Source: a virus
Lineage: Duplodnaviria > Heunggongvirae > Uroviricota > Caudoviricetes
Virus record (IMG/VR): IMGVR_UViG_2855308460_000004
DNA length: 64,000 bases
Strand: one strand, 5' to 3'
A program made the position numbers and the translations under genes. The notes under the pieces are model-generated. The model had not been told where the DNA came from. It saw only the letters and a list, made by a program, of their open reading frames with translations, and searched no databases. Numbering within the stretch: position 1 is the first letter of the stretch; the number at the start of each line of letters is the position of its first letter. This document shows, in pieces, positions 1-64,000 of the stretch.

Positions 1-20
1 GTTTCCTCAGCTTTTTTGTA

Positions 21-123
21 TAAAAATAAATATTTATATTTTTTCAAAAAAAGGTTAACAAAATGAAAAAATCCATCATAATATATATGTAATAAAAAAA
101 TCACCAAAGCTGTCCATACATGT
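21..123 (+). repeat. Copy A of a ~100-bp conserved module (weaker similarity continues to ~300); second copy at 15996–16092. Contains a sigma-70-like promoter: TTAACA (55–60), 17-bp spacer, ATAATA (78–83)
   Basis: Near-identical direct repeat read in the sequence (…aaaaaaggttaacaaaatgaaaaaatccatcataatatatatgtaataaaaaa…aaagctgtccata…). Both copies lie ~400 bp upstream of a tRNA array. Confidence 0.6.
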
Positions 124-477
124 ATTGTCTCTCCCATGTCATTCTTGACTCGTGATTGTAGCCTAGCAATCATTAAAGGGCAAGATAAAGCTTCCTTCTT
201 CTATATTAAGAAATTAATTTGGTATGGCCTCGGCCATATATGATGGTAGGTATTAGCTCATGTGCTTACAGCTAACTAAAAAAACAGAAAGGATAAACGA
301 CCATGTTAAAGAAAATAACTGTTATGAATCATATTAATGTACCGGCAGTAGCTATGCATAATGATATTATGGATAGATTTTTTGGCATGGATAATTTAAG
401 GATTCGTTTAGTCCGAAGAAAGACCAGTTATATGTGAATTAGTGACTTGATTAGATAGTTATTAATTAACACATATT

Positions 478-506
478 GGAGTCGCTTCGGCGGCTCCATT
501 TTTATT
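478..506 (+). terminator. Intrinsic terminator/attenuator hairpin (ggagtcgc-ttcg-gcggctcc + T-run) just upstream of tRNA array 1
   Basis: GC stem, tetraloop and T tract. Confidence 0.5.
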
Positions 507-538
507 TTACACAAAATAGTTCAATAAGAAAGTTGTAT

Positions 539-610
539 TCCTTGGTAGCTCAATGGTAGAGCGTCCGGCTGTTAACCGGGATGTTGCAGGTTCGAGTCCT
601 GTCCTTGGAG
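539..610 (+). tRNA. tRNA-Asn (GTT); acceptor stem has two U·U mismatches (pairs 4–69 and 5–68)
   Basis: Cloverleaf read manually: D-stem gctc/gagc, anticodon loop ctGTTaa, T-arm gcagg-ttcgagt-cctgt. Confidence 0.55.
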
Positions 611-615
611 CTTAT

Positions 616-689
616 GGCTTAGTAGCTTAGAGGCTTAAAGCGCTGCCCTGTCACGGCAGAGATCGTGGGTTCGAATCCCATCTAAGTCG
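616..689 (+). tRNA. tRNA-Asp (GTC)
   Basis: Acceptor ggcttag/ctaagtc, anticodon loop ctGTCac, T-loop ttcgaat. Confidence 0.75.
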
Positions 690-710
690 TTTGTTTCAAA
701 TAATTGTTAC

Positions 711-784
711 TGGTTGATAGCTCAGTTGGTTAGAGCAACCGCCTGTTAAGCGGTGGGTCGTGGGTTCAAGTCCCACTCTTCCAG
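711..784 (+). tRNA. tRNA-Asn (GTT), second copy; same U·U mismatches at acceptor positions 4 and 5
   Basis: Anticodon arm accgc-ctGTTaa-gcggt, T-arm gtggg-ttcaagt-cccac. Confidence 0.55.
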
Positions 785-788
785 CTAT

Positions 789-860
789 ATCTCCATAGTT
801 CAATGGAAGAGCATTACGTTGACATCGTAAAGGTTGTTGGTTCGACTCCAACTGGAGATA
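789..860 (+). tRNA. tRNA-Val (GAC)
   Basis: Perfect acceptor atctcca/tggagat, anticodon loop ttGACat. Confidence 0.8.
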
Positions 861-864
861 TTTT

Positions 865-941
865 GGGATGATAGCTTACTTGCGGTCCGCAGCACTGGTC
901 TGAAAAACCAGAGGGTGATGGTTCGACTCCATCTCATCTCA
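865..941 (+). tRNA. tRNA-Phe (GAA) with an enlarged 12-nt D-loop (77 nt)
   Basis: Anticodon arm ctggt-ctGAAaa-accag, T-arm gatgg-ttcgact-ccatc. Confidence 0.55.
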
Positions 942-945
942 TTTT

Positions 946-1018
946 GGCTTATTAGATTAATTGGTTAAATCACATGCCTGTCACGCATGAGACATGGGTT
1001 CGAATCCCATATAGGTCG
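946..1018 (+). tRNA. tRNA-Asp (GTC), second copy
   Basis: Anticodon arm catgc-ctGTCac-gcatg, T-loop ttcgaat. Confidence 0.75.
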
Positions 1019-1024
1019 TTTTAT

Positions 1025-1097
<73 letters not shown>

Positions 1098-1101
1098 CTT
1101 T

Positions 1102-1173
1102 GCTGGATTAGTTCAGTGGTAGAGCACTGGTCTGATATACCAGGAGTCGTTGGTTCAAATCCAACATCCAGCA
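1102..1173 (+). tRNA. tRNA-Ile (GAT)
   Basis: Perfect acceptor gctggat/atccagc, anticodon loop ctGATat. Confidence 0.8.
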
Positions 1174-1177
1174 TTAC

Positions 1178-1249
1178 ATCCGCATAGCTCAATGGATAGA
1201 GCATCGTTCTTCTAAATCGACGACAAGAGTTCGATTCTCTTTGCGGATA
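1178..1249 (+). tRNA. tRNA-Arg (TCT)
   Basis: Perfect acceptor atccgca/tgcggat, anticodon loop ctTCTaa. Confidence 0.75.
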
Positions 1250-1254
1250 TTTTT

Positions 1255-1328
1255 CGGAGTGTGCAGCTAAATGGTAGGCAGCTTCCCTTGGAAGGAAGAA
1301 CGTGTGAGTTCGAATCTCACTGCTCCGA
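1255..1328 (+). tRNA. tRNA-Pro (TGG); D-arm pairing poor
   Basis: Anticodon arm cttcc-ctTGGaa-ggaag, T-arm gtgag-ttcgaat-ctcac. Confidence 0.6.
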
Positions 1329-1330
1329 CT

Positions 1331-1417
1331 AATCCAGTAGTATAATGGAAGTCGATTTAATATATAAGTACGCTGGCTTGTCCGTCAGTAGTGCCGGTTC
1401 GATTCCGGCCTGGATTG
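1331..1417 (+). tRNA. tRNA-like 87-nt element; no canonical anticodon arm could be folded (atypical tRNA or pseudo-tRNA)
   Basis: Perfect acceptor aatccag/ctggatt and canonical T-arm gccgg-ttcgatt-ccggc; the interior is AT-rich with no 5-bp/7-nt anticodon hairpin. Confidence 0.35.
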
Positions 1418-1421
1418 TTTT

Positions 1422-1495
1422 GGGATCATAGCTCTAAATGGGAGAGCATTTGCCTTGCAAGCAAAGGGTTGAGGGTTCAAATCCCTCTGGTTCCA
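1422..1495 (+). tRNA. tRNA-Ala (TGC)
   Basis: Anticodon arm tttgc-ctTGCaa-gcaaa, T-arm gaggg-ttcaaat-ccctc. Confidence 0.8.
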
Positions 1496-1542
1496 TTTGA
1501 TGAAGTGGGAAAAGTATTATAATTCCGATTTCTATCAATTTA

Positions 1543-1615
1543 CGGGATGTAGCCTAGTTGGTAAGGCGCGTGATTTGGGATCACGAAATCGCAGGTTCAA
1601 GTCCTGTCATTCCGA
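1543..1615 (+). tRNA. tRNA-Pro (TGG), second copy
   Basis: D-stem gcct/aggc, anticodon arm cgtga-ttTGGga-tcacg. Confidence 0.75.
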
Positions 1616-1666
1616 TTTAATTCCATATCATTACCATAGTCTCAGTGATATGGATTATATTAATAT

Positions 1667-1738
1667 GCCCGCTTAACTCAATGGGAGAGTGCTTCCCTTA
1701 CAAGGAAGATGTTACAGGTTCAAGTCCTGCAGCGGGTA
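1667..1738 (+). tRNA. tRNA-Val (TAC)
   Basis: Perfect acceptor gcccgct/agcgggt, anticodon loop ctTACaa. Confidence 0.8.
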
Positions 1739-1740
1739 TT

Positions 1741-1841
1741 ACGCTAATGCCTATGGCAGCTAATGAGCTGGGAGTAAACGAACCTCTGTGCAAGTACTGG
1801 CAGTCAGAAGGCTAGGAAAAGATAAGTGAAACCATTAGCGT
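1741..1841 (+). ncRNA. Structured non-tRNA insert in the array, closed by a 9-bp stem (acgctaatg…cattagcgt); unclassified
   Basis: Long-range inverted repeat plus internal hairpins (cagc-taatga-gctg). No T-loop consensus and no ORF. Confidence 0.3.
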
Positions 1842-1972
1842 ACATAAGCTCCGTGTAAAACACACCAAATAAACATAAGTCTATATAGCGCTGTCGACTA
1901 CGAAGTAGGTGTGTACACGTTAAGATGGTAATATGTAGCAATCCGGGTTCTTTTCGGAGCTTTCCCGGTTAT

Positions 1973-2046
1973 AGTGGATTAGCTCAGTTGGTTAGAGCGT
2001 TGGTCTGATAAGCCAAAGGCCACCGGTTCAAGTCTGGTATCCACTA
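1973..2046 (+). tRNA. tRNA-Ile (GAT), second copy
   Basis: Perfect acceptor agtggat/atccact, anticodon arm ttggt-ctGATaa-gccaa. Confidence 0.8.
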
Positions 2047-2048
2047 TT

Positions 2049-2215
2049 CTGGATTATTAATTTAAATTGCCCAAAACAAATTTAACGGCAGTGGTGGGCG
2101 AAGAGAAGTCGGTATCCCTCACTGCCATGAGGCCAACCACGTGTCTACATAGGATGCAGTCGCACTTCTGTAATATACCGAGCGTGGATTGAAACAAGTT
2201 GGTTTATTAATCCAG
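2049..2215 (+). ncRNA. ~167-nt structured element inside the tRNA array; closing stem ctggatta…taatccag, internal hairpin ggcagtg…cactgcc (2087–2126); unclassified
   Basis: Nested inverted repeats read in the sequence; no tRNA cloverleaf and no plausible ORF. Confidence 0.3.
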
Positions 2216-2345
2216 AAAATTAATATGTTCCTATGCGAAATAATAATATGGAGTCATGACCATAGGATTATATTCATCACTTTTTCATGTGCAAAAAGTA
2301 GAGAGCGATTTGCGAGAACTGGTGCAAGGCCAGACACGAACCCAT

Positions 2346-2416
2346 GCAGATGTAGTTTAACGGAAAAACGCTGTTTTGCCATAGCAGAGTTGAGGGTTCG
2401 ATTCCCTTCATTTGCT
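2346..2416 (+). tRNA. tRNA-Gly (GCC)
   Basis: D-stem gttt/aaac, anticodon arm ctgtt-ttGCCat-agcag, T-arm gaggg-ttcgatt-ccctt. Confidence 0.75.
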
Positions 2417-2421
2417 TCAAA

Positions 2422-2442
2422 CATCCGGCTCATAACCGGATC
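2422..2442 (+). pseudogene. Isolated anticodon-arm-like hairpin (tccgg-ctCATaa-ccgga); possible tRNA-Met remnant
   Basis: 5-bp stem with a 7-nt loop carrying CAT; no D- or T-arm nearby. Confidence 0.3.
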
Positions 2443-2459
2443 TAAAATGTTTTTCTTAT

Positions 2460-2533
2460 ATCAGTATAGCTCAGCAGGCAAGAGCACCAGACTCATACCC
2501 TGGAGGCCGCTGGTTCGATTCCAGCTACTGATA
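2460..2533 (+). tRNA. tRNA-Met/Ile2 (CAT)
   Basis: Perfect acceptor atcagta/tactgat, anticodon loop ctCATac. Confidence 0.7.
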
Positions 2534-2534
2534 T

Positions 2535-2606
2535 TACGGTGTAGTTCAACGGATAGAACATAGGTTTCCTAGACCTACAATATGGGTTCGATTCCCATCA
2601 TCGTAA
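2535..2606 (+). tRNA. tRNA-Arg (CCT)
   Basis: Anticodon arm taggt-ttCCTag-accta. Confidence 0.75.
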
Positions 2607-2608
2607 CT

Positions 2609-2682
2609 GTGGCCGTGGCTCAATTGGTACAGCAGCGGATTGTGGCTCCGCCATTTTGCGGGTTCAACTCCCGTCGGTCACC
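2609..2682 (+). tRNA. tRNA-His (GTG)
   Basis: Anticodon arm gcgga-ttGTGgc-tccgc, acceptor gtggccg/cggtcac. Confidence 0.7.
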
Positions 2683-2692
2683 TTTATTGAAG

Positions 2693-2718
2693 ACCAGTCT
2701 GTAATGGACTGGTTTTTG
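2693..2718 (+). terminator. Intrinsic terminator closing tRNA array 1
   Basis: accagtc-tgtaatg-gactggt + TTTTT. Confidence 0.65.
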
Positions 2719-2734
2719 CATATCTATAAGTTGG

Positions 2735-3016
2735 ATGGAGTATTATAAAGGAATTACGGAGAAGGATAAACCAATTAATGGAGGATCTTTTGTTACTAAA
2801 ACAGGAATGGCAAATGAAGACCTTAATTTCTGTCCGATTGAAATGGAGGATGGGAATGAATATTGTTTTGGCTTTGTTGAAACCAAAAGTACAAATAGAA
2901 AAGATAAAAATCAATTACATATAGAGAATATAGATGGATGCAGACATTTAGTAGATGCGGATTCTGTAGATGATGTGTTGGTTATAGTCTGTGCATTAGC
3001 ATCTTTTAGACAATAG
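2735..3016 (+). CDS. Hypothetical protein (93 aa)
   Basis: ORF only. Confidence 0.3.
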   Translation: MEYYKGITEKDKPINGGSFVTKTGMANEDLNFCPIEMEDGNEYCFGFVETKSTNRKDKNQLHIENIDGCRHLVDADSVDDVLVIVCALASFRQ

Positions 3017-3125
3017 ACGAAGAATCCTCGTGACTTAAGTCATGAGATGAATTCGTTATGTATTAATTATAGATATTTGGTTGACAACATCATCTTTTTC
3101 ATCATCATATATATGGAGGTGAAAT

Positions 3126-4370
3126 ATGCTATTATCAAAAAGAACAACGATCCACGTATCTGAACACCAAGCAAATATTTTGAACCATATGAATTATGCA
3201 GCCAGTAAGTTATGGAATGTATGCAATTATGAGAAACGAAATTATAAGACTTTGGGCATTCCATATCCAAATTGGTACAATCAGAAATCAAGGCTAAAGG
3301 ATAATATCTGGTTTAAGTCGCTTCCATCCCAAACAGCTCAGGAAATCTGCAACCAGATTGATCAGGCTTTTAAAAGCTACTATAAGCTATTAAAAACAGG
3401 TGGAATCAAGTCTCCAAAACCACCTAAATTCAAGCAGGAAGGGATTCCAATTACTTATATGCAGAATGGGATTGTACATAATAAGAAATCTGCACAGATC
3501 CGGCTAAGTATTCCAAAGAATTTAAAGGTACATATGGCAGAACGGTTTGATGTCCATGATAACTATCTATTCCTGGAAAATAAAGTTTTCCAGGACATGG
3601 AAAACATCAAACAGATCAAGCTATATCCACCTGTAAATGGAGAACTACTGATGATTGTTATCTATGAGATTCCAGAGGTTGGCTGGCTTCCAGATAATAG
3701 CCATTATCTGTCCATTGACTTAGGAATCGAGAACCTGATGACCTGCTATGATAGTTTGGGTAACAGTTTTATTGTTGGAAATAGCTACTTGGAAGTTTCG
3801 CATTACTTTAACAAAAAAATTGCACACTATCAGTCCATATCAGACAGTCAGCAAGTGTCAAAAGGAACTAAGTATCCAAAATCTTCCAAACGCGTTCTGA
3901 AGCTCTATAAAAAGAAGCACAACAGTATTAAAGATGTCCTCCACAAATCAACAAAATATATTGTTGATTATTGTTTGGAACATCATATCTATACAGTAAT
4001 TATCGGTGATATAAAACATATCAGGGACAACAATAGTTTGGGTTCTAAAACAAATCAGGTGTTTCATGCCTGGCCATTTCGTGAAATATATTTGATGTTG
4101 GAATATAAATTAAAGCAGCATGGAATTCGCTTAACAAGGATAAAAGAATCCTATTCCAGTCAATGTAGTCCATTATCAAAAGAAGTTAGTAAACGATATG
4201 CAAATAAGTCGAATCGAATAAAAAGAGGCTTATATAAAGAAGCCGGACATATATGGAATACCGATGCGGTAGGCGCTTATAATATCATGAGACTATACTT
4301 TAAACAGATAGGTCGAGGCAAACAGATTTCTCATCAAAACCTAGGAAGTCCGATAAAAGTAACTGTGTAA
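3126..4370 (+). CDS. tnpB: IS605/IS1341-family TnpB-like (OrfB) protein, 414 aa; RuvC-II Glu and zinc finger look degenerate
   Basis: TnpB hallmarks are visible: RuvC-I SIDLGIENL and RuvC-III NTDAVGAYNI. Where the RuvC-II motif (IxEDL) is expected the sequence reads VIIGDIKH. The C-terminal CxxC…CxxC is reduced to a single Cys. Confidence 0.7.
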   Translation: MLLSKRTTIHVSEHQANILNHMNYAASKLWNVCNYEKRNYKTLGIPYPNWYNQKSRLKDNIWFKSLPSQTAQEICNQIDQAFKSYYKLLKTGGIKSPKPPKFKQEGIPITYMQNGIVHNKKSAQIRLSIPKNLKVHMAERFDVHDNYLFLENKVFQDMENIKQIKLYPPVNGELLMIVIYEIPEVGWLPDNSHYLSIDLGIENLMTCYDSLGNSFIVGNSYLEVSHYFNKKIAHYQSISDSQQVSKGTKYPKSSKRVLKLYKKKHNSIKDVLHKSTKYIVDYCLEHHIYTVIIGDIKHIRDNNSLGSKTNQVFHAWPFREIYLMLEYKLKQHGIRLTRIKESYSSQCSPLSKEVSKRYANKSNRIKRGLYKEAGHIWNTDAVGAYNIMRLYFKQIGRGKQISHQNLGSPIKVTV

Positions 4371-4810
4371 CGAAAGTAGCAGTATTGCTGGCATGAACCC
4401 AGTCTAAGGTAACTGTACCTGCAGTGGCTTAGAAGCTTATGACTTTAGTCACGAGTAGTTCACACGATAATGATTCTAGAGTCTACAATATTTTGGCACG
4501 GTGTAATGATGTGGTATTACTTCCTCATTCTACACGTGTGTCGAATAGGCCATTATGGATGGCACCTAGAAATAAAGGCCAACATTTTGGTTTTGGACAA
4601 TCTGAGGTATGGTACGCAACGGATGATAAAGCGTGCAAGTACGCATATCTTAATAGGATTGTTAATCAAATCCAGAATTATAATGGAGATAATTGGTTAT
4701 ATAAATAAGATATCACAATAATATAAAAAATAATCCTTATATTTTTCAATCTTATTATAATCTCTCATATTAATTGTAATTGGAAATTCGGATAATGAAG
4801 GAGCCAAAAC

Positions 4811-5521
4811 ATGAGATATAGAGGAAGTAAAATAATGAGATTTCGTGAAGGGATTTGTATTAATTGCAAACATGAATTGCAAATAGATACAAATAAAATA
4901 ACATCAACATGTCCTTTTTGTGGTATGTCCTATGATGTAATAAAAACAATCGACGGAAAGAATCAATTATTAGAAGAAAAAAAATATGATGAGTTAAATG
5001 AACTATGTACAGTCATTTTAAAAGGGATTTTTGCTACAATCATAGCCATAATAATCGGAAGCTACATGGTTATGGCCTTATCTCCTAAACAGGATGATAA
5101 TAGTACAGAAAAGCCAACAAATATTGTTGAGTCAACCATATCTGAAAACATAGCAGGAAAAGTAGATATTGGTGATAAAGAGAAGAAGGAAATGGATGTA
5201 GTTGAACCAATAGATGGTAAGCACATAGAAAAATCCAAGAAGCTAGATACTACGGAATCACAACAGTCTGCTGATGTTTTTGAATCAGGAGAAAAAACTA
5301 CAATCTCAAATATAGCTGATAATGAAATGATGTTATTATTAGGCAGAATTCTCTCAATGTTAAAATTTATTGCATTCTTTAATTTAGGATTTGGATTGAT
5401 TCGGCTTATAATTGGAATCGTAAATGAAGATATAGAAGGTGTATCAGGAGCAAGTCTCTTTTTGATACTAAATGCATTTATGTTGCTATGCGTATCAGTT
5501 ATAACACCATTTATAACATAA
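4811..5521 (+). CDS. Hypothetical membrane protein with an N-terminal zinc-ribbon (CINC…CPFC) and a C-terminal TM region
   Basis: Good RBS, Cys pairs, hydrophobic C-terminus. Confidence 0.5.
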   Translation: MRYRGSKIMRFREGICINCKHELQIDTNKITSTCPFCGMSYDVIKTIDGKNQLLEEKKYDELNELCTVILKGIFATIIAIIIGSYMVMALSPKQDDNSTEKPTNIVESTISENIAGKVDIGDKEKKEMDVVEPIDGKHIEKSKKLDTTESQQSADVFESGEKTTISNIADNEMMLLLGRILSMLKFIAFFNLGFGLIRLIIGIVNEDIEGVSGASLFLILNAFMLLCVSVITPFIT

Positions 5522-5602
5522 AAGAGGCAAATGCCTCTTTTTATTATATATGAAATTGAGTTCAACTATCAGAATTTTCCATACTATGAATAATATCTTA
5601 TA

Positions 5603-5782
5603 TTATGTACATTGACCATATAATCCAATGCGGTGACCTATTTTATCACACCAACAAGTTTCAGCTATCATTTCGATCACATCTTCTTCAAAGCCTGGAT
5701 GATCCTCCATTTCAGCGTACCCAAACCGATTCATATAAAGTTCCAATTCGTCTTTGATATAAGGACAATTGATACATTCCAT
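5603..5782 (-). CDS. Small Cys-rich protein (59 aa; CINC…CWC…C)
   Basis: Minus-strand ORF with RBS aaagggag; more coherent than the overlapping + ORF 5633..5827. Confidence 0.4.
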   Translation of the reverse strand: MECINCPYIKDELELYMNRFGYAEMEDHPGFEEDVIEMIAETCWCDKIGHRIGLYGQCT

Positions 5783-5918
5783 AATTCATCTCCCTTTCAA
5801 AATTCTTATATTATTAATATGCATTAAAAATATCAAAAAAAACAATAATACTCTTATTTCAAACATAAAAATCCAATCATACTATATGTGATAAAAGAAA
5901 AGAAGGAGAGAAATATAT

Positions 5919-6440
5919 ATGAAATACTATAGTATAAGCGAAATAAAAAATGAGCTATGTAATCATTCAATTACAAGTGATAAGACGGTTTTTAAAAATA
6001 GTATAAAATCCATTAAGGAACAAAGAAAAAGATTTTACTCAATACTTGTACAGTTAGAAGAAGCGTTAGAAAATCGCTTTAAACAAAAAAGTTTCACATA
6101 TAATAGGTTTGATGGGATGATAGCAGAAGTTTCGGAGAACCTAATCAACAATTATGCTTATATTAAAAAAATTATGGATACTTTTGACGATAATGAATAT
6201 AAAAGATTACAAGCATTTCATTTATCTATTCCAAAGGAACTCCAGTATCAAAAATTGGAAATGTATGAGGACATAATTGATAAAATCAGAGATTGCATAA
6301 CCAAAAATGAGAAATTGATTATTCAAATTGAAGGCATCATTCCTGAAATAATCGAACTGAACGATAGAACTGAAGAAATGTCAGAGTCAAGCAAAAAAAT
6401 AGAAGAACTAGTGGAACAACTAAAATTTTATAAACAATAA
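5919..6440 (+). CDS. Hypothetical protein (173 aa, helical/coiled-coil)
   Basis: ORF with RBS aaggagag. Confidence 0.5.
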   Translation: MKYYSISEIKNELCNHSITSDKTVFKNSIKSIKEQRKRFYSILVQLEEALENRFKQKSFTYNRFDGMIAEVSENLINNYAYIKKIMDTFDDNEYKRLQAFHLSIPKELQYQKLEMYEDIIDKIRDCITKNEKLIIQIEGIIPEIIELNDRTEEMSESSKKIEELVEQLKFYKQ

Positions 6441-6524
6441 AATATTTTTACATACTAGTAACAACAACTGAAGTCAGGATATAATATTGTGATTTTAGTT
6501 AATAAAGGAAAGGGAGAACATGAA

Positions 6525-7706
6525 ATGGAAAACTTTAGCCTGGATTTACCAAAGGTAGAGGATATAAAAGAAAATTTGGAAAAAGAATTAAAACTATCAG
6601 ACGAGAGAGAAATTGTGATTTCTGATGCGGCAAGAGAAAAAGCAGACCAGATTCTTCAGGTTGATGCATATGATTTTTCTAATCGTCAGCAGTTAATTAA
6701 AGCAATTGAGACATTTGGCTCAGACTTAATGGAACAGTCAGAAGAAAAAAACGCAATTTTGGGAAAGCGAATCAGTGAATTAAATCGGATGGGTGGAGAG
6801 AGTCAGGCTGTAGCGAATGGCCTTGATAAACTATCAACAGAAGTGGCTGAATTAAATCCGTCTGGGATTGATTTCACAAAAAATGGATTTTTAGGAATCT
6901 TTTTCAATCCTGTAAAGAAATACTTTAAAAAATATGAAACAGCAGATGTTGTAATCGGGAACATAATCGATGCATTGGAAGAAGGCTCCACCATACTTAA
7001 GGATGATAACACAACACTTGAAATTGAAACAACATCAATGAGAAACATATCAAAACAGTTAATTGAAAAAAGAAAACTAGGTCAGGAATTGGATGACTAT
7101 TTAACCATGCAGATAAACAATATGCGTGCAGAGAATGGCGATAATGAAAAGATTAAATTCATCGAAGAAGAAATTCTATTTCCACTAAGACAACGGATGA
7201 TTGATTTTGGCCAGAAACTGGCCGTGAATCAACAGGGTATCATTGCAATGGAAACAACAAAAAGAAATAATTATGAGTTGATTCGATCGGTTGAAAGAGC
7301 CAAATTTGTAACGGTATCTGCATTACGAACAGCAGTAATTGTTGCAGGATCATTATATAACCAGAATCTTGTTATGTCCAAAATAAAGTTAGTTAATGAT
7401 ACAACGAATGATATGATTGCTACGACATCAAAAATGCTGAAAACCCAAGGTGTAGAAATCCAAAAACAAGCCATTGAAACAAATATAGATATGGACACAC
7501 TTAAGCTGGCAATTACCGATGCATTAGAAGCGTTTGAATCTATTAATAGCTACAAGCAGAAAGCATTACCGCAAATGAAACAAACATTAGCGGAATTTGA
7601 CACCCTTGTAACACAAGGGCAAAAAATTGTAGATGGCATTGAATCATCTGAAAACTTAAGATTAGAAATGATGGGAGATACAAAAGGGAAATTGACGGAT
7701 AAATAA
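6525..7706 (+). CDS. TelA-like (toxic anion resistance family) protein
   Basis: ~390-aa all-helical protein whose size and motif pattern are recalled from the TelA/YaaN family. Start chosen at the ATG with RBS gggag. Confidence 0.45.
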   Translation: MENFSLDLPKVEDIKENLEKELKLSDEREIVISDAAREKADQILQVDAYDFSNRQQLIKAIETFGSDLMEQSEEKNAILGKRISELNRMGGESQAVANGLDKLSTEVAELNPSGIDFTKNGFLGIFFNPVKKYFKKYETADVVIGNIIDALEEGSTILKDDNTTLEIETTSMRNISKQLIEKRKLGQELDDYLTMQINNMRAENGDNEKIKFIEEEILFPLRQRMIDFGQKLAVNQQGIIAMETTKRNNYELIRSVERAKFVTVSALRTAVIVAGSLYNQNLVMSKIKLVNDTTNDMIATTSKMLKTQGVEIQKQAIETNIDMDTLKLAITDALEAFESINSYKQKALPQMKQTLAEFDTLVTQGQKIVDGIESSENLRLEMMGDTKGKLTDK

Positions 7707-7726
7707 TACGATAATTCATAATTTAA

Positions 7727-7748
7727 AAAGGCATTCATGCCTTTTTAT
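7727..7748 (+). terminator. Intrinsic terminator
   Basis: aggcat-tc-atgcct + T-run. Confidence 0.6.
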
Positions 7749-7813
7749 TTTTATAAATAAAATCACAACATACTATAAATGAACTATTACATAAAAGGTA
7801 TAAGGAGATCGTA

Positions 7814-9121
7814 ATGAATAAAAGAATTGTAGAAATAAGTGCAGCTGTAATGTTAGCATTGACAACAGTCTTAGCACTTATTGCTTTTATAGGATATAAA
7901 AAGGTAGATCAGACACTGGGATTAATGCAAAGAACAGATAAAGAAGAAATAAAGGAAATGACAAATCCAAATATATCGAATGATGTTGTGTCAACCTTAA
8001 AAGAGAATTGGACAGTCGCATTATTTGGGCTCGATACAAGGGATACAGATGGTCTGTCGGGTGCAAATTCTGATGTAATCATTCTTGCATCTATTAATAA
8101 TAAAACTGGTGATATTAATTTAATTTCTGTATATCGGGATACATGTTTAAAAACTGGTGATAATCGATACCGAAAAGTAAATGAAGCATATGCAATTGGC
8201 GGACCTAAGAAGGCTGTAGAGGTACTAAATGAAAACCTTGATTTGGAAATTGATGACTATGTAGCGGTAAATTGGAAAGCTGTTGCAACAGCAATTAATA
8301 TTTTAGGCGGAGTCGATATTGAAATCACAAAAGATGAATTGAAATATATCAATGGATATATAACAGAAACAGTGAATAGTACAGGAATAGGGTCATATCA
8401 GATACATGAAGCAGGGATGCAGCATTTGGATGGAATTCAAGCAGTTGCATATTCAAGAATCCGATATACAGCAGGAAATGATTATAAGCGGACAGAACGC
8501 CAAAGAACAGTCCTTGCTGCTGTTTTAGAGAAAGCAAAACATTCAGATTGGTCTACGCTTAATAATGTCATAGTGACTGTTTTCCCAATGACATCTTCAT
8601 CCATCGATACAAATGATGTGATTACAGTTGCTATGAATGTCGCTAATTATAAATTAATAAAAACAGGAGGGTTCCCATTTGATGTAATTGAAAAAAGCGT
8701 GGATAAGCAGGATTATGTTTTTCCTGATACGCTCGAAACTAACGTCTCTAAATTACATGAATTTTTATATGGAACAGACGCCTATACTCCTTCAGATAAA
8801 ATATCTTCCATTAGTAATAAAATTGATAATAAGCGCTTAGGAAGTAAAAGGAACATAAGCAGCACAATCCAACAGGAAACAATGCCAACTGAAGTAAATA
8901 ATGAACCAGAAACAGAAGAGGCAATGTCACAGACAGTAGCCATAGTAAGTGATGAAACAGAAGAAAATATGGATAATATGACAGAACCAGAAACCAATAT
9001 AGAACCGGAAGTAGGCCCGGGAATACAAATTTCAACGCCAGAAGAAAAAACAAAAGAAAACTATGGACCAGGATTTGAAATAGAAATAGAGGAAACTGAA
9101 GAAGCCCAAAGCCCTTCATAA
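7814..9121 (+). CDS. LCP (LytR-CpsA-Psr) family protein with an N-terminal TM and acidic C-terminal tail
   Basis: LCP motifs: LFGLDTRDTDG…SDVIILASIN, YRDT, AVNWKAVATAINILGGVDIEI. Confidence 0.75.
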   Translation: MNKRIVEISAAVMLALTTVLALIAFIGYKKVDQTLGLMQRTDKEEIKEMTNPNISNDVVSTLKENWTVALFGLDTRDTDGLSGANSDVIILASINNKTGDINLISVYRDTCLKTGDNRYRKVNEAYAIGGPKKAVEVLNENLDLEIDDYVAVNWKAVATAINILGGVDIEITKDELKYINGYITETVNSTGIGSYQIHEAGMQHLDGIQAVAYSRIRYTAGNDYKRTERQRTVLAAVLEKAKHSDWSTLNNVIVTVFPMTSSSIDTNDVITVAMNVANYKLIKTGGFPFDVIEKSVDKQDYVFPDTLETNVSKLHEFLYGTDAYTPSDKISSISNKIDNKRLGSKRNISSTIQQETMPTEVNNEPETEEAMSQTVAIVSDETEENMDNMTEPETNIEPEVGPGIQISTPEEKTKENYGPGFEIEIEETEEAQSPS

Positions 9122-9230
9122 AATAGCTAGAAAAATCAAAGATAAACCTTAGTGGTTTATCTTTTTTGTAATTTTTGTTTTTCGAAACCAACTTACATAC
9201 TTTAATTATATTAATGTGTGGAGGTGAAGT

Positions 9231-9872
9231 ATGGCTGAACAAGTGAGAATGGTATTTCAACCTATTTTTGATAAAACAATGCAGGTGTTTGCATACGAGG
9301 GATTAATGAGATTTACAGATACAACGATTGTAAAAGTAATAAGTGAGTGCAGGTCATATTCCGACTTTTACGAAATAGAAAAACTGACATTTTTTAAAGC
9401 TTTACAGGAATATCAAAAACGTAACTATAAAGAAAAACTTTTTATTAACTCGTTCCCTCATGTCCATCTAAGCAAAGCTGATCTGTCTGAAATAATTTCT
9501 CATCACAAGGATACATTAAAAAAAGTAGTAATAGAAATACTTGAATATCCAGATTTAGACCAAGCATCAGTCAAGCAAAAAAAAGATGATGTTAGAAATT
9601 ACGAAGTATTATTTGCAATTGATGATTATGGAGTAAATACATTTGAAAATCTGAAATCAATTGCTCCGGCTTATCTAAAGATTGACAGAAGTATTATTTC
9701 TGGGATACATGAGGACAAAGAAAAACAAAATCAGTTGGATAGTATTCTAGAAATTGCAGATAAATATTCATGTCTTACAATTGCCGAAGGAATAGAAACA
9801 GATAATGAGTTATCTTATTTAAAAAATAAGGTTAATTATTTTCAGGGTTTTCTTTTAGGAAAACCAAATTAA
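9231..9872 (+). CDS. Stand-alone EAL-domain protein (c-di-GMP phosphodiesterase-like), 213 aa
   Basis: YEGLMR (EAL motif), DDYGVN (DDFGTG), LKIDRS, AEGIET, FQGFLLGKP. Confidence 0.7.
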   Translation: MAEQVRMVFQPIFDKTMQVFAYEGLMRFTDTTIVKVISECRSYSDFYEIEKLTFFKALQEYQKRNYKEKLFINSFPHVHLSKADLSEIISHHKDTLKKVVIEILEYPDLDQASVKQKKDDVRNYEVLFAIDDYGVNTFENLKSIAPAYLKIDRSIISGIHEDKEKQNQLDSILEIADKYSCLTIAEGIETDNELSYLKNKVNYFQGFLLGKPN

Positions 9873-9951
9873 AAAGGCCATCAGGCCTTTTATTTATTAA
9901 TAATTATAGACATTATATTACAGAATAAATAAAGATAAAGGAGAAAATATT

Positions 9952-10707
9952 ATGTCAGTTGTACTCAATACAAAAAAAGAATTGTTTTTAGGGAAAAGAC
10001 CTTTTAAGTCAAGAAAGATGGATAAAGATGAATTTGCTAGTCTGGCAAAAGAACTGTATGACAAAATAAAAAATCAGTATAAAGATGAATATGAAGACTA
10101 TTTTGAAGAGGATAACAATACTACAGATTCTCAATTATGGGCTATCGATATATTTGTCAACGAATATGATGGAGATGAATTACCAGAGGAACTGAAATTA
10201 TACTATGAGGACTTAAGCGAAGTTATTGGTGCTGGAATGACCATAATGAACTGGGAAGATGAGCCAGGCCAGTTTAGTATTCAGACATTGGATAATGGAT
10301 TCACTTATATGAAAGTATATTCTTCTGTTGGAGATGATGCGTTTAGACCAATGTGTAACATTATCTACTTTAATCAGGATAACAAATTGCGATTGTATGT
10401 CCCATATTGTGGAAACTTAGTATTTGTTGGAGCGGATACACAAATGTGTGTATATGGCGGATATGGAGAAGAAGAACGTGAAATCAAGAAATTATTTGAC
10501 GAAGCAAAAAGTTCTAATGGACCAGCTGAATTAAATATCATGGGAAAAGTTTTTATGTGCTATTATAAGGATGAAACCTTCTATAAGTTATATGGACAGA
10601 AATATGGTATGAATTGTTCAGATGAAGATTTTAATTCTGACGAAGATTTTATTTTTGATGAAGAACTTATGCTTGAAGACATTAAATCAAATGTCATTTT
10701 AGAATAA
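9952..10707 (+). CDS. Hypothetical acidic protein (251 aa)
   Basis: ORF with RBS; D/E-rich. Confidence 0.5.
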   Translation: MSVVLNTKKELFLGKRPFKSRKMDKDEFASLAKELYDKIKNQYKDEYEDYFEEDNNTTDSQLWAIDIFVNEYDGDELPEELKLYYEDLSEVIGAGMTIMNWEDEPGQFSIQTLDNGFTYMKVYSSVGDDAFRPMCNIIYFNQDNKLRLYVPYCGNLVFVGADTQMCVYGGYGEEEREIKKLFDEAKSSNGPAELNIMGKVFMCYYKDETFYKLYGQKYGMNCSDEDFNSDEDFIFDEELMLEDIKSNVILE

Positions 10708-10791
10708 AAGGCTGAAAAGCCTTTTTTTAACTTAGCATTTTTACTCAATCATGTCATACTAACTATAAGAAAAGAGAAAGGTGATTAAAAT

Positions 10792-12114
10792 ATGTTTGTA
10801 TTAATGAAAAATAAAGGGACAAGAAATAAAATATTATTGATTTTAGGATTCATAATATTTGTTCGTATTGGAAGTATTATTCCAATACCTGGGATTAATA
10901 GTGAATATATGAAATCAATCATATCAGGATCCGGATTTCAGTTCTTTAATATGATTACAGGTAACTCTTTTTCCAAGATGTCTCTATTTGCACTAAGTAT
11001 AAGTCCATATATCACAGCGTCAATCATCATCCAATTAATGACTGTAATAATTCCTAAATTAGAAGATTTAAGTAAGGATGGAAAAACAGGACTAGAAAAG
11101 ATTCAAAAAATAACAAATGTTACTGGAATTATAATAGGTTTCATCCAATCTTTTTTCATGGCAGTCAGTTTGGGATCAAAAGGTCTTCTTAATCCATATA
11201 CATGGTGGATGGTTTTGATTGCAACCTGCATCTGGACATTAGGAGCTACTATTTTAATCATAATGGGTGAGAAGATAACGAAACTGGACCTTGGAAATGG
11301 AATATCCTTTATATTATTATTCAATATCCTATCTACATTCCCTGGTGATCTAATGGTTGTCTATGAACGGTTTTCATATGATAGTAAACCAGTTGCAATT
11401 GCTTTAAAACTTTTTTTGGCAATAGCCGTATTCATGGTTTTCCTGGCTGGATGTATCTATTTGAATTTATCTGAAAAAAGAATACAGATAAGATTTTCTA
11501 GAAAGAGCATAAATAATGAGCAAGGAAAAGATTTGCCAATATCATTGAATATCTGTAATGTGATGCCAGTCATTTTTACTGGAAGTATTATAAGCATGGT
11601 TAACATTGCAGCAACTTTCAGCTCCAATCAAATACTATTAACAATTTCAAAATACTTATCACCCAATAATTGGTTTATAATAGGTAGTCTAAAATATACA
11701 TTAGGTTGCATTGTATATATACTGCTTGCCTATTTCTTTGCAAATTTTTATTTAGACATAGCATTTAATGCCACTGAAATTGCACAAAGATTGAAAGCTC
11801 AAGGTGCTACCATTCCAGGAATTAGGCCAGGAAAACCAACATCAGAATTTTTACATACAAATGCGTTTGAAATGATGGTACTAGGGACTGGTTTGATGTT
11901 GTGCATTGTTCTGGGAGCATCTTTGGTGTGTAATATCTTTGGAATAGGTGTTTTGAGTATTGGCGGTACATCTATCCTAATCTGCGTTAATGTAATCATA
12001 GAAACATACAAAAAAATTAAAACAGCTGCCCAAAGTGTAAGGGTTCAGAGTTACTATAAGAAAAAGAATAGCAGAAAGTCATTATTCCAGATGAAAGGAG
12101 TCTATAATGTTTAA
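10792..12114 (+). CDS. secY: SecY preprotein translocase subunit homolog (440 aa), outside any ribosomal-protein operon
   Basis: FVRIGSIIPIPGIN; FALSISPYITASIIIQLMTVI; GKTGLEKIQKITN; GNGISFIL; GIRPGKPTSEFL; GGTSILI — these match SecY signatures across all regions. Confidence 0.85.
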   Translation: MFVLMKNKGTRNKILLILGFIIFVRIGSIIPIPGINSEYMKSIISGSGFQFFNMITGNSFSKMSLFALSISPYITASIIIQLMTVIIPKLEDLSKDGKTGLEKIQKITNVTGIIIGFIQSFFMAVSLGSKGLLNPYTWWMVLIATCIWTLGATILIIMGEKITKLDLGNGISFILLFNILSTFPGDLMVVYERFSYDSKPVAIALKLFLAIAVFMVFLAGCIYLNLSEKRIQIRFSRKSINNEQGKDLPISLNICNVMPVIFTGSIISMVNIAATFSSNQILLTISKYLSPNNWFIIGSLKYTLGCIVYILLAYFFANFYLDIAFNATEIAQRLKAQGATIPGIRPGKPTSEFLHTNAFEMMVLGTGLMLCIVLGASLVCNIFGIGVLSIGGTSILICVNVIIETYKKIKTAAQSVRVQSYYKKKNSRKSLFQMKGVYNV

Positions 12115-12256
12115 TCGCATTCACCAAATGTATATACCAGATAAGATTAAAGTAATTAAAACAATGGTAATGGTAAGCTTGTCTATTTTAATATTGTCAA
12201 GCTTTGTATTTAGTATTGACACACTTATTGCAGGAATATATCAGATGATAATATAA
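12107..12256 (+). CDS. Possible small membrane protein (49 aa) overlapping the secY stop
   Basis: ATG overlaps the secY stop; hydrophobic. Confidence 0.25.
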   Translation: MFNRIHQMYIPDKIKVIKTMVMVSLSILILSSFVFSIDTLIAGIYQMII

Positions 12257-12262
12257 AATAAA

Positions 12263-12283
12263 AAGAAGGCGCAAGCCTTCTTT
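12263..12283. terminator. Bidirectional terminator between secY (+) and clpP (−)
   Basis: gaaggc-gcaa-gccttc flanked by A and T runs. Confidence 0.6.
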
Positions 12284-12878
12284 ATTTTGTTGATACGATT
12301 GTATCTACAATACCATATGCCAATGCTTCATCAGCAGTCAGATAGTTGTCTCTTTCTGTATCTTCACATACCGTGACATAGGGCTTCCCGGTATTCTCAG
12401 ATAAAATTCTGTTTAAACGTTCTTTGGTTTTTTTAATATGGTCAGCGACAATCAGGATTTCGGTTGCCTGGCCTTTTGCACCTCCACTTGGCTGATGAAT
12501 CATTACCTCCGCATTCGGCATAATCATACGTTTGCCTTTTGTACCACCAGCAAGCAGGAATGCTCCCATGCTAGCAGCCATTCCCATACAGATTGTGGAA
12601 ACATCACTTTTGATATATTTCATTGTGTCATAAATAGCCATCCCTGCAGTTACAGACCCACCCGGACTGTTAATGTATAAATAAATATCTTTACCAGGAT
12701 CAACAGAATCCAAAAATAGAAGCTGAGAAGTGATAGAGGCGGCCATTTCATCACAAACTTCTCCAGTTAACATGATGATTCTGTCATTAAGTAATCTTGA
12801 AAAAATATCATATGATCTTTCTCCAGTAGCTGTTCTTTCTATTACATATGGCATTGTAGTCATATTCGTATATCCCAT
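12282..12878 (-). CDS. clpP: ATP-dependent Clp protease proteolytic subunit ClpP
   Basis: Ser-His-Asp motifs [31 protein letters not shown]; bacterial-type length. Confidence 0.9.
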
Positions 12879-13101
12879 AATTATATCTCCTTTTATTCTA
12901 TAAATTTTACATGTTTATAATGTTAAAAAAAAGGACCATATAACTACTAAATTGTATTCTGTGCGTATTACGGTTTGTGACCATCGATAATTTCGAATTA
13001 TATCGGAAGTTAAAATGACATTATATATGCATCAACAGAAATAGATGGAGCATATTTAATGTTTTTATATTTCTGTATTAAAACAAAAGGAGAATTTCAA
13101 T

Positions 13102-13620
13102 ATGAAACTTACTATTATTGGAAAAACTGTTACAATTACGGATGGTATGAGGGAGGCTATTACCGAAAAGCTTTCTAAATGTGATAAATATTTAAAGGAA
13201 AACACGCCGGTAAGAGTAGTTGTCCGAACTGTAAGAGATGACCAAATCATTGAGGTAGCCATTCCAACTGGAAAGAATAAGGAAATCCGAGCAGAACGCA
13301 GAAGTAAGGATCTTTATGAAGCAATTGATTTGGTAGAAGAAGTTCTCAACAGACAGCTTAGGAAACAGAAAGAAAAGAAATTAGATAAGAAACGTATACC
13401 GGTTATGTTTTTAGAAACAGAGCCAGAAGCAGAAATCAAACCGCTTATTATGAAAGAAAAACAGTTTGATTTACAGATGATGACTCCTGAAGAGGCGGTT
13501 GAGGAACTGGAGGCTTTAGACCATGACTTTCATTTATTTATGAATGTGATGGATGGTAGGGTAGGTGTCGTATATAGAAGGAAAGAGGCTGGATACGGGC
13601 TGCTTGCAGCAAATATGTAA
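13102..13620 (+). CDS. hpf: Ribosome hibernation promoting factor (long HPF/RaiA family)
   Basis: MKLTIIGK…ITDGMREAI; N-terminal RaiA fold plus a C-terminal dimerisation domain; 172 aa. Confidence 0.75.
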   Translation: MKLTIIGKTVTITDGMREAITEKLSKCDKYLKENTPVRVVVRTVRDDQIIEVAIPTGKNKEIRAERRSKDLYEAIDLVEEVLNRQLRKQKEKKLDKKRIPVMFLETEPEAEIKPLIMKEKQFDLQMMTPEEAVEELEALDHDFHLFMNVMDGRVGVVYRRKEAGYGLLAANM

Positions 13621-13645
13621 GAGAGGGAAACCTCTCTTTTTGTTT
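13621..13645 (+). terminator. Intrinsic terminator
   Basis: gagagg-gaaa-cctctc + T-run. Confidence 0.6.
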
Positions 13646-13697
13646 TGAGGAATTATCATACATATTATCTCAAAGATGAAAAAATGGAGATAAAATT

Positions 13698-14111
13698 ATG
13701 ATGATAGAGAAATATTTTGAGATGACAAAGAGAGTGGCCATGAACTCTGAATTCAACAGAGTCCATGTTGGATGTATTGCCATTTATAAAGGCAGAATGA
13801 TAGGTTCAGGTTTCAATTCAGAGAAGACACATCCAATGCAGTATCACTATAACCGATATCGGCAGAATGATAATGTGATATCAGCTAATCTGTTGCCAAA
13901 GATTCATGCTGAAATCATGTGCATCAGTAGCATAAAAAACCAGGATATTGATTTTAAAAAGGTTAAGCTATTTATCTATAGAATTAGAAATGACCAGCCT
14001 TTTGGTATTGCAAGGCCATGCGCGGCATGCATGAATGCAATAAAAGATTTAGGAATCAAAAATATATACTATACAACTGATGTGGGTTATGCACATGAAT
14101 ACTTGGCCTGA
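13698..14111 (+). CDS. dCMP/cytidine deaminase-family zinc enzyme (137 aa)
   Basis: HAE…PCAAC zinc-binding signature. Confidence 0.65.
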   Translation: MMIEKYFEMTKRVAMNSEFNRVHVGCIAIYKGRMIGSGFNSEKTHPMQYHYNRYRQNDNVISANLLPKIHAEIMCISSIKNQDIDFKKVKLFIYRIRNDQPFGIARPCAACMNAIKDLGIKNIYYTTDVGYAHEYLA

Positions 14112-14147
14112 ATTATCTTAATAACAAAAAAGAGGCATCTGCCTCTT

Positions 14148-14789
14148 TTATTTTGACTCAAAATACGATTTCAATTTCTCGTTATGATGAAGTAAAGTAA
14201 TCAGTGTTTTATCATTGCCTTTTAACACGGTTTCAACCATATCATACGGAAGAAACTGTAACGCGCACATGGTTTTTTTAATATGATAATCCATATCAAA
14301 ATATGTGCGGATATAATATTCCTGCAGATTTGGAATCTCTCCTATAAACGGCTGACAATCAGGATCTGACATGATTTCTTTTCGTATATCCATTGGACAT
14401 AAAGGATGTATCATGATTTGAGTCCGAACAGCATAATCATCGGGTAATAAAGAATTATTATATACAAGCCTCAGAAAATCACAGGTACAGTCTTTCTTAT
14501 TCTCCACTATTTTATACTTTAAATAAGTCGTTGCTGTTTTTAGGACTTGCTTAATGAGTTCTGGTGGACAGTTTGGAGCGGTTGCAATCGCTAATTGTAT
14601 TTTTTCATTATTGCTATCGACATATGACCACAACTCATGAATGGAAATCTTCCCTAAGGTACAATCTTCATAGAAGGTATCAGAAACAGTTTCTATTTCT
14701 TTAATAAAGCCATATTTCCTTAATCTGTTTTTTATTTTATTAAGGAAAAAATATATATGCAACCTGTATTTTAATCTGCTTAACTTCAT
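14148..14789 (-). CDS. Hypothetical protein (213 aa)
   Basis: ORF flanked by terminators. Confidence 0.5.
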   Translation of the reverse strand: MKLSRLKYRLHIYFFLNKIKNRLRKYGFIKEIETVSDTFYEDCTLGKISIHELWSYVDSNNEKIQLAIATAPNCPPELIKQVLKTATTYLKYKIVENKKDCTCDFLRLVYNNSLLPDDYAVRTQIMIHPLCPMDIRKEIMSDPDCQPFIGEIPNLQEYYIRTYFDMDYHIKKTMCALQFLPYDMVETVLKGNDKTLITLLHHNEKLKSYFESK

Positions 14790-14901
14790 GTTTTCCTCCT
14801 GTTATCTTTGATACTAATAGTATGAAATGAAATGATGTAATATAATTATCAACTTAGATTTATTGACATTATACTACTATAAACAGATGAAAGGAGTAAA
14901 T

Positions 14902-15504
14902 ATGCATAAAGTTATAAATTTAGATGAAACCTTTTATCGGATTTCTAGGAACCAGATAAAGAACCTGCATGGAAAAAGAGAATTTTTACATAGCATCTTG
15001 GTCGATTATACAAGATGGTTTGGAAATATAACAGACGCAACGAGAACTTACCCAGAATGGCAGATTACAGGTAATGATATGGTCAGGAAATATACAAATG
15101 GATACAAGGCTATATACACATTAAAGGATGTTGAATATTTTGATGGGTATGGAAGACGGATTAATCCCAGAGATTATTTACCAGAGGCAATGAGAACCGT
15201 GAAGCTGCAGAATATATATAATCCGACATATTATATCCGAGGAAGAAGGATATCACATCACTATAGATACCGGATGGATCCCGTCCCTTACACCGGGAAG
15301 ATAAAGGGCGGATGTTCAGGAACAAAGAAATTTAGAGGGCTTAAGCGTATTTATCAACAAGCTTCAGACCCTGAATATGGAAAATATATAAGAAAGAAAG
15401 CTTTGCCAGTGGGACCACACTTAACATGGGACTGTGAAGCTTATGAAGAAACAAGGTTACATGAATCTTGGAAAAAACAAAAGAAGCGCAAACAATGGAT
15501 GTAA
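14902..15504 (+). CDS. Hypothetical protein (~200 aa; start at the ATG after RBS aaaggag)
   Basis: ORF with RBS. Confidence 0.5.
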   Translation: MHKVINLDETFYRISRNQIKNLHGKREFLHSILVDYTRWFGNITDATRTYPEWQITGNDMVRKYTNGYKAIYTLKDVEYFDGYGRRINPRDYLPEAMRTVKLQNIYNPTYYIRGRRISHHYRYRMDPVPYTGKIKGGCSGTKKFRGLKRIYQQASDPEYGKYIRKKALPVGPHLTWDCEAYEETRLHESWKKQKKRKQWM

Positions 15505-15526
15505 TTGAGATGAGGAAAGGATTAGT

Positions 15527-15949
15527 ATGGATAGAGAAAAATTAATAGAATATAACGAAATATTAAAGAGACGGGCATTAACGAATACCGAGTGGGATGA
15601 AATAAAAGAGATTATTGAAAGAAACCGGAATAACCAAAGCTTTATATTAGAGGAACTTTGCCCTCTTGTTGCAGTAAGATTCAATGGAGGTCAAAGTTCC
15701 TATGAACTTTTCCTTAAAATAATGTGTAAAGTATTAAATGATGACCCAAAACATATCTTGATTGGGAATGGAATAATTGCAAGAGTTGAAAAGAATGAAC
15801 TTGGAGATGGCGGTGGAGCATATATTGCTTTTGTAATGGGAGACGTTATAATCGGAGCAATGAGTGCCATAGAGGAGTATACAGAATTTATCAATGATAG
15901 ATTGGTATTTAATGAAATTAGAGATCAGATTCTTAGACATTTTTTATAA
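15527..15949 (+). CDS. Hypothetical protein (140 aa)
   Basis: ORF with RBS aggaaagga. Confidence 0.5.
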   Translation: MDREKLIEYNEILKRRALTNTEWDEIKEIIERNRNNQSFILEELCPLVAVRFNGGQSSYELFLKIMCKVLNDDPKHILIGNGIIARVEKNELGDGGGAYIAFVMGDVIIGAMSAIEEYTEFINDRLVFNEIRDQILRHFL

Positions 15950-15970
15950 AAGGCATTCATTGCCTTTTTA
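15949..15970 (+). terminator. Intrinsic terminator
   Basis: aggca-ttcat-tgcct + T-run. Confidence 0.55.
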
Positions 15971-15995
15971 ATTTACCAGGCTGATGGCTTTCTAA

Positions 15996-16092
15996 TAATA
16001 AAAATAAATTTTTTTTTAAAAAAGGTTAACAAAATAGAAAAATCAATCATAATATATATGTAATAAAAAATTACTAAAGCTGTCCATATGTG
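15996..16092 (+). repeat. Copy B of the conserved upstream module with the same promoter (TTAACA 16026–16031, 17-bp spacer, ATAATA 16049–16054)
   Basis: About 90% identical to 21–123. Confidence 0.6.
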
Positions 16093-16458
16093 AGTATCTA
16101 AATAATGGTCATTGAGCATAGATATATCTTATAGAAGAAGTGATTCTTCCATAAGAAAATCGATTGCTGACTACACACCAATAGCCACCATTAAAAAGAT
16201 GCGTTACTTCCTTCATAATAATAAAAAATAACATTATCCAAAGGTGAAATAATAGTACACATGCTTACAGTTAAAAAGAAGAAAGGAGATTAATGAAATG
16301 AGATATCGTTGTCAGTTATTGCAGGTTTGTTTAGAACAATGTACTACTCTTAAAAAACAGGAGTGGTTAGTTTTGAATGCAAAAATTGAATGATGATATC
16401 GAAGTATTATTAATCCATAAAACTATTTATGTATAGATTTCGTGCTATACACAATTAT

Positions 16459-16486
16459 GGGATTACTTCGGTAGTCCCATTTTTAT
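16459..16486 (+). terminator. Terminator/attenuator hairpin immediately upstream of tRNA array 2
   Basis: gggattac-ttcg-gtagtccc + TTTTT. Confidence 0.55.
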
Positions 16487-16488
16487 TT

Positions 16489-16570
16489 GCTCGCATGGCG
16501 GAACAGGAAGACGCATGGGACTTAAAATCCCAGGAAGAAATTCGTGAGGGTTCGATTCCCTCTGTGAGTA
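16489..16570 (+). tRNA. tRNA-Leu (TAA), class II
   Basis: Anticodon arm tggga-ctTAAaa-tccca, long variable arm, T-arm gaggg-ttcgatt-ccctc. Confidence 0.7.
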
Positions 16571-16575
16571 CTGAT

Positions 16576-16647
16576 AGATCGATGGTGTAAATGGCAACAT
16601 GATGGTCTCCAAAACCATTGCTCAGGGTTCGAGTCCCTGTCGGTCTG
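16576..16647 (+). tRNA. tRNA-Trp (CCA)
   Basis: Anticodon arm atggt-ctCCAaa-accat. Confidence 0.8.
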
Positions 16648-16651
16648 TTAT

Positions 16652-16736
16652 ACGGCTATTGCCAAGCGGTAAGGCGGGAGGCTTTGACCCTCTTAAATAT
16701 CAATAGATTTCGCTGGTTCGAATCCAGCTAGCCGTG
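16652..16736 (+). tRNA. Class II-shaped tRNA (Ser-like D-arm, 18-nt variable region) with ambiguous anticodon (loop ctttgac: TTG or shifted TGA)
   Basis: Perfect acceptor acggcta/tagccgt; D-arm gcc-aagcggtaa-ggc; T-arm gctgg-ttcgaat-ccagc. Confidence 0.45.
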
Positions 16737-16763
16737 TTATATAACTACCAAAGTTATAATCCT

Positions 16764-16836
16764 GGCCGCATAGTCGAGTGGTTATGACGGGAGCCTTTCA
16801 AGCTTCAGGTGTCGGGTTCAATTCCCACTGCGGTCA
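16764..16836 (+). tRNA. tRNA-Glu (TTC); T-stem has mismatches
   Basis: Anticodon arm ggagc-ctTTCaa-gcttc; acceptor ggccgca/tgcggtc. Confidence 0.5.
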
Positions 16837-16862
16837 TTATATCAAAATAAGGAGATAAAAAA

Positions 16863-16898
16863 ATGAAACGAAAAACAGAACGTACGAAAACAGAATGA
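16863..16898 (+). CDS. 11-codon mini-ORF (MKRKTERTKTE) with a strong RBS inside the tRNA array
   Basis: aaggagat, 8-nt spacer, then ATG; ends 9 nt before tRNA-Lys. Confidence 0.25.
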   Translation: MKRKTERTKTE

Positions 16899-16906
16899 AA
16901 TTATAC

Positions 16907-16980
16907 GCGCCTGTAGCTCAGTTGGCTAAAGCAACCGGCTTTTAACCGGTAGACCGTGGGTTCGAGTCCCACTAGGCGCA
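16907..16980 (+). tRNA. tRNA-Lys (TTT)
   Basis: Anticodon arm accgg-ctTTTaa-ccggt. Confidence 0.8.
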
Positions 16981-16984
16981 TTTA

Positions 16985-17066
16985 GCACGTATCGCCTAGT
17001 GGTAGGGCACTCGACTTTTAATCGAGAGGCACATGGCCATCCTGGGTTCGAATCCCAGTACGTGCA
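16985..17066 (+). tRNA. tRNA-Lys(TTT)-like with an anomalous 15-nt variable region (82 nt)
   Basis: Perfect acceptor gcacgta/tacgtgc; anticodon arm ctcga-ctTTTaa-tcgag; T-arm ctggg-ttcgaat-cccag. Confidence 0.45.
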
Positions 17067-17071
17067 TTCAT

Positions 17072-17143
17072 GCATCGTAGCCCATGCGGAGTGGGAACAG
17101 TCTGCAAAACTGTCTTTGGTCGGTTCGACTCCGACACGATGCT
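17072..17143 (+). tRNA. tRNA-Cys (GCA)
   Basis: Perfect acceptor; anticodon arm acagt-ctGCAaa-actgt. Confidence 0.8.
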
Positions 17144-17412
17144 TGTGCATATTATCGCTGTGGCAAAAAAAGTACTAAAGATATCGGAAACAGCATAAAA
17201 CGACTCTTTGGTAAATAGCACAGACGCATGGAACTAACAATTGTGAAATGCGGAGCAGACAGGATAGGAAAATTGATATGCTGGTCAAAATTACTACTGT
17301 AAAAAAACATGGTATATGAAACTATATCTGCGTAAAGTGGTGAGGTTCTTTTGGATGCCCGATGAAATAAAAATAATGCTTTCGGCCAACTCCACGTAAT
17401 ATGCCCAATTAA

Positions 17413-17832
17413 TTGGAGGTTGTAATGTATCATTTGATAAAGAAACATCAATACCTTGTAATTAGTATCTTATTTATGGTTGTCTTGAGAGGAATAGAGT
17501 TTGCGTTAGTAAATACAGGACATGAATTTGAAATGGTACTCCTTGATCCTATAGCATTCGCACTGCTGTATGTTTTGCTGGCAATAAAATGTAATATTAC
17601 GGATATAAGCAAGATAACATTTACTTTAATATGTCTCATTATGATGTATATAGTAAGCGAATCAATTTTTTTAGTTCCACATTCTTGGATTACTTATAAG
17701 GATAAGGGTTTTTTTGGAGGCCTTTACACATTAATGTATTCATTAACAATCCTGTATGATTGGATATATGTAATCGTGTGTTATTTAATAACAATTATAG
17801 TTAAATTAGTCATTAATAGACTGCGTCTGTAG
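17413..17832 (+). CDS. Small polytopic membrane protein (139 aa) between the two halves of array 2; its stop lies inside the next tRNA
   Basis: RBS ggaggt; four hydrophobic segments; TAG stop at 17830–17832, inside tRNA-Lys (17823–17895). Confidence 0.5.
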   Translation: MEVVMYHLIKKHQYLVISILFMVVLRGIEFALVNTGHEFEMVLLDPIAFALLYVLLAIKCNITDISKITFTLICLIMMYIVSESIFLVPHSWITYKDKGFFGGLYTLMYSLTILYDWIYVIVCYLITIIVKLVINRLRL

Positions 17833-17895
17833 CTCAGCTGGAAGAGCAGGTGGCTCTTAACCATCAGGTCCAGGGTTCGATGCCCTGCAGGCGCA
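17823..17895 (+). tRNA. tRNA-Lys (CTT)
   Basis: Anticodon arm ggtgg-ctCTTaa-ccatc. Confidence 0.8.
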
Positions 17896-17936
17896 TTTCT
17901 ATCCAATAGGAAAGATTCATGTGAATTATAAATTTA

Positions 17937-18010
17937 GGCGCTATAGTGGAATTGGTTATCACGCCAGACTCTCAATCTGGAGACTGCGAGTTCAAGCCTC
18001 GCTAGCGTCA
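17937..18010 (+). tRNA. tRNA-Glu (CTC)
   Basis: Anticodon arm ccaga-ctCTCaa-tctgg. Confidence 0.8.
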
Positions 18011-18013
18011 TAT

Positions 18014-18093
18014 GTCCATATGGTGGAACGGAATACACGCTCGGCTAAGAACCGGGTCCCAAGAGGATGTGGGTTCAAATCCCACTATGGACA
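18014..18093 (+). tRNA. Class II tRNA with anticodon loop ctAAGaa (Leu AAG; A34 is unusual)
   Basis: Perfect acceptor gtccata/tatggac; 12-nt variable arm; T-arm gtggg-ttcaaat-cccac. Confidence 0.5.
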
Positions 18094-18097
18094 TTAT

Positions 18098-18170
18098 AGC
18101 CCAATAGTTCAACTGGAAGAACATCAGTTTCTGAATCTGAATGTTGCAGGTTCGAATCCTGCTTGGGTTG
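18098..18170 (+). tRNA. tRNA-Gln (CTG)
   Basis: Anticodon loop ttCTGaa. Confidence 0.7.
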
Positions 18171-18193
18171 TCAAACAGAGTTTTTGATAATTT

Positions 18194-18275
18194 GCCCATA
18201 TGGCGTAATGGCAGACGCTGTGGACTTAAAATCCACTGGATTCATTCCGTGCCGGTTCGAGTCCGGCTATGGGTA
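18194..18275 (+). tRNA. tRNA-Leu (TAA), second copy
   Basis: Perfect acceptor gcccata/tatgggt; anticodon arm gtgga-ctTAAaa-tccac. Confidence 0.8.
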
Positions 18276-18283
18276 TTTATTTT

Positions 18284-18355
18284 GGCATCTTCGACAAGTT
18301 GGTAAGTCGCAGGTATTTCAAACCTGAGTCACTGGTTCGAATCCAGTAGATGTCA
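18284..18355 (+). tRNA. tRNA-Glu (TTC)-like (loop atTTCaa, A32)
   Basis: Acceptor ggcatct/agatgtc; T-arm actgg-ttcgaat-ccagt. Confidence 0.5.
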
Positions 18356-18358
18356 TCA

Positions 18359-18429
18359 GCTTTCATAGTTTAAAGGTAGAACAGCTGCCTCGTAAGCAGT
18401 CAATGACAGTTCGATTCTGTCTGGAAGCT
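18359..18429 (+). tRNA. tRNA-Thr (CGT)
   Basis: Anticodon arm gctgc-ctCGTaa-gcagt; T-arm gacag-ttcgatt-ctgtc. Confidence 0.7.
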
Positions 18430-18430
18430 T

Positions 18431-18591
18431 TCCTATAGTCGCTGTGGTACGGACACAGACGCCATCGCAGGTCATAGTGGCGGAGCAAGGACGAGTCGAA
18501 ACGATGACGGTATTAGACAGTCTAAATAGAGCAAAGGCAGATTGCTTGCGTAAAGAGGTGAGTCTTAGCGGACAATTCCTCGCTATAGGAA
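18431..18591 (+). ncRNA. ~160-nt structured element between tRNAs, closed by a 9-bp stem (tcctatagt…gctatagga); unclassified
   Basis: Long-range inverted repeat plus internal hairpins (gcaaaggcagattgcttgc, cgaaacg loop); no ORF. Confidence 0.3.
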
Positions 18592-18676
18592 TACTATATA
18601 TTTTTGACCGTTTGTGGAGCTGACTTTTTGGTATGTGAGGTTAGTGGTGACAATGAGGAGGAGGGCATTGTCATTA

Positions 18677-18757
18677 GCTCGTATGATGGAAAGGAAGACA
18701 TGGCTGACTCAAAATCAGCTGCCGATAGGCGTAAGGGTTCAAATCCCTTTATGAGCA
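18677..18757 (+). tRNA. tRNA-Leu (CAA)
   Basis: Anticodon arm gctga-ctCAAaa-tcagc; class II. Confidence 0.75.
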
Positions 18758-18763
18758 TGCAAT

Positions 18764-18843
18764 GTTCATGTGGCGGAATGGAATACGCGTGCGGCTCAGA
18801 ACCGCATGGTTATACCTTGTGGGTTCGAATCCCACCATGAACA
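18764..18843 (+). tRNA. tRNA-Leu (CAG)
   Basis: Perfect acceptor; anticodon arm tgcgg-ctCAGaa-ccgca. Confidence 0.8.
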
Positions 18844-18846
18844 TCT

Positions 18847-18918
18847 GCCTTTATAGGCTAATGGACAAACTGCCTGACTTCGAATCAGGTGTTATGAGTT
18901 CGAATCTCATTAAAGGCA
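18847..18918 (+). tRNA. tRNA-Arg (TCG)
   Basis: Anticodon arm cctga-ctTCGaa-tcagg. Confidence 0.75.
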
Positions 18919-18922
18919 CTAA

Positions 18923-18994
18923 GTTCCTGTAGGCTAATGGATAAACCATCCGGCTACGAACCGGCAATTGGGAGTTCGAATCTCTTCAGGAACA
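18923..18994 (+). tRNA. tRNA-Arg (ACG)
   Basis: Perfect acceptor gttcctg/caggaac; anticodon loop ctACGaa. Confidence 0.75.
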
Positions 18995-18998
18995 TGAA

Positions 18999-19077
18999 GC
19001 CCGCATGGTGGAATGGAAGACATGCCTGACTTAGGATCAGGTGCGAAAGCGTGAGGGTTCAAATCCCTCTGTGGGTA
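18999..19077 (+). tRNA. tRNA-Leu (TAG)
   Basis: Anticodon arm cctga-ctTAGga-tcagg; variable arm tgcgaaagcgt. Confidence 0.8.
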
Positions 19078-19085
19078 TAAATAAA

Positions 19086-19108
19086 GGAGACAATTGTCTC
19101 CTTTTTTA
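19086..19108 (+). terminator. Intrinsic terminator closing tRNA array 2
   Basis: ggagacaattgtctcc + TTTTTT. Confidence 0.7.
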
Positions 19109-19196
19109 TTGAGAATCTTCATAAACAATTTTTGATTATTCATATATAAGAAAAAATAACATAATTAATTATATTAAAGACTAAAAGGAGAAAATA

Positions 19197-20147
19197 ATGA
19201 TGAGCGAAAATAAATATATCAATAAACTATTTTTAATGGACAATTTGGAATTGTTAAGGTCACTTCCATCCAATTCAATTGACTTGATTTTTTGCGATAT
19301 CCTTTATAACACTGGAAAGACATTTGATGATTATGAAGATAAACTTGGAAATGCAAAGGAGGCTATGGAATGGTATGAACCAAGATTAAAAGAGATGTGG
19401 AGGGTGATTAAGGACACAGGCGCTGTATACCTTCATTGCAATTACCGCTTGGTACACTATTTGCGTGTAAAATTGGATGAGATATTTGGCATAGATTCAT
19501 ATCGAAATGAAATTATTTGGCATCAGGGCAGTTGGAAGAATTATAGTAATAAGAAACTAGAATCCGCACATGAAAGTATGCTTTTTTACGCAAAACCAAA
19601 TCATACAATTAATGAACAGTTGGCAAGAGGATATACCGATGTTTGGACCATAGACGCCCTGAACCAAAATGATAGAATTAATGAAAAGGTTGGATATGAA
19701 GGGCAAAAACCAATTGAATATATTGAGCGGGTCATAAAAATTAGTAGCAAACCAGGTGATTTGGTTGCTGATTTCTTTTTGGGAAGTGGAACTACATGTG
19801 TTGCAGCAAAAAAGTTGGGAAGAAATTATTTAGGCTGTGATATTAATCCAAGAGCAATTGAATTAACAATGGAACGTTTGGATGATTTAGATCACAAAGA
19901 AAACATAGTAAAACATACTATGACCAACCTAAAAGACTGTCCAATTGGTTTGTTTTACTTGATTTTAGGAGATGGAACTGATCAACTTTGCGTGAAAACC
20001 GAGTATATTACCAGCAGCGGTGGTATCGAAGCATATATCGTTGAGTCAGGTGAATATCTTTCTTGTAATGGGCTGACTAGTTCATTAGAAGGATGCGAAA
20101 AAATTAAGGTAATACCAGTTAATATAACAACCTCAGAAAGGGTATAA
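19197..20147 (+). CDS. Beta-class N6A/N4C DNA methyltransferase-like protein with DILY in place of the DPPY motif
   Basis: IDLIFCDILYNTG where motif IV is expected; FxGxG SAM motif DFFLGSGTTCVAA downstream; ~100-aa C-terminal extension. Confidence 0.6.
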   Translation: MMSENKYINKLFLMDNLELLRSLPSNSIDLIFCDILYNTGKTFDDYEDKLGNAKEAMEWYEPRLKEMWRVIKDTGAVYLHCNYRLVHYLRVKLDEIFGIDSYRNEIIWHQGSWKNYSNKKLESAHESMLFYAKPNHTINEQLARGYTDVWTIDALNQNDRINEKVGYEGQKPIEYIERVIKISSKPGDLVADFFLGSGTTCVAAKKLGRNYLGCDINPRAIELTMERLDDLDHKENIVKHTMTNLKDCPIGLFYLILGDGTDQLCVKTEYITSSGGIEAYIVESGEYLSCNGLTSSLEGCEKIKVIPVNITTSERV

Positions 20148-20159
20148 GGAGAAAATAAA

Positions 20160-20378
20160 ATGAAAGCTTTATTAATTTCAACGGATGGTTATTCAATTCA
20201 AACAAAAAAGTGTGATTCTATTCAGGAAGCACAAAAAATAATGAGTGACGAATATAAAGACGCATACCCAGAAGTAAATGATGAAAGTTCAGAAGAAATG
20301 AGTTCTATTTCAGAACGTGATGCAATTTTGTATGCAAATGGAGAAAATGTATTTGTTTGGTCTATTGTAGAAATTTAA
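20160..20378 (+). CDS. Small acidic hypothetical protein (72 aa)
   Basis: ORF with RBS. Confidence 0.4.
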   Translation: MKALLISTDGYSIQTKKCDSIQEAQKIMSDEYKDAYPEVNDESSEEMSSISERDAILYANGENVFVWSIVEI

Positions 20379-20475
20379 GAGAAGGATAAAACCTTCTCTT
20401 TTTAATTCTTCAGTAAAAATAGCATTATATATAGGAACAAGAAAACAAGGAGTTGAATATAGAAAAGGAGAGAAA

Positions 20476-21183
20476 ATGGAAAAAGATATAGTTTGTGTTT
20501 GTGAAATCGCACAAGATATTGATGATTTAATAGCTCTTGATTTTTTAAATAGAAGTAATCGGTTAAAAGGAGTAGTGCTTGATCCGCCTCCCAAAACTAG
20601 AGAAGACTGGACAAGAGTTGAAAGAATCAAATCATTAGGAATTGAAATTTATAAGTCCATTCCTTATTGTAAGGCTATTTTTGTTGGAGGTGCGTTTACA
20701 AGTGTAGCGAGATATTTATTAATGAACAAAGTAGAATACATAATTGCAAATGGAGGATTTGTAGGTGCAAACATAGTACCGGAAGATAAACAGTTAAAAA
20801 AGTTTAAAGGAAAAACTCATGTCAGAACTTTTAATTTCTGCTTAGATGTGGATAGTGCTTTAAAAGTCTTAGGTAGTAAAAATGTGGAACATATTTTATT
20901 GGTTGGAAAAAATGTATGCCATGATGAAAAAAATACTTTATCAGGAATATGGAAAGATGAAAATTGGATTCGAGAATATAAAATATCTGAGACAAAACGT
21001 CTTCATGATGTCTTGGCTTATGCGGAAGGGCTTGACTACATAGATGGCATAAAAAGTAAAAGGCTAAATTACCAGCCTGTGGAACCAGAGGCTGTAGACA
21101 TAGCTGGAAATAAAACAAAATTTGGTAGTATACCGTTGGATTCCAGTCACATTCTGGCAGCAACAACATGGAAAATAGCATAA
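20476..21183 (+). CDS. Hypothetical protein (235 aa)
   Basis: ORF with RBS aaaaggagag. Confidence 0.5.
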   Translation: MEKDIVCVCEIAQDIDDLIALDFLNRSNRLKGVVLDPPPKTREDWTRVERIKSLGIEIYKSIPYCKAIFVGGAFTSVARYLLMNKVEYIIANGGFVGANIVPEDKQLKKFKGKTHVRTFNFCLDVDSALKVLGSKNVEHILLVGKNVCHDEKNTLSGIWKDENWIREYKISETKRLHDVLAYAEGLDYIDGIKSKRLNYQPVEPEAVDIAGNKTKFGSIPLDSSHILAATTWKIA

Positions 21184-21207
21184 ACTAATTATGAAAGGAA
21201 GATATGT

Positions 21208-21867
21208 ATGGATATTTATTTAATTCGTCATGGTGAATCAATCATGAACACAGGAGAAAATACAAAAATTGGAGCAATTGATAATAAAGTCTGGCTCACT
21301 GAAAAAGGGAAAGAGCAAGCAAAAAGATCAGCAGAATTTTTAAAAGAATACTTAGAATATGATTGCAATGGTACGGCTAAAACTGGAATATGGGTTAGTC
21401 CATATAGTAGAACGCGTGAAACTTTTAATATATTCAAGTCAATTATCGACTTCCAGGATATGGGTGCTGTATGTAAAGAAGATATTCTTTTAGCAGAACA
21501 GGAATTTGGATTATTTGACTCTGTACCAGAAGAAAATTGGAGTGATGAGTTTCCAAAAGAATATACGTATTACAAGAAACTGAAAGAAAACCAAGGCAAA
21601 TTTTACGCAAGGTGCCCTATGGGTGAAAGTCCAAAAGATGTTGCAATTAGGTGCCGTATATTTTTTGATACAATCTGGAGAGATTATGATAAGCATCATA
21701 TTGACAAGCTCTTTATATTTACACATGGGACAGTGCTTCGTTCTTTTGTAATGGCTTGGCAGCACTATACACCAGAATGGTATGAAGCAGAAAAAAATCC
21801 AGGCAATTGCTGGATTAGAAGGATTAGTAACAACAAGGACATGGGTTATATATACAAAGGAGAATAA
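21208..21867 (+). CDS. Histidine phosphatase superfamily protein (PGAM-like)
   Basis: N-terminal LIRHGES catalytic motif. Confidence 0.65.
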   Translation: MDIYLIRHGESIMNTGENTKIGAIDNKVWLTEKGKEQAKRSAEFLKEYLEYDCNGTAKTGIWVSPYSRTRETFNIFKSIIDFQDMGAVCKEDILLAEQEFGLFDSVPEENWSDEFPKEYTYYKKLKENQGKFYARCPMGESPKDVAIRCRIFFDTIWRDYDKHHIDKLFIFTHGTVLRSFVMAWQHYTPEWYEAEKNPGNCWIRRISNNKDMGYIYKGE

Positions 21868-21868
21868 T

Positions 21869-22681
21869 ATGTTTTTTTTACTTCAAAAGGAAGAGAAATA
21901 TAACAATCTGGATTTAGAAACATTTATCGTCAAAGATATCCTTGAGCACAATAAATTTATGGATGAATATATTTTCTATTCAAAAGATGATTTTGTTTTA
22001 GATGGACTTTGTGAATATCCAAGATATATAAAACAAGCGATTCCTGTGGGAACAATAGATTTTGTTGAAGCCTGGCTGTATCGATTCCACAAAATCGACT
22101 GTATTAACCCAATTGAGATTCCACCTTGCTTAAGAAAGGAAGAATTCCTAAAGAGAGAATATAGAATTGTAAGGAAAGAGAATCTTCCAACTGCAGGGCA
22201 AATTTTTTTTAAGGATGCATCAAGATTGAAAGTTTTTTCGGGAGAAATTAATTGCGAGACATTTTTTACAGATGATTTGTGGAAACCGAAACAGAATGAT
22301 GTTGATACAACACTTCACTTGGATCCAGAGCATTTATTTCAGGTATCAGAGATTGTGAATATAAGAAGTGAATATAGAATATATATACAGGATAATATCA
22401 TCCAGGCCATCGCAAATTATAATGGAGCTCCTTGTTTGTTGCCAGATGTTGAGTTACTGCAAAAGATGATAAATATCTATTCCATGCAGTACGATTGCCC
22501 AAAAGCTTATACAATGGATGTCGCAGTTAATGAAAAGGGAACATTCCTTTTAGAAATACATCCATGGATAGCAGTAGGATTATATAATAGTCTGTGGAGC
22601 AGAAATTTGTTATATGCATATAGAGATGGCATACAATATGTTTTGGATTTTAATACAGAGATAGAAGAGTGGAACAATTAG
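21869..22681 (+). CDS. ATP-grasp-like hypothetical protein (270 aa)
   Basis: YRIYIQDNII and MDVAVNEKGTFLLEIHPW resemble ATP-grasp C-terminal motifs; start placed at the ATG after RBS aaaggagaa. Confidence 0.35.
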   Translation: MFFLLQKEEKYNNLDLETFIVKDILEHNKFMDEYIFYSKDDFVLDGLCEYPRYIKQAIPVGTIDFVEAWLYRFHKIDCINPIEIPPCLRKEEFLKREYRIVRKENLPTAGQIFFKDASRLKVFSGEINCETFFTDDLWKPKQNDVDTTLHLDPEHLFQVSEIVNIRSEYRIYIQDNIIQAIANYNGAPCLLPDVELLQKMINIYSMQYDCPKAYTMDVAVNEKGTFLLEIHPWIAVGLYNSLWSRNLLYAYRDGIQYVLDFNTEIEEWNN

Positions 22682-22709
22682 GCGAAATATTTAATAGAGG
22701 AGAAAAACT

Positions 22710-23915
22710 GTGTTCGAGTTAAAAGGAAAATATAATAAGTGCAAAATCTTTACGGACGATGTAGATGAGGATTGTATAAGGCAATTAATTTCGCTGCTGA
22801 ATCAAGAGAGTTTACAAGACTCAATAATAAGGATTATGCCGGATGCGCATGCTGGAGCGGGATGTGTGATAGGTACAACAATGACCATTACAGATAAAGT
22901 TATTCCCAATTTAGTTGGCGTTGATATAGGTTGTGGTATGCGTACAGTGAGACTCAAAGAAAAACGGATTGAATTACCAAAATTAGATAGCATAATTCGT
23001 AAGAACATTCCTTCAGGTGGAAGTATACATGACAAATTCAATCAACTTCAATATGCAAGACGATTTGATATTGAACGCCTTCGCTGCATAGGAAAAAATA
23101 ATTGCAAAGTAAGTGAAGACATTGCTGCTTGCAGTATTGGAACACTTGGCGGCGGAAATCATTTCATTGAAGTCGACAAAGATGAAGATGGTAACTTATA
23201 TCTGGTTGTTCATACTGGAAGCCGTAGGCTTGGTAAAGATGTTGCTGAATACTATCAAAATAGGGCCTATGAGGAACTAAATTGTGTTGCCACCTATTAC
23301 AAAGAAATTAAAAAGAAGGATAGGCGGGAAAAGTGGGAAAGACCTGATCCAAGTAAATTGCCATCTGTTCCATATGAATTAGCATACTGTGAAAATGAAT
23401 TGTTGGCTGATTATATCCATGATATGGAGGTTGTGCAGGAATATGCATTTTGGAATCGGAAAGCTATTGCGAATACGATTTTAAAGGAAATGAAACTTCA
23501 TTCAGTAGAAGAATTTGAGACAGTCCACAACTATATTGATACTGAATATATGATTCTTAGAAAAGGTGCCGTCTCAGCAAGGAAAGTTGAAAAAATTTTA
23601 ATCCCGATAAATATGCGTGATGGTTCTTTACTTTGTATGGGAAAAGGAAATGAGGATTGGAATTATTCCGCACCACATGGAGCTGGCCGCTTGATGTCAA
23701 GAAGTCAGGCAAAAGAAAATATTACATTATCAGCATTCAAGAAAACAATGAAGGAGGCAGGTGTTTATAGTACATCGGTGACACGAGATACCATTGATGA
23801 GTCACCATTTGTATACAAACCCATGGAGGAGATTGTAGAAAACATAAAGGATACAGTAGAAATCATAAATGTAATTAGACCAATCTATAATTTTAAAGCT
23901 AGTGTGAAAGAATAG
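22710..23915 (+). CDS. rtcB: RtcB-family RNA ligase (GTG start)
   Basis: MPDAHAGAGCVIG and GGGNHFIEV metal-binding motifs. Confidence 0.8.
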   Translation: MFELKGKYNKCKIFTDDVDEDCIRQLISLLNQESLQDSIIRIMPDAHAGAGCVIGTTMTITDKVIPNLVGVDIGCGMRTVRLKEKRIELPKLDSIIRKNIPSGGSIHDKFNQLQYARRFDIERLRCIGKNNCKVSEDIAACSIGTLGGGNHFIEVDKDEDGNLYLVVHTGSRRLGKDVAEYYQNRAYEELNCVATYYKEIKKKDRREKWERPDPSKLPSVPYELAYCENELLADYIHDMEVVQEYAFWNRKAIANTILKEMKLHSVEEFETVHNYIDTEYMILRKGAVSARKVEKILIPINMRDGSLLCMGKGNEDWNYSAPHGAGRLMSRSQAKENITLSAFKKTMKEAGVYSTSVTRDTIDESPFVYKPMEEIVENIKDTVEIINVIRPIYNFKASVKE

Positions 23916-23997
23916 TATAAAGAGTATCTTCGGATACTTTTTATCATTTAAGGGAAATACACATTATATAGTTATAAAATTGAAAGGATGAGAATGT

Positions 23998-24162
23998 ATG
24001 AAGAATGTTTGTGAAAGATGTTCTCTTTATAAGACATGTAATGGAATTAAACATGATCCAAATGAATGTGAATGCATTGAAAATTTTTATGATCAATTTT
24101 TAGATTCTGATGATGACTTAATATGGGAGGAGAAATCGATGAATACTGTTGAAGCTGCATAA
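23998..24162 (+). CDS. Small Cys-rich protein (54 aa)
   Basis: C-x2-C…C…C-x-C pattern; below the ORF-track length cutoff. Confidence 0.3.
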   Translation: MKNVCERCSLYKTCNGIKHDPNECECIENFYDQFLDSDDDLIWEEKSMNTVEAA

Positions 24163-24381
24163 AGAGGTAGGTACAAAACTAAAAAAGCCATTATTATACT
24201 ATATGAATTCATAAGTTATACAGTTTAATTGCAGATTCCGAATATGGATTCTACATACGAAGAAAAGAAAACAATGGATGTAAATATTATATATTAAACA
24301 GGGTTATCCCTGTTTTTCTATTTTCTATCATACATAAAGAAATACATACTATCTTTAATAAGAGAAAAAGGAGAAAAATAA

Positions 24382-24687
24382 ATGAAAACTTTGATTGATA
24401 TCATTATCGGAATTTTAATATGGCAGCTTTTATCAACAATATTATTATATTGGAATGATGATTCAAACACATTCAAGATTATCTTATGCGGAATTCCATT
24501 ATTGTTTCTTTGGGTGATAGGGTATCCGTTTAGAAAGACAGATTTCTTTAACCGTATAAGATATTTTCGGTGTAGTAAGAAAATAACTGAAAACGGAAAG
24601 ACGGAAGCAAGGGAATACTACTGCACCGTACATGATGAACGCCATGTATGTGTTTATAGTCCAGGAGATAAAAAAAGTATCGGATGA
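24382..24687 (+). CDS. Small membrane protein (101 aa)
   Basis: Two TM segments; RBS aaaaggagaaaaa. Confidence 0.45.
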   Translation: MKTLIDIIIGILIWQLLSTILLYWNDDSNTFKIILCGIPLLFLWVIGYPFRKTDFFNRIRYFRCSKKITENGKTEAREYYCTVHDERHVCVYSPGDKKSIG

Positions 24688-24961
24688 GCAAGGAGTGGTT
24701 TATTCAAAATACAAGATATGTAACACGAAAAGAAATTAGAAGAGAAGACCTTAAATACTGGAAGGACTATAGACCATTAGAGGAGGAAGACAAATGTATG
24801 AAGTAAGAAAGACTGATAAAAACAGACTGTGATTAAGCGAACTAGGGAAACGAACCTGTCAAACAGATTCGTTTTTTTATGGGATTGTTAGATGACAAAA
24901 AAATAAAACACATCATAATATAAATATCTATTATAAAAAATTGCCAAAGGAGGCCAATAGC

Positions 24962-25453
24962 ATGATTAGCCCTACATATGGAAATGTGTCAATTAAACAA
25001 ATGGCTGATATTTTAAATTCCTATTATCAAAATAACAAACATTTTGAGTCTGAATTTAGCTTAACAATCGGAACAGACAGTCAAAATTTTTCATATACGA
25101 AAGTGGTTATTGTCGTAGCAATGCGTTGCATTGGTCATGGAGGAATTTACTTTTATGAAATTAGCCATGTTGATAAGATTCAAAATGTAAAGCAGAAACT
25201 TAATTTTGAGACCAGCCTAAGTTTGGACATGGCGAATTCTATCATGGACATATTTGAAGACAATCAAGATTATGAAGATCTGTACTTAAATTCAAATTTT
25301 GCAATCCATGTAGATGCTGGCCATAGTCCAGAAGGAAAAACAAAAGAAGTAATTCCTGAAATAGTGGGATGGATTAAAGCTTGTGGATATGAATGTGTCG
25401 TTAAGCCAGATTCATATACAGCAAGTTCAATTGCAGATAGAATCAGCAAATAA
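24962..25453 (+). CDS. YkuK/DUF458-like RNase H-fold protein
   Basis: IGTDSQ motif; ~165 aa; RBS aaggagg. Confidence 0.4.
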   Translation: MISPTYGNVSIKQMADILNSYYQNNKHFESEFSLTIGTDSQNFSYTKVVIVVAMRCIGHGGIYFYEISHVDKIQNVKQKLNFETSLSLDMANSIMDIFEDNQDYEDLYLNSNFAIHVDAGHSPEGKTKEVIPEIVGWIKACGYECVVKPDSYTASSIADRISK

Positions 25454-25478
25454 AAACGGATAAATCCGTTTTTATTTT
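25453..25478 (+). terminator. Intrinsic terminator
   Basis: aaacgga-taaa-tccgttt + T-run. Confidence 0.6.
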
Positions 25479-25529
25479 ACTCTCTTATTAAGTTATGATA
25501 TAATGGATAAAAGAAAATGGGAGGATAAT

Positions 25530-26279
25530 ATGCTTCTAAAAATAACAACAAAATGCAATATGAACTGCAGCCATTGCTTTAATTCTTGCTCAGCCAATGG
25601 TATTAATATGAGTTGGCCTGATATTACATCATCAATTGATTTTATTAACAGGGTGAGAGCTAAATGCTTAATATTGACAGGCGGTGAACCTACTGAACAC
25701 CCGGATTTTATAGATGTGACAAAATACATATGTAAAAATACAAAGGCTGTTATTAAAATTATTATTGCCTCAAACGGAATTTATTTTGAGAAAAATCCAT
25801 TAGTTGTGAAAGAATTATTGGCATATGATTCTCGAATTAGTATTCAAGTAACAAATGTTCCTGAATATTATCCTATTAGTATAGATGAAAATAATGAAAT
25901 ATACAAATTAGATAGAGCTTTATTATGCAGGAAAATTGAAAGCATGTATCCTCAAGGAAACGCTTTAAAGAATAATTATAAGTGGAGTGCAAAGTGTTCC
26001 AAATGTTTTAATTTTATTTCGATTATGAATCAACTTAAGAAGAAGAGCATTGAAGAAACCATATATACATTAGAATCTAATTTTAAATTCTGTACACCTC
26101 AGATTGATGCAGATGGAACTCTGAAGCCAGGAGAGAGCAGCTTGTGTAAGGGCGTTGGAACAATACATGATGACGAGGCTATATTGGTCCATAATATTTT
26201 AAATTTCAGATGTGAACAGTGTGATTTTATCAATAAAAACTTGCCTAAATCATATCAGCAACTAATAAATATAAAATAA
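25530..26279 (+). CDS. Radical SAM domain protein
   Basis: CNMNCSHC (Cx3Cx2C) and LTGGEPTEHPDF. Confidence 0.65.
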   Translation: MLLKITTKCNMNCSHCFNSCSANGINMSWPDITSSIDFINRVRAKCLILTGGEPTEHPDFIDVTKYICKNTKAVIKIIIASNGIYFEKNPLVVKELLAYDSRISIQVTNVPEYYPISIDENNEIYKLDRALLCRKIESMYPQGNALKNNYKWSAKCSKCFNFISIMNQLKKKSIEETIYTLESNFKFCTPQIDADGTLKPGESSLCKGVGTIHDDEAILVHNILNFRCEQCDFINKNLPKSYQQLINIK

Positions 26280-26325
26280 TTCGAATGACTGTTTCCTGAA
26301 TCTACTTCTATCATATTATCTAAGG

Positions 26326-26853
26326 GTGATAATAATGAAAGAAGCATGGAAACCATTGATTTATAAGGGCGTGGATTATTCAGACCGGTTTTACATTTCA
26401 AATCATGGGAATATTTACAGCACATATCGTAAACATGTTCTAAAGGGATTTACTAATAAAAAGGGATATATTCAAATTTCAGCTAGTTACCATGGAAGAA
26501 GATTACTCATTAAGATTCATCAAGCAGTAGCTGAAAATTTTGTGGACGGGTATAAGAAGGGTTTGATCGTAAATCATAAAGATGGAAATAAAACAAATAA
26601 CAAATATACTAATTTAGAATGGGTTACATCAGGAGATAATACTAGACATGCTCATGAAAACGGATTATGTTTATTCGCTAAACCAATAATATGTTTAAAT
26701 ACGGGAGATACTTTTCCATCTTTAGCAGCTGCAGCACGATGGTGTGGACTGAACGAAAAGAGTAGTTCTTTTAGGAGGTATTTCAGAGGTGAGTATAAGT
26801 TTGCTGGAAGAAATCCAGTCACAAAGGAACCTCTCCGATGGAGACTTTTATAA
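26326..26853 (+). CDS. HNH homing endonuclease (NUMOD4 + HNH_3)
   Basis: WKPLIYKGVDYSDRFYISNHGNIYS; NHKDGNKTNNKYTNLEWVT…DN. Confidence 0.75.
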   Translation: MIIMKEAWKPLIYKGVDYSDRFYISNHGNIYSTYRKHVLKGFTNKKGYIQISASYHGRRLLIKIHQAVAENFVDGYKKGLIVNHKDGNKTNNKYTNLEWVTSGDNTRHAHENGLCLFAKPIICLNTGDTFPSLAAAARWCGLNEKSSSFRRYFRGEYKFAGRNPVTKEPLRWRLL

Positions 26854-27077
26854 TGAAAAGAGCCTGCCAGGGCTCTTTTTAATGTGTATGTGTCTGTTTA
26901 CACTGTAGACATAGATAGGCTCCACAGGCTGTACATTTTTCATAGTTGTCCTTATATAATTTTGTCTGACAATCATGGCAGACTACAGGGACACCAGAAA
27001 AACATAATTTCTTTCTGCTTGCCGTGATTTTATTTTCTTGCATTAATTATCCTCCTTGGTTCTTTAGTATAAATATA

Positions 27078-28130
27078 TTATGTATCAATGACTCCTAAAA
27101 CATATTTTTTTGCAAAATCTCTTGTTAGATAGTAGTCAAGCTGACTAGGTCTTTTGATTACATCTCCTATAGATTCCATATAGTCCCATATATCTGGTGC
27201 CACCTTACAAAAAAAATCCTGGTATTCAACTGTACCTAGTTTAGCACTAAAATACTCTGCTATATTAATGATGAACGAGTCCAAAATAGAATCTTCAAGC
27301 CAATATTGGAACTGTATTTCTGGATATTTAAGTTCATTTTTAGCAAATTTTTTCATGTATTCAGCTCCGGATACATTATCTTCCCAAATATCAAAAAATA
27401 CTGTATCGTAGTGTGAAAGATTATTATTTTTAATATATTGCTCAGCCTCACATAAAATAATCTGGGTCTTATGATTTTTAAACTGAGGCAAAATAATATC
27501 CTTGATGATATGAAAAATTCGTTCATCCGATTCAATGATTGTGATTTCAGACACATCTTCTTTTAAGGATATCATGTATGGGTAATAAGCCAAACCACCT
27601 CCAAAGACTAGAACTTTTCCTTTAGCTGATTTTATATGTTTGTACATTGTGTTAATTTCCATAGGACAAATGCTCATCCATACAAAATATTTGTTTTTTA
27701 ATACATAAGTAAAAGCGGTATCGTCAAAAATTCCAATCGGAAATTTCCTTAAAAGGTCATCTGTTTGTAAAGGCTCATTTATAATGGCCAGTTCGTTTTT
27801 GGCATAAAATGCTGTCTCTAATTTTAAGTCACCAATCGATAGTGGCTTTAAGACAATGTTTTTTAAGTAAGGATTCTGTAATAAATCAATAGCATGAATA
27901 GTATCAATATTAGGAATACATTGATCAAAAACATATGGATTAATGGGATGGTTATTCACCGAATATGTTTTAAAAAGTTCCCTGGCCTCTTCGTTTGTAA
28001 CGATATTTTCACTTTGAATCTTACTACCATCAATGTATGGTTCCAATATAGACATACTCATAAAATCTGCTATATTTTGTTTTAGACCTGCCATTTTTTT
28101 AATTATTCTATTTGTTAACTCTATATTCAT
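27078..28130 (-). CDS. Spermidine synthase-like / class I SAM-dependent methyltransferase-fold protein (350 aa)
   Basis: VLVFGGGLAYYPYMI…ITIIESDERI…DTVFFDIW resembles the SpeE glycine-rich and acidic motifs. Confidence 0.4.
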   Translation of the reverse strand: MNIELTNRIIKKMAGLKQNIADFMSMSILEPYIDGSKIQSENIVTNEEARELFKTYSVNNHPINPYVFDQCIPNIDTIHAIDLLQNPYLKNIVLKPLSIGDLKLETAFYAKNELAIINEPLQTDDLLRKFPIGIFDDTAFTYVLKNKYFVWMSICPMEINTMYKHIKSAKGKVLVFGGGLAYYPYMISLKEDVSEITIIESDERIFHIIKDIILPQFKNHKTQIILCEAEQYIKNNNLSHYDTVFFDIWEDNVSGAEYMKKFAKNELKYPEIQFQYWLEDSILDSFIINIAEYFSAKLGTVEYQDFFCKVAPDIWDYMESIGDVIKRPSQLDYYLTRDFAKKYVLGVIDT

Positions 28131-28212
28131 TCCATTACCTTCTTTCTTGTTTTACATAGTATGAAAGAATTTATTTATATGAATTAGATTGTTTTTTATA
28201 TACAGGGAAAAC

Positions 28213-28236
28213 AAAAAAGGCCAGCAGGCCTTTTAA
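28213..28236. terminator. Bidirectional terminator
   Basis: aaggcc-agca-ggcctt. Confidence 0.55.
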
Positions 28237-28733
28237 ATAAAACAAATTCTCATTTCTTTTACAAGGGATATCTGATCCTCCATAATAGTGGGTGAAAATA
28301 ATTTATCCTGATAGAAATCAACCACGATACCATCCTCATCATATTGACCATTTTGCAATTTTCTACAATAAACATGATAATTATCTTTGACTTCTGTGAC
28401 CACATAGTCACCGATTAAGTGCCTTGAATCATATTCATAATCATTTTTATATTTTGCTATGGTCGCGCTAACCAACTGTTTAACCATTTCTTTGTCAACA
28501 GACATTCCGTAGGAATTGAATATGTTATTAATACGCTCTAAAAATTCTTTCTTTAATGAATCCTTTTTATCAGATACATCAACCAGATAGAGGCGTCCAA
28601 TATCAACTTTTTGGCAAACTATTTCATCTGAAAACGGAACATTCTCATATATAAATTTAGCTTCTACATTTGTCCTTACTTGAAATCCTTCTGATAAGTA
28701 AACAACATCGCCAATCTTTAATTTTCTTTCCAT
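28233..28733 (-). CDS. Hypothetical protein (166 aa)
   Basis: ORF with RBS. Confidence 0.5.
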   Translation of the reverse strand: MERKLKIGDVVYLSEGFQVRTNVEAKFIYENVPFSDEIVCQKVDIGRLYLVDVSDKKDSLKKEFLERINNIFNSYGMSVDKEMVKQLVSATIAKYKNDYEYDSRHLIGDYVVTEVKDNYHVYCRKLQNGQYDEDGIVVDFYQDKLFSPTIMEDQISLVKEMRICFI

Positions 28734-28821
28734 AATAATTCTCCTTTTTACTTTTCTTAATAATTTCTTTAGATATATAATATGTTCTTACTTTATAAAG
28801 ATAAAAAAGACCCGAAGGTCT

Positions 28822-29598
28822 TTACAAATATTTTTTTAAAATAGACGCAACCTGATAGATAGATTCAATATTGATATATACCTTGGATTCAAATGCAAGA
28901 TACTTTAAACGTCTATCCTCGGCAATATAGTCATTGAGTACTGAACTTAATTCAGAAAGACTTTCAATAAAAAGACCTTCAACAATTAAAAATTTTGAAA
29001 CTATATGACACATATATCTATATGAATCGGCAGGAATTTTATAATAATATGTATTTCCTTTATAACTGTTGTGGCTCCTTTTATATAATTCCAAAGAATA
29101 CATAAATCTAAATAATTCATCAACCAGAGAAGTTCTTTTTGTTTCTTTCTCAAACGCATTGTAATCAAATAAACTGTGATGATTTACCGTTGTACCGGGA
29201 AAACATGAATTGCTAGGATGATAAACTCCATTAATTTCTTTCTTGAGTTTGTTCTTTAATACTGGCAAACCAGGAACATAGATTGAATCTTCCTCATCAT
29301 AGTAATCATTTAATTTTGATTCCATAGAAGCTAACTTACGTCGATCCTGCATTGTGGTCCCATGAAATGAACACAAGCCACAGGAACAGTGGATTTTCCC
29401 TTTAGAGAGCACTCCTTTGTGTTTTACATACCAATAGGAAGAAATATCACCATAAGAATTTCTCAATTCATTATCAGACTCATTCTCGTTATAGAATGCA
29501 GGTGGATTATCCTGTCTATATGAATTAATGATTTTCAGTTTTCTATTGATTGCTTTTTTTCTCATTTTTCTATAATAATCTCTCGTACGATTCGCCAT
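28822..29598 (-). CDS. Hypothetical protein with a Cys cluster (HCSCGLCSFHG)
   Basis: ORF. Confidence 0.5.
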   Translation of the reverse strand: MANRTRDYYRKMRKKAINRKLKIINSYRQDNPPAFYNENESDNELRNSYGDISSYWYVKHKGVLSKGKIHCSCGLCSFHGTTMQDRRKLASMESKLNDYYDEEDSIYVPGLPVLKNKLKKEINGVYHPSNSCFPGTTVNHHSLFDYNAFEKETKRTSLVDELFRFMYSLELYKRSHNSYKGNTYYYKIPADSYRYMCHIVSKFLIVEGLFIESLSELSSVLNDYIAEDRRLKYLAFESKVYINIESIYQVASILKKYL

Positions 29599-29741
29599 AA
29601 TAATACACTCCTTTTGTTATTCATATAGAATTAGTATGTGGCACTGATTTGCTAAATAAAACATATTCAAACAAAAGATAATAAGAATATGAATCTTACA
29701 TAATAAAAAAGACAATAAAAAGGATAGGAGGCTATTATCAA

Positions 29742-30194
29742 ATGGCAAAAATTTTTAAAACAAACTCACAGGAGCAGGCTTTAAAAGAGATCGTCGATTC
29801 ATTAAAAATTGTATCAGCATTGAATGAAATTTTAGATGATGAAGATGTATCCGAATGCAAGATAAGAGTAAATGGAACCACAAAGAGTGGTCAGATTAAT
29901 GAACAAATTCCAATTCCATTCACAATGATTGCTTCGCAATTAAAGGATTATCGGAAGCGATTGGTGAAAGAAATACAGGACAAATCCAAAAATTTCAGCA
30001 TCAAGCTTGATGAAAATGAAAATGAAATAATCTCTATGAAGAAGAAAAAAGATACGGAAACTGTTAGGCCTAAGCAGGTGGAAGATGAGATAAAAGAGGA
30101 AGATTTGAAGGAAGAAGATGTTGAATCTGAACAGGAATCCTCCTACATACCCAACAATGATTTTGCAGGAAATTCACATAAGGAATGGATGTAA
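29742..30194 (+). CDS. Hypothetical acidic protein (150 aa)
   Basis: ORF with RBS aggagg. Confidence 0.5.
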   Translation: MAKIFKTNSQEQALKEIVDSLKIVSALNEILDDEDVSECKIRVNGTTKSGQINEQIPIPFTMIASQLKDYRKRLVKEIQDKSKNFSIKLDENENEIISMKKKKDTETVRPKQVEDEIKEEDLKEEDVESEQESSYIPNNDFAGNSHKEWM

Positions 30195-30215
30195 TAGGAA
30201 TAAAATACTGACATA

Positions 30216-30238
30216 GAGGAGCGTAAGCTCCTTTTTTA
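30216..30238 (+). terminator. Intrinsic terminator
   Basis: ggagc-gtaa-gctcc + TTTTTT. Confidence 0.6.
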
Positions 30239-31237
30239 ATATGAATATTATTAAAATTGCGTAATAAGTAATAACGAAAAGAAAAAACTGAAAAATATTC
30301 AAAACCTTTATTAAGCCATAAAAGATATAGATTTCAATTCTTTTTCTCTTTACACTCTTTTAAATTGCCTGGCAATTTCATTTTCCCTTTTCTGTTTTTT
30401 GGCTACAGAAAATATATAGGAAAATAAAAAAGAATACCTTTTAAATCTTTTAAAAAACCAGAGGATAAATTCTGATGCATGCTTAAAATGTTTCAACTTA
30501 CAAAATAGTGGATACCTATTATCTCTGTAACCCTCTAACTTTTACAAGTTTATGATCCGTATTAAGTGTTTGATTTTGATATATAAAAAATCGGGTTACC
30601 ATGTAAGTACAATCAAGGTCCTATAAATGCTGTAAAACACTCCATATAGCAGCAATCAAACTATTACCAATATATATGATATTTTATTTTCGATTTTTGG
30701 CTCCATATAAAGAAATTCAGACATATTATTTGTAGAATACGAAAGGAGGTATCCATGGGAGGATAGTAAGATAATATATATGATTAAAAAAAGAATAATA
30801 TATGGTTGATTGTTATATATCTTTTTATTTCAACTTTATATCTTACATTTGTGATTGCTCGTCTACTGCATTTGTTGATTTGTGACATACCACTATTAGT
30901 GATATTCTATACAATTATCAATGATTTAAATACAAATGATAAATATCGATATATCGATATATAGATATACGAATACAGGAGATGATAGTTGGTTTTCTTT
31001 TTGGGTGTTCTTTAATTAATGATTAAAACACTTTCAACCTATTCACTTTCAATTGAAATAAAGAATAGAGTGAAGTGTTATTTAATACAGATGTTCATGG
31101 CAATACCTATATTTGTGGTATTTAAAGTCGTAAATACAAAAACAAAAACAGAATAATTTGATTGGATACTAGTTATTTGCAAATTTTTATCACCATATTA
31201 AAACTGTAAAAAATAAAGAAAATAAAGGAGATTTAAT

Positions 31238-32779
31238 ATGTTAGATTTAATTTTACCGATGTTGCCAATTGTTTTAGTTGTAATCATTCTACTTGGTATT
31301 TTAGCCAGTGGTTATGTAAAAGCGCCACCGGACAGGGCATATATTATTTCTGGCCTTAAGAAGGAACCTAAAATTTTAACTGGTCGTGCTGGTATTAAAA
31401 TTCCGTTTCTTGAGAGACTTGATAAATTGTATCTAGGTCAGATGACGGTTGATATTAAAACAGAGCAGTCCGTTCCAACCAACGACTTTATTAATGTTAA
31501 TGTTGACGCTGTTGCAAAAGTAAGGATTGAACCCTCTGAAGAAGGAATCAAGCTAGCTGCAAAGAACTTCCTTAATAAGAATCAAGATCAGATTACCCTT
31601 GATCTACAGGATTCATTACAAGGAAATATGCGTGAGATTATCGGCACTCTGACATTAAAGGCTATTAACACAGATCGTGATTCATTCTCAGATCAGGTAA
31701 TGGAAAAAGCCTCAAAGGATATGAAGAAACTTGGTATCGAAATCGTATCATGCAATATCCAGAACGTGACAGACGAAAATGGGCTGATTAAGGATCTTGG
31801 TGCTGACAATACTGCCAGAATCAAAAAGGATGCATCTATTGCAAAAGCACAGGCTGAAAGAGATATTGCAATTGCCCAGGCTGAAGCTGATAAGACAGCA
31901 AATGATGCACGAGTAATTTCTGAAACTGAGATTGCACAGAGAAACAATGAACTGTCAATTAAGAAATCCGAGCTGCAGAAAGTTTCCGACACGAAGAAAG
32001 CAGAAGCAGATGCAGCATATGAGATTCAGAGACAGGAGCAGGAAAAAACAATTCAGACCGCAACTGTCAATGCGCAGATTGCAAAAGCTGAAAAGGAAGC
32101 TGAGCTGAAAACAAAAGAAGTTGCTGTTATGCAACAGAAATTAGAAGCTGAAATTAATAAAAAAGCGGATGCAGAACGTTATCGTGTTGAACAAATTGCA
32201 GCTGCGGACCTTGCCCGTAGACAACGAGAAGCAGAAGCTAAGAAATATGAGCAAGAGAAAGAGGCAGAGGCTAAAAAGGCAATTGCAGAAGCACAAAAAT
32301 ATGCAATGTTACAGGAAGCTGAAGGTGTGAAAGCAAAAGGTGAGGCTGAAGCTACTGCAATTCAGGCAAAAGGCCTTGCAGAAGCAGAAGCTATGGAAAA
32401 GAAAGCAGAGGCAATGAAGAAGTATGGCCAGGCTGCTATGATGGAAATGATTGTACAGGCATTACCAGAAATGGCAAAAGCAATTGCGGAACCATTGTCT
32501 ACTATTGATAAGGTAACAATCATTGACAGTGGTAATGGTGAAGCGGGTGTATCTTCCATGGGTTCCTATGTCCCTGGTGTGTTAGCCAAGACGATTGAAT
32601 CTGTAAAGGAGACAACCGGATTGGATATAACGGAAATTATGAAAGCCAATACGTATGATGCTAAGGTAACCAGGAACGTAAATATTTCTGGTCTTCCTGA
32701 GAATGTTGAATCTGATGAAGTTTCAAATGCAATGGTAGCGAAAGAAGTAGTTGAAGCTACTAACAGTAAGGAAGACTAA
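31238..32779 (+). CDS. floT: Flotillin-like SPFH/band-7 protein (FloT/YuaG family)
   Basis: N-terminal TM; SPFH domain; long Ala/Glu/Lys-rich coiled coil; C-terminal MEMIVQALPEMAKAIAEPLSTIDKVTIID. Confidence 0.8.
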   Translation: MLDLILPMLPIVLVVIILLGILASGYVKAPPDRAYIISGLKKEPKILTGRAGIKIPFLERLDKLYLGQMTVDIKTEQSVPTNDFINVNVDAVAKVRIEPSEEGIKLAAKNFLNKNQDQITLDLQDSLQGNMREIIGTLTLKAINTDRDSFSDQVMEKASKDMKKLGIEIVSCNIQNVTDENGLIKDLGADNTARIKKDASIAKAQAERDIAIAQAEADKTANDARVISETEIAQRNNELSIKKSELQKVSDTKKAEADAAYEIQRQEQEKTIQTATVNAQIAKAEKEAELKTKEVAVMQQKLEAEINKKADAERYRVEQIAAADLARRQREAEAKKYEQEKEAEAKKAIAEAQKYAMLQEAEGVKAKGEAEATAIQAKGLAEAEAMEKKAEAMKKYGQAAMMEMIVQALPEMAKAIAEPLSTIDKVTIIDSGNGEAGVSSMGSYVPGVLAKTIESVKETTGLDITEIMKANTYDAKVTRNVNISGLPENVESDEVSNAMVAKEVVEATNSKED

Positions 32780-32801
32780 TTCAACCGTAATAGTAAATAA
32801 A

Positions 32802-32827
32802 AGAGAGCTCAGGCTCTCTTTTTTTGT
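32802..32827 (+). terminator. Intrinsic terminator
   Basis: gagagc-tcag-gctctc + T7. Confidence 0.65.
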
Positions 32828-32949
32828 ACAAAAAACAGTCAATAATTTAGCAGTTGTGCTGATATCAACTTTAGGTGATACCTGCAAATATGATACATTC
32901 ATACATACTTAATATAAAAGTTTATATGACTAAAATAAAGGAGATTAAA

Positions 32950-33204
32950 ATGAAGGGAAGATTAAAAGAAGCAAGAAAAGAAGCAAGAGAATACATGAAC
33001 GAACGTGGACGGTATCATTCATGCATAAGTTTTACAAGACAAAAAGGATACTACTTTACGCCACATGGTGATGGATTTACCGTTTTTTATTGTAATAAAA
33101 ATGGCAGCCTAACAGAATCTAAAACAGATTATGCAAGAAGATTTCATCAATGTAAAAAGCAAAGGGAAAAAAGGCGAAACCTAAATGGTAAGAAAAAACA
33201 CTGA
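32950..33204 (+). CDS. Small basic protein (84 aa from the RBS-supported ATG)
   Basis: K/R-rich; RBS aaaggagat. Confidence 0.4.
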   Translation: MKGRLKEARKEAREYMNERGRYHSCISFTRQKGYYFTPHGDGFTVFYCNKNGSLTESKTDYARRFHQCKKQREKRRNLNGKKKH

Positions 33205-33279
33205 AATGCTTTTGGAATCTTATTTATATTATTGTCTTATATCACACATAATATTCAAAAATAAAAAAGGAGAATATAA

Positions 33280-34386
33280 ATGAGAAAAATTATGAACCGA
33301 TTTGGGACAGGAATACTATATGATGAAACAGATTTAGGAAAAGGTATATACTGCGTATGTACTGCATGTATGAGTGTCTGGTCTGATTTCTTAAGTTTTG
33401 CTAATTTAGAATTAGAAAAAGGAGGCTTTAAAGGTTTCGTCAAACATAAAAATCAGAGTAAAGAAGTATCACCATACTACATAGAAAATGACTGTTACCT
33501 TAATGATACGGATACAATCGTAGTGTTAGGATGTCAAGTGACTGATCTTGCAATTTATAATGATTTAAAAACAGCAGAAAAATTGCATGAAAGATACCCA
33601 GATATTCCTATTTATATGGGAGGATGTTTGGCTCAAAGATTTGATATTGAGCTGCCTGAATATCTAAAGCGACTTGATGTTATTAGAGAAGAATATCAAA
33701 ACCTGCAGTTTGTAAATGGATTTATTGATTATAAAAAACCGTTTTGGAATAAGGAACTGAAAGATGACGAAAAGGATGAACTTGCTGCAGGCAACTTATT
33801 TCGGCATATGTATCCATTAAAGATTGGAGCAGGATGTCATGGAAAATGCAAATACTGTACCATAAGAGACACAAGAGGTGAAACTTATGAAACAGATGCT
33901 TATCTGCAGATAAATGAATTTTTGATGCATGACAACATTGTCTTAATCAGTGATAGTCCAACTGTAAAACAAATACATGATTGGTGTCACCTTGCGGATA
34001 GATATGATAGGACAATATCTCTTAGGAATGTAGAACCTCAGATTGCAAATGCATGCCGAAATGATTTAATGTATATTGCTAAAAAGGGCCTTCTTAAAAT
34101 CTTACATTGTCCAATCCAGAGTAATAACACAAATGTGTTGTCTGCAATGAATCGAGATATCAAAGGAACACTTGAGTATATAGACTTTGCTCAAGAACTA
34201 AGATCAATGGGAGTGATTGTTGCCACAAACATTATTATAGATTACACCGTGGACGGAGATGTAATACATAATATGGATGAAGATTGGCTTGATTCACATT
34301 TCGATTACTGGTCATGGAATCCATACTTTGATGGTAACTGGGATTATGAGAAAGCAAAAGAACGGTTTGAAAAGTATATTGGGTGA
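33280..34386 (+). CDS. Radical SAM methylthiotransferase-like protein (MiaB/RimO family, no TRAM domain)
   Basis: N-terminal MTTase-like Cys (YCVCTAC, LGCQVT, GGCLAQR) plus radical SAM CHGKCKYC. Confidence 0.5.
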   Translation: MRKIMNRFGTGILYDETDLGKGIYCVCTACMSVWSDFLSFANLELEKGGFKGFVKHKNQSKEVSPYYIENDCYLNDTDTIVVLGCQVTDLAIYNDLKTAEKLHERYPDIPIYMGGCLAQRFDIELPEYLKRLDVIREEYQNLQFVNGFIDYKKPFWNKELKDDEKDELAAGNLFRHMYPLKIGAGCHGKCKYCTIRDTRGETYETDAYLQINEFLMHDNIVLISDSPTVKQIHDWCHLADRYDRTISLRNVEPQIANACRNDLMYIAKKGLLKILHCPIQSNNTNVLSAMNRDIKGTLEYIDFAQELRSMGVIVATNIIIDYTVDGDVIHNMDEDWLDSHFDYWSWNPYFDGNWDYEKAKERFEKYIG

Positions 34387-34470
34387 GTGACTATTACATT
34401 TATAAAGAGCTGACCAATAATCAGTTCTTTTTTTATGAAATATCATACTAAAAATAAAAAGGAGTATTTT

Positions 34471-35694
34471 ATGTTCTTAGATATATTTAAAATAAAAAAA
34501 TATTCCAACAAGCAATTTGATAGTTGGCAATTAGATGAAATCCAAAAAGGTAAGGAAGCTGGAGTTGATACTTCAATTTATGCTTATCCGCAAATTAAGC
34601 CATATGAAATGGAAGCTGCTAGAAAGGCTTTGATAATGGGAGTATCTCCAGATTGTTTAAGTTATCTTATTAAAGAATATACTGATAGGAATATAGAAAC
34701 ATATAATTTAGAAGACTTAATAAAAAACTCAATTTATGTTCTTGATATTGATTTTTTAACCACAAAATATTTACCCAAAGAGGCTCCTTCTGAAACGCAT
34801 AAGCTTTTTAAATCTGAAATTCTATATGGTGCGGTATTTGGAGATATTGCTGGAAGTTTCTATGATTTTACACTAAAATCAGATGAGCGTAAGGGTCTTA
34901 ATATAAATAATTGTATAGTTAATGGAAGTAGCTTTACTGATGACACAATTCTTACTTGTGCTACAGCTATTACCATAGGTAATAACACAATAAAAAAAGA
35001 ACAAAGAAGACCCGCTATAAGCGACTTCAATAAAAACTCTTGCTATCCATTTCTAAATAACCCTTTTAAAAGTGAATATCGAGAAAAAACACTTAAATTT
35101 CCTGGAAGTGGATATGGTGCTAATTTCTATGAATGGGCTATTTACAATAGTGATTATCCATATGGCAGTTTTGGAAATGGATCAGCAATGAGAGTTTCTC
35201 CTATTGGCGTTAAGTTTGAAAAAGTAAAAGATGTGATTCTATATGCAATAGCAAGTGCCTCTGTAACACACAATCATCCAGAAGGGATAAAAGGCGCTGC
35301 AGTCACGGCTGTTATTATTTGGATGGCAAGGAATGGGTATAGCAAAGAACAAATCTTTGCATATATGAAAAACTATTATATCAATACATATGGATTTGTT
35401 CACTTTAGTTTAGATGAATTAAAATACCCAATGCATCAATTAAAATCTGATTCAACTTGTATGTTTGCTGTACCTGCAGCTGTTATATGTTTTTATAATG
35501 CAAATTCATATGAAGAAACCATTGATAATATTTTATCATTTAATGGAAATTCTGATACTATAGGCACTATTGCAGGATCAATTGCAGCAGCCTATTATGG
35601 AGTTCCCAAAATGGTAATAGAGAAAGTAAATGAATATAAACCAGAGGGAATATTTGATGAAGCACTATCTGCTTTGAAAAAAGAAGAACCTTAA
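34471..35694 (+). CDS. ADP-ribosylglycohydrolase family protein
   Basis: GAVFGDIAGSFYDF, GSSFTDDTILT, GNGSAMRVSPIG, GNSDTIGTIAGSIAAAYYG. Confidence 0.65.
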   Translation: MFLDIFKIKKYSNKQFDSWQLDEIQKGKEAGVDTSIYAYPQIKPYEMEAARKALIMGVSPDCLSYLIKEYTDRNIETYNLEDLIKNSIYVLDIDFLTTKYLPKEAPSETHKLFKSEILYGAVFGDIAGSFYDFTLKSDERKGLNINNCIVNGSSFTDDTILTCATAITIGNNTIKKEQRRPAISDFNKNSCYPFLNNPFKSEYREKTLKFPGSGYGANFYEWAIYNSDYPYGSFGNGSAMRVSPIGVKFEKVKDVILYAIASASVTHNHPEGIKGAAVTAVIIWMARNGYSKEQIFAYMKNYYINTYGFVHFSLDELKYPMHQLKSDSTCMFAVPAAVICFYNANSYEETIDNILSFNGNSDTIGTIAGSIAAAYYGVPKMVIEKVNEYKPEGIFDEALSALKKEEP

Positions 35695-35786
35695 ATAATT
35701 TTTCGTTATATGACAGAAAGCATGATTGTGAAAATAAATATACTTACATATTAATAATACAATCAAATAGAAATGGAGAGTAAAAA

Positions 35787-35936
35787 ATGACAATTAAAGA
35801 ATTAGCAGAAAAGTGTAAAGAACGCAAAATTGAATGTGAAGGATGTCCATACAAAAAGAAATGCGATGAATTTTCAAACTTCATAGAAGAAATTTCTCCA
35901 GCTGGACTTTTAGATATACTTGAGGAAACTATATAA
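35787..35936 (+). CDS. Small Cys-rich protein (49 aa)
   Basis: CKERKIECEGCPYKKKC. Confidence 0.3.
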   Translation: MTIKELAEKCKERKIECEGCPYKKKCDEFSNFIEEISPAGLLDILEETI

Positions 35937-35975
35937 TTAAAAATCTGAAATTACAAAAATAAATCGGAGGAAAAA

Positions 35976-36263
35976 ATGTGGAATGTTATATTAAGCAGAA
36001 TAGAGAATAATGTTATAAAACCATCCCAAAATAATCCAGGCATAAGTGGAAGGTACCTGTGTACTTGTGTACAATTTTATCGAGGAAAGGAATACAATCG
36101 ATATCTACAAATGATGGAATATAATGCAGAGAAACAATACTGGCATGATCCTGGAAAGGAAAATGCAGTTAGCCATGTAATTTTGGCATGGACTGAAGAT
36201 ATTTGCCCATGTGATTATAATGACTTTAGATACAATACTGGAGGGTATTTAACGGCAGAGTAA
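35976..36263 (+). CDS. Hypothetical protein (95 aa)
   Basis: ORF with RBS. Confidence 0.4.
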   Translation: MWNVILSRIENNVIKPSQNNPGISGRYLCTCVQFYRGKEYNRYLQMMEYNAEKQYWHDPGKENAVSHVILAWTEDICPCDYNDFRYNTGGYLTAE

Positions 36264-36338
36264 TTAAGCGGTATAGATTATGTTAGAAAGTGATTGGAAT
36301 GGGTGTCCATATAGACGGAATCTAATTATAAGGAGATA

Positions 36339-36629
36339 ATGATGGAAGAATCCAAATTAATGACTTATGAAGAAATGAAGCAAATTTTACTCACGGAAAT
36401 ACCATTTGATACATTAGAAAAGAATAGTGGAATCTATGAATTTCATGAAGTTGGATTTCTTAGTATTGGCATTTCCTACGAAGATGTATACGACCCTAAT
36501 GAAATTTATTACTATAATCTGTTTTGGGCTGATCAATATATTGATATTGGTGCAATAGGAACAAAGTCAGAGCCAGTTAATGATAACGTGATTTGGAAAC
36601 TAGTAAATAAATGGAACGAGTTGTTTTAA
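36339..36629 (+). CDS. Hypothetical protein (96 aa)
   Basis: ORF with RBS aaggagat. Confidence 0.4.
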   Translation: MMEESKLMTYEEMKQILLTEIPFDTLEKNSGIYEFHEVGFLSIGISYEDVYDPNEIYYYNLFWADQYIDIGAIGTKSEPVNDNVIWKLVNKWNELF

Positions 36630-36683
36630 AAATCTTCAATACATAATAATAAATGATTATAAACATAAAAGGAGAAAATTAAA

Positions 36684-37058
36684 ATGGGAATTGGACTTGA
36701 AACAATTTTTGATTTAGGAATTGAGAAAAGTATGAAAGAAGAAGTAAAAACTTTGCGTTTTTACGTATCAAGTGATGGAAGAAAAACAACTGCAATTGAA
36801 GAAGGACATGAGCTAGATGGAATCAATCTTATTTTGAAACGATATCCTTTTGTAGATCCGGAATGGCTCCTTTCAAAAAAGCGCTATCTTGTTCATGATA
36901 AGCTGGTTGCAACAGCTATCTGCCACGAAGAGGATACTCCTGATAAAAAAGAAGGAAAGAAAGTTGCAATCAAAAAATTGAATGTTTTAATTAAAGGACA
37001 GGCGATATCAGCTTTGAAACTTTTTGAACTTGATATGAAAAAACAGTTTGCAAAATAG
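36684..37058 (+). CDS. Hypothetical protein (124 aa)
   Basis: ORF with RBS aaaggagaaaa. Confidence 0.45.
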   Translation: MGIGLETIFDLGIEKSMKEEVKTLRFYVSSDGRKTTAIEEGHELDGINLILKRYPFVDPEWLLSKKRYLVHDKLVATAICHEEDTPDKKEGKKVAIKKLNVLIKGQAISALKLFELDMKKQFAK

Positions 37059-37118
37059 TGAATAGAAACGCGGCTTAATCTTTAAGGTTATAGCAGCGTT
37101 TTTTCAAAAGGAGGACTT

Positions 37119-37913
37119 ATGTTAGAACTAGAAGAATTATTAGAAAAATTAGAGCTTACAACAGATCCAGAGAGATTGGATGAGTATGCTGATTTTTCAA
37201 ATAAAGAGGTAAGACTTACAGTTGCTTTAAATTTAGCAGCATCAAAAGAAACAATGTTCCGAAGGCTGGCCTTAGAAAAAGATGAAGATATTCTGTCTAT
37301 ATGGGAACAACAGTTGAAACATTGGTATAGACATAAAAAGCACCATATCGATGCTAAATTAGGAGATGACACAGTTAGGTTTTATCCCAGGCAGTCATCT
37401 GTTCATGGATTTGATTATAGATGTCCTAAAAGCTGGGATAATTATTACAAAGAATATTTATCATTTGCTATTTTATATCAAAACGAGTTCATGAGAGAAG
37501 AAAATAGAGCTCCTGAAATGGTATTCGAATGCCGTTGTGATGAATGTAGTAGTCTATTAAACCTGAATTGTTATCTGTATTTATGGCTACAGGAAACCCG
37601 TTATAAAGACGAAGCAAGACTGACCTGTGTAACGCTGAGGGATTGTAAGACTGTAAAAGATGACACAACACTAATAACGTTAGGCGATGGAGCCGAATGG
37701 AAAATAAAAAGAGAACGCAAATCATATTTCAGAGATCCAGAAGGAGAAGAAGATGGGAAGGTAGACAGATGGTTCTATACGATTATTCCATACCTTAATT
37801 ATGGAGCTCAGAAAGCTTACATCCTGGAAATGGGAGAAAAAGATTTATTGACACTAAATAATGCTATTGCTGAATATCTGGATGAATGTATTAAAAATTC
37901 GGAATCCATTTAA
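37119..37913 (+). CDS. Hypothetical protein (264 aa)
   Basis: ORF with RBS aaaggagga. Confidence 0.5.
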   Translation: MLELEELLEKLELTTDPERLDEYADFSNKEVRLTVALNLAASKETMFRRLALEKDEDILSIWEQQLKHWYRHKKHHIDAKLGDDTVRFYPRQSSVHGFDYRCPKSWDNYYKEYLSFAILYQNEFMREENRAPEMVFECRCDECSSLLNLNCYLYLWLQETRYKDEARLTCVTLRDCKTVKDDTTLITLGDGAEWKIKRERKSYFRDPEGEEDGKVDRWFYTIIPYLNYGAQKAYILEMGEKDLLTLNNAIAEYLDECIKNSESI

Positions 37914-37927
37914 AGGAAAGGAATGAT

Positions 37928-38371
37928 ATGGAAACACAATATATATTATACCCTATTGCAATTATATGTTTACTTGTTGGATTCATTTTTTTGGGAATAT
38001 CGATTGGTTTATCAAAAGTTATGAAACACAAGAAAAGAGTCTGTAACCAAAAGGTAAATGCCAAAGTGATTAACATGACAAGGAATAGAACAAACACGTT
38101 GGTTAATTACAATCAGAATTCGTCTTGGTATCCTATATATGAATATTGGGTAGACAATCAAAGAATACAAAGGTGCTCACATGTTGGAGGAACTAGGAAG
38201 TCATTTCAGATAGGACAAGAGGTGGAACTTTTTATTAATCCTAATAACCCGAAAGAATTTTATAATCCTATGGACCAGATGCTTATATTAAAGATGACTT
38301 TTATGATTATTGGACTGATTTTATTTAGTTTTAGCATCGGACTAGTAGTTATAGGCGTATTTGTTCTGTAA
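37928..38371 (+). CDS. Membrane protein (147 aa, TM at both ends)
   Basis: ORF with RBS. Confidence 0.45.
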   Translation: METQYILYPIAIICLLVGFIFLGISIGLSKVMKHKKRVCNQKVNAKVINMTRNRTNTLVNYNQNSSWYPIYEYWVDNQRIQRCSHVGGTRKSFQIGQEVELFINPNNPKEFYNPMDQMLILKMTFMIIGLILFSFSIGLVVIGVFVL

Positions 38372-38395
38372 AATCAAGAAAGGACGAGAGAAAAA

Positions 38396-38599
38396 ATGAA
38401 TGAAATAAAAATGGCATACGGAAGAGCCTATGAAAATATTTTAAGTACATGTGCAGGATTGAGAATTGAAGCACCAAAAAATGAGACTGAAATTTCTTAT
38501 AACAATGCATTAGGAGATATTTTTGACTCTATCATCGAAAACGAGGCAGAGTATCTTATGCCAGGAACAGTGTCACAGGGAAAGTGGAGGAGAGATTAA
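38396..38599 (+). CDS. Hypothetical protein (67 aa)
   Basis: ORF. Confidence 0.3.
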   Translation: MNEIKMAYGRAYENILSTCAGLRIEAPKNETEISYNNALGDIFDSIIENEAEYLMPGTVSQGKWRRD

Positions 38600-38600
38600 T

Positions 38601-39122
38601 ATGCCGATAGAAAATAATACTTATTGGGATGGTGCTGGCAAATATCAAAGTTGGGCAGATAAGGTTAGTGAAACAATGCCCACCTATAACAAAACTGACA
38701 ATGAATATATGAATGTATTCATCTCCATATCTAAAATATATTATGAAATATACAATAATGGTGGCGGGAACCTTTATGATGGTGTTTATGACGATGATAT
38801 TGAAAGTATTAATGAATTTTTAAGTAAACAGGACCAAAAAAGACACGAAAGTTTTTCATGGAAACAGGCAATTGACGAACCCGAATATTTAGAATCCAAG
38901 ATGAATGAAATCATCGAACTGCTTATGGATAAGGACTTACATTTTGTGGATCATGGTTTCTGGGTGAATTATGATAAAAGAGAGCTATCATTAGTAGATA
39001 TAAAAGGAGAAAATTGGGTTTATATAACTTATGGTACAGAAGCAAATGCAAATGATGAAATGAGACGAATGAAATCACGTGGATTCATAGACGTTACAAC
39101 TTTACTTAAACAGATAATTTAA
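38601..39122 (+). CDS. Hypothetical protein (173 aa; start at ATG after RBS gtggagga)
   Basis: ORF. Confidence 0.45.
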   Translation: MPIENNTYWDGAGKYQSWADKVSETMPTYNKTDNEYMNVFISISKIYYEIYNNGGGNLYDGVYDDDIESINEFLSKQDQKRHESFSWKQAIDEPEYLESKMNEIIELLMDKDLHFVDHGFWVNYDKRELSLVDIKGENWVYITYGTEANANDEMRRMKSRGFIDVTTLLKQII

Positions 39123-39301
39123 AAGGCCTTATGGCCTTTTTCTTTACCATTCTTAATTGCTGGTCTTGCATCTGTTAATGAAGGAGAAAGCAATGAATTA
39201 GAAATTTCAAAAAAATCCATTATTTCATTCCAAAACACACATAATAACTATGAATAATTGATGAATGGAGACACGAATCTCCACAGAAGGAGGATTTTAT
39301 T

Positions 39302-39484
39302 ATGTGTAACGAATGCTTAGAATTAAGAATTGACGACATGGGTTTTGAAGAACTTGCTGTAGAGCAGGAAATCAACTCTGACTATCTGAATGGCATGAGA
39401 TATCAGCATGGTCCCAATGATGGTGACCCGGATTGGCGATATGAGGAAATACGTTCAGGTATCGGCCATCATTATTTTTGCTAA
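39302..39484 (+). CDS. Small Cys/His protein (60 aa)
   Basis: RBS aaggagga; CNEC…HHYFC. Confidence 0.35.
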   Translation: MCNECLELRIDDMGFEELAVEQEINSDYLNGMRYQHGPNDGDPDWRYEEIRSGIGHHYFC

Positions 39485-39561
39485 GTTACATAAGAAGAAA
39501 CATGATTACAATGGTTTCTTTTTTTTCATACTATTCTTAGAAAGGAAAAGGAGAGAGATAT

Positions 39562-39987
39562 ATGAATGATAAAAAAGAAGATAAGAAAACAATGGAAGTC
39601 CTTATTTATACAAGTTTTGGACTTAATACGGTACCATCTTGTATTAGATCTGCAATAAATGAAAATCCGGCCGGGCCATTACAAGAAAGAACTGAAAGAG
39701 TGATTGATAAAATACGTGAGATGGCATATAAAATAGAGAACTTGGACGGAATGGATGAAACTTCCATGGCTGAAATGATAAAGGAACACAATATCGTTCA
39801 TTGTGAAAAGTTAGATCGCTATTTTTATATACCGTCTGAATTTAATCCATATCATCACATTAAAACGATGTCAATCGTAACAGTGGATATTAGCAAACCA
39901 TGGATTATTTCAGAGTACGATGGAGCAGAGTCAATCCAATATTTTGATATATTAGATGATACCATTAATTTTTACAGAATGAAATAA
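39562..39987 (+). CDS. Hypothetical protein (141 aa); its C-terminal half is paralogous to the C-terminus of the 40073–41134 product
   Basis: Shared motifs KIREMAYKIENL / RIREIAYQVEDI and IVTVDISKPWII / IVMVDASKDWTII. Confidence 0.5.
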   Translation: MNDKKEDKKTMEVLIYTSFGLNTVPSCIRSAINENPAGPLQERTERVIDKIREMAYKIENLDGMDETSMAEMIKEHNIVHCEKLDRYFYIPSEFNPYHHIKTMSIVTVDISKPWIISEYDGAESIQYFDILDDTINFYRMK

Positions 39988-40072
39988 CAATATAATCAGG
40001 ATAAGAAACCAGTTTCCTATTGGTTTCTTTTTTATTACATACTATTTTTATCAAATATTGAAGGAGTAAACC

Positions 40073-41134
40073 ATGGAGAAAATTAAAGCAATCAAATCAA
40101 CCGAAAAATTATGTTGGAAATGTTTACAGGAGAAAGATAATATTCATAAAATAGAATTTGGACCGTTGGGTTATGGTTCTGCATTTGACTGTTGTTCAAC
40201 TAAAATACAGTTGTGTGATGAATGCTATAAAGCCAGCTGCCCAGAGATATGGTCAGATGAATTGGTATATGATGATGAAGAATGTAAGGAATATGACTGG
40301 AGCCACTATAAATATGAAGATGAGATGTTTGAATATTTTGAATCGCTACCGATTGAAGGGAAACAGCTTGTCATGAATGAATACTGGATGGGAGACCATT
40401 TCATGGAACCACAGGATTGGATTGATTATGAATTGGGTATTTTACCACATGAGAAAGCCAAAGAATATGGCCTATATTCCATACAGGAAATAGCAGCGTA
40501 TGAAGAACGGTTTCCTAAATGCAAATGGCCAGCAAATAGAATTTATAGCGATGGAAGCAAAGGCTGCTGGTGTCCCTTTGGTGCATCAGGAAATTATAAT
40601 CAAGAGATTGGTAGTAATATAGCTGAAGAATGTTATGGATGCCCATATTACGAAGAAAGGAATGTTGAAAATATAATTCGTGATATTCCGGATAAGGATT
40701 TTAATGATTATGAAATATTATCAAAGGCATCTATAATGAAAAGTGTTAGGAAAAACATAGAGGTTTTATTGTTTCATGATTTTAATTTGGAGAGTTTACC
40801 TCACGAATTATTAGAGGTTGCTGAACATTCCAACGATCTGCTGAAGATAAGAGGGAAGGATGTTATCAATAGAATTAGAGAAATAGCTTATCAGGTGGAA
40901 GATATTCCTTCAAATAGAAAGAAGATGGAGCTATGTAAACATCACATGATTGTTTATGACAAAAAAAATGACATATATCTATATTCTGCCAAGGAAGAAA
41001 AGAATATAAGAGAGATTAAGATTGTAATGGTTGATGCATCAAAAGATTGGACAATTATAAATGTCGAACAGAAAGAACGGATTCTATACATTAAGCCGAT
41101 TCATCCATCAATTGGTTTCTGTAAATTAATTTAA
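40073..41134 (+). CDS. Hypothetical protein with a Cys-rich N-terminus and a paralog-domain C-terminus (353 aa)
   Basis: ORF with RBS aaggagtaaacc. Confidence 0.5.
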   Translation: MEKIKAIKSTEKLCWKCLQEKDNIHKIEFGPLGYGSAFDCCSTKIQLCDECYKASCPEIWSDELVYDDEECKEYDWSHYKYEDEMFEYFESLPIEGKQLVMNEYWMGDHFMEPQDWIDYELGILPHEKAKEYGLYSIQEIAAYEERFPKCKWPANRIYSDGSKGCWCPFGASGNYNQEIGSNIAEECYGCPYYEERNVENIIRDIPDKDFNDYEILSKASIMKSVRKNIEVLLFHDFNLESLPHELLEVAEHSNDLLKIRGKDVINRIREIAYQVEDIPSNRKKMELCKHHMIVYDKKNDIYLYSAKEEKNIREIKIVMVDASKDWTIINVEQKERILYIKPIHPSIGFCKLI

Positions 41135-41224
41135 AGCCTAGTAATAGGCTTTTTATTTATTAAAAGCCTTATATAAGAAAATCTTACATACTGAATGGTA
41201 GAAAACAGTAGGAGGATATAAATA

Positions 41225-42355
41225 ATGATTCATTTTAAAAACGTCTCCAAATATTTTCATGATAAAGCAGTGATTGATAAAATAAGCATGGAAATTAAAG
41301 ACGGAGAGTTTATTGTTTTACTTGGTGAAAGTGGATGCGGAAAAACGACAACATTAAAAATGATTAATAAACTAATAAGTCCATCAGATGGTGTAATAGA
41401 GATAAATGGAGAAGATATTTCTAAATTGGACACAATAGAATTAAGACGAAAAATGGGATATGTAATTCAGCAAACCGGATTGTTTCCACATATGACAATA
41501 GAGGAAAACATATCGTTGATTGCAAAATTAAATTCAAACAATCATAAAGAAATCTCTAATCATGGAAGACGACTGATGAAAATGGTTAACTTGGACCCGG
41601 AAATATATTTGTCTACCTTTCCATCTGAACTTTCAGGTGGACAGCAGCAGCGAGCAGGTGTAGTCCGTGCATTCATGACAAATCCAGAAATTGTATTAAT
41701 GGATGAACCATTTTCCGCATTGGACCCAATCACAAGGGCCCAGATACAGAATTCACTTTTAGAGATGCAGGAAGAACTGAAACGAACGATTGTTTTTGTG
41801 ACACATGATATGGATGAAGCAATAAAACTTGCGGACCGGATTTGTATCATGGAGGATGGTAGGATTACACAGTTTGATACACCAGAAAACATTTTAAAGT
41901 ATCCAGCAAACGATTTTGTAAAGAATTTTGTCGGTCCGAACCGGATATGGACTTCGCCAAAGTTTATTAGGACTAAGGATATCATGATTTCAGAACCGGT
42001 ATGCTGTCATCCAAGAATGCCAATCTTTAAGTGTGTTGAGACGATGAGTCGTAGGCATGTAGATACGTTGATGGTAACAGATAAGAACAAGCGGTTATAT
42101 GGTGTTTTATATGCAGATTCATTAATCGGATACAATGGAGAAAATAAGAAGGCAGAGGATTTAATGGATACAAATATAACATCCGTATCGCCGGACAGCT
42201 GTATTGTTGATTTACTTACAAAATTTGATGAAAAACATATATCGACACTTCCAGTTGTAAATGTAAATGGCATGCTAGAAGGTTTAATAACAAGGAGTAC
42301 ATTAGTAAACACCCTAAGCCGGCAATTTATCACAGAGAACAAGGAGGAAAATTGA
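41225..42355 (+). CDS. opuCA: Glycine betaine/carnitine/choline ABC transporter ATP-binding protein (OpuCA/ProV-like) with tandem CBS domains
   Basis: Walker A GESGCGKTT; ABC signature LSGGQQQR; Walker B VLMDEP; C-terminal CBS pair. Confidence 0.85.
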   Translation: MIHFKNVSKYFHDKAVIDKISMEIKDGEFIVLLGESGCGKTTTLKMINKLISPSDGVIEINGEDISKLDTIELRRKMGYVIQQTGLFPHMTIEENISLIAKLNSNNHKEISNHGRRLMKMVNLDPEIYLSTFPSELSGGQQQRAGVVRAFMTNPEIVLMDEPFSALDPITRAQIQNSLLEMQEELKRTIVFVTHDMDEAIKLADRICIMEDGRITQFDTPENILKYPANDFVKNFVGPNRIWTSPKFIRTKDIMISEPVCCHPRMPIFKCVETMSRRHVDTLMVTDKNKRLYGVLYADSLIGYNGENKKAEDLMDTNITSVSPDSCIVDLLTKFDEKHISTLPVVNVNGMLEGLITRSTLVNTLSRQFITENKEEN

Positions 42356-42356
42356 C

Positions 42357-43916
42357 ATGAAAGACTTCCTTCAATATGTTTCCACAGCAAGAGAGGAAAT
42401 ATTATATCTATTCTTTGAACATATACAACTAACTGTAATTGCATTATTTGCAGCCATCCTGATTGGAGTACCACTTGGAATTCTTATTTCTTATGTAAGG
42501 AAAACGAGTAAACCAGTCCTGGCATTTGCAAACTTGGTTCAGGCAATACCAAGCATGGCACTGCTCGGTTTAACGATTCCGGTCTTAGGGATTGGAGTAA
42601 AACCTGCCATATGCCTGGTTGTAATTTATTCACTGCTGCCAATCATAAAGAACACATATGCCGGACTCATGAATATCAATGAACAGACCCTGGAAGCAGC
42701 AGAAGGAATTGGACTTACAAAATGGCAGATTTTGTTTAAGATTCGTTTGCCAATGGCGCTTCCGGTCATTATGACAGGCGTCAGGATATCTGCAGTATCG
42801 GCGGTAGGACTTATGACACTGGCTGCTTTTGTTGGAGGCGGAGGTCTTGGATTTTTAGTGTTTTCTGGAATCAGGACAGTAGATAATTCAAAGATACTGG
42901 CTGGTGCGATTCCAGCATGTATTTTAGCTCTACTTGTAGACCGTGTGTTTGCTGCAATTGAAACTATTGTGACACCTATTAGTCTAATGGAAGGAAAGGA
43001 TAAAAGTAAGAAAATCAAACAGAAAAAACTAGATAGACTAATTGTGATTGCTGCCATGGCAACAATGATAGGATTGATAATGGCTTCATGCTTAAAACCA
43101 AAAGAGGAGAATCAAATTACGATAGCTAGCCAGGACTTTACAGAGAATGAAATTTTAGCTTATATGATGGAAGAAATGATAGAGAATGAAACAGGCTACA
43201 ACGTAGAAGTCATCCCGGACTTGGGAGGAGAATCCGTCTGTTTATCTTCAATCCGGGCAGGAGAAATAGATGGTTATGTTGACTATACAGGGACCCTATA
43301 TGTAAATGTCCTAAAAAAGGAAGCAATATCAGATGTTAACCAAGTTTACGAAGAAACCAGGAGTAGTATGCTGGATCAATACAATCTTGTGGTTCTACCA
43401 TCACTGAATGTTAATAATACATACACAATTTCAACCACAAAAGAAATAGCAGAGGAATATGGATTGGATACAATAAGTGACTTAAAAAAACAAAGCGGAA
43501 AATTAAGGATGGTTTCCACGTTATCATTTTTAAATAGGGAAGATGGTCTAAAAAAGGTTAAGAGTGTCTATGGATTGACTTTTTCTGATGAAATTGGAGT
43601 TGATGGTGCTTCCAGATACACAGCCTTAATGAACGGAGAAGGTGATTTAATTGATGCTTACTCAACTGACGGATTACTGGAAAAATTTGAACTGAAGATC
43701 CTTGAAGATGATAAGGGTGCATTTCCACCTTATTATGCCGTTCCTGTTTTCCGTTCAGAAATCATAGAGAAATATCCAGTGATTTCAAGTGTCACAGAGA
43801 AAATGACAGAACTTCTGTCTACGGAAGAGATGGCAAAATTAAATTACTTGGTAGACGAAGAAGGAATGTCACCCAAAGATGTTGCTCGTGATTTCCTGGA
43901 TGAAAAATCAAAATAA
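42357..43916 (+). CDS. Fused permease plus substrate-binding protein of an OpuC/BusA-type osmoprotectant ABC transporter
   Basis: N-terminal ABC TM permease (EAA-like region) joined to a C-terminal glycine-betaine-binding SBP domain. Confidence 0.75.
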   Translation: MKDFLQYVSTAREEILYLFFEHIQLTVIALFAAILIGVPLGILISYVRKTSKPVLAFANLVQAIPSMALLGLTIPVLGIGVKPAICLVVIYSLLPIIKNTYAGLMNINEQTLEAAEGIGLTKWQILFKIRLPMALPVIMTGVRISAVSAVGLMTLAAFVGGGGLGFLVFSGIRTVDNSKILAGAIPACILALLVDRVFAAIETIVTPISLMEGKDKSKKIKQKKLDRLIVIAAMATMIGLIMASCLKPKEENQITIASQDFTENEILAYMMEEMIENETGYNVEVIPDLGGESVCLSSIRAGEIDGYVDYTGTLYVNVLKKEAISDVNQVYEETRSSMLDQYNLVVLPSLNVNNTYTISTTKEIAEEYGLDTISDLKKQSGKLRMVSTLSFLNREDGLKKVKSVYGLTFSDEIGVDGASRYTALMNGEGDLIDAYSTDGLLEKFELKILEDDKGAFPPYYAVPVFRSEIIEKYPVISSVTEKMTELLSTEEMAKLNYLVDEEGMSPKDVARDFLDEKSK

Positions 43917-43968
43917 AAGCACAGATGTGCTTTTATTTTTTTCATAATAAAAACATACTTTTTAGGTA

Positions 43969-44433
43969 ATGGATATATGGAGATTAATTGATGTGGAGGA
44001 ACAAAATATGATGAATATGACCGATTTTGCAAAAGAAGTGGATGGAAACATGAAGTTTGTTGCATTTCTGATTCAACTTGCTAATGTGCCCAACATAAGT
44101 GGGAAAATCCGGGTTTTTGATGAATCCGGAACGGACCTTGAAATTAAGGTGGTGGATGCAGCTTTCAGTCGAAAAAAAAGAAAAGGGCTGGATATAGATA
44201 AAGCTTATTTCTTATTGCAAGGTTGTAGTAGTGATGATATGTCATTTAAATTTGGCAGTCGAGCGATTACCATAAAAGGACTTCTTGATATATATTTTGA
44301 AGGAATAGATGAAAACAATGTCTTCCAGTCTCCGGTCTTAGTAAATAAAAGTACAGGAGCCTATTATAAAGTAATTGGCATGGGACAGGATGTATATCAT
44401 AATGTCGTTTTCTGGGTTAAAGCAGTAAAATAA
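43969..44433 (+). CDS. Hypothetical protein (154 aa)
   Basis: ORF. Confidence 0.45.
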   Translation: MDIWRLIDVEEQNMMNMTDFAKEVDGNMKFVAFLIQLANVPNISGKIRVFDESGTDLEIKVVDAAFSRKKRKGLDIDKAYFLLQGCSSDDMSFKFGSRAITIKGLLDIYFEGIDENNVFQSPVLVNKSTGAYYKVIGMGQDVYHNVVFWVKAVK

Positions 44434-44498
44434 GAAATTTAAGGGTCTGGAGAGAGGCCCAATCAAAATAGCTACATAGAATTAAGGAGGATAATAAA

Positions 44499-44897
44499 AT
44501 GAGAAAGACAGTAGAAGAGATGTGCCGAAAATATAATGAAGAATATGAAAGACGAACCAAACCAAGAAAAATGGTTCCAATCTTTTCAAGAAGCTGCCAT
44601 TGTTGTGGCGATGAAATAAAATTTGAGTCTATGTGGGAAATTGCAGTCCCATTGACTGTGCCATTTAGTGATAGATCGTCATATTACTATGGTTGTACTA
44701 AATGTTTTCCAGAGTCAGAAGATTTTTATAATCAATTAGTGAATGAGGGATATATCAATCAGTCAGCCTGGGTTTTTAGAGAAAAACCTGAGAATGTTAG
44801 TTTAGAAGACTGGGCTGTAATGAGTGGATATTATAAGGAAGAGGAACTTGAAAATATAGCATATAAGAATCTTTTAAGGACGTGGGTTTCTATATAA
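44499..44897 (+). CDS. Hypothetical protein with Cys pairs (132 aa)
   Basis: RBS aaggaggat. Confidence 0.45.
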   Translation: MRKTVEEMCRKYNEEYERRTKPRKMVPIFSRSCHCCGDEIKFESMWEIAVPLTVPFSDRSSYYYGCTKCFPESEDFYNQLVNEGYINQSAWVFREKPENVSLEDWAVMSGYYKEEELENIAYKNLLRTWVSI

Positions 44898-44993
44898 AGG
44901 GACGAAAGAAAAGAAGGCAGTTGCCTTCTTTTTTAAATAAACAATCCAGTCCATTACAAAATAAGACATACTATTGGTACAGGGAATGGAAAG

Positions 44994-46007
44994 ATGAAAG
45001 AGAGGACTTTTAAAATGATAAAAATTGATGGAAATAAGGTTAAAATTGGAGACAACATTTACCTGCCTGAAGCCTGGCATGAAAATATATTGGCCAAAAC
45101 AGAAAAAAAAGATATTCCATATCAGTACACCATTAAGGAAGAAAAGAAGCTAGACCAAAAAGTTTTTATATGTGAAGGGATAAAAAACAAAAAATCATAT
45201 AATATCGCATTAACCGAAAATGTCATCAAATATTTACTTGGTTCAGAAGTACCGGACTCAAACATTGGGTTTTCTTTTAAAGAATATCTTCCGGTTGAAG
45301 GGACCGATATCTTGATTACCAGTAATAAAAATCCTAGTGATGTTGTCCCGGCAAAAATAAATTTATACTGTGAATATGTTGAAATTGAGGATAAGAAATA
45401 TGTATTATTTGATTTCCGTGCGGACTACTTGAATGGAAAAGGCTTTACATCGATTAATTATTATACTGGTTACTCAAGAGGTATTTGGAAATTCCTATTC
45501 CATACAGATATTTCTTACATGACAGATTATGAAAAGATGTTCCAGGATACCTACGTCCATAAAGAATACATTAAAAAGGCGTGCAGAAAGCTTGCTGATT
45601 ATATGTTTTCAAAAGGAATGGATATACATGCCAAGAAACTGTTAGAGAGAGCCGAAACACATGACAATTCTAAGGTAATGTGTGAAGATGAGTTGTATGC
45701 TCTTTCCACCATTATTAATGACAAATCATGTTTAAAGGATGCGAATAAAGCACTATCGCAGTTAAAACAGGATGCCATAAAGCTTCATTGGAAGCACAAC
45801 AGTCATCATCCAGAGCATTTTAAAAATTATGCAGATATGGAAAGACTTGATGTTATGGAAATGGTATGCGACTGGTATGCAAGAGCTCTACAGTATGGGA
45901 CTGACTTAATGGAATTTGCAAAAATAAGACAAGAAGATAGGTTCCATTTTCCACAATACATGTTTGATGAGATTATGTTTTACTGTGAGATATTAGTGAG
46001 GGATTAA
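44994..46007 (+). CDS. Hypothetical protein (337 aa)
   Basis: ORF. Confidence 0.5.
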   Translation: MKERTFKMIKIDGNKVKIGDNIYLPEAWHENILAKTEKKDIPYQYTIKEEKKLDQKVFICEGIKNKKSYNIALTENVIKYLLGSEVPDSNIGFSFKEYLPVEGTDILITSNKNPSDVVPAKINLYCEYVEIEDKKYVLFDFRADYLNGKGFTSINYYTGYSRGIWKFLFHTDISYMTDYEKMFQDTYVHKEYIKKACRKLADYMFSKGMDIHAKKLLERAETHDNSKVMCEDELYALSTIINDKSCLKDANKALSQLKQDAIKLHWKHNSHHPEHFKNYADMERLDVMEMVCDWYARALQYGTDLMEFAKIRQEDRFHFPQYMFDEIMFYCEILVRD

Positions 46008-46009
46008 TT

Positions 46010-46231
46010 ATGATGGATTTATTATTGCTGATAGCAATTGTATCAAGTATATTTCTTTGTTTTAAAAGTAAAATGACAGTAGATACAAGATGCTTTGTGA
46101 AAAGAACAGCATATATAAGCTGGCTGTTGTATCTTCTTCCAATCATTTTACATATATCATACAAATTGTTGATAATTTGTATTTTAATCATATTCATATA
46201 CTTAATTGCAAGGTTATTAAATCATAAATAA
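46010..46231 (+). CDS. Small membrane protein (73 aa)
   Basis: ATG overlaps the upstream stop; two TM segments. Confidence 0.4.
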   Translation: MMDLLLLIAIVSSIFLCFKSKMTVDTRCFVKRTAYISWLLYLLPIILHISYKLLIICILIIFIYLIARLLNHK

Positions 46232-46253
46232 AAAAGAGGCATAAGCCTCTTTT

Positions 46254-46721
46254 TTATTCAAATGCAATGCCATCATAATAAATTGTTGCAGGAGCACCAC
46301 CCATCTCATAGAGCGGCTCGCAATAATAAGTAGTATAACCGCTTGTAAAGATATGCATATTGTATATGCGGCATTCTTTAGAATCACCCGAGATTCCAGA
46401 AACACCACGGCTGTCAACTACACGCCCTACCCATTCCGTATTGCTAATCCATTCACCACTCCCAAAGTGTGAATACCCATTAGGTAATTCTACGTCTTCA
46501 ACGACAGTCGCTTCACAAGCAACTACACTTGTTTGTCCTGTGGCAGCAATAATGCAGAAGATAATGAATAATCCAAACGAAATGGAAGCCATTGTTATGT
46601 AAAAGCTTTTGATTTCTTTTGCAACAGCCTTTACTGCTAATCCGATTTTCTTTAATAAATTACCTATGTTTACCTTCATCATAAAATCCTCCATCCATCT
46701 TAATATACTTATATTATGCAT
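46254..46721 (-). CDS. Hypothetical membrane-anchored protein (155 aa)
   Basis: ORF with one TM segment. Confidence 0.45.
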   Translation of the reverse strand: MHNISILRWMEDFMMKVNIGNLLKKIGLAVKAVAKEIKSFYITMASISFGLFIIFCIIAATGQTSVVACEATVVEDVELPNGYSHFGSGEWISNTEWVGRVVDSRGVSGISGDSKECRIYNMHIFTSGYTTYYCEPLYEMGGAPATIYYDGIAFE

Positions 46722-47086
46722 TTCGGTTTACAAACATAGTTTTTATTTTATAATAGATATATCGAATGGAGGAGGATGGTTATGATTAAAAAAATAGCAA
46801 CTGGATGTTTTTGCGACAAGGAATGTACATGCGAGTGTGGTAATAAACACGAATTATATGGAGGCATGGGTTACGATACGATTGCCTGTGATTCGTACAC
46901 TCCAGGTATAGGTGATGGTGGTACCGGATTTTATTTTCATTCGGTGAAATGTCGTAAATGTGGTTTCATATCTAATTTAAAAGTAATTGGGTAACAACTT
47001 TCAAATAAGAGAGGATTTATAACATCTTCCGTATCTGCCTGTAACGCAGCAATCGTCCTTAAATGACAACAATATATATAGATACT

Positions 47087-47587
47087 TTACTGATTCAATA
47101 ATCGGACAGAACAATAAGTATTATATCTGGATTGATTGCAGTTAGCATGACCATTCACAAATACATCAATGCGATTACCCTTGATGCGGCCGCCAACATC
47201 TTCAGCCCGGAACTGATGCCAACCTTCACCGGGTATATCAATTTCTACGATACTCCCTAAAGGAATGATTCTTCGATCTACTGCTATTGTACGTCCTTCA
47301 ACATAATCAGTACCTAAAGCTGTAGGTTGTCCGGTATAAGGACGATTACAGGTATTGCATTCACAATAAGCAGTTAATTTAAACATGCCAAGGTCTACAT
47401 ACGTGTTAGGATTGGCTTGAGTTATTTCATCATTTACACTGGGAATGGATTCTATATATTGAATTTCTTCTTCCGTCAATTGGTTAACTTCAATGATTTC
47501 TGTTCCATCTTCAATAGGAGAAGCTGCATAAGAAGGAATAGAAGAAAGACATAACATCGTTAAGAGTGGTAAAAATAATTTTTTCAT
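47087..47587 (-). CDS. Secreted 3D-domain protein (MltA-like / YuiC / YocH family; possible cell-wall hydrolase)
   Basis: Signal peptide; RTIAVDRRIIPLGS…AEDVGGRIKGNRIDVF 3D motif. Confidence 0.65.
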   Translation of the reverse strand: MKKLFLPLLTMLCLSSIPSYAASPIEDGTEIIEVNQLTEEEIQYIESIPSVNDEITQANPNTYVDLGMFKLTAYCECNTCNRPYTGQPTALGTDYVEGRTIAVDRRIIPLGSIVEIDIPGEGWHQFRAEDVGGRIKGNRIDVFVNGHANCNQSRYNTYCSVRLLNQ

Positions 47588-47694
47588 AAATAATCTCCTT
47601 TTTGTTTTTCCTGTTTTAGTATGATAGAAATAAAAAAGGATAATAAATCTCGCATTATATCTATATCAAAATACGAAAGGATATAGATATAAGC

Positions 47695-48861
47695 ATGATC
47701 CCTATTAAAATATACGATAGAGGAATTACACATAATGGAACTTTTCATGCAGATGATGTTTTGTCTACATGTCTACTAATGTTGTTAAATCCTAAGTTTA
47801 CATACAAACGCGTAAATATTGTCCCAGAAGAATATATAGGAATTGTATACGATATTGGAGGCGGAACATATGACCATCATGGAGAAATAAAGAAAAGAAG
47901 TAACGGGAAAACTTATGCAGCGTTTGGGCTATTGTGGAATGATTATGGCACTGTTTTTATGAATAAAAGCAATGCCGATTTGTTTGACGATGTATTCGTT
48001 TCTGAGATAGATAAATGTGATACATCATCAAATACAAATATGCTAACCTCATCAATTGAATATTTTAATCCAAATTGGAATTCTGAAGTTTCATCCGATG
48101 AGGCTTTTTCAAAAGCAGTTAGTACATTTTATCCTGTTTTAAAAGCATTAATTGAACATTTTAGTAATTCAACATTTGTTCCAAGATTCTGCAAAACAAT
48201 GAATGTAGATATATTAATCGCATTAGAAAATATAAACAGAAGACATTACCATAACGAAAACAGGATACATTATGATAGTGTCAATAATGCATGGAATTTA
48301 TACTACAAGGAAATACTTATGGATGAAGATAATGATATGTTTGTAAATACCTTTACTTCACAGGTAAATAAAACATATGGAAAATACAAAACTTCACCAT
48401 TTATATTGGGACTTTCAGTATTACAAAGAAGAAAAAGAATTGAAATTCTGGAGCATATTATTATAGAACGCATTAACAGTATCAACTCACTTGTCCCAGC
48501 AAGAGTGGAATGTGAACGTATTTATCAGGAATCCTTACGGAAAGACCTGTTAGTATTTGACCGATATATACCTAATGCCTCATTATCATCAAATCATGAG
48601 GATGTCAAAGGGATTATATTTCCATCAGAAAGAGGCGTTAATGTATTATTATTAGAGATGAGCGAGAGAGAGAAGATTAAAAACGGAATTGATCCTAAAA
48701 AAGGATGCAGAAGGTTATACTTCCCGGAGAAATTAAGAGGTAAGGATCGGGAGGAATTGGAAACTTTTAGTAAAGGGTTGTTCTTTGTTCACTCATCCGG
48801 ACATATTGCCGGTTGTGAAAATCTAGATGATGCCATTCATTTTTTTAATAAAATTTCATAA
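47695..48861 (+). CDS. MYG1/UPF0160-family metal-dependent hydrolase (3'-5' exonuclease family)
   Basis: THNGTFHADD, DIGGGTYDHHG, FFVHSSGHIAGC. Confidence 0.75.
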   Translation: MIPIKIYDRGITHNGTFHADDVLSTCLLMLLNPKFTYKRVNIVPEEYIGIVYDIGGGTYDHHGEIKKRSNGKTYAAFGLLWNDYGTVFMNKSNADLFDDVFVSEIDKCDTSSNTNMLTSSIEYFNPNWNSEVSSDEAFSKAVSTFYPVLKALIEHFSNSTFVPRFCKTMNVDILIALENINRRHYHNENRIHYDSVNNAWNLYYKEILMDEDNDMFVNTFTSQVNKTYGKYKTSPFILGLSVLQRRKRIEILEHIIIERINSINSLVPARVECERIYQESLRKDLLVFDRYIPNASLSSNHEDVKGIIFPSERGVNVLLLEMSEREKIKNGIDPKKGCRRLYFPEKLRGKDREELETFSKGLFFVHSSGHIAGCENLDDAIHFFNKIS

Positions 48862-49421
48862 AGTCTTACATACTATTATAAAGTGAACTGCCTGATCAAA
48901 AGTTGTTACTTCGATTAGGTGCAGTCTCACGTTTATATAGATCTGCGTTAGCAGCGTGAATTTATGGATATTCAGTTATCGTGAATTCATGGTTATCCAA
49001 GGGCCTTAGTGCCCTTGATTTTTTTGTTTAAAATAGTCTGTTCTGATTTTCAATAAAAAAGACCTATACTCATAAATGTATAGGTCTTCATTTATTTTTA
49101 AACCATAAGCTTATGAATTTTTCCACATGGAACAAGCTGTAAATCTTTCGGATTTTTCTGGTTATATTCCTTAATATGCGGAATCTGCTGGTCCATCTTC
49201 CGGATCATATTATCTGCAGTATGTAGCCTCCGTACCATGTCCTGTTTTACCATTTGCTTCATAACACGTGATTTTTGCTTCATAGCTTCTTTTTTTAAAT
49301 TCATAATAAACCTCCTGTTTTAATTTGTCATTAATAGTATGTTTGAAACAAAAGAATAGCTAACTTTTTTTTGTTAAAAAAAATTAGCATACTATTAAAA
49401 ATATGAAAAAAGGAGAATGAT

Positions 49422-49838
49422 ATGAAACATAAACTTACGAGAAAACAAATGATTGAACTAAAACAATTTTGTCCAAATTTAAAAATCGGAGGAAGTTGTT
49501 GGGCCAGATGTCCATATCGTGAAAATGGAAGGTGTGAACTTAACTCTGATGATGTTCTTGCATTAGCGATTAAATATCTGGCAGAGGAAGGAAAAGAAGA
49601 TGAGAGTGAGCTGGCTCCAATTGATGTGAATGTTAATTATTCCATTAATGGAAAAACCATAACACAAGATACAGACGTGGAGGTAAATGGATATTGCAGA
49701 AATATCTCATCAACCGTAAAAGTGAGAGGAAATATTGAGTTTATGTCATCAGAAAAATTTACAATCTGTGAAAATGGGCCAGGAAATAAGTCATATGATT
49801 TTTATTTAGAAGACGTTCCAATGGTAAGAGTGATTTGA
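49422..49838 (+). CDS. Hypothetical protein with Cys residues (138 aa)
   Basis: RBS aaaggaga. Confidence 0.45.
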   Translation: MKHKLTRKQMIELKQFCPNLKIGGSCWARCPYRENGRCELNSDDVLALAIKYLAEEGKEDESELAPIDVNVNYSINGKTITQDTDVEVNGYCRNISSTVKVRGNIEFMSSEKFTICENGPGNKSYDFYLEDVPMVRVI

Positions 49839-49988
49839 AATGTATTATTTACGAAATACTTTTGTAACAATTTGTAACATTTTAGAAGTGTTCTTTCATA
49901 CTAACTAAGTGTGAAAAACACTAAAAATGAAAAAGGAGAGATTGATATAGTATTATTAAGAAATAGTACTCATATCATAAAAACGTAC

Positions 49989-50657
49989 ATGAATAAACAT
50001 CTAAAACAATTTAATAAAAACTTTTTAAGGTGTGGTTTAACCATAGGATTGATTACATCGATGAATGTAACTCCTGTATTCGCAGATACAACAGCACAGG
50101 TATCGAATACAGAAGATTATATTGTGGTTAATGAGCTATCAGAAGAAGAAATAAACATAGTTGAAGATGCAATCGCTATAAATGACCCGGATTATCAAAA
50201 AGATGGTGTAGTATTGAATGGGATTACATATTACACCATAAACGACAACGGCTATCAGGCTTACCTATCAGAAGATTTGCAGGATTGGGTATATCAGATG
50301 TGCGCAGAATACGGGATACCTGGATATGAAAAACTAATAATTTCAAAATTATACTGTGAATCAGGTTTTAATCCAAATGTAAAACATAGGAATAAAAATG
50401 GAACGGTGGATTATGGAATCGCCCAGATTAATTCCAGTAATCACGGCTGGTTAAGAAAAACCCTTGGAATCACGGATTTTATGGATCCATATCAATCAAT
50501 CAGATGTGGAGTCTATATGATGTCAGAAAATCTCAAGAAAAACGGTTTTAATGAGAGTATGGCACTTGTTGCTTATAATACAGGCAAAAATGGAATTTCC
50601 TCGACCTCATATTCAAGGAAGGTATTAAGAATCAAGGATGCCGCTTTGGCATGTTAA
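49989..50657 (+). CDS. Secreted lytic transglycosylase (SLT domain)
   Basis: Signal peptide; ESGFNPN…DYGIAQINSSN. Confidence 0.65.
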   Translation: MNKHLKQFNKNFLRCGLTIGLITSMNVTPVFADTTAQVSNTEDYIVVNELSEEEINIVEDAIAINDPDYQKDGVVLNGITYYTINDNGYQAYLSEDLQDWVYQMCAEYGIPGYEKLIISKLYCESGFNPNVKHRNKNGTVDYGIAQINSSNHGWLRKTLGITDFMDPYQSIRCGVYMMSENLKKNGFNESMALVAYNTGKNGISSTSYSRKVLRIKDAALAC

Positions 50658-51135
50658 AATATATTTATAGGCCTAACTTTTATTACATATTACCCTTATA
50701 AACGAATATGTGGAGGGAAAATATGAGCGCTATCTTATTTATTGTGGTTGTGGTATTATGGAGCATGGAGGCATGGAACTTAAGGAACAAGAAGTTTACA
50801 ATTTATCTTCCGGTCTTTAAAATTAAGAAAACAAGAAATAAGAAAAAAGTATTCAAAACCTATCGATATGTCGAAACCAAGAACGGTTCCAGATGTATTG
50901 AGGAACAGAGATACCGGGTTATATAAAGATGTCATCTGACATCTTTTTTTGTTGGACATATAGTTAAATCCAATGAGTTATATATGGCATACTATTGGAA
51001 CTAACATTTTAATAAATTCTAAGATTAATTAAGTTGAATTATTTTTTAAAAAGAAAAATCAACTCTTTTGAGAAAATGTTTGCATAATAATATTGGAATA
51101 GTTATAAGAAAAAAAATAATGAAAGGATCTTATAT

Positions 51136-52626
51136 ATGAATGAGGATAGAGTATATAAAGTACTTATGGCTACTGGAATCAAAGACCTAGATTCCAGTGT
51201 GGCAGAACTAACTAACTGTGAGGTTGTAGGCATTTCAAAGACAAAAGAAGATTTATATGTAGACATTCATAACCATAAACCACAGGTTGTTATTGTTTCT
51301 GATTTATTGGATGGAGAAGGTGTGCTATCAGGAATGTTACCACCATTAAAGAGGGAGTTCCATTATACCCGGTTTATTTATCTGGCAGGCCAGCTTAATC
51401 CAAGGGACCAGGAAAGAATTGATGAACTGGGCAAATTGGTATTGAATGGGATTTATGATATATGTATTGCTAAAGTCCTAAATCTGGAGCTTTTAGATAA
51501 TTTGATCAAAAATCCAAAGACAGAAGAGGCGGTATCCTATTTGGCAAAAAATATTCTTAACAATACAGAGACAATGGAGCAGTTTGATGTACCGATTTCT
51601 GGCTTAGTCCAGGCAAAGAATATTGGAAAGGGAAGTATTGACAATGTTTATGTGTTTACTTCTGTTAAGCCAGGTACTGGAAAATCTTTCTTATCAGTTA
51701 ATACAGCATGTGCAATAGCAAAATATGGAGTATGTAAGGAGCACGGAGATAAACCAAGGATTGCATTGGTGGAAGCAGATTTGCAGACATTATCAATTGG
51801 AACAATATTAAACATTAAAGAAGACAAGAAAAAAAACATGAAAACGGCAATGGAAGCAATCAGCACAATCTTCGATAAAGGAAATCTTGTAGGTGATGAT
51901 TCTTCCATTATGCTTGTCAATAAACTAATTCGGGATTGCATGGTACCATATGACGGATTGGATAATCTGCATGTGCTTGCTGGATCCACATTAACACCAG
52001 AAGAAATTGATTCACTAAAGATTTCATCCGAATATTATATTTATCTACTTGAGGTGTTAAAGAAGGAATACGACATTGTGATAATTGATACAAATTCATC
52101 CATGATGCACATAACCACCTATCCGTTACTGCAGAAGGCAGAACGATGCTTTTATATTATGAACTTGGATATTAATAATGTCCGAAATAATTTAAGATAT
52201 TTAGGCGTATTGAAGAAACTAAACCTGACGGACAAAATTAATTGGATCTTGAATGAAAATATAGAGAATAATAAGAAATTTAAGGAACAGGGAATAGACG
52301 TTGAAAAGCTCCATTTTACTGCGGAAGACCTTGAAACAAAATATAGGATGAACTTTGTTGCTAAGATTCCTGCTATCTCAAAAACAATTTTTCTAAACCG
52401 TGTATATGATGGCACGCCTTTGGTACTAGATGAAGATAATGTTACATATACATTGGATGCTAAAAGGGAATTACTGAATTTGGCGGATATTATATGGAAA
52501 ATAGAAAAAGAGGTACCTTCGGCTCCCGAAAAAAAGAGTGGAGGTTTCTTTGGGCTTTTTTCAAAAAAGGATAAGAAGGAACCAAAACCACCTAAGACGA
52601 AAAAAAATAAGAAGGAGGAAAATTAA
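51136..52626 (+). CDS. ParA/MinD/CpaE-family P-loop ATPase with an N-terminal receiver-like domain and a basic C-terminal tail
   Basis: Deviant Walker A SVKPGTGKSF; VIIDTNSS; 496 aa. Confidence 0.5.
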   Translation: MNEDRVYKVLMATGIKDLDSSVAELTNCEVVGISKTKEDLYVDIHNHKPQVVIVSDLLDGEGVLSGMLPPLKREFHYTRFIYLAGQLNPRDQERIDELGKLVLNGIYDICIAKVLNLELLDNLIKNPKTEEAVSYLAKNILNNTETMEQFDVPISGLVQAKNIGKGSIDNVYVFTSVKPGTGKSFLSVNTACAIAKYGVCKEHGDKPRIALVEADLQTLSIGTILNIKEDKKKNMKTAMEAISTIFDKGNLVGDDSSIMLVNKLIRDCMVPYDGLDNLHVLAGSTLTPEEIDSLKISSEYYIYLLEVLKKEYDIVIIDTNSSMMHITTYPLLQKAERCFYIMNLDINNVRNNLRYLGVLKKLNLTDKINWILNENIENNKKFKEQGIDVEKLHFTAEDLETKYRMNFVAKIPAISKTIFLNRVYDGTPLVLDEDNVTYTLDAKRELLNLADIIWKIEKEVPSAPEKKSGGFFGLFSKKDKKEPKPPKTKKNKKEEN

Positions 52627-52628
52627 CA

Positions 52629-54971
52629 ATGATTTCAAAAAAAGACAAAATCCAAAAACTTGCACTGACACTTAAGGAGTCTGATATTCTGATGAAAGAA
52701 CTGGAGGCGGAAAGGGATGAATCCTTACAAAACATCCGGTTCGATGGAGAAGAAGAGCTCCTTGAACAGTATTATAAGAAAAGCCTGACATCAGTCTACC
52801 GTATCAGGAATAACGCTGCTGCATTGCTATTAAGGAGTAACTGCTCCTGCTTGGTGTCGGAAGATAACACAAAAATATACTTATATGTAGATGATAGAGT
52901 ATGTGAGTTTTCCATACCGACCATTAAAAATATACTTCAAGGTGATTTTGATAAGATACTAGAAAAAAACCGTACAGAGAATCCTGTCATAATATATTTA
53001 GAGATGCCGAATCAGACAAATATGGGAAAGACAATGGAGGCCAGTCCTATAGTAGATGCATCTGTAAAACCAGAAAAACCAAATAAAATGATGCAGAAAG
53101 AAAATAAACCATCTGATAACAAGTCGGTCATAACGGTTAAACCAAAGGTGGATATTAAACCAGAGAGAATGGCTAATGACAACAAACAGGACACAGCTAT
53201 ATTAAAACCTAAGGAAATAAAGAAAGTAAAAGAAGACATAAGTGATGGTATGGATGATTTCTTGTGGGAAGATGAACCCAGAAAAGATATTAGTGCAGTG
53301 ATTGCAAAACCAGCCGGTCCTGAGGTTATGAAAGAAACAGACCAGCCCGCTAAGCAAAAGGCTGAAAAAATCCCTACATGTTTGCAAGAAACCAACATGG
53401 ATGAAAAGAAGCCAGAATTAGAACAAACTAAAAATATACCTTACATGGATACCGATTTTAATAAAAAGGAACAGCCTTTACAGAAAAAAGATAATGATAC
53501 TGTCACGGATAAATCAATTGATGATGAACCTCTTTGGGATATTGACGATGATTTATTTAGTCCTGGAACTGTTGATAAAATAAACGAAAGTGAAAAACCA
53601 GTATTAACCATTAAGGAAAATATAAAAGAAAAACGCAAGATTCATATCGCTCCGGTAAAGAATAAAGAAGTACATGCTAACGAGGATTTACATGCAAAAT
53701 ATCCTTTACAGAATAAAGAAGATGATTTCATATTTGGCCATGAGGAATCGCTAGTATGGAATGATGATGAAGATATGGGATTGGAAGAACAGGATGATAA
53801 AACATCAAAGACACAAGCGAAACCATTTCAATCTCATGATAATTCAGACACATCAAGTACTTCAAAGCCACTACAATCAAAACCTAATGATGTAATTAAA
53901 AAAAATACAGATGAGATAGAAAAGGAAAATACAGAACGGTTCCGGTTTGATAAGTTAGTAAATGATACTGAAGACGTAAATGAAGAGGAGATAACTACCC
54001 AACCGATTTTTAGTTCAGAAACAATTGACATGGATCCAGAGGAAATTCTTAAAAAATTGAAGAATACCAAATCAATCCGTGAACAGGCTGAAATTGAACA
54101 ACGGATTTTAAGTGAAGCTAATACGGAAGTTTCAAGTGGAGCCATCTTTGATATGTCAACTGGCAAGAAACAGACAGGAAACATTGATGTAGAGCGTGAA
54201 GCAAACAAAATTGGTGAGGTAGCAGAAGGCGTCATTAGTACATCCAAAAAAGATACGTTAGTGGATAAAAAACTGGAACTTGATTTAACATCAGCTGGAA
54301 CATCAAACCGATATGCAATACAACCAGAATCTGATTATAAAAGAAAACATTCTGCTTTCTTGTATGATAAATGTAAACTTAGGATTAGCATGTATGACGA
54401 ATCAGATGAACTTATCAAGACAGAAGAGGCAGAATTAATTATATTCCCGTTAAAAATTCCCGAGTCTGGTAATTCATTAGTTACAGATATCTGTGCATAT
54501 CTAGAAGCAGATGGTGAATCACATATAGCAGCTGTCTCGCCTGGTGGAAAGACAACCGTGACAATTAAATCAGATGAATATGCAATATTTATAAGAGGGT
54601 CTTGGGAAAATGGAAACTTTATAACAGCCATTTCGGTCATTGGTGTAGGTACGAATGTTAAAGCAGATATTCAGAAAGATGAAATACGCCCAGAAAATCT
54701 TATGGAAGCGGGTATAGGACATAACGTTCTTTACATAGATCATATAACAACCGTCCATATCATGCCGCGAGAAGAAAAGAATAACCTATATGAAGGTGAT
54801 TATGTTGATTTCATTGCAGTAATCGTAAGAGACTATGGAATTGATCAGGACTGTGAAACGGCATACACAAATCATGATGTTGAAATGAAAATTAAAGGTG
54901 AACGATATAAATACAATTTAATTGGTAAGTGGGATAATGAGGAATTCAGATTGAAATTAATGGCAAAATAA
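52629..54971 (+). CDS. Large hypothetical protein (780 aa) with a long acidic/Lys-rich low-complexity centre carrying repeated [DE]-rich-Trp motifs and a globular C-terminal domain
   Basis: Immediately follows the ParA-like gene; motifs DDFLWEDEP, DEPLWDIDDDLF, ESLVWNDDEDMG. Confidence 0.5.
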   Translation: MISKKDKIQKLALTLKESDILMKELEAERDESLQNIRFDGEEELLEQYYKKSLTSVYRIRNNAAALLLRSNCSCLVSEDNTKIYLYVDDRVCEFSIPTIKNILQGDFDKILEKNRTENPVIIYLEMPNQTNMGKTMEASPIVDASVKPEKPNKMMQKENKPSDNKSVITVKPKVDIKPERMANDNKQDTAILKPKEIKKVKEDISDGMDDFLWEDEPRKDISAVIAKPAGPEVMKETDQPAKQKAEKIPTCLQETNMDEKKPELEQTKNIPYMDTDFNKKEQPLQKKDNDTVTDKSIDDEPLWDIDDDLFSPGTVDKINESEKPVLTIKENIKEKRKIHIAPVKNKEVHANEDLHAKYPLQNKEDDFIFGHEESLVWNDDEDMGLEEQDDKTSKTQAKPFQSHDNSDTSSTSKPLQSKPNDVIKKNTDEIEKENTERFRFDKLVNDTEDVNEEEITTQPIFSSETIDMDPEEILKKLKNTKSIREQAEIEQRILSEANTEVSSGAIFDMSTGKKQTGNIDVEREANKIGEVAEGVISTSKKDTLVDKKLELDLTSAGTSNRYAIQPESDYKRKHSAFLYDKCKLRISMYDESDELIKTEEAELIIFPLKIPESGNSLVTDICAYLEADGESHIAAVSPGGKTTVTIKSDEYAIFIRGSWENGNFITAISVIGVGTNVKADIQKDEIRPENLMEAGIGHNVLYIDHITTVHIMPREEKNNLYEGDYVDFIAVIVRDYGIDQDCETAYTNHDVEMKIKGERYKYNLIGKWDNEEFRLKLMAK

Positions 54972-54997
54972 AAAGCGGTAATTAAACCGCTTTTTCT
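54972..54997. terminator. Bidirectional terminator
   Basis: gcggt-aattaa-accgc flanked by A and T runs. Confidence 0.6.
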
Positions 54998-55326
54998 TTT
55001 GACTGGATGAATACATAGAAGGATACGCAAACAGCAAATTTTTGTGTAAGATATCTTGCCTGGAAATCGTATCCTAACATGTTTGTAATCGTCAGATACA
55101 TTGTTTTGATGGAATCAGCTAATTGTGCATGATATTCCGTAAGTCTACTGGAATACCATGACCCAGCCTTCCATACAAGCTCGGTCATTTCGTTGAACAT
55201 AGACTTAATCGCTGATAAATCACTGGAGCTCAAATTATTAAATTTTTCGTTGAACAATCTTAAGTACATATCATTGATTGTCCTATTTTTCATTACCTCT
55301 TCAATTTTTTCGATGTCGATTAACAT
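54982..55326 (-). CDS. Hypothetical protein (114 aa)
   Basis: ORF. Confidence 0.45.
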   Translation of the reverse strand: MLIDIEKIEEVMKNRTINDMYLRLFNEKFNNLSSSDLSAIKSMFNEMTELVWKAGSWYSSRLTEYHAQLADSIKTMYLTITNMLGYDFQARYLTQKFAVCVSFYVFIQSKEKAV

Positions 55327-55524
55327 TACTCAGTCTATGACTCCTTTCAAGTTATTTCTCCACATATCGTTATCAATTATAATAATGTAAATAAAAAAAG
55401 TAGAATAACTGAATAAATGAGATTTATCGAATCACAAATAAATATAAAAGAGTGTGGCAAATAAGGTTTCAAATACATAGGTTTAAAAATATTCTGTCAT
55501 ACTAAGTCTAGAGGAGGGTGTAAG

Positions 55525-56454
55525 ATGGGTTTTTTAGATAAACTATTATTAAAGAAAAAAGACAAAGAAGGTATCTCTGAAAAAGATTTATTAACGAGAT
55601 TGGATGAAAAAGGAATCATATACGCATTATCAGAGACGGATAATGGTTATCAAATGACGTACCTTGATACGTTTGACAAAGAGAAATTTGTTATAGTCAA
55701 AGATGGCGATAAATACAGGATTAATGGAAAAAGTGTATCCGAGGAGGAGATAGAAGAAATACTCGATAAACAACATAAGTTAGATAATGAAATGGAAGTT
55801 TTGCTATATGATCCAGATTATGAGAAATTAATGCTAATATACGATTTTTTAATAAAGGCCATCCCTAAAAATATAATAACCATAGATTTTGCATTATCAC
55901 CAAAAGGAGATCTTACGTTATTATTTTCAGAACCAGAGTCACGCCCTTTTACATCAATCCATATGGACAGTAAAACAAAGAAACTTGTGTATGATAAAAC
56001 AAGAGAGGTATTGAATAAAAATAATATACTGATACGGATTATAAAAGATATAAAAAAACAATTGCCTCTATTTTTCGATGCAGGAGAATTTAAAATTCCG
56101 GAACAGACTCCTTTTACAGATGTTGTAAAGACTTTTTTTGTGAATGAAGCCTTGATAGAAAGATTAAATAAGACAAAAAACATCGAAGCGAAGTTAATAG
56201 AATTTTCAGGAAACACTACAATCTTTATTATATTTAAGAATGGATCGGCCATGGAATACATTTCACCAACAAAACAGAATCCAGCAGGGAAACTTTTATT
56301 GATGGATGTCGATGAAGATACAACATTAGAAGATAATGAAGAATATTGGTTAGTCCAGAAAATATTAAAATTACCATCTTGTCTAGATGGTAAGCCAGAT
56401 GAAGAGAACATGCCTATCCGTAATTTTAAGAACAGAAAAAGCCTGAAAGTATAA
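55525..56454 (+). CDS. Hypothetical protein (309 aa)
   Basis: RBS gaggagggtg. Confidence 0.5.
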   Translation: MGFLDKLLLKKKDKEGISEKDLLTRLDEKGIIYALSETDNGYQMTYLDTFDKEKFVIVKDGDKYRINGKSVSEEEIEEILDKQHKLDNEMEVLLYDPDYEKLMLIYDFLIKAIPKNIITIDFALSPKGDLTLLFSEPESRPFTSIHMDSKTKKLVYDKTREVLNKNNILIRIIKDIKKQLPLFFDAGEFKIPEQTPFTDVVKTFFVNEALIERLNKTKNIEAKLIEFSGNTTIFIIFKNGSAMEYISPTKQNPAGKLLLMDVDEDTTLEDNEEYWLVQKILKLPSCLDGKPDEENMPIRNFKNRKSLKV

Positions 56455-56466
56455 TCAGGCTTTTAT

Positions 56467-57306
56467 TTATATGTCATATAACCAGTTATCATTAATCTGT
56501 GATATTTCATCTTTCGAAGCGACTTTACAATAAATATTTTCTACTGATATATATCGTAGTCTGAATTCATTTTTTAGTTCTTCAGCCAAACTTTCTCTTT
56601 GGTCCGGATTAACGCAAGACATGAGCGGATGTTCAAATAATTTACAGTCTGCGACAAGTCTTTTATAAAATTCCATTTTCTCCTTAGCCTTACTTTTAAC
56701 AATATCAAAATAAATATTGCGTGGTAATGAACTAAAGAGCTTTCCTTGTGTCTGTATTTCCAGATACGAAACTTTATTTAATTGATTCTCCGTATATACA
56801 TCAAAATTAGTATCCCGTTTTAGTCCATATGTATCAGAAAGCTGCGATTCATCATAACTTGCAAGATAAATATTCAAAAAAAGATTTGGCTCTAATCCAA
56901 GTTCCTTTAACTCATCTACAAATATCCCAAATTCTTCTTGTGTTCCCTTTTTTCTTTTACGTTTTGAATATTCCGAATCAGAAATAACGAAGAGCTCCTC
57001 ACCGCCGCATGATTCTGCTGCAATTTTTAGGATTTGAATGAAATCTTTTTTAATGTCCAGATTTAGAAACCCTGATATTAAGTCGAATCCATTGCCAAAA
57101 CCATGGCAGCTATGGCAGTAGAAAGCTTTTTTAAAGGTCTCGCCTAACACACAGTTATTTATATGGCGATCCTTGGAACCAGTTTCTCGTTCATGGACAG
57201 GACATTCTATGAATATGGTTTTCCCTGATTCTTTTGTGGGAATACCAAGATACTTTACAATTCCCATAGGAGAGGCTTCCTCAACAATCAAGTCAATATC
57301 ATACAT
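56467..57306 (-). CDS. CHC2 zinc-finger (DnaG primase N-terminal-like) domain protein
   Basis: CPVHERETGS…YCHSCHGFGNGFDLI. Confidence 0.45.
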   Translation of the reverse strand: MYDIDLIVEEASPMGIVKYLGIPTKESGKTIFIECPVHERETGSKDRHINNCVLGETFKKAFYCHSCHGFGNGFDLISGFLNLDIKKDFIQILKIAAESCGGEELFVISDSEYSKRKRKKGTQEEFGIFVDELKELGLEPNLFLNIYLASYDESQLSDTYGLKRDTNFDVYTENQLNKVSYLEIQTQGKLFSSLPRNIYFDIVKSKAKEKMEFYKRLVADCKLFEHPLMSCVNPDQRESLAEELKNEFRLRYISVENIYCKVASKDEISQINDNWLYDI

Positions 57307-57381
57307 ACATTTCCTCCTTCTAAGTCAAGATATTAGTATAATGCGATATAAAAGATTATAATAAAAACGGCATTGCTGCCG

Positions 57382-58185
57382 TTAAACCTCTCCATTAAAA
57401 AAGTTATTCAGTTCTTTGCTTCTCTTAAGCTTATTCATCGCATTGGATTTTATTTTATAAACATATTGTCTTGATACACCAAGTTCAAGTGCGAGATCTG
57501 TTAATTTTCGTACATGACCATTAATCCCAAAAGTATTGATGATTACATACTGTTCCAAAGGTTTTAATCGACTTTGGATTTCATGCTTTATCATCTTTTT
57601 TAACTCTTCATTAATGATGAGAGTCTCAATCGGCTCATTGAATATTAAATCACTATTCTCATCCATGGAAGCGAAGGTTCCGTTTTCCGTAAGGGAATCT
57701 AATGAATAGCATGCCTCTCTTTTGTATTTTTGTACTGTCTCTACATCTTTTACTGTTAGGTTAAACTGTTCTAACTCCTCTTCAGTGAAACAGGACTTTT
57801 TTGTAGAACTAACCAGTTTATCATATTTCCTGAGTTTATCATAAAAAGTAGAATTATAGTGAAAATCTGAATTATTCTTAGATGTTTTATCTCTCATTTC
57901 TGCACGTATCCAGCTAAAGGCATGCGTCGTAAATGAGGCCTTTGTTTCATCGTATGTAGCTAGTGCATTTATCATGCCAACAATTCCATCCTGAAACAAA
58001 TCATCTTCAGAATAATTGGATGTTTTATATTGATGAGCTAATTTGCTAATAAGTCGATAATTGTGAGCCAGTAGTTTTTCTTTTGCTTCAACATCTCCTT
58101 GTTTAGCTAGGATAGCTAAACGGTTATTCTCATCATGTCCTAAAATACATTTTTTTACCATATCTTCTTTTATGTCTTGATTCAT
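57382..58185 (-). CDS. Sigma-70 family RNA polymerase sigma factor
   Basis: Region 2-like HAFSWIRAEM and a C-terminal region 4 HTH LTDLALELGVSRQYVYKIK. Confidence 0.6.
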   Translation of the reverse strand: MNQDIKEDMVKKCILGHDENNRLAILAKQGDVEAKEKLLAHNYRLISKLAHQYKTSNYSEDDLFQDGIVGMINALATYDETKASFTTHAFSWIRAEMRDKTSKNNSDFHYNSTFYDKLRKYDKLVSSTKKSCFTEEELEQFNLTVKDVETVQKYKREACYSLDSLTENGTFASMDENSDLIFNEPIETLIINEELKKMIKHEIQSRLKPLEQYVIINTFGINGHVRKLTDLALELGVSRQYVYKIKSNAMNKLKRSKELNNFFNGEV

Positions 58186-58376
58186 AGTTTATTTATTAAA
58201 GCCATCTTCTTTGGATTTATAATTGAACTTGCATATTTTTTTAGGAATTTCATCTGACTTTAATTTTCCTCCTTTTTTCATATTTGCTTTTAATATGTCG
58301 ATTATTTAAACAAAACAATTTTGTTTTTTATTCCAAATCATCCAAAAAGCAGATACTATACTTGGAGGTGAATATT

Positions 58377-60596
58377 ATGGTGAATCATTTTCAGGGTGTA
58401 TTCAAACGTGTTTACAAGAGAAACAGTTATACGGGAGACACCATATTTGGAGTGGAAACAGATGAGATTGATGTAAGAAGAAATAAAAATGGTGAAGTAG
58501 AATGTGAGGGAATCATTCCTGAATGGCCAGAAGAATTACGGGTCATCCTTAATGGTGAATGGACAGAAGACGGTACAAGGTTTCTAATTGAAACAGTAAA
58601 ACCATGCACAGCAACGGAAGATTTAAGTAAAAAATTAATTAAGCGTGTCATTAAGGATTTAAAAGATGAGAATAATGATTTTAAAGTTGGCCCAAGGATT
58701 ATAAATAAAATACTGGAGACTTCTGGCCCAGACATACTGACTTACATAAAAAACCCAGACAGTATTGAAACTCTCAAGAAGAATATTAAGGTTGAAGAAT
58801 GGAAAATAGAAAAAATTTACGAATCACTGCTTTGTATCAATGAAAGCTATTCAATTATCGATTATGTCTCGCATTTCGGCTGCAGTATGACGGCATGTGA
58901 TAGGCTCGTAAAGAAATATGGGACAACAGCTCTGCGCAGGTTAAAGGCACATCCATATAAAATTGGATATTCAATTGGGATGGATTTCTATTCAATGGAT
59001 AAGATGGGAAAACATCGTAAATTTGATCCACTAAACAAAGAACGAGTAACTGCGGTTATTTATGAAGCACTAAATACATTATTGGAACAATATGGTTCAA
59101 CATATGTCATACAGTCTATGTTAAAAAGGCAGATAGATAAAGTAGTAAAGAAATCATCTTATCCGAATACTTTAATTCCATTTGCTTATGTTGGTACCAT
59201 ACTTGGAAAAATAAGTGGAATAAAGACAGAAATTGTAACAAACGGAGTAAGGATTTACAGAAAGGATTATTACGATTGGGAATATTCCATTGCATATGAC
59301 CTAAAACGGCTAAATAAGGATAAAAAGCAATGTATAACTAAAGGACAGATTAATGCTATGATTAAAAAGCGCGAATTGGAATATAAGATGGAATATTCAG
59401 ATGAACAAAGAAATTCATTCCAATCGATATGTACACCAGGGATAAAGATCATAACCGGTGGCCCAGGTGTTGGAAAAACAACAACAATTAATGGATTAAT
59501 CAATTCCTACATGGAACTATTTCCAGATAAGAAAATTGCTTTAGCCGCTCCAACAGGCAGGGCTGCCCAAAGAATGTGGGATATCACTATGATTGAAGCA
59601 AGAACCATCCATAAACTTCTTGACTTTAAACCATACTCTGCAGCTGGAGATGAATCTGGAGCAACAAAAGATAAGGATAACCCAATTGATGCAGATATGA
59701 TTGTGGTTGATGAAATGTCTATGGTAGATACCGAATTATTCTATTTACTGTTACAGGCAATTAGAACAGGTACAATCGTTCTATTGATTGGTGATAAAGA
59801 TCAGCTACAAAGCGTATCTCCAGGAAACATCCTTCATGATCTTCTTAAGTGCAAGATGTTCGAGGTATATCAGCTTACAAAAGTATATCGACAAAAGGGT
59901 GATAATACAATCATAGATAACGCCTATAAGATATTAAATGGCAGGATGGATTTTATTAAAAATAATAAATTTGAAATCAAACAGGCAGAATCAGATGCGG
60001 ACGCAGTGAACTGCATAATTGATAAATTCAATGAATGGTATGAAAAAGAAGATTTGAAAAAAATACAGATATTGACTCCAATCAAAGGCGGTGAATGTGG
60101 AACCGTTCAAATCAATTCTGCTGTAGCAAAAATAGTACGACATGAAATTCCAGAAGGCGTTTCTATATACCATTTTGGAAAAAACTCTTACACAGTGGGA
60201 GATAAAGTTATTTTCCATAAGAACAATTATGACAAAGACTATTATAATGGTGATATTGGATATGTTACAAATATCATAAAAAATGGAATTGAAGTCGAAG
60301 TTGGAGAGGAACTTAAGAAAGTGACAGGTGACGCATTAAAAGATGTGACACTTGCATATTCCATTACGATGCATAAGAGCCAGGGTAGTGAGTTCGAGGA
60401 TATTATCATCATGTTACCGGATACCTATAAAAATATGCTTAATAGAAATCTGTTATTTACAGCTGTCACAAGAGCGAAAAGAAAGGTTTTTATAGTCTAT
60501 ATTAATTCCGCATTAAGTGATTCCGTGCATACTATAGTTGTAGATAAACGATATACAGGTTTAGTAGATAAAATAAGGAAGGTAATGGCAGCATAA
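58377..60596 (+). CDS. RecD-like (SF1) DNA helicase
   Basis: Walker A GGPGVGKTT; AAPTGRAAQR; VVDEMSMVD; C-terminal SH3-like and motif VI regions. Confidence 0.8.
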   Translation: MVNHFQGVFKRVYKRNSYTGDTIFGVETDEIDVRRNKNGEVECEGIIPEWPEELRVILNGEWTEDGTRFLIETVKPCTATEDLSKKLIKRVIKDLKDENNDFKVGPRIINKILETSGPDILTYIKNPDSIETLKKNIKVEEWKIEKIYESLLCINESYSIIDYVSHFGCSMTACDRLVKKYGTTALRRLKAHPYKIGYSIGMDFYSMDKMGKHRKFDPLNKERVTAVIYEALNTLLEQYGSTYVIQSMLKRQIDKVVKKSSYPNTLIPFAYVGTILGKISGIKTEIVTNGVRIYRKDYYDWEYSIAYDLKRLNKDKKQCITKGQINAMIKKRELEYKMEYSDEQRNSFQSICTPGIKIITGGPGVGKTTTINGLINSYMELFPDKKIALAAPTGRAAQRMWDITMIEARTIHKLLDFKPYSAAGDESGATKDKDNPIDADMIVVDEMSMVDTELFYLLLQAIRTGTIVLLIGDKDQLQSVSPGNILHDLLKCKMFEVYQLTKVYRQKGDNTIIDNAYKILNGRMDFIKNNKFEIKQAESDADAVNCIIDKFNEWYEKEDLKKIQILTPIKGGECGTVQINSAVAKIVRHEIPEGVSIYHFGKNSYTVGDKVIFHKNNYDKDYYNGDIGYVTNIIKNGIEVEVGEELKKVTGDALKDVTLAYSITMHKSQGSEFEDIIIMLPDTYKNMLNRNLLFTAVTRAKRKVFIVYINSALSDSVHTIVVDKRYTGLVDKIRKVMAA

Positions 60597-61162
60597 TGAG
60601 ACATTTGTTTAAAGATTTTTTAGAATTTATAAAAACAGTCATACCAGCTATTATATTAGCATGGGTCATAACACATTTTTTGATTGCGAATGCAATCGTA
60701 CCAACAGGGTCAATGGAGTCAACCATCGTAACAGGAAGCCGGTTAATAGGAAATCGTTTGGCATATAAGTTTGGAACATTGCCAGAACGTGGAGATATTA
60801 TTATATTTAAATATCCTGATGACGAATCCATTTACTATGTAAAACGTATTATAGGAACACCTGGAGACACAATAGAAATCATCCCAGATGTAGATATAAC
60901 GTCAGAAACATCAAATCTTAAAACAGCAACCGGTCATGTATACGTAAATGGACATCCAATCTATGAAGATTATTTAAATGAACCGATGATGGTGAATGAA
61001 TATATGAAATTTGAAGTCCCTGAAGACGCTTATTTTTGTATGGGAGATAATCGGAACAATTCTCATGATTCGAGATATTGGGATAACCACTTTGTATATG
61101 AAGAAAAAATCATAGCAAAAGTAATGTTCCAATATTGGAAGGGTATAAAAATTTTTCATTGA
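60596..61162 (+). CDS. lepB: Signal peptidase I (S26 family)
   Basis: GSMESTI (catalytic Ser), YVKRIIGTPGD (catalytic Lys), GDNRNNSHDSRYW. Confidence 0.85.
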   Translation: MRHLFKDFLEFIKTVIPAIILAWVITHFLIANAIVPTGSMESTIVTGSRLIGNRLAYKFGTLPERGDIIIFKYPDDESIYYVKRIIGTPGDTIEIIPDVDITSETSNLKTATGHVYVNGHPIYEDYLNEPMMVNEYMKFEVPEDAYFCMGDNRNNSHDSRYWDNHFVYEEKIIAKVMFQYWKGIKIFH

Positions 61163-61249
61163 AAAACAAGCCCAGGATATTGTTATTAAATGGAAATGTA
61201 GATTGATACAAACATACTTGTTATAGACTATTTACTAGGAGGGTATATA

Positions 61250-62908
61250 ATGAAATTTTATAAAATCATTCCCATAGTGCTGGCCTCGACCATGCTGCTT
61301 TCGGGATGCAATTTACCGTTTGGAAACAAAAAAACAGAAACAAAGGAAACTACATATGAGTTGACCGCTACTCCAAAAGAGGAGCTAAAGAATGGGATGT
61401 TCTATGTCAAGACAGATGATGTGTTTTATCCGGTTGCCATAGGCCAATCGAATTTAAATGAAAAAAACAGGATTGCAAAAGAATCCGAACCATCCCGCAT
61501 TATAAGTTTCACAAAAAATGATGTAATGATTCCAACATTGTATAAGGATGATAAGCTGGTATATTCAACAACAAGCGGTATTTCTGGAATTACATTGGAA
61601 CGGTTTAAAGATTTAGGATGGTCTGTCGGTTTTTATAACTTACAGGAAGATGAATCCAACAAAGTAAAATATGTAATTGGGAAGTCATCATATGATCATT
61701 CTTCTTCCCTAAATGAAAGCCTGCCAACCTTATCAATCAGTGATGAATCAGCACTGATAATTGTAGATCGGATTGCTGGAAAACAGATTACAATAGATGA
61801 TCTTTCAGAATGTGGGACTATAAATGGCTTGAAAACAGGCAGCCTTGCGAACATAGATCTGTATATTGGTACAAAGCATTATGAACTGCCAGCGACAGTA
61901 GATACACATGTCCTGTCATCTATGGAATTATATGAACTGAACGAGTATGCATTAAACCCGGAAGGATATGCTGAGATTACAATCCCTGACTATCTTTTAA
62001 GCGGATATTATTACATAAATGGTATTGGAGTATTCAGATATGTTGCAAATGAAAAAGCTGATGGTGTAGCAGGCGTGGATTTTTCTGTACCATATTTTTA
62101 TGAGGACCAAAATGGAAAGAAAATTACAAAAGAAGAGTATGATAAATTAAAAGGGAAGATTACGGATAATGAAAAAGAAAAACCATCCAATACATTTGAA
62201 ATATCAATCGATGCAACTCAAAAATCCTATTCATTGGATATTTCATATGAATTAACCGGAAAGGAAAATAAAGACAGCCTAAGTTATAGAGAACCCTATG
62301 CAGAAATTGTTTCACCGGATGGACAGTCAACAAAATTCGATGCTTCCACGAGAGATAAAAAGGAACATCTTTCTATTTCGATAAATGGTATGAAATCCGG
62401 AACATGGACAGTCAATTTATATAATCTGGAAAATTATGCTTTAAGTTATGTCCAGTCAATCGAAAGCGGTAACGCTGATAGTTTTGTTCACAGTGGAAAA
62501 GGAGAAGGAAAGATTACGATTCATACAGATGGAATAAGCGGATCTGCCAATGCGATTATCAATTGGGAAAAATCTGAACATGCAGTAGAAGAATCTAAAA
62601 TAACATCTCCATCAGGGACAGAATATAAGTATGTTAGAAGTAGTGATGATGGAACATTCGCATCTACTTATGGAAATCTAACACTTCCATTATCCTCAGT
62701 AGAACCAGGAGAATGGACCATGACCATAAGAGGTGAGGAACTTGGGCGTGTATGGTTTAAATTCGAAAGCGTGACAGATACACAGCCAATTGAATCAACA
62801 GCTGGAGAACAAGCGTCTATGGAGAATACGGATGAAGATCCGATGGATGTCCAAGAAAACCAAACCATACCACAGGATGATACAGATGAAGTTCCAATAA
62901 ACGAATAA
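61250..62908 (+). CDS. Lipoprotein, hypothetical (552 aa)
   Basis: Signal peptide with lipobox LLSGC. Confidence 0.5.
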   Translation: MKFYKIIPIVLASTMLLSGCNLPFGNKKTETKETTYELTATPKEELKNGMFYVKTDDVFYPVAIGQSNLNEKNRIAKESEPSRIISFTKNDVMIPTLYKDDKLVYSTTSGISGITLERFKDLGWSVGFYNLQEDESNKVKYVIGKSSYDHSSSLNESLPTLSISDESALIIVDRIAGKQITIDDLSECGTINGLKTGSLANIDLYIGTKHYELPATVDTHVLSSMELYELNEYALNPEGYAEITIPDYLLSGYYYINGIGVFRYVANEKADGVAGVDFSVPYFYEDQNGKKITKEEYDKLKGKITDNEKEKPSNTFEISIDATQKSYSLDISYELTGKENKDSLSYREPYAEIVSPDGQSTKFDASTRDKKEHLSISINGMKSGTWTVNLYNLENYALSYVQSIESGNADSFVHSGKGEGKITIHTDGISGSANAIINWEKSEHAVEESKITSPSGTEYKYVRSSDDGTFASTYGNLTLPLSSVEPGEWTMTIRGEELGRVWFKFESVTDTQPIESTAGEQASMENTDEDPMDVQENQTIPQDDTDEVPINE

Positions 62909-63124
62909 GTTATTAAGAGGTGTAATTACAAAGTTACATCTCTTTTTATTTATGTGATTAAAATTCCATATTAAAGCATATAAGGGAAAAATGGAGGGTA
63001 CAAGAATGAATATAAACAGAAATATTACCTTATGGCCAAAAAGGCCACAATACACAGACAGTAAACTGAATACAGGAGAGGCCTGTTTCAAATATATGAA
63101 ATATACAGGAGTGGAGGTAAACAT

Positions 63125-64000
63125 ATGCGTAAAGTATTAGTTTTAAGAGGTGCTCCTGGCGCAGGAAAGACAACATGGATTAAAGACAAGAAACTGGTTC
63201 CATATACCTTATCATTTGACAATATCAGGATGCTATATCAAAGCCCGATACAGACAATCTATGGACGAGAGTCTACTGGTCAAAAGGCAAATGCACAGGC
63301 TTATGATACTCTATTCAGTATATTGGAAGAGCGTATGAAGAACGGAGAATTCACCGTGATTGATTGTGTGAACAGCAAGAAATCACAAATTCAGAAATAT
63401 CAGGAATTAGCCTTAAAATACCGATACGAGTTGTATGTTGTTGATTTTACCACAGTCCCAATTGGCGTTGCAAAATCCAGGAACATTCATCGTTCCGCAA
63501 GAAAAAGGGTTCCAGACAGCGTTGTTGAAAATGCTTATAATGAATTCAAAGAGGAAGCACTGTCAGATAAAATAAAAGTAATTAAACCGGATGAGTTAAA
63601 TACAATATATGAAAAACCTGTAGATTTATCAGTATACAGGAAAATTCATCATATCGGAGATATCCATGGTTGCGATGAAGTATTAAAAAGGGCACTGAAT
63701 GATAATGGGAACCTACGCGAAGATGAATTCTATATCTTTCTTGGTGACTACACAGATAAAGGACCTCGTAGCGATAGAATTCTTGAATTCTTACTATCAA
63801 TCAGGAACAAGCCAAATGTAATCCTTTGTGAAGGAAACCATGAACATTGGATATGGAATTGGAGTAATGGAATAGAAGATTACTCAGAAGATTTCATGAC
63901 GAATACATTTCCTCAGCTTAATGGCATAAATAAAAAGGATATCAGAAAGCTGTATAGACAACTGAAAGAGTGTTTCATCTATACTTATAAAGGAAAGAAT
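63125..64000 (+). CDS. Pnkp-like polynucleotide kinase-phosphatase (P-loop kinase plus calcineurin-type metallophosphatase); 3' end lies beyond the window
   Basis: LRGAPGAGKTT; GDIHG, GDYTDKG, EGNHE metallophosphoesterase motifs. Absent from the ORF track only because no stop falls within the window. Confidence 0.75.
   Translation, partial: MRKVLVLRGAPGAGKTTWIKDKKLVPYTLSFDNIRMLYQSPIQTIYGRESTGQKANAQAYDTLFSILEERMKNGEFTVIDCVNSKKSQIQKYQELALKYRYELYVVDFTTVPIGVAKSRNIHRSARKRVPDSVVENAYNEFKEEALSDKIKVIKPDELNTIYEKPVDLSVYRKIHHIGDIHGCDEVLKRALNDNGNLREDEFYIFLGDYTDKGPRSDRILEFLLSIRNKPNVILCEGNHEHWIWNWSNGIEDYSEDFMTNTFPQLNGINKKDIRKLYRQLKECFIYTYKGKN

Follow-up and report, generated by a model that had tools for sequence, protein, structure and literature searches.

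Introduction

Little is known of the regulation of individual tRNA genes in bacteria. A described array for comparison is the trn operon of Anabaena PCC 7120, an L-array of dense extra tRNA genes on foreign DNA, as those of the locus studied here may also be; both are adjoined by RNA-repair and translation genes such as rtcB (PMC8421152). This array is silent by default and is induced, together with rtcB, by translation stress; its proposed repressor-binding repeats, located at the -10 element and transcription start, were called the first indications of tRNA gene regulation (PMC8421152). The words leader, attenuation and terminator are absent from that paper. A tRNA array unit, or L-array, is defined in the accessible part of PMC4758250 as at least 20 tRNA genes at a density of at least 2 per kb. 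In Firmicutes, antibiotic-responsive leader-ORF attenuators include bmrCD/bmrB, vmlR and msrD/mefE (accessible parts of PMC4191407, PMC9226507 and PMC4335068).

Here we analysed a 64,000-nt stretch of DNA (the window) from an assembly labelled Enterocloster aldenensis (GCA_003467385.1). The element is large and of low GC content, and is found in Lachnospiraceae; GC content is 33% in the window and 49% in a genome of the genus Enterocloster, as given in the accessible part of PMC13560712. Genes for RtcB, the ribosome hibernation factor HPF and ClpP lie close by, and relatives additionally encode PTH2 and an AlaX-like protein. Both of its tRNA arrays are preceded by the same strong promoter, a short ORF mostly in the array's own codons and a strong terminator. 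These codon-matched leader cassettes suggest a hitherto undescribed switch by which an array would be turned on once its tRNAs become scarce.

Results

Two tRNA arrays with disjoint anticodons share a leader cassette

The window carries two arrays, each of 19 genes at 7-9 per kb and together 38 genes within 19 kb:

539-2682, plus strand: tRNA array A, 19 genes (18 found by ARAGORN; Rfam adds 865-941)
2693-2718, plus strand: terminator-like hairpin and T-run closing array A (ACCAGTC-TGTAATG-GACTGGT TTTTG), read directly from the sequence and not listed by the consensus scan
16489-19077, plus strand: tRNA array B, 19 genes (ARAGORN, Rfam)
19083-19104, plus strand: terminator closing array B (consensus scan)

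Array A provides tRNAs for Asn, Asp, Val, Phe, Ile, Arg (UCU, CCU), Pro, Ala, Gly, Met and His, and array B for Leu (six genes), Trp, Gln, Glu, Lys, Cys, Thr (CGU) and Arg (UCG, ACG). The two anticodon sets have no member in common, and the same split of amino acids is kept in diverged relatives, which argues against the original prediction that the arrays arose by duplication.

The near-identical stretch of about 100 bp reported in front of both arrays is real. Between positions 30-123 and 16001-16092, 79 of 94 bases are identical (z = 12 relative to shuffled sequences), and a 41-nt core, GGTTAACAAAATNNAAAAATCNATCATAATATATATGTAAT, occurs exactly twice in the window with 0 occurrences expected by chance; the pairwise alignment proposed as a check thus reveals more than low-complexity A/T runs. 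The weaker similarity said to continue beyond it was seen over the next ~390 nt (63% identity, weak overall, z = 3.7), concentrated in islands: the 3' box CA..TGCTTACAG(C/T)TAA, at 259-275 in copy A and 16258-16274 in copy B, the ribosome-binding site, and a UUCG-loop hairpin with its T-run. Judged from the sequence, the paralogy is limited to a leader cassette of about 0.45 kb and does not include the arrays. The parts of this cassette, namely a promoter core, a ribosome-binding site with its ORF and a terminator immediately ahead of the first tRNA, are present in the two copies and in every related element recovered, in agreement with co-regulation of the arrays by a shared promoter/attenuator cassette. 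The original interpretation is therefore supported in part, array duplication finding no support.

Each cassette has its own predicted promoter

A terminator had been predicted ahead of each copy, followed by the motif TTAACA, a 17-nt spacer and ATAATA, and both were found:

1-18, plus strand: 3' half of the upstream gene's terminator hairpin, cut by the window edge
44-83, plus strand: promoter A, with an A-tract, -35 TTAACA at 55-60 and -10 CATAAT at 77-82 or ATAATA at 78-83
15948-15969, plus strand: complete terminator of the upstream gene, ahead of cassette B (family D16)
16016-16054, plus strand: promoter B, with an A-tract, -35 TTAACA at 16026-16031 and -10 CATAAT at 16048-16053

The hairpin cut at 1-18 is complete (AAAGCTGAGTTTCCTCAGCTTTTTT) in the relative L008, which extends the window upstream, and is a predicted insulator of cassette A from upstream transcription. 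The TTAACA-17-ATAATA motif spans 55-83 and 16026-16054. Promoter prediction by consensus scan, another check that had been suggested, scored TTAACA-16-CATAAT at 10/12 in both copies, pointing to a putative SigA-type/sigma-70 promoter with an A-tract upstream; the -35/-10 spacing of 16-17 nt lies within the 16-18 nt of such promoters. The promoter core is invariant in close relatives, and the -35 and -10 elements are retained in diverged ones. The scan detected no further promoter-like site between the attenuator terminator and the first tRNA in either copy, and the promoter motifs searched for were absent from all GTDB representative genomes.

Transcription would start near G89 in copy A, giving one of two structured leaders:

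89-302, plus strand: 5' leader A, fold z-score -4.9
16060-16297, plus strand: 5' leader B, fold z-score -5.8

Leader A begins with a small 5' hairpin (89-104), followed by a long-range helix in which a 5' box (106-122) pairs with the 3' box (259-275) around a variable structured domain, and carries the ribosome-binding site GAAAGGA (287-293). Leader B also has a 5' hairpin, pairs its 5' box (16076-16092) with its 3' box (16258-16274), carries AAAGGAG at 16282-16288, and contains an inner hairpin with compensatory changes in L007. Both boxes are conserved between the two copies. In L017 and L026 the structured 5' domain is much reduced or missing altogether, so it is dispensable.

Leader ORFs are written mostly in the codons of their own array

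As predicted, each copy is followed by a short ORF:

303-437, plus strand: leader ORF A, 44 aa, MLKKITVMNHINVPAVAMHNDIMDRFFGMDNLRIRLVRRKTSYM; 30 of 43 codons read by array-A tRNAs
16298-16393, plus strand: leader ORF B, 31 aa, MRYRCQLLQVCLEQCTTLKKQEWLVLNAKIE; 21 of 30 codons read by array-B tRNAs

The two ORFs are unrelated in sequence. ORF A contains 30 array-A and 8 array-B codons, ORF B 6 and 21, respectively (Fisher p = 1e-5), and the enrichment for own-array codons holds against the codon usage of the window (p = 8e-4 for A, 3e-5 for B). This bias is confined to the ORF frame (dinucleotide-preserving shuffles, p = 0.0026 for A and 0.0003 for B). Only 3 of the window's 280 short ORFs have an array-A fraction as high as that of ORF A, and none but ORF B attains the array-B fraction found there; among 986 windows taken from real genes, 0.1% reach the value of ORF A and 0% that of ORF B. 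All 14 distinct array-A anticodons are sampled by ORF A (p = 0.005, simulation), and 11 of the 16 array-B anticodons by ORF B, which is not significant (p = 0.06). The match of each ORF to its own array had been overlooked in the original prediction. The array-B amino acids L, K, E and Q are typical of helical peptides, so that they could be abundant in a small protein for reasons unconnected with the array.

The bias persists in the diverged relatives L005, L017, L024 and L026 despite differing peptides, with pooled counts of 114 array-A and 31 array-B codons in A-type ORFs and of 25 and 75 in B-type ORFs. At its variable positions in the centre, peptide B exchanges K, E, Q, C and R (CGU) for one another; these exchanges are chemically non-conservative, yet stay inside the array-B set. 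In L026, array A has no tRNA-Gly and ORF A has no Gly codon. The match is loose at the level of single anticodons: ORF A of L017 contains three Ala codons with no tRNA-Ala in the array, and the conserved Thr-Thr of ORF B is encoded by ACU, which tRNA-Thr (CGU) should not read.

Several features point to translation. A ribosome-binding site lies 8-10 nt ahead of the ATG in 8/8 leaders; ORF B has exactly 31 codons in all four diverged lineages, with indels in the flanking non-coding DNA, and ORF A homologues have 42-49 aa in L017, L024, L026 and P0090. The pN/pS of the leader ORFs is 0.4-0.95. Conserved peptide parts are DRFFGMD in A and QEWLV in B; RNA pairing could account for the conservation of DRFFGMD, or one or other of the peptides could be functional in its own right.

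In both leaders, a predicted helix covers the start region:

301-390, plus strand: helix of the ORF A start region, 301-311 with codons 26-30 (380-390)
16302-16400, plus strand: helix of ORF B, codons 2-9 (16302-16323) with the final codons, stop included, and the adjoining downstream bases (16378-16400)

The ORF A helix has 11 pairs, predicted by RNAalifold from six A-type leaders (alignment columns 24-34 and 106-116); 11/11 pairs are kept in every A-type sequence, with one-sided changes only. The ORF B helix (columns 30-51 and 106-128) has two pairs with compensatory changes, and an outer extension joins 16288-16296, between the ribosome-binding site and the start codon, to 16407-16415. Among relatives the start-covering helix is retained, with compensatory or wobble changes.

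A terminator stands between each ORF and its array

The predicted succession of a hairpin with a T-run and then the array is present in both copies (477-498 before 539-2682, and 16457-16480 before 16489-19077):

477-507, plus strand: putative attenuator terminator A, UGGAGUCGC-UUCG-GCGGCUCCA then U5AUUUU, hairpin 477-498
16457-16488, plus strand: putative attenuator terminator B, AUGGGAUUAC-UUCG-GUAGUCCCAU then U5AUUU, hairpin 16457-16480
16410-16466, plus strand: candidate antiterminator B, UUAAUCCAUAAA (16410-16421) with AUUAUGGGAUUAC (16454-16466), the 5' half of the terminator stem

The first tRNA begins 31 nt downstream of terminator A and, in copy B, at 16489; across leaders this distance is 2-40 nt. 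Terminator and U-run are retained in 8/8 leaders with compensatory changes, seen in stem A against copy B and relatives, and in stem B as a G-C to A-U compensation in L026.

The candidate antiterminator B duplex (-7.0 kcal/mol, RNAduplex) shares 16410-16415 with the helix covering the start region. An equivalent candidate lies +15 to +20 nt past the stop codon in 4/4 B lineages, with one pair compensated in L005. For A-type leaders, a segment of the L026 ORF A, AAACAGUCUC, resembles the terminator's 3' arm and can take its place in pairing with the 5' arm (-9.5 kcal/mol), and a candidate pairing in L017 reaches -7.4 kcal/mol. No single antiterminator fold is common to all A-type leaders, in which the distance from stop codon to terminator varies from 16 to 67 nt. 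In equilibrium folding, the terminator probability stays above 0.96 at nearly all ribosome positions simulated and falls just once, to 0.62. From the candidate pairings we infer that antiterminator pairing may take place in the leaders.

A model for the control of each array

The most likely reading is that the cassettes would act as ribosome-dependent attenuators that sense decoding of the codons of their own array. We see an even chance that each array is a separate transcription unit with a strong housekeeping-type promoter and a leader-peptide attenuator as its gate. It is a shade more tentative that slowing of the ribosome on a leader ORF in the array's codons switches each array on, this large and putatively foreign element of gut Lachnospiraceae metering its own tRNA supply; here we infer both the direction of regulation and the signal sensed.

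RNA polymerase would start near G89 (copy A) or G16060 (copy B), transcribe a leader carrying a good ribosome-binding site and a short ORF, and run into a strong intrinsic terminator a short way ahead of the first tRNA. As the ORF consists mostly of own-array codons, the first ribosome could serve as a meter of how well these codons are decoded. When decoding is fast, the ribosome would finish and leave, the start region would pair with the 3' part of the ORF, and the terminator would fold, leaving the array off. A ribosome slowed by shortage or cleavage of those tRNAs, or by general translation stress, would keep the start region occupied; the downstream partner strand would then be free for the 5' half of the terminator stem, allowing read-through into the array. 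Each array would thereby have its tRNA supply under a feedback control of its own. Against this model stand the preference of equilibrium folding for the terminator, the variability of the A-type leaders, the loose match of single anticodons, the conserved peptide parts and the helical character of the array-B residues. Another point against it is that leader-peptide attenuation is less common in Firmicutes because transcription often outruns translation.

Alternative explanations

A trans-acting factor might instead control the arrays, either as a repressor or activator at the shared promoter or as a protein or processive antiterminator that overrides the terminator, the ORF being incidental or secondary. 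The promoter core, spacer and first transcribed bases are invariant in both window copies and L005, and the A and B promoters of one element share a lineage-specific spacer sequence, a pattern that fits either one DNA-binding factor acting on both or gene conversion from copy to copy. Some 11 nt downstream of the first -10 hexamer lies another that resembles it (TGTAAT, TAGAAT), and the Anabaena array is proposed to be controlled by repeats overlapping the -10 element and transcription start (PMC8421152). However, the spacer of L017 is completely different while its ORF and terminator are kept, the structured 5' domain is missing from L017 and L026, and the leaders match no known antitermination RNA family in Rfam (window; L013). 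We consider this explanation unlikely, as it leaves the frame-specific codon match and its persistence in diverged lineages unexplained; it is also compatible with an attenuator and need not replace it.

No more probable, in our view, is that the leader constitutes an independent small-protein or small-RNA gene with its own terminator, the arrays being expressed by constant partial read-through. The composition match would then be a coincidence of peptide type, one peptide being helical and L/K/E/Q-rich and the other rich in I, V, N, D and H; but the match of the two ORFs is simultaneously at the extreme end of the empirical distributions, and even chemically radical substitutions stay among the amino acids of the array in question. 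The motifs conserved in both peptides, and lengths that vary little or not at all across lineages, would suit such a gene, yet the peptides are unrelated though the cassettes are paralogous, and DRFFGMD conservation need not mean peptide function because this segment is one strand of the start-covering helix. While the 5' hairpin and 3' terminator hairpin resemble those of a stable RNA, and folding always favours the terminator, expression of promoterless arrays would hinge on unregulated leakage past a strong terminator.

The hairpin and T-run could also be non-regulatory, stabilising or marking a leader fragment released by RNase P, or insulating the arrays. Its position 2-40 nt before the first tRNA means that an RNase P cut would leave it at the 3' end of that fragment. 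This seems quite improbable, since a GC-rich stem, a UUCG loop and a direct run of U5-6 make a canonical intrinsic terminator, kept with compensatory changes and its U-run in every leader, and the ORF and its codon match would be unaccounted for. Finally, although the region is A/T-rich, a chance match of low-complexity intergenic DNA was rejected as next to impossible on the statistics of the core and its alignment and on the presence of the 41-nt core ahead of both arrays in several independent metagenome contigs.

Discussion

If the attenuator reading is true, these cassettes would be the first case of leader-peptide attenuation of tRNA genes, providing per-array feedback or an alarm against tRNA-cleaving toxins and defence systems. 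A leader ORF in array codons would be a simple and direct feedback from decoding speed to tRNA synthesis, and would bring a new class of target under classical attenuation. It would also explain the division of the tRNAs into two arrays with fixed amino-acid sets, and suggest how large mobile elements and phages avoid expressing costly tRNA arrays before they are required. The proposal lends itself to direct testing, since the assembly with this locus bears the name of a species, Enterocloster aldenensis (GCA_003467385.1).

Comparison with known systems

We found no Rfam family and no published description matching this arrangement. T-box riboswitches, common in Firmicutes, are terminator-bearing like these leaders and respond to tRNA status, but control aminoacyl-tRNA synthetase or amino-acid genes and need no ORF; Rfam gave no T-box match either for the window (gathering threshold) or for L013, leader included (E<=1), and no T-box motif was seen on reading the leaders. 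Unlike the Anabaena operon, the locus has two arrays of 19 genes, each with a leader ORF and a terminator.

The leader-peptide attenuators of trp, his, leu, thr, ilv and pheA likewise have a promoter-proximal short ORF with its own ribosome-binding site, enriched in codons related to the controlled product, an intrinsic terminator before the regulated genes, and a start region that is paired in the finished leader. By contrast, they regulate enzymes rather than tRNAs, and their ORFs carry a run of one amino acid, whereas those described here hold a broad mix of 8-11 that mirrors the whole array. The present cassettes differ further in having an alternative antiterminator fold that is only partly identifiable, and in being carried by a putatively foreign element in a Firmicute host.

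In bmrCD/bmrB, vmlR and msrD/mefE, according to the accessible parts of the sources, a ribosome stalled on the leader ORF relieves a downstream intrinsic terminator and the output helps the cell to withstand impaired translation, as proposed here. There, the stall is caused by a drug and resistance proteins are controlled; here, the composition of the ORF suggests a link to the supply of specific tRNAs, which are themselves the output.

Each tRNA array is preceded by a paralogous leader cassette

The two tRNA arrays of the window are each preceded by a cassette in which promoter, leader, short ORF and intrinsic terminator follow one another (cassette A upstream of array A, cassette B upstream of array B).

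Features of cassette A / cassette B and of the arrays, in window coordinates
5' end of each cassette: promoter, an A-tract plus near-consensus hexamers
89 / 16060: predicted transcription start, the G of GUAAU, opening a small 5' hairpin
106-122 with 259-275 / 16076-16092 with 16258-16274: long-range helix between a 5' box and a 3' box, enclosing a variable structured domain
9 nt 5' of the ATG: ribosome-binding site
303-437 / 16298-16393: short leader ORF (ORF A, 44 aa / ORF B, 31 aa)
between short ORF and terminator: hairpin
477-498 / 16457-16480: attenuator terminator, a strong intrinsic terminator hairpin with T-run, 31 nt / 0-2 nt 5' of the first tRNA
539-2682: array A, 19 tRNA genes (Asn, Asp, Val, Phe, Ile, Arg(AGR), Pro, Ala, Gly, Met, His)
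16489-19077: array B, 19 tRNA genes (Leu, Trp, Gln, Glu, Lys, Cys, Thr, Arg(CGN))

The original prediction described a near-identical, promoter-bearing repeat, preceded by a terminator and followed by a short ORF, a hairpin with a T-run and a tRNA array. All of these elements were recovered. Positions 30-123 and 16001-16092 are identical at 79/94 positions, a score 12 SD above that of shuffled controls, and the window holds exactly two copies of a 41-nt core (GGTTAACAAAATNNAAAAATCNATCATAATATATATGTAAT), against 0 expected by chance. TTAACA, 17 nt and ATAATA are found in both copies; in a consensus scan, TTAACA-16-CATAAT scored 10/12 in both. About 11 nt 3' of the first -10 hexamer there is another -10-like one (TGTAAT or TAGAAT), and the terminator in front of each copy is the hairpin of the upstream gene. 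The weaker similarity proposed to continue beyond the core is present over about 390 nt (63% identical, z = 3.7) but is confined to three islands: a box, CA..TGCTTACAG(C/T)TAA, just 5' of the ribosome-binding site; the ribosome-binding site itself; and a GC-rich hairpin with a UUCG loop and T-run. The stem of this hairpin carries compensatory changes between the copies, GGAGUCGC/GCGGCUCC versus GGGAUUAC/GUAGUCCC. Both leaders fold far better than shuffled sequences (z = -4.9 for A and -5.8 for B). The consensus scan detected no promoter-like site between attenuator terminator and array in either cassette, suggesting that at least the first tRNA block is transcribed only via terminator read-through.

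A third promoter-like site, ATGACA followed by a 17-nt A-rich spacer ending in CATC and by ATAATA, lies at 24860-24960, 3' of a terminator and 5' of a gene for an RNase H-like protein that is itself downstream of rtcB. The site has 81% identity to 58-88 and may belong to the same promoter class as the cassettes.

Cassettes and arrays are kept in diverged relatives

Among the related loci, we compared close variants (L002-L004, L007, L009-L015) and four diverged lineages, L005 (cassette B only), L017 (cassette A only), L024 and L026 (both cassettes). The diverged cassettes were recovered via neighbouring proteins and one motif scan. Promoter, ribosome-binding site, ORF, terminator and array are all present in every recovered relative; ORF B always has 31 codons, and ORF A 42-49. 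The 5' structured domain was considered as the sensor and rejected, since L017 lacks it and L026 has only a very short version.

The arrays themselves had been suggested to arise by duplication. The evidence does not support this: arrays A and B have no anticodon in common, and only the ~0.45-kb cassette is paralogous. The amino-acid split between the arrays is kept in the diverged relatives, and a closing terminator ends each array. Two-fold codon boxes are divided, with readers of pyrimidine-ending codons (Asn, Asp, His, Phe) in array A and of purine-ending codons (Lys, Glu, Gln, Leu-UUR) in array B; Arg is divided likewise (AGR in A, CGN in B), and this division is preserved in four diverged lineages.

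Several tRNAs are unusual. tRNA-Ile(UAU) at 1330-1418 is 89 nt long, tRNA-Gln(UUG) at 16651-16737 (87 nt) and tRNA-Lys(UUU) at 16985-17066 (82 nt) have a long extra region, and in L024 a tRNA at 12653-12732 carries the anticodon UUA, which would decode UAA, a stop codon. ARAGORN missed the tRNA at 865-941, which was found by Rfam. Array B also contains an ORF (17413-17832) for a hydrophobic-rich product of 135-139 aa with no Pfam match, which is a called gene in the identical and near-identical loci L001-L003. Finally, an insert of about 210 nt separates the attenuator terminator from the first tRNA-Leu in L013 (3736-3947), L007 (~1237-1449), L011 and L014; it is moderately structured (z = -2.4), with no Rfam match and only a weak promoter-like site.

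Leader ORF codons match the downstream array

ORF A and ORF B are unrelated in sequence, and each is built from codons that its own array reads. With codons assigned to arrays by standard wobble rules, ORF A contains 30 array-A, 8 array-B and 5 other codons, and ORF B contains 6, 21 and 3, respectively (Fisher p = 1e-5, ORF A versus ORF B). The enrichment is significant against window codon usage (p = 8e-4 for ORF A, 3e-5 for ORF B) and against dinucleotide-preserving shuffles (p = 0.0026 and 0.0003), and is absent from the other five frames, except for one frame antisense to the ORF A region, with 22 A-set and 7 B-set codons. The frame comparison and the shuffles thus indicate that the match depends on the reading frame. 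Among 280 short ATG-ORFs in the window, 3 reach the array-A fraction of ORF A, itself included, and ORF B alone reaches its array-B fraction; among 986 windows cut from real genes, 0.1% reach the ORF A value and 0% that of ORF B. The match is densest centrally (24/26 consecutive codons in ORF A, 18/21 in ORF B). ORF A samples 14/14 distinct anticodons of array A (p = 0.005), and ORF B 11/16 of array B (p = 0.06).

This composition holds in every lineage, though the peptides differ substantially. Own-set versus other-set codons pool to 114 versus 31 in A-type and 75 versus 25 in B-type ORFs, counts that are not independent because the sequences are homologous. In the centre of peptide B, the product of ORF B, residues at variable positions alternate between K, E, Q, C and R(CGU), changes that are chemically radical yet never leave the array-B set. 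In ORF B, amino-acid-changing and silent differences stand in a ratio of 0.4-0.95, which indicates that the exact peptide is under weak selection; frame and length are conserved. A profile-free search of 1.8 billion representative proteins with peptide A, the product of ORF A, returned two clusters only, so this family is rare.

Whether the ORF strictly tracks single anticodons was also considered across lineages, with a mixed outcome: Gly agrees, while Ala, ATA and CTY do not. In L026, array A lacks tRNA-Gly (ARAGORN and Rfam) and ORF A lacks Gly. Several observations speak against a meter that works strictly codon by codon: in L017, ORF A has three Ala codons and its array no tRNA-Ala; the conserved Thr-Thr of ORF B is encoded by ACU, which should not be read by tRNA-Thr(CGU); and ATA and CTY codons do not follow array content.

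Leader RNAs share a terminator and start-covering helices

RNAalifold, run on six sequences per type, supported the attenuator terminator, with compensatory pairs, and an apical hairpin within ORF B. In A-type leaders, 301-311, around the AUG, pairs with codons 26-30 (380-390) in a start-covering helix of 11 pairs that is never broken; pairing of this segment would explain the conservation of DRFFGMD in peptide A, the product of ORF A. The B-type start-covering helix joins codons 2-9 to the 3' end of the ORF (last codons and stop codon) and the bases beyond it, with compensatory changes in 2/21 pairs.

The original prediction of a shared promoter/attenuator cassette fits promoter, ORF and terminator, present in both copies. 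No antiterminator common to all leaders was found. In B types, a candidate at 16410-16421, 15-20 nt past the stop codon, could pair with the terminator stem, on its 5' half. The duplex is the best or second-best in all four lineages (-5 to -7 kcal/mol) and has one compensatory pair, between window and L005. The candidate has six bases in common with the outer part of the start-covering helix, which would give B types the classic 1:2, 2:3, 3:4 attenuator logic. A-type candidate pairings sit at differing places between leaders: GUGACUU past the stop codon in the window (-9.1 kcal/mol), an in-ORF segment mimicking the terminator 3' arm in L026 (-9.5 kcal/mol), and a pairing of -7.4 kcal/mol in L017. 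In L024, only 16 nt separate the A-type stop codon from the terminator.

When ribosome footprints were simulated, equilibrium folding kept the terminator in every case, and refined footprint folding gave no consistent switch in A-type leaders. A GAAG-loop pairing seen in folds ending at the terminator loop was rejected as an artefact. The E. coli trp terminator is also more stable than its antiterminator, so a switch governed by the order of folding is compatible with these equilibrium results.

A proposed ribosome-dependent attenuator and its alternatives

We propose, as the best-supported reading and an evenly balanced call, that a ribosome-dependent transcription attenuator precedes each array and has a leader ORF tuned to that array's tRNAs. 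Architecture and codon match are observed; a switch, the direction in which it acts and the signal it senses are inferred. Slow decoding of the ORF would keep the start region occupied and favour the antiterminator, opening the array. With fast decoding, the leader would be able to close and transcription would terminate. The sensed signal could be shortage or cleavage of own-array tRNAs, or general translation stress. RtcB, HPF and ClpP encoded nearby in the window, and PTH2 and an AlaX-like protein in relatives, support such a signal. So does a long tRNA array of Anabaena, which is silent until translation stress and is co-induced with rtcB (PMC8421152).

In that study, repressor sites in the promoter were proposed, and leaders and terminators go unmentioned (PMC8421152). 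Control of the arrays by a trans-acting factor at promoter or terminator is rather unlikely here, and such a factor could act together with an attenuator. In its favour, the A and B promoters of one element have a common lineage-specific spacer and first transcribed bases, which differ between elements (window 44-100 and 16016-16070; L024 ~1790-1860 and ~12020-12095; L026 ~975-1045 and ~12050-12120), a pattern expected of a common factor or of gene conversion. To judge from these sequences, the two promoters are evolving in concert, via gene conversion or a shared DNA-binding factor. We hold it improbable to a similar degree that the leader is an independent small-protein or small-RNA gene, with arrays fed by constant leak-through. 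That the hairpin with T-run is solely a processing or stability element is very unlikely, and chance similarity of the repeats, of negligible probability, was already excluded.

The window looks like part of a large foreign element

Contig QSGP01000005.1 (472 kb), from assembly GCA_003467385.1, contains the window sequence unchanged; the assembly is listed as Enterocloster aldenensis (PMC11760930). The GC content of the window is ~33%; 49% has been reported for a genome of the same genus (PMC13560712). The window encodes the transposon-associated TnpB, TelA, a LytR-family protein, an EAL-domain protein, a second SecY, ClpP, the ribosome hibernation factor HPF, RtcB, a dCMP-deaminase-like protein, a DNA methylase, a radical-SAM protein, a ParA-like ATPase and a RecD2-like helicase. 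Metagenome contigs with relatives (45-440 kb) carry SecA, SecE, a penicillin-binding protein, PTH2 and an AlaX-like protein, and window and relatives taken together (L017, L018, L020, L024, L026) also include NAD-salvage enzymes. One HPF homologue is labelled Lacrimispora amygdalina.

A phage or plasmid origin found no support: phage and plasmid collections (blastn, megablast) matched tRNA fragments only, and PHROGs recognised no phage structural protein among 10 large window ORFs. Exact promoter-motif scans gave 0 matches in the virus collection, 0 in both scans of GTDB representative genomes, and 7 real loci plus one chance match (L016) in metagenomes. Window and relatives look like a large foreign element or island of Lachnospiraceae.

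Guide-RNA transposon nucleases have repeatedly lodged beside these tRNA arrays. The TnpB (OrfB_IS605 / Cas12f-like) gene lies at 3126-4370, just 3' of array A, and in L024 two HEARO RNAs (6140-6366, 14229-14487) adjoin HNH/RRXRR (IscB-like) genes, one immediately downstream of array B.

Comparison with known systems

Rfam searches of the window (gathering threshold) and of L013 (E<=1) returned tRNAs only, with no T-box, riboswitch or antitermination RNA for the leader, and the cassette is not a T-box riboswitch. It would work like classical leader-peptide attenuators and the drug-responsive leader-ORF attenuators of Firmicutes, and has three of the features that define an attenuator, namely an ORF, cognate codons and a terminator; the fourth, a mutually exclusive antiterminator, is represented by candidate pairings. 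Arrays A and B resemble horizontally transferred long tRNA arrays. Full-text literature searches turned up no description of tRNA arrays under leader-peptide control. Both tRNA genes as the target of an attenuator and a mixed-codon ORF mirroring a whole array as a sensor design appear to be new.

What the first reader, a model, noticed from the sequence alone, without database searches (positions are those of the whole stretch)
1741..2215. Structured non-tRNA inserts inside tRNA array 1 (1741–1841 and 2049–2215)
Two segments between tRNAs are closed by long-range stems of 9–10 bp and contain nested hairpins. They have no T-loop consensus and no credible ORF; the overlapping + ORF 2189..2563 runs across tRNAs. 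A third analogous element sits in array 2. They could be small ncRNAs, processing signals, intron or homing-element remnants, or decoys.
Basis: seen in the sequence. Interest (0 to 1): 0.55.

Follow-up and report, generated by a model that had tools for sequence, protein, structure and literature searches.

The report
Transposon RNA fragment in tRNA array
One of the two "structured inserts" is a recent, strain-specific insertion of a fragment of a multi-copy gut-bacterial mini-transposon that carries a guide-RNA-like fold ending in a CRISPR-repeat look-alike; the other shows no convincing sign of function, while a truly conserved, unclassified structured RNA sits in the second tRNA array.

Summary
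The stems and hairpins are there, but the two inserts are different things, and the window is not demonstrably phage. It is 100% identical to a 472-kb contig of an Enterocloster aldenensis isolate, in a 33%-GC plasmid-like region.

E2: its core (2064/5-2195) matches a ~210-nt non-autonomous IS200/IS605-type element that is multi-copy in Lachnospiraceae and Oscillospiraceae. The family fold (hairpin, pseudoknot, long-range helix) covaries strongly. The window copy lacks the left end. The last 37 nt resemble a type I-C CRISPR repeat. No tnpB lies beside any copy.

E1 (1741-1841) has a conserved 10-bp closing stem, but an ordinary folding energy, broken inner pairs, no relatives and no Rfam match.

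Array 2 holds a real structured RNA family with no Rfam match: E3 (17147-17404; 13 compensatory pairs, none broken) and its paralogue E4 (18431-18590).

Best reading: E2 is a passenger fragment of a guide-RNA-like (omega-RNA-type) module, and E1 is unassigned spacer.

The parts
1741..1841 (+). E1: lineage-specific inter-tRNA segment with a 10-bp closing stem (1740-1749 with 1833-1842). It starts directly after tRNA-Val(tac), which ends at 1739. Nature unassigned.
   Evidence: Sequence. Fold z = -0.70. Inverted repeat matched by 7/300 shuffles. No Rfam match. Not detected by models R1 or R2. 94-97% conserved in related assemblies but absent from the L096-L099 lineage. One compensatory pair, but 3-4 broken inner pairs.
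1842..1971 (+). Rest of the same gap (E1b), including a short GC hairpin (about 1944-1966) just upstream of tRNA-Ile(gat). Unassigned spacer.
   Evidence: no paralogues, conserved only in close relatives, several predicted pairs broken by substitutions.
2049..2060 (+). 5' arm (CTGGATTATTAA) of a pre-existing inter-tRNA hairpin.
   Evidence: The hairpin is present without the insert in 13 related assemblies (CTGGATTATTAATTTTAAGTTAGTTTATTGATCCAG). In L094 the arms read CTGA...TTAG; in the window they read CTGG...CCAG. That change keeps the pairing.
2064..2195 (+). E2 insert: 5'-truncated copy (no left-end hairpin) of the right-end RNA module of a multi-copy IS200/IS605-type non-autonomous element. 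Helices: H1 2089-2098 with 2116-2124; pseudoknot 2109-2115 with 2175-2181; H2 2134-2141 with 2183-2191. It ends at the family terminus ...GGATTGAAAC.
   Evidence: Model R1 scores 123.5 bits, E~1e-33, and this is the only copy in the window. 85 copies were found in 83 loci. Pair counts: 90.8% of cells paired against 34-45% for slid controls, 14 pairs with changes on both sides, 0/500 shuffles as good. It is a presence/absence polymorphism.
2159..2195 (+). Type I-C CRISPR-repeat look-alike at the 3' end of E2: GTCGCAC-TTCTGTAATATACCGA-GCGTGGATTGAAAC. The repeat's central hairpin is replaced by the loop that forms the pseudoknot.
   Evidence: Compared with published I-C repeats: GTCGCACTCTTCATGGGTGCGTGGATTGAAAT (PMC6519985), GTCGCTCCCTGTGAGGGGAGCGTGGATTGAAAT (PMC4645204) and GTCGCGTCCTCACGGGCGCGTGGATTGAAAC (PMC8406640). 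In Blautia sp. BIOML-A1 the element's variant (GTCAG..CTGTGAGTTGAAAC) matches that genome's own I-C repeat, GTCAGCCTCCTCGTGAGGCTGTGAGTTGAAAT.
2196..2215 (+). Original loop remnant (AAGTTGG) plus the 3' arm (TTATTAATCCAG, 2204-2215) of the pre-existing hairpin. This stretch occupies the position a guide would take if E2 acted as an omega-RNA.
   Evidence: The sequence is native to the array; empty sites read ...TTTT^AAGTTAGTTTATTGATCCAG.
3005..4462 (+). Context: a separate, complete IS605-family element encoding TnpB (ORF 3126-4370). Its left-end hairpin resembles that of the E2 family, but its right end is of a different type (...GACTTTAGTCACGAGTAGTTCA).
   Evidence: Pfam PF01385 and PF07282. 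Boundaries come from 94% identity to L084 with unrelated flanks. R1 finds no E2-type RNA in 89 loci of this TnpB clade. There is colinear motif similarity to E2 downstream of the tnpB stop codon.
17147..17404 (+). E3: conserved multi-helix structured RNA with a 9-bp closing stem, starting 4 nt after tRNA-Cys. It matches no Rfam family.
   Evidence: RNAalifold on 5 distinct sequences (window, L181/L182, L096/L097, L098, L099) predicts 61 pairs, 13 with compensatory changes and none broken. No Rfam match.
18431..18590 (+). E4: shorter paralogue of E3 with the same architecture, starting 1 nt after tRNA-Thr. Absent at this position in the L096 lineage.
   Evidence: Model R2 was built from E3 sequences only, yet scores E4 at 66.6 bits, E~3e-17, over the full model length. 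The corresponding L096 gap lacks it.

Best explanation
The two 'inserts' have different origins.

E2. Its core (window 2064/5-2195) is a 5'-truncated copy of the right-end RNA module of a ~210-nt non-autonomous IS200/IS605-type element (a PATE/MITE). That element is present in many copies in gut Lachnospiraceae and Oscillospiraceae.

In the bacterial copies the element sits 3' of a TTYAAC motif, starts with a left-end hairpin, and ends sharply at ...GTGGATTGAAAC. This 131-nt module folds into a hairpin, a pseudoknot and a long-range helix next to the 3' boundary. That is the layout of a transposon guide RNA (TnpB omega-RNA), whose guide would be the DNA flanking the right end.

In this one E. 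aldenensis lineage the module, without its left end, was inserted into the loop of an older hairpin between tRNA-Ile and tRNA-Gly.

Inferred, not shown: E2 is a passenger. It is transcribed with the tRNA operon and released by tRNA processing together with the flanking hairpin. At most it acts as an orphan scaffold for a nuclease encoded elsewhere. It cannot transpose again, because it has no left end.

E1 (1741-1841) and the rest of its gap are lineage-specific spacer with a conserved closing stem. Nothing else points to a specific function.
For: Family membership: R1 scores 123.5 bits.

Element anatomy: alignments within single genomes show sharp boundaries, a left flank of TTTAAC or TTCAAC (40 of 43 copies) and a right terminus of GAAAC.

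Structure: 90.8% of cells paired against 34-45% for slid controls, 14 pairs changed on both sides, 0/500 shuffles as good. Examples of paired changes: CCACAG/CTGTGG, TCACAG/CTGTGA, TTCATGC/GCGTGAA, CCGCGC/GCGCGG, CTACGC/GCGTAG. One variant also changes the pseudoknot, TCGATAT with ATATCG.

Insertion polymorphism: 13 related assemblies (TelA 94-99% identical) lack E2 and carry GGATTATTAATTTT^AAGTTAGTTTATTGATCCAG. The 3' junction is exactly the family terminus.

Link to IS605/TnpB: the family's left-end hairpin resembles the left end of the TnpB element at 3005-4462. E2 also shares motifs in the same order (TAACG, GCAGT, CATGA, TACC, GTGG.TT.GAA.C) with the region after that tnpB's stop codon.

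Literature: PATEs often encode omega-RNAs that TnpB acts on in trans (PMC10055086).

E1.
Against: No tnpB, iscB or other nuclease gene lies next to any of the 85 copies examined.

The 89 loci of the TnpB clade closest to the window's own TnpB all lack this RNA. The proposed protein partner is therefore unidentified.

The element has no obvious TnpA-type hairpin close to its right end. How it is mobilised is unclear, and so is how a left-end-less copy was inserted with a precise right junction.

The exact match of the last 13-15 nt and the first 5-8 nt of the 3' module to type I-C CRISPR repeats is not predicted by the omega-RNA reading.

No expression data are available. For E1, a 10-bp closing stem kept in all 14 assemblies hints at more than junk, possibly a role in processing or stability.
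Confidence: 0.62

Rival explanations
1. E2 and its family are type I-C CRISPR-repeat mimics rather than TnpB guides. The RNA would present the 5' end and the complete 11-nt handle of the host's I-C repeat. That would let it bind Cas5c/Cascade either as an RNA anti-CRISPR (a Racr-like solitary repeat) or as a crRNA-like guide. A copy placed in a strongly transcribed tRNA operon of a large low-GC replicon would then blunt host I-C immunity.
For: The last 37 nt of E2 match published I-C repeats at both ends: GTCGCACT plus GCGTGGATTGAAA. In Blautia sp. BIOML-A1 the element's variant, GTCAG..CTGTGAGTTGAAAC, matches that genome's own I-C repeat variant, and a copy lies just beyond the last repeat of its 46-repeat I-C array. 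RNA anti-CRISPRs that mimic repeats are known, including a I-C one (PMC10651486).
Against: The repeat's central hairpin, which Racr activity required in the I-F case, is not kept. The handle region is base-paired in helix H2 and covaries with its partner (GTGG/CCAC, GTGA/TCAC, GTGAA/TTCAT). This argues for a structural constraint rather than a strict sequence one. Most copies are chromosomal mini-transposons, not on phages or plasmids: only 2 hits in IMG/VR and none in PLSDB. The match to a host's own repeat rests on a single genome. E2 is present in 1 of 14 assemblies, so it is not a maintained feature of this replicon.
Confidence: 0.2
2. E1 and E2 are purpose-built small ncRNAs or processing signals of the tRNA operon, as the first reader mainly suggested. 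They would be maintained because the array needs them.
For: All four non-tRNA elements (E1, the E2 hairpin, E3, E4) begin within 1-4 nt of the 3' end of the upstream tRNA and are closed by a stem. E1's closing stem is kept in all 14 assemblies, with one G-C to G-U change. The hairpin around E2 keeps pairing through paired changes between lineages.
Against: E2 is missing from 13 of 14 assemblies. E1 is missing from the L096-L099 lineage, whose array works with a small ORF in that position. E1's folding energy is ordinary, and 3-4 inner pairs are broken by substitutions. There is no Rfam match.
Confidence: 0.12
3. The segments are degenerate tRNA pseudogenes.
For: They lie in a tRNA array, and the closing stems loosely resemble acceptor stems.
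Against: ARAGORN and the Rfam tRNA model find nothing there, even at E<=10. E2 has a full-length, high-scoring match to an unrelated family. E1 has no T-loop and no D-arm.
Confidence: 0.03

Closest known systems
PATEs (palindrome-associated transposable elements): non-autonomous IS200/IS605 elements that carry omega-RNAs (Meers et al., PMC10055086)
   Same: Short (~210 nt), with no ORF, and multi-copy with sharp ends. There is a conserved motif (TTYAAC) on the 5' flank, a left-end hairpin about 18 nt inside the boundary, and no terminal inverted repeats. A conserved structured RNA module ends exactly at the right boundary.
   Different: No TnpA-type hairpin is recognisable next to the right end. 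No tnpA or tnpB partner has been identified. The right end looks like a type I-C CRISPR repeat. The window copy is only the right-end module.
TnpB omega-RNA (reRNA) of IS605-family elements
   Same: A ~130-nt scaffold with a pseudoknot and a helix next to the guide position. It is located at the transposon's right end with flanking DNA in the guide position. It shares motifs in the same order with the region downstream of the tnpB in this window.
   Different: It was never found attached to a tnpB gene (0 of 85 copies; 0 of 89 TnpB loci of the nearest clade). It matches no Rfam family. Protein binding is untested.
RNA anti-CRISPRs (Racrs, solitary repeat units; Camara-Wilpert et al. 2023, PMC10651486), including RacrIC1
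   Same: A solitary sequence that resembles the host's CRISPR repeat (type I-C), including the whole 5'-handle. Here it is carried on a non-chromosomal-looking replicon.
   Different: The repeat hairpin is not preserved. The mimic is embedded in a larger pseudoknotted scaffold. The family is mostly chromosomal and transposon-borne, and it is not next to acr genes as far as was examined.
Stable non-tRNA RNAs inside the phage T4 tRNA gene cluster (species 1 and 2 RNAs; cited from general knowledge, not checked here)
   Same: Non-tRNA structured RNAs embedded in a tRNA operon and presumably released by tRNA-processing enzymes. This is the best analogy for E3/E4, and possibly for E1.
   Different: No sequence or structural relationship was tested. 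The replicon here is not shown to be a phage.

Membership tests
IS200/IS605-type non-autonomous element (PATE/MITE) | Multi-copy within genomes, with identical sharp ends and unrelated flanks | tested here: met
The scan returned 21 loci from MAG CAKSDC; the 15 of them aligned share the same ends.
IS200/IS605-type non-autonomous element (PATE/MITE) | Insertion 3' of a short conserved target motif, with no terminal inverted repeats or target duplication | tested here: met
   The left flank is TTTAAC (24) or TTCAAC (16) in 43 full-length copies. The ends are not inverted repeats.
IS200/IS605-type non-autonomous element (PATE/MITE) | Subterminal hairpins at both ends that resemble each other (TnpA binding sites) | tested here: inconclusive
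   The left-end hairpin is present and resembles that of the IS605 element at 3005-4462. No similar hairpin is seen near the right end.
IS200/IS605-type non-autonomous element (PATE/MITE) | The window copy is itself a complete element | tested here: not met
   The window copy starts at AATTGCC, downstream of the left-end hairpin, so only the right-end module is present.
TnpB omega-RNA | Encoded at or overlapping the 3' end of a tnpB gene, or demonstrably used by one in trans | tested here: not met
   No tnpB lies next to any copy. R1 finds nothing in 9 + 80 TnpB loci of the nearest clade. Use in trans could not be tested.
TnpB omega-RNA | Conserved scaffold ends at the transposon's right boundary, so the guide is flanking DNA | tested here: met
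   Conservation stops at GAAAC(AA) in all families.
TnpB omega-RNA | Structured scaffold with a pseudoknot | tested here: met
   The pseudoknot TCGGTAT/ATACCGA is 90.7% paired, with one change on both sides. Helices H2 and H3 covary strongly.
TnpB omega-RNA | Binds TnpB and directs TAM-dependent DNA cleavage | not testable with these tools
   Needs biochemistry or genetics.
RNA anti-CRISPR / solitary CRISPR repeat unit (type I-C) | Sequence similar to a CRISPR repeat of the host's type | tested here: met
   Shares 8 + 13 nt with the B. halodurans I-C repeat, 5 + 15 nt with the R. hominis repeat, and 5 + 14 nt with the host's own repeat in Blautia sp. BIOML-A1.
RNA anti-CRISPR / solitary CRISPR repeat unit (type I-C) | Repeat stem-loop retained for binding by the processing nuclease | tested here: not met
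   The central palindrome is replaced by a 12-17-nt loop that forms the pseudoknot. Only 3-4 bp of the stem base remain.
RNA anti-CRISPR / solitary CRISPR repeat unit (type I-C) | Inhibits CRISPR interference | not testable with these tools
   Needs an interference assay.
tRNA / tRNA pseudogene | Cloverleaf with T-loop, detectable by tRNA models | tested here: not met
   There is no ARAGORN or RF00005 match in 1740-1971 or 2048-2345, even at E<=10.
Any Rfam 15 family | Covariance-model match | tested here: not met
   Gathering-threshold and E<=10 scans of the gaps and of homologues give only tRNAs and noise.

The most novel reading that the evidence does not exclude
A family of IS200/IS605-type mini-transposons in gut Lachnospiraceae has fused a pseudoknotted guide-RNA scaffold to a look-alike of the host's own type I-C CRISPR repeat, with both ends and the full 5' handle kept. 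If this is functional mimicry, there are two possibilities: the element is a transposon-borne RNA anti-CRISPR, or it borrows the host's Cas5c/Cascade in place of TnpB as its RNA-guided partner. In either case the copy dropped into a tRNA operon of a large low-GC replicon would be an expressed anti-defence or guide RNA.
Probability: 0.2. Interest if true: 0.8.

Novelty: new variant of a known kind. Interest (0 to 1): 0.5.

Why it matters
For the original question, the result is deflating. The E2 'structured insert' is a recent transposon fragment, not a designed part of the tRNA array, and E1 has no demonstrated function.

Two by-products are worth more.

1. The parent element is an abundant, apparently undescribed RNA-bearing mini-transposon of human-gut Clostridia. 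It matches no Rfam family, and the few literature searches run here did not turn it up. Its fold is strongly supported by covariation, and its 3' end copies type I-C CRISPR repeats. That gives a concrete, testable link between transposon guide RNAs and CRISPR repeats or anti-CRISPR RNAs.

2. The second tRNA array carries a conserved multi-helix RNA family of 160-260 nt (E3/E4) that matches no Rfam family. It lies on a low-GC replicon that also encodes SecY/SecE, ClpP, HPF and RtcB.

The comparison also shows that inter-tRNA gaps in these arrays are insertion hot spots. They hold the mini-transposon fragment, an IS605 element, GIY-YIG endonuclease genes and small ORFs.

Tried and rejected
1. 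Rfam at gathering threshold and at E<=10, on the window gaps, on a bacterial E2 homologue and on an E3 homologue: only tRNAs and noise.

2. BLAST against INPHARED phages. No related phage was found. E2 hit only two 'Bacteriophage sp.' faecal scaffolds whose context looks bacterial. E3 and E4 had no hit. PLSDB plasmids: no hit.

3. IMG/VR scans for E1, for E3/E4 motifs, and for relatives of the TelA and methylase proteins: nothing. E2-type patterns gave only 2 contigs.

4. Looking for the E2 RNA at the 3' end of tnpB. It is not next to any of 85 copies, and not in 9 + 80 loci encoding relatives of the window's TnpB. So it is not the omega-RNA of that clade.

5. A weak R1 hit at 26914-27045(-) is a small zinc-ribbon ORF region, not an RNA copy.

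6. Searching the fetched loci for orthologous empty sites of full-length copies, to fix the left boundary: none found.

7. Type I-C 'homing' idea (PAM TTC plus flank): rejected. The flank in an empty site would be preceded by AAC, not TTC. The degenerate terminal CRISPR repeat in L059 also shows that TTCAAC belongs to the target, not to the element.

8. 'Hodor' conjugative megaplasmids (PMC12934698) as the context: not the same. They have 44-47% GC and tRNAs are not mentioned.

9. E1 as a member of the E2 or E3/E4 families: neither model detects it.

Full report
**Context**

ARAGORN and Rfam find 19 tRNA genes between 539 and 2682 and 19 more between 16489 and 19077. The longer non-tRNA gaps are 1740-1971 and 2048-2345 in array 1, and 17144-17821 and 18431-18676 in array 2.

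The window is 100% identical over its first 8 kb to contig QSGP01000005.1 (472 kb) of an Enterocloster aldenensis isolate assembly, GCA_003467385.1. GC content is about 33% throughout.

Pfam was run on 20 of the larger ORFs. They gave TelA, LytR, EAL, SecY, an N6/N4 methylase, an ATP-grasp protein, RtcB, TnpB, flotillin, radical SAM, ADP-ribosylglycohydrolase, a glycine-betaine ABC transporter, MYG1, a ParA-like ATPase and RecD2. None is a phage structural protein, and INPHARED holds no related phage. PHROGs was not run. The phage premise is therefore not supported. The region looks like part of a large low-GC accessory replicon or island.

**The observation**

E1 (1741-1841) is closed by a perfect 10-bp inverted repeat. 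Only 7 of 300 shuffles of the gap do as well. Its overall fold is ordinary, at z = -0.70.

E2 (2049-2215) folds better than shuffles, at z = -2.2. Its closing stem is not unusual for this AT-rich sequence; 43 of 300 shuffles match it.

Neither segment has an Rfam match, even at E<=10, nor a credible ORF.

**What E2 is**

BLAST found ~80% identical copies of the E2 core in two faecal scaffolds with no tRNAs nearby. All but a few (assigned to Tidjanibacter or only to 'bacterium') come from Lachnospiraceae or Oscillospiraceae, and many come from the same genome.

Alignments within single genomes show a ~210-nt element with sharp ends:
- the left flank is TTTAAC or TTCAAC (40 of 43 copies);
- a left-end hairpin follows (..CTCCCACCTCTATAGGTGGTGAGATGAATTGC..);
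- the conserved 131-nt module comes next;
- the element ends at ...GTGGATTGAAAC, after which the flanks are unrelated.

A covariance model, R1, was built from 28 diverse copies. It finds exactly one copy in the window, at 2065-2195 (123.5 bits), and 85 copies in the fetched loci.

On that 85-sequence alignment, the hairpin H1, a pseudoknot between the H1 loop and the 3' region, and the helices H2 and H3 are 90.8% paired. Slid controls give 34-45%. Fourteen pairs change on both sides, and 0 of 500 shuffles do as well. One search lists explicit compensatory variants.

**E2 is an insertion**

Fourteen assemblies of the same replicon region span this site: the window's own source plus 13 others, with TelA 94-99% identical. 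Only the window's source contains E2.

The other 13 read CTGGATTATTAATTTT^AAGTTAGTTTATTGATCCAG, or a variant of it.

The 3' junction is exactly the family terminus. The 5' end is truncated just after the left-end hairpin, so this copy cannot be a complete element. Other 5'-truncated copies with intact 3' ends occur in bacterial genomes. How such copies are inserted is not explained.

**What the module does**

The anatomy is that of a PATE carrying a guide RNA. A conserved, pseudoknotted scaffold ends at the right boundary, with flanking DNA in the guide position. Meers et al. report that PATEs often encode omega-RNAs used in trans (PMC10055086).

The window also holds a complete IS605-family TnpB element at 3005-4462. 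Its left-end hairpin resembles that of the E2 family. The region after its tnpB stop codon shares motifs with E2 in the same order.

The proposed partner, however, was not found. No tnpB lies beside any copy. None of 89 loci from the nearest TnpB clade contains the RNA.

**The CRISPR-repeat resemblance**

The last 37 nt of E2 are GTCGCACTTCTGTAATATACCGAGCGTGGATTGAAAC. They match published type I-C repeats at both ends.

Locus L059 (Blautia sp. BIOML-A1) carries cas8c-cas7-cas4-cas1c-cas2 and a 46-repeat array with the repeat GTCAGCCTCCTCGTGAGGCTGTGAGTTGAAAT. A copy of the element sits just beyond the last repeat. That genome's variant of the element ends GTCAGACTCTGTGAAATTACCGACTGTGAGTTGAAAC, so it shares the host repeat's own 5' and 3' variants.

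Three points argue against functional mimicry:
- the repeat's hairpin is not preserved;
- the handle region is paired in H2 and covaries with its partner;
- the host-matching evidence comes from one genome.

I therefore keep the omega-RNA-like reading as most likely and rate repeat mimicry at about 0.2. It remains the most interesting open possibility.

**E1**

E1 and the rest of its gap are 94-97% conserved in the 13 related assemblies. They are absent from the more distant L096-L099 lineage, where a 61-codon ORF occupies the equivalent position.

Among the substitutions, one pair changes compensatorily and the closing stem tolerates a G-C to G-U change. However, 3-4 predicted inner pairs are broken. 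E1 has no paralogue or relative in anything fetched, and neither RNA model detects it. I treat it as unassigned spacer with a conserved terminal stem.

**Array 2**

E3 (17147-17404) is conserved in three lineages. RNAalifold predicts 61 pairs, 13 with compensatory changes and none broken, and hairpin loops vary in length.

A model built from E3 sequences alone detects E4 (18431-18590) at 66.6 bits. E4 is absent at that position in L096. Rfam has no match. This is a genuine structured RNA family that matches no Rfam family.

All four non-tRNA elements begin within 1-4 nt of an upstream tRNA 3' end and are closed by a stem. This fits release by tRNA-processing enzymes, but that step is inferred, not shown.

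**Verdict**

- E2 is a new variant of a known kind: a PATE/omega-RNA-like module with a CRISPR-repeat-like end. It is present here as a recent passenger fragment.
- E1 is unresolved and probably unremarkable.
- E3/E4 deserve follow-up in their own right.

Noticed in passing
window 17147-17404 and 18431-18590: E3/E4 form a conserved multi-helix structured RNA family (about 160-260 nt) embedded in tRNA array 2. E3 has 13 compensatory pairs and none broken across three lineages. E4 is a paralogue, detected by a model built from E3 alone. There is no Rfam match and no IMG/VR hit.
   Followed up: partly
L059 (Blautia sp. BIOML-A1 scaffold17), minus strand, about locus 1-3300: A full-length copy of the E2-family element sits directly after the degenerate terminal repeat of a 46-repeat type I-C CRISPR array. 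The degenerate repeat's end (..ATTCAAC) supplies the element's TTCAAC target motif. The element's 3' end shares GTCAG and CTGTGAGTTGAAA with that array's repeat.
   Followed up: partly
window 1-64000 (whole window): The window is identical to an Enterocloster aldenensis isolate contig (472 kb) but has only ~33% GC. It carries second-copy-like cellular genes (SecY plus SecE in relatives, ClpP, HPF, dCMP deaminase, TelA, LytR, OpuA transporter, flotillin, ParA-like, RecD2, RtcB) and 38 tRNAs. It is likely a large low-GC accessory replicon or island rather than a phage.
   Followed up: partly
window 1497-1665 versus L094 4210-5110, L181 6389-6826, L194 2609-3334: Related assemblies carry a GIY-YIG homing-endonuclease gene at the position of the window's tRNA-Pro(tgg) region in array 1. 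The gene is an intact 241 aa in some and fragmented in others. Together with the other insertions, this marks the inter-tRNA gaps as insertion hot spots.
   Followed up: no
window 3005-4462: This is a complete IS605-family TnpB element. It is 94% identical to copies on unrelated contigs (L084, L100). It is present in some related assemblies (L094, L095, L180) and absent in others (L181, L194-L202), so it is currently mobile.
   Followed up: partly
window 1330-1418, 16651-16737, 16985-17066: Three tRNAs are unusually long for their type: Ile-tat 89 nt, Gln-ttg 87 nt and Lys-ttt 82 nt. Rfam also calls a tRNA at 865-941 that ARAGORN misses. They may have insertions, introns or odd arms.
   Followed up: no
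window 17427-17820: An AT-rich stretch containing a small hydrophobic ORF lies between E3 and tRNA-Lys(ctt) in the window. It is absent in L181/L182 and L096, where E3 is followed by the tRNA within 5-9 nt.
   Followed up: no
L015, L025, L029, L061, L083, L013 (bacterial loci): Several chromosomal copies of the E2 family are 5'-truncated at different points but keep an intact 3' terminus, like the window copy. This suggests a recurrent insertion route, one-ended or otherwise non-canonical, that standard IS200/IS605 transposition does not explain.
   Followed up: no

Follow-up and report, generated by a model that had tools for sequence, protein, structure and literature searches.

A probable export and surface-display module on a very large, low-GC, apparently conjugative element of gut Lachnospiraceae

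Introduction

The closest described systems are the Hodors, conjugative megaplasmids found in Bacillota of the human gut (Yuan et al., bioRxiv, February 2026; PMC12934698), which have genes for SecY-SecG-SecE, for trigger factor, and for sortases serving giant surface proteins. A second SecY is also found in the accessory Sec systems (SecA2-SecY2-Asp) of streptococci, staphylococci, and lactobacilli, where, as is presumed for the element described here, it serves a few surface proteins encoded nearby.

The window (the whole 64,000-nucleotide stretch of DNA that was analyzed) is part of a 472,371-bp contig with 34% GC (QSGP01000005.1) in the assembly of an Enterocloster aldenensis isolate (GCA_003467385.1). 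In the reading that we favor with moderate confidence, the window belongs to the backbone of a conjugative element of gut Lachnospiraceae that is very large and low in GC and has a private export and surface-display module. A mobile element with its own SecY-SecE, signal peptidase, and cell-wall ligase is a design that has so far been reported once before, in the 2026 Hodor preprint.

Like the Hodors (211 to 389 kb; PMC12934698), the element is giant and from the human gut, encodes VirB4, VirD4, and a hard-to-detect VirB6 as well as a separately encoded helicase, ParA, TnpB, and lysozyme-type genes, has its own SecY and SecE near genes for secreted surface proteins, and was filed as viral by geNomad. 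It differs in GC content (34% versus 44.6 to 47.1%) and in the surroundings of SecY, which hold an LCP ligase and cell-wall-binding-repeat proteins but no SecG, trigger factor, or sortase. Attachment would therefore be by noncovalent wall binding, unlike the sortase anchoring of Hodors. The Rep_3, ParB/ParM, and MOBH-like relaxase of Hodors were not seen in the ∼125 kb of the element that was read, nor was any other replication initiator, ParB, or relaxase in this part of roughly 400 to 560 kb. An earlier note on this DNA had called its set of envelope and secretion genes apparently undescribed. That is too broad for SecY, since SecY-SecG-SecE on giant conjugative megaplasmids had already been reported (PMC12934698), but signal peptidase I, LCP, TelA, and flotillin are unmentioned there, as are PspA, the 37 tRNAs, and the genera of the element's cultured hosts, Enterocloster, Hungatella, and Lacrimispora.

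Results and Discussion

An element-borne SecY and its neighbors

The left part of the window contains the following genes.

6525 to 7706, plus strand: TelA-family protein (envelope or toxic-anion stress), RHB42125.1; PF05816, 197.9 bits
7814 to 9121, plus strand: LCP (LytR-CpsA-Psr) ligase joining glycopolymer to peptidoglycan, RHB42126.1; PF03816, 122.8 bits; TIGR00350, 103.6 against a cutoff of 62.3
9231 to 9872, plus strand: lone EAL domain protein located between the LCP and SecY genes; putative c-di-GMP phosphodiesterase; PF00563, 99 bits
9952 to 10707, plus strand: acidic 251-aa protein directly upstream of SecY, without a Pfam or PHROG match, kept in close variants
10792 to 12114, plus strand: element-borne SecY (translocon channel), RHB42129.1; PF00344, 240.9 bits; TIGR00967 equivalog, 276.1 bits against 253.6
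12107 to 12256, plus strand: probable SecE, 49 aa, single transmembrane segment; TIGR00964, 15.9 bits, E = 0.009, below cutoff
12282 to 12878, minus strand: ClpP protease subunit, convergent with SecE; PF00574, 270 bits; NF001368, 310.9 against a cutoff of 249

SecY resembles the channel of the canonical Firmicutes SecYEG in being full length, with ten predicted transmembrane segments, a conserved PGIRPG loop, and a SecE-type partner with one transmembrane segment, and it matches solved SecY structures (PDB) with E = 1e-54. It differs in being mobile, in lying outside the ribosomal protein operon, and in being only ∼40% identical to the SecY of Lachnospiraceae, the host family; no SecY more than ∼43% identical was found among 185,579 species-representative genomes. 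The canonical lachnospiraceal gene lies within rplO-secY-adk at 75 of 80 related genome loci, and also in an Agathobacter rectalis chromosome fragment filed as a plasmid. This context is absent around the window SecY, which has no ribosomal-protein, adk, map, or infA neighbors. In a phylogenetic tree the element-type SecYs form one clade apart from canonical SecYs, and copies 88 to 98% identical are present on dozens of similarly large contigs. With GC content at 0.34 over ∼125 kb, these results bear out the proposal that the genes are element-borne copies, and the flanking context did not reveal ordinary chromosomal housekeeping genes.

The protein differs from that of accessory Sec systems in scoring as a true SecY and failing both SecY2 models. 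Its partner is SecE-like rather than Asp4/Asp5, and no SecA2, Asp1-5, glycosyltransferases of serine-rich repeat (SRR) proteins, or SRR adhesin was seen in the ∼125 kb read.

The 49-aa open reading frame, missed in the earlier note, overlaps the SecY stop codon by 8 nt and is a probable, if weakly matching, SecE, shortened relative to the canonical protein. Its syntenic homologue has a PF00584 match (precomputed) in one relative, L004, and a weak match in another, L098, where the best PDB match is Aquifex SecE (3dl8_C, E = 0.24). SecA, SecG, YidC, and sortase were not found in the ∼125-kb stretch read.

The LCP ligase has an N-terminal membrane anchor and adjoins SecY-SecE in four relatives (L004, L006, L011, and L098) at 47 to 58% identity. 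TelA, which has its own terminator (7724 to 7747), is syntenic in L004 and L005 with 58% identity; it falls outside the start coordinate (7814) that the earlier note itself gave. ClpP is syntenic in L004 and fails the prohead-protease model. The EAL gene is interrupted by an insertion in L002. Other stress genes occur after SecE or nearby in relatives (a Bax1-I/YccA-like gene after SecE and HSP20 in L004; an FtsH-like protein in L098), and the element further encodes PspA, MscS, and a P-type ATPase.

Signal peptidase I and flotillin

Signal peptidase I lies in a block near the right end of the window, and flotillin lies apart.

31238 to 32779, plus strand: flotillin (FloT-like SPFH scaffold); Band_7 and Flot domains
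57382 to 58185, minus strand: sigma-70 family sigma factor; PF04542, PF04545; kept in L100
58377 to 60596, plus strand: RecD2-type SF1B helicase, RHB42181.1; HHH_RecD2, AAA_19/30, SH3_13, UvrD_C_2; NCBI name
60596 to 61162, plus strand: signal peptidase I, RHB42182.1; PF10502, 143 bits; TIGR02227, 135.2 against a cutoff of 47
61250 to 62908, plus strand: 552-aa lipoprotein with the lipobox LLSGC, encoded after signal peptidase; orthologue in L100

As in Firmicutes LepB/SipS, the type I signal peptidase has an intact Ser/Lys dyad (Ser box PTGSMEST, Lys box VKRIIG), and the GDNRNNSxDSR box is also intact. The reported overlap with the helicase stop codon was confirmed: the ATG shares one base with the RecD2 stop (TAATG). 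This arrangement suggests translational coupling to RecD2, unlike that of canonical LepB.

Flotillin shares with Bacillus subtilis FloT the SPFH and flotillin domains and an N-terminal membrane hairpin, and aligns over positions 42 to 470 of the FloT model. It differs from FloT in scoring below the equivalog cutoff (344 bits against 700), in that an NfeD partner was not seen, and in being a lachnospiraceal chromosomal copy moved onto a mobile element. It is 85 to 86% identical to chromosomal Lacrimispora flotillin, whose chromosomal context is seen in L093, and in L091 flotillin is 80% identical while neighboring genes are 93 to 98% identical. Judged by these identities and by a flotillin tree, the element acquired this gene later, from the chromosome of a Lacrimispora-like host.

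The five genes named in the earlier note (TelA, LCP, SecY, flotillin, and signal peptidase I) are present where it placed them, and all match their family models; TelA, LCP, SecY, and signal peptidase score above curated cutoffs, whereas flotillin misses that for FloT. Each is preceded by a Shine-Dalgarno sequence, and all five are under purifying selection in comparisons with relatives (dN/dS, 0.06 to 0.22; TelA, 0.058; signal peptidase I, 0.108). A role in secretion and the envelope is a reasonable inference.

Conserved modules in relatives

Synteny of TelA-LCP-SecY-SecE-ClpP is kept in relatives with SecY only 55% identical, and the SecY-SecE-LCP association persists at 42 to 45% SecY identity. 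RecD2-signal peptidase-lipoprotein is likewise kept in L100, at 65% signal peptidase identity. Synteny across such distances indicates that the association of envelope genes is more than chance co-occurrence. The oldest part of the envelope set consists of SecY, the SecE-like open reading frame, the LCP ligase, and a cell-wall-binding-repeat protein with a signal peptide; these four genes are kept together in several element lineages with SecY identities of only 42 to 55%. TelA and the RecD2-signal peptidase I-lipoprotein block also belong to the backbone. The genes had been proposed to form one assemblage, which describes SecY, SecE, LCP, TelA, and signal peptidase as parts of an old backbone, but not the later-acquired flotillin.

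Conjugation genes and identity of the element

Further genes of the window are as follows.

539 to 2682, plus strand: tRNA array 1, 18 tRNA genes (ARAGORN, Rfam); promoter-like 61-nt box at 39 to 99
3126 to 4370, plus strand: TnpB (IS605 OrfB) insertion sequence nuclease; PF01385, PF07282; presence varies between element variants
13102 to 13620, plus strand: ribosome hibernation-promoting factor (long HPF); PF02482, PF16321, TIGR00741
16489 to 19077, plus strand: tRNA array 2, 19 tRNA genes (ARAGORN, Rfam); promoter-like box at 16010 to 16070
22710 to 23915, plus strand: RtcB RNA ligase for tRNA repair, part of the conserved block His_Phos-R2K-RtcB; PF01139, 221 bits; synteny
41225 to 43916, plus strand: OpuA-type glycine-betaine ABC transporter, an ATPase-CBS protein (PF00005, PF00571) and a permease-binding-protein fusion (PF00528, PF04069)
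47087 to 47587, minus strand: secreted 3D-domain protein, signal peptide ...SYA/AS (cut at the slash); PF06725
49911 to 50657, plus strand: SLT lytic transglycosylase; PF01464; same position in L100
51136 to 54971, plus strand: ParA/MinD-like ATPase (496 aa) and conserved 780-aa protein; AAA_31, ParA, phrog_164; pair kept in L100

Most genes have a terminator of their own and form transcription units by themselves, and about half have no family match. No rRNA was found near tRNA array 1 or elsewhere in the window (Rfam). GC content is 0.33 to 0.35 all along the window and its flanks (∼125 kb).

With the conserved 780-aa protein as the query, a related IMG/VR contig was recovered (IMGVR_UViG_3300039379_000022) that is collinear with the window from 43.7 to 64 kb at 93 to 96% nucleotide identity. 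A walk along it led to VirD4 (NF045973, 514.6 bits against an equivalog cutoff of 250), a TrbL/VirB6-like protein, VirB4 (NF045971, 903.6 bits against 325), and a large serine recombinase; the three conjugation genes of this 95%-identical relative lie ∼42 kb past the window. The T4SS genes were thus read on the relative, and their tie to the E. aldenensis contig consists of 90% clusters of two neighbors and a UniRef VirD4 entry: the VirB6-like protein and a 468-aa protein encoded just upstream of VirD4 each have a copy with 90% or higher identity on that 472,371-bp contig (RHB42229.1 and RHB42223.1). In addition, VirB4 (WP_373262255.1) shares a 396,256-bp Hungatella hathewayi contig with signal peptidase, RecD2, and the ParA-like protein. 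The DNA to the right of the window encodes PcfJ and a type IA topoisomerase, and a Bac_transf priming transferase (228 bits) and UDP-glucose dehydrogenase are encoded beside the T4SS genes. The element encodes a predicted type IV secretion system comprising VirD4, VirB4, and the VirB6-like protein.

Element contigs are ∼376 to 562 kb with 34% GC. Assemblies of isolates from at least two species contain the element, and single proteins are known from two further species. It is most likely a conjugative megaplasmid of roughly 0.4 to 0.5 Mb.

Alternative explanations

The alternative that survives best, which we nevertheless consider unlikely, is that the element resides in the host chromosome as an integrative conjugative element or genomic island, its gene content and functions being the same. 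An integrated form is allowed by the large serine recombinase beside the T4SS genes and by a related SecY-SecE-LCP module at 2.19 to 2.22 Mb of a 2.8-Mb polished long-read contig (L098); TnpB elements and Uma2 genes are present, and contig size varies. However, the ParA/MinD-like ATPase is conserved in the backbone, the longest contigs of many independent assemblies end at 0.38 to 0.56 Mb and never reach the megabase range, two JGI contigs are almost equal in size (376,462 and 377,641 bp), and no high-GC flank was seen in ∼125 kb.

The earlier note's description of the DNA as a phage genome was not supported. The element does resemble huge (jumbo) phages in its low GC content, its many genes of unknown function, and its 37 tRNAs with RtcB and a PNK-like kinase-phosphatase. 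It also has gene types that are common in such phages: an HNH/NUMOD4 endonuclease, dCMP deaminase, NAD+ salvage (NAPRTase and NadE), radical SAM enzymes, a CobS/CobT-like pair, ADP-ribosylglycohydrolases, and a sigma factor of its own. Were it a huge temperate phage or a phage-plasmid, its Sec and envelope genes would be auxiliary, sustaining export and membrane integrity while the host is taken over. This is quite improbable: unlike jumbo phages, the element has VirD4, VirB4, and VirB6-like genes and is stably carried in isolate assemblies of several species, and no capsid, portal, terminase, or tail family was found among the window open reading frames and the flanking and walked proteins that were scanned or had precomputed matches (∼125 kb, with ∼70% of the element lying outside). 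PHROG matches were obtained for only 2 of 10 unknown proteins, to primase and ParA, and no relative was found among 50,697 GenBank phage records. In the literature searched, neither SecY nor flotillin nor signal peptidase was linked with jumbo phages in any paper. The close relative IMGVR_UViG_3300039379_000022 is filed in IMG/VR as a viral genome, but such membership carries little weight because geNomad and VirSorter2 consistently call Hodor-type megaplasmids viral (PMC12934698).

It is very improbable that the extra SecY-SecE, rather than mainly exporting the element's own cargo, substitutes for the host SecY or acts as a decoy and so shields host and element from toxins, phages, or translocon jamming aimed at that SecY, perhaps also making the host dependent on the element. 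Translocon quality-control genes do adjoin the module (Bax1-I/YccA-like and HSP20 in L004, FtsH-like in L098, ClpP in the window), and in L002 SecY has diverged faster than its neighbors (92% versus 97 to 98% identity). However, neither a toxin nor an immunity partner was identified; SecY is constantly accompanied by an LCP ligase and a secreted wall-binding protein, which fit surface display better; and the Hodor analogue ties SecYEG to giant secreted proteins (PMC12934698). Ordinary chromosomal housekeeping genes of a low-GC bacterium, whether contamination or the host's own Sec machinery, are in effect refuted by gene context, the divergence of SecY from any cellular SecY, the T4SS, TnpB, and HNH genes, the unmatched half of the genes, and the presence of the same element in different genera, even though the scores of SecY, signal peptidase, ClpP, and HPF are those of full-length, functional members of their families and the assembly is a draft.

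Proposed function

The best reading of the conserved genes is a private export and surface-display module. The element SecY-SecE would work with SecA (and SecG/YidC) of the host as an additional or alternative translocon, and the element signal peptidase I would trim the exported precursors, for which the element-encoded proteins with signal peptides are candidates. The LCP ligase may join to peptidoglycan an element-specified glycopolymer, for whose synthesis the Bac_transf priming transferase and the UDP-glucose dehydrogenase are candidates, and the remodeled surface would display element-encoded wall-binding proteins, lipoproteins, wall hydrolases, and T4SS parts. TelA, PspA, flotillin, ClpP, OpuA, and MscS could buffer the resulting membrane and secretion stress. 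Channel use, ligase substrate, and stress buffering are all proposed here from family membership and gene neighborhood. If this model is correct, export of the element's own AT-rich, foreign proteins would be less dependent on whichever host, Enterocloster, Hungatella, or Lacrimispora, it has entered.

Envelope and secretion genes in the window

The five envelope and secretion genes that the earlier note had placed in the window were confirmed, with their coordinates, by domain models, and a small SecE-like open reading frame (ORF) that the note had missed was found directly after SecY.

Envelope and secretion genes of the window and the models that they match (bit scores; curated cut-offs where given)
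6525-7706: TelA; PF05816, 197.9 bits versus 30, spanning model positions 14-327 of 332
7814-9121: LCP ligase; PF03816, 122.8 bits, covering 1-149 of 150
10792-12114: SecY; TIGR00967 equivalog, 276.1 bits versus 253.6; PF00344, 240.9 bits, 1-306 of 306
12107-12256: SecE-like ORF; 49 amino acids, single transmembrane segment, overlapping the SecY stop by 8 bases
31238-32779: flotillin; Band_7 (PF01145), 85.9 bits; Flot (PF15975), 31.6 bits; hydrophobic N terminus
60596-61162: signal peptidase I; PF10502, 143 bits; TIGR02227, 135.2 bits versus 47

The predicted LCP protein has the features of an LCP-family ligase, with a complete catalytic domain (TIGR00350, 103.6 bits versus 62.3, covering 1-151 of 152), an N-terminal anchor (transmembrane segment at residues 4 to 27), and an extracytoplasmic domain. 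The flotillin has an N-terminal membrane hairpin together with SPFH and flotillin domains, and it falls short of the FloT equivalog NF058507 (344.4 bits versus 700). In the translated signal peptidase the boxes of the Ser/Lys dyad are intact (SM(E)S, KR(I)IG, and GDNRNNSxDSR), and its ATG overlaps the stop codon of the RecD2 helicase gene (TAATG), as the earlier note had described. A TraF-type conjugal peptidase was rejected, with scores far below the cut-offs of both models (NF010459, 23.8 bits versus 156; TIGR02771, 22.1 versus 100.25).

All five genes are preceded by a Shine-Dalgarno sequence, and their dN/dS values against relatives (0.06 to 0.22) indicate that they are maintained. Intrinsic terminators (12 found versus 2.9 expected) follow the genes for TelA, LCP, an EAL protein, a 251-amino-acid protein (9952-10707, directly upstream of SecY), and the SecE-like protein, which suggests that neighboring genes are mostly separate transcription units, with SecY-SecE and RecD2-signal peptidase as the exceptions. 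The EAL gene (9231-9872), intact in the window, is broken by a TnpB-type insertion in a close variant of the element with a 92%-identical SecY (L002:7961-9892), so EAL appears to be dispensable for the module.

The element SecY and its putative SecE partner

The SecY protein has ten hydrophobic or transmembrane segments and matches solved SecY structures in the PDB (E = 1e-54). Canonical secY genes of Lachnospiraceae lie in the order rplO-secY-adk-map-infA, and of the 80 genome loci matched by the SecY alignment, 75 have adk with rplO (or adk alone on short contigs), as does L008, a chromosome fragment labeled as an Agathobacter rectalis plasmid. Neither adk nor rplO, and hence no rplO-secY-adk-map-infA arrangement, was found in the window or the element loci. 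In a neighbor-joining tree all SecYs lacking this operon context (those of the window, L004, L006, L011 to L014, L027, and L098) formed one clade apart from the canonical proteins. This separate clade and the lack of rplO-adk context exclude the explanation that the earlier note had named as the one that would overturn its proposal, namely, that these are ordinary chromosomal housekeeping genes.

The best SecY match among 185,579 species-representative genomes was ∼43% identical, which indicates that the element is missing from the genomes chosen to represent its host species and is thus accessory. Translated searches of phages and plasmids with SecY returned only canonical SecYs on mislabeled chromosome fragments, such as the A. 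rectalis "plasmid" with its full ribosomal operon. Scans of IMG/VR, with either SecY or an alignment of its clade as the query, gave no match, and the sole related IMG/VR contig begins downstream of SecY. Membership in the accessory Sec (SecA2/SecY2) system was ruled out, as the protein fell short of both SecY2 equivalog models (TIGR02920, 94.9 bits versus 249.6; NF009082, 104.3 versus 353); in a search for secA2, asp1-3, and the SRR glycoprotein, no SecA or Asp family was found among the ORFs of the window or its flanks.

The 49-amino-acid ORF is probably SecE. It scored below the curated cut-off of TIGR00964 (15.9 bits versus 27.55; E = 0.009), and an ORF of this kind always directly follows SecY in five lineages. 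Among its syntenic homologues, the one at L004, from a distant lineage, has a precomputed PF00584 match and the one at L098, from a more distant lineage, has a weak match; the best PDB match of the latter is Aquifex SecE (3dl8_C), aligned in the right register (residues 21 to 60 against 18 to 57; E = 0.24). A profile of four homologues of the small ORF recovered no SecE from the PDB.

Conservation and history of the gene set

Synteny extends well beyond close relatives. Close variants (SecY, 88 to 98% identical) have the complete gene order in common (TelA-LCP-EAL-251 aa-SecY-SecE-ClpP-HPF). A distant lineage (SecY, 55% identical) has TelA-HSP20-x-LCP-SecY-SecE-Bax1-I-ClpP together with SLT-ParA-like-757 aa-309 aa-primase-like-sigma-RecD2-signal peptidase-lipoprotein-PNK-topoisomerase, and it retains the start/stop overlap of RecD2 and signal peptidase. 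The signal peptidase of that lineage is 65% identical to that of the window, compared to ∼54% for chromosomal Lachnospiraceae signal peptidases. More distant lineages (SecY, 42 to 45%; GC, 40 to 48%) keep SecY-SecE-LCP, and they also encode a 42 to 44%-identical orthologue of a 362-amino-acid secreted wall-binding-repeat protein, the gene for which sits just left of the window in the present element.

The earlier note had treated the five genes as a single set, a view that does not hold for flotillin, which has a different history. The element flotillin has 85 to 86% identity with the one encoded on Lacrimispora chromosomes, where the gene lies between gyrase-type topoisomerase genes and polC on a 5.3-Mb contig, and in a tree the element flotillins are the sister group of the Lacrimispora clade. 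Furthermore, the window flotillin is only 80% identical to that of another element variant (L091:10001-11542), versus 93 to 98% for the flanking genes. Similarity, tree, and divergence together indicate that flotillin was captured later, from the chromosome of a host. The comparison with L091 suggests allele replacement or possibly several exchanges with host chromosomal flotillin genes.

A probable conjugative element rather than a phage

The genes are element borne and directed at the envelope, as the earlier note had claimed; its assignment of them to a phage genome was not sustained, because VirD4 and VirB4 are present and no virion family was found in ∼125 kb. That length of element sequence was read, with roughly 250 to 400 kb lying beyond. 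Capsid, portal, terminase, and tail families were absent among the window ORFs (Pfam), as were Pfam and PHROG families for large terminase, major capsid, and portal across the ∼125 kb, and a PHROG scan of ten proteins of unknown function gave only ParA and weak primase matches. Megablast of window positions 5 to 29 kb against GenBank phages gave a tRNA-level match only; a conserved 780-amino-acid protein encoded next to ParA had no match in translated searches of phages and plasmids, and RecD2 matches were too unspecific to be informative.

Alignment of the 780-amino-acid protein family found one IMG/VR contig, IMGVR_UViG_3300039379_000022 (233,248 bp), which is collinear with window positions 43.7 to 64 kb at 93 to 96% nucleotide identity and runs ∼200 kb further right. 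This contig was walked in four steps, with ORFs scanned in order.

Genes met in order along IMGVR_UViG_3300039379_000022
First: P-type ATPase, PspA/IM30, YpsA/DprA-like protein
Next: wall-binding-repeat protein, second RecD2 helicase
Next: AAA_5 and CobT/VWA pair, guanylate kinases
Next: VirD4 coupling protein, TrbL/VirB6-like protein, VirB4 ATPase
Next: DUF6551, large serine recombinase
Last: Bac_transf priming sugar transferase, UDP-glucose dehydrogenase

On this 95%-identical contig VirD4 (NF045973, 514.6 bits versus 250) and VirB4 (NF045971, 903.6 versus 325) scored well above their NCBIfam equivalog cut-offs. Members of the same protein clusters lie on isolate contigs. The 472,371-bp source contig of the window encodes RHB42229.1 (DW886_17065), which clusters with the VirB6-like protein, and RHB42223.1 (DW886_17035), which clusters with a 468-amino-acid protein encoded just upstream of VirD4 on the IMG/VR contig; both locus tags are some 40 genes past the signal peptidase. 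VirB4 (WP_373262255.1) shares a Hungatella hathewayi contig with signal peptidase (WP_373262223.1), RecD2, and the ParA-like ATPase. These ties of type IV secretion system (T4SS) genes to isolate contigs indicate, on gene content, that the element is conjugative. It has two RecD2-type helicases, and no relaxase or oriT was seen in the ∼125 kb read; for a 309-amino-acid backbone protein, a possible relaxase, a single-sequence AlphaFold2 model had a mean pLDDT of 47.7. A contaminating genome of the CPR or Mollicutes type was dismissed, as genes for rRNA and ribosomal proteins are missing and those for a T4SS and TnpB occur.

Membership in IMG/VR carries little weight, because geNomad and VirSorter2 are reported to call megaplasmids of the Hodor type viral (PMC12934698). 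IMGVR_UViG_3300039379_000022, filed as viral, has VirD4, VirB4, and VirB6-like genes and no virion gene in the 78 kb read, and is likely a conjugative element misclassified as a virus. Two other loci of the SecY clade likewise resemble conjugative elements more than phages: that of Pilosibacter fragilis has a RecD2 helicase, and that of Otoolea muris has a ParA-like ATPase, a 1,736-amino-acid protein, and a Phage_lysozyme2/NlpC-P60 hydrolase.

Genomic setting and distribution

The window (34% GC, nearly all coding on the + strand) corresponds to positions ∼276.6 to 340.6 kb of QSGP01000005.1, the 472,371-bp contig of assembly GCA_003467385.1, which is listed in a publication as Enterocloster aldenensis. 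GC was 0.33 to 0.35 across all loci of the element, flanks included. The left flank encodes NAPRTase, NAD synthase, Uma2, and a secreted protein with choline-binding repeats, and the right flank encodes a PNK-like kinase-phosphatase, type IA topoisomerase, PcfJ, an MscS channel, and a P-type ATPase. Copies of window proteins at least 90% identical occur on dozens of metagenome contigs, the longest of 311, 314, 376, 378, 443, 454, and 562 kb, and on a 396,256-bp H. hathewayi contig; Enterocloster citroniae and Lacrimispora amygdalina are each the source of a single such protein. PLSDB contained no relative of the element, its best SecY being a canonical chromosomal copy (39%) and its best VirB4 being from Clostridium plasmids (48%).

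The element may replicate as a plasmid, as is favored by the ParA-like gene and by the longest contigs, which top out at 0.38 to 0.56 Mb. Integration in the chromosome is possible as well, given the serine recombinase and a related SecY-SecE-LCP module in a 2.8-Mb long-read contig. The latter locus (L098; contig_12_polypolish, positions 2,193,836 to 2,215,161) also encodes wall-binding proteins, NAD-dependent ligase, LPD11, YopX, and Wzy_C, and its position inside so long a contig suggests that some family members may be integrated in chromosomes.

The window contains 37 tRNA genes in two arrays and no rRNA genes. The tRNA finders differ in places: an 89-nucleotide tRNA-Ile(tat) found by ARAGORN (1330-1418) is absent from the Rfam list, and the Rfam tRNA at 865-941 has no ARAGORN counterpart. 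Loci from the host genera Hungatella and Lacrimispora have 43 to 45% GC, and the GC content of Enterocloster genomes is higher than that; the 37 tRNAs are in keeping with an AT-rich replicon in GC-richer hosts. The tRNAs are accompanied by an RtcB ligase (22710-23915) and the PNK-like kinase-phosphatase (L009:11876-13075, on the right flank), a combination that would form a tRNA-repair kit able to counter anticodon nucleases. Upstream of each array is a 61-nucleotide AT-rich box (39-99 and 16010-16070, 92% identical; GGTTAACA ... CATAATATATAT), and a third, partial copy (24895-24925) lies upstream of an RNaseH-like gene; the box resembles a strong promoter common to these sites. When dispersed repeats were searched for, tRNA-derived families and this box were the only ones found.

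Two sets of related proteins were also observed. A 236-amino-acid protein with three transmembrane segments (4811-5521), encoded upstream of TelA, has an N-terminal zinc ribbon (MR..GIC..CKHE.QIDTNKIT.TCPFCG) that recurs in a 440-amino-acid PDZ-domain protein 75 kb away (L097:2980-4302, right flank), and the two appear to be paralogous membrane proteins. Neighboring ORFs of 141 (39562-39987) and 353 (40073-41134) amino acids have a common domain at ∼31% identity, which points to local duplication.

Comparison with Hodor megaplasmids

The earlier note had considered such an assemblage undescribed, a claim that is too broad, since a February 2026 preprint on the Hodors reports SecY-SecG-SecE on gut megaplasmids (PMC12934698). 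In the literature library searched, this was the only publication found to join SecY with giant gut elements. Hodors are conjugative megaplasmids of 211 to 389 kb and 44.6 to 47.1% GC, with Rep_3, ParA/B/M, VirB4, VirD4, VirB6, and a MOBH-like relaxase with a separate helicase, and they also carry sortases, trigger factor, and giant surface proteins (PMC12934698). The preprint text makes no mention of tRNA, LytR, signal peptidase, flotillin, TelA, Enterocloster, Hungatella, or Lacrimispora (PMC12934698).

The present element would work along similar lines. However, as judged by its GC of 0.33 to 0.35, it lies outside Hodor groups G1 and G2, which have 44.6 to 47.1% GC and whose members are defined by a nucleotide identity of 90% or more across 80% or more of their length. 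Hodors encode SecG, trigger factor, and sortases, whereas none of these, and no giant ORF, was found in the window or the flanks read; of the Hodor export genes, SecY and the SecE-like ORF alone occur there, and in place of the others the element would use the LCP ligase and wall-binding proteins. The window encodes a ParA/MinD-like ATPase, and no Rep_3, ParB, or ParM was seen in the ∼125 kb read. Finally, Hodors are known from metagenomes only, whereas the present lineage also occurs in assemblies from isolates, namely, of E. aldenensis and H. hathewayi.

A possible route for surface display

We propose that the element SecY-SecE serves as an additional channel, which would have to work with host SecA because no SecA, SecG, or YidC was seen in the element stretch read. 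Exported precursors would be cleaved by the element signal peptidase I, and the LCP ligase would fix a glycopolymer to peptidoglycan. The Bac_transf priming phosphoglycosyl transferase and UDP-glucose 6-dehydrogenase genes on the IMG/VR contig (L186:18289-20113), just past the T4SS genes and serine recombinase, may be the start of a glycopolymer locus, the product of which could perhaps feed the ligase. The predicted cargo consists of wall-binding-repeat proteins, a lipoprotein, wall hydrolases (SLT and 3D domain), and T4SS parts, all of which have signal peptides or membrane anchors. These functional steps are inferred from gene content.

TelA, PspA, flotillin, ClpP, OpuA, and MscS may buffer membrane and secretion stress, as may the Bax1-I/YccA-like, HSP20, and FtsH-like proteins of relatives. 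In Escherichia coli, YccA and FtsH control the degradation of jammed SecY. Membrane-stress and osmotic genes beyond those listed in the earlier note include PspA/IM30 (L182:13892-14560, IMG/VR contig), an OpuA betaine transporter (window 41225-43916), and the MscS channel and P-type cation ATPase of the right flank (L097:1607-2659 and 1-1123). In relatives, a Bax1-I/YccA-like gene directly follows SecE (L004:11542-12210), HSP20 follows TelA (L004:6352-6816), and an FtsH-like protease gene lies upstream of SecY (L098:1971-3776).

Among the core genes of cells, SecY is one of the most conserved, and to our knowledge mobile elements have long been assumed to rely on that of the host. Tentatively, and with somewhat less than an even chance of being right, we suggest that a deep-branching family of giant elements of gut Lachnospiraceae has kept a private, sortase-independent surface display system (its own SecY-SecE, signal peptidase I, LCP ligase, and secreted wall-binding protein) through divergence to 42% SecY identity, and that the present lineage is the first for which cultured hosts are available. 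Interest in the finding comes from SecY-SecE-LCP being so deeply conserved and from the isolate assemblies, and it is tempered by the Hodor precedent. With E. aldenensis and H. hathewayi as cultured hosts, the role of a mobile-element translocon becomes testable genetically. IMG/VR lists such elements as viruses, and marker-gene and binning analyses could be distorted by the SecY and tRNA genes that they carry. If a channel, signal peptidase, and wall ligase are indeed carried throughout a family of giant conjugative elements, these elements could rewrite the surface of any gut bacterium that they enter, with effects on adhesion, phage receptors, immune recognition, and mating.
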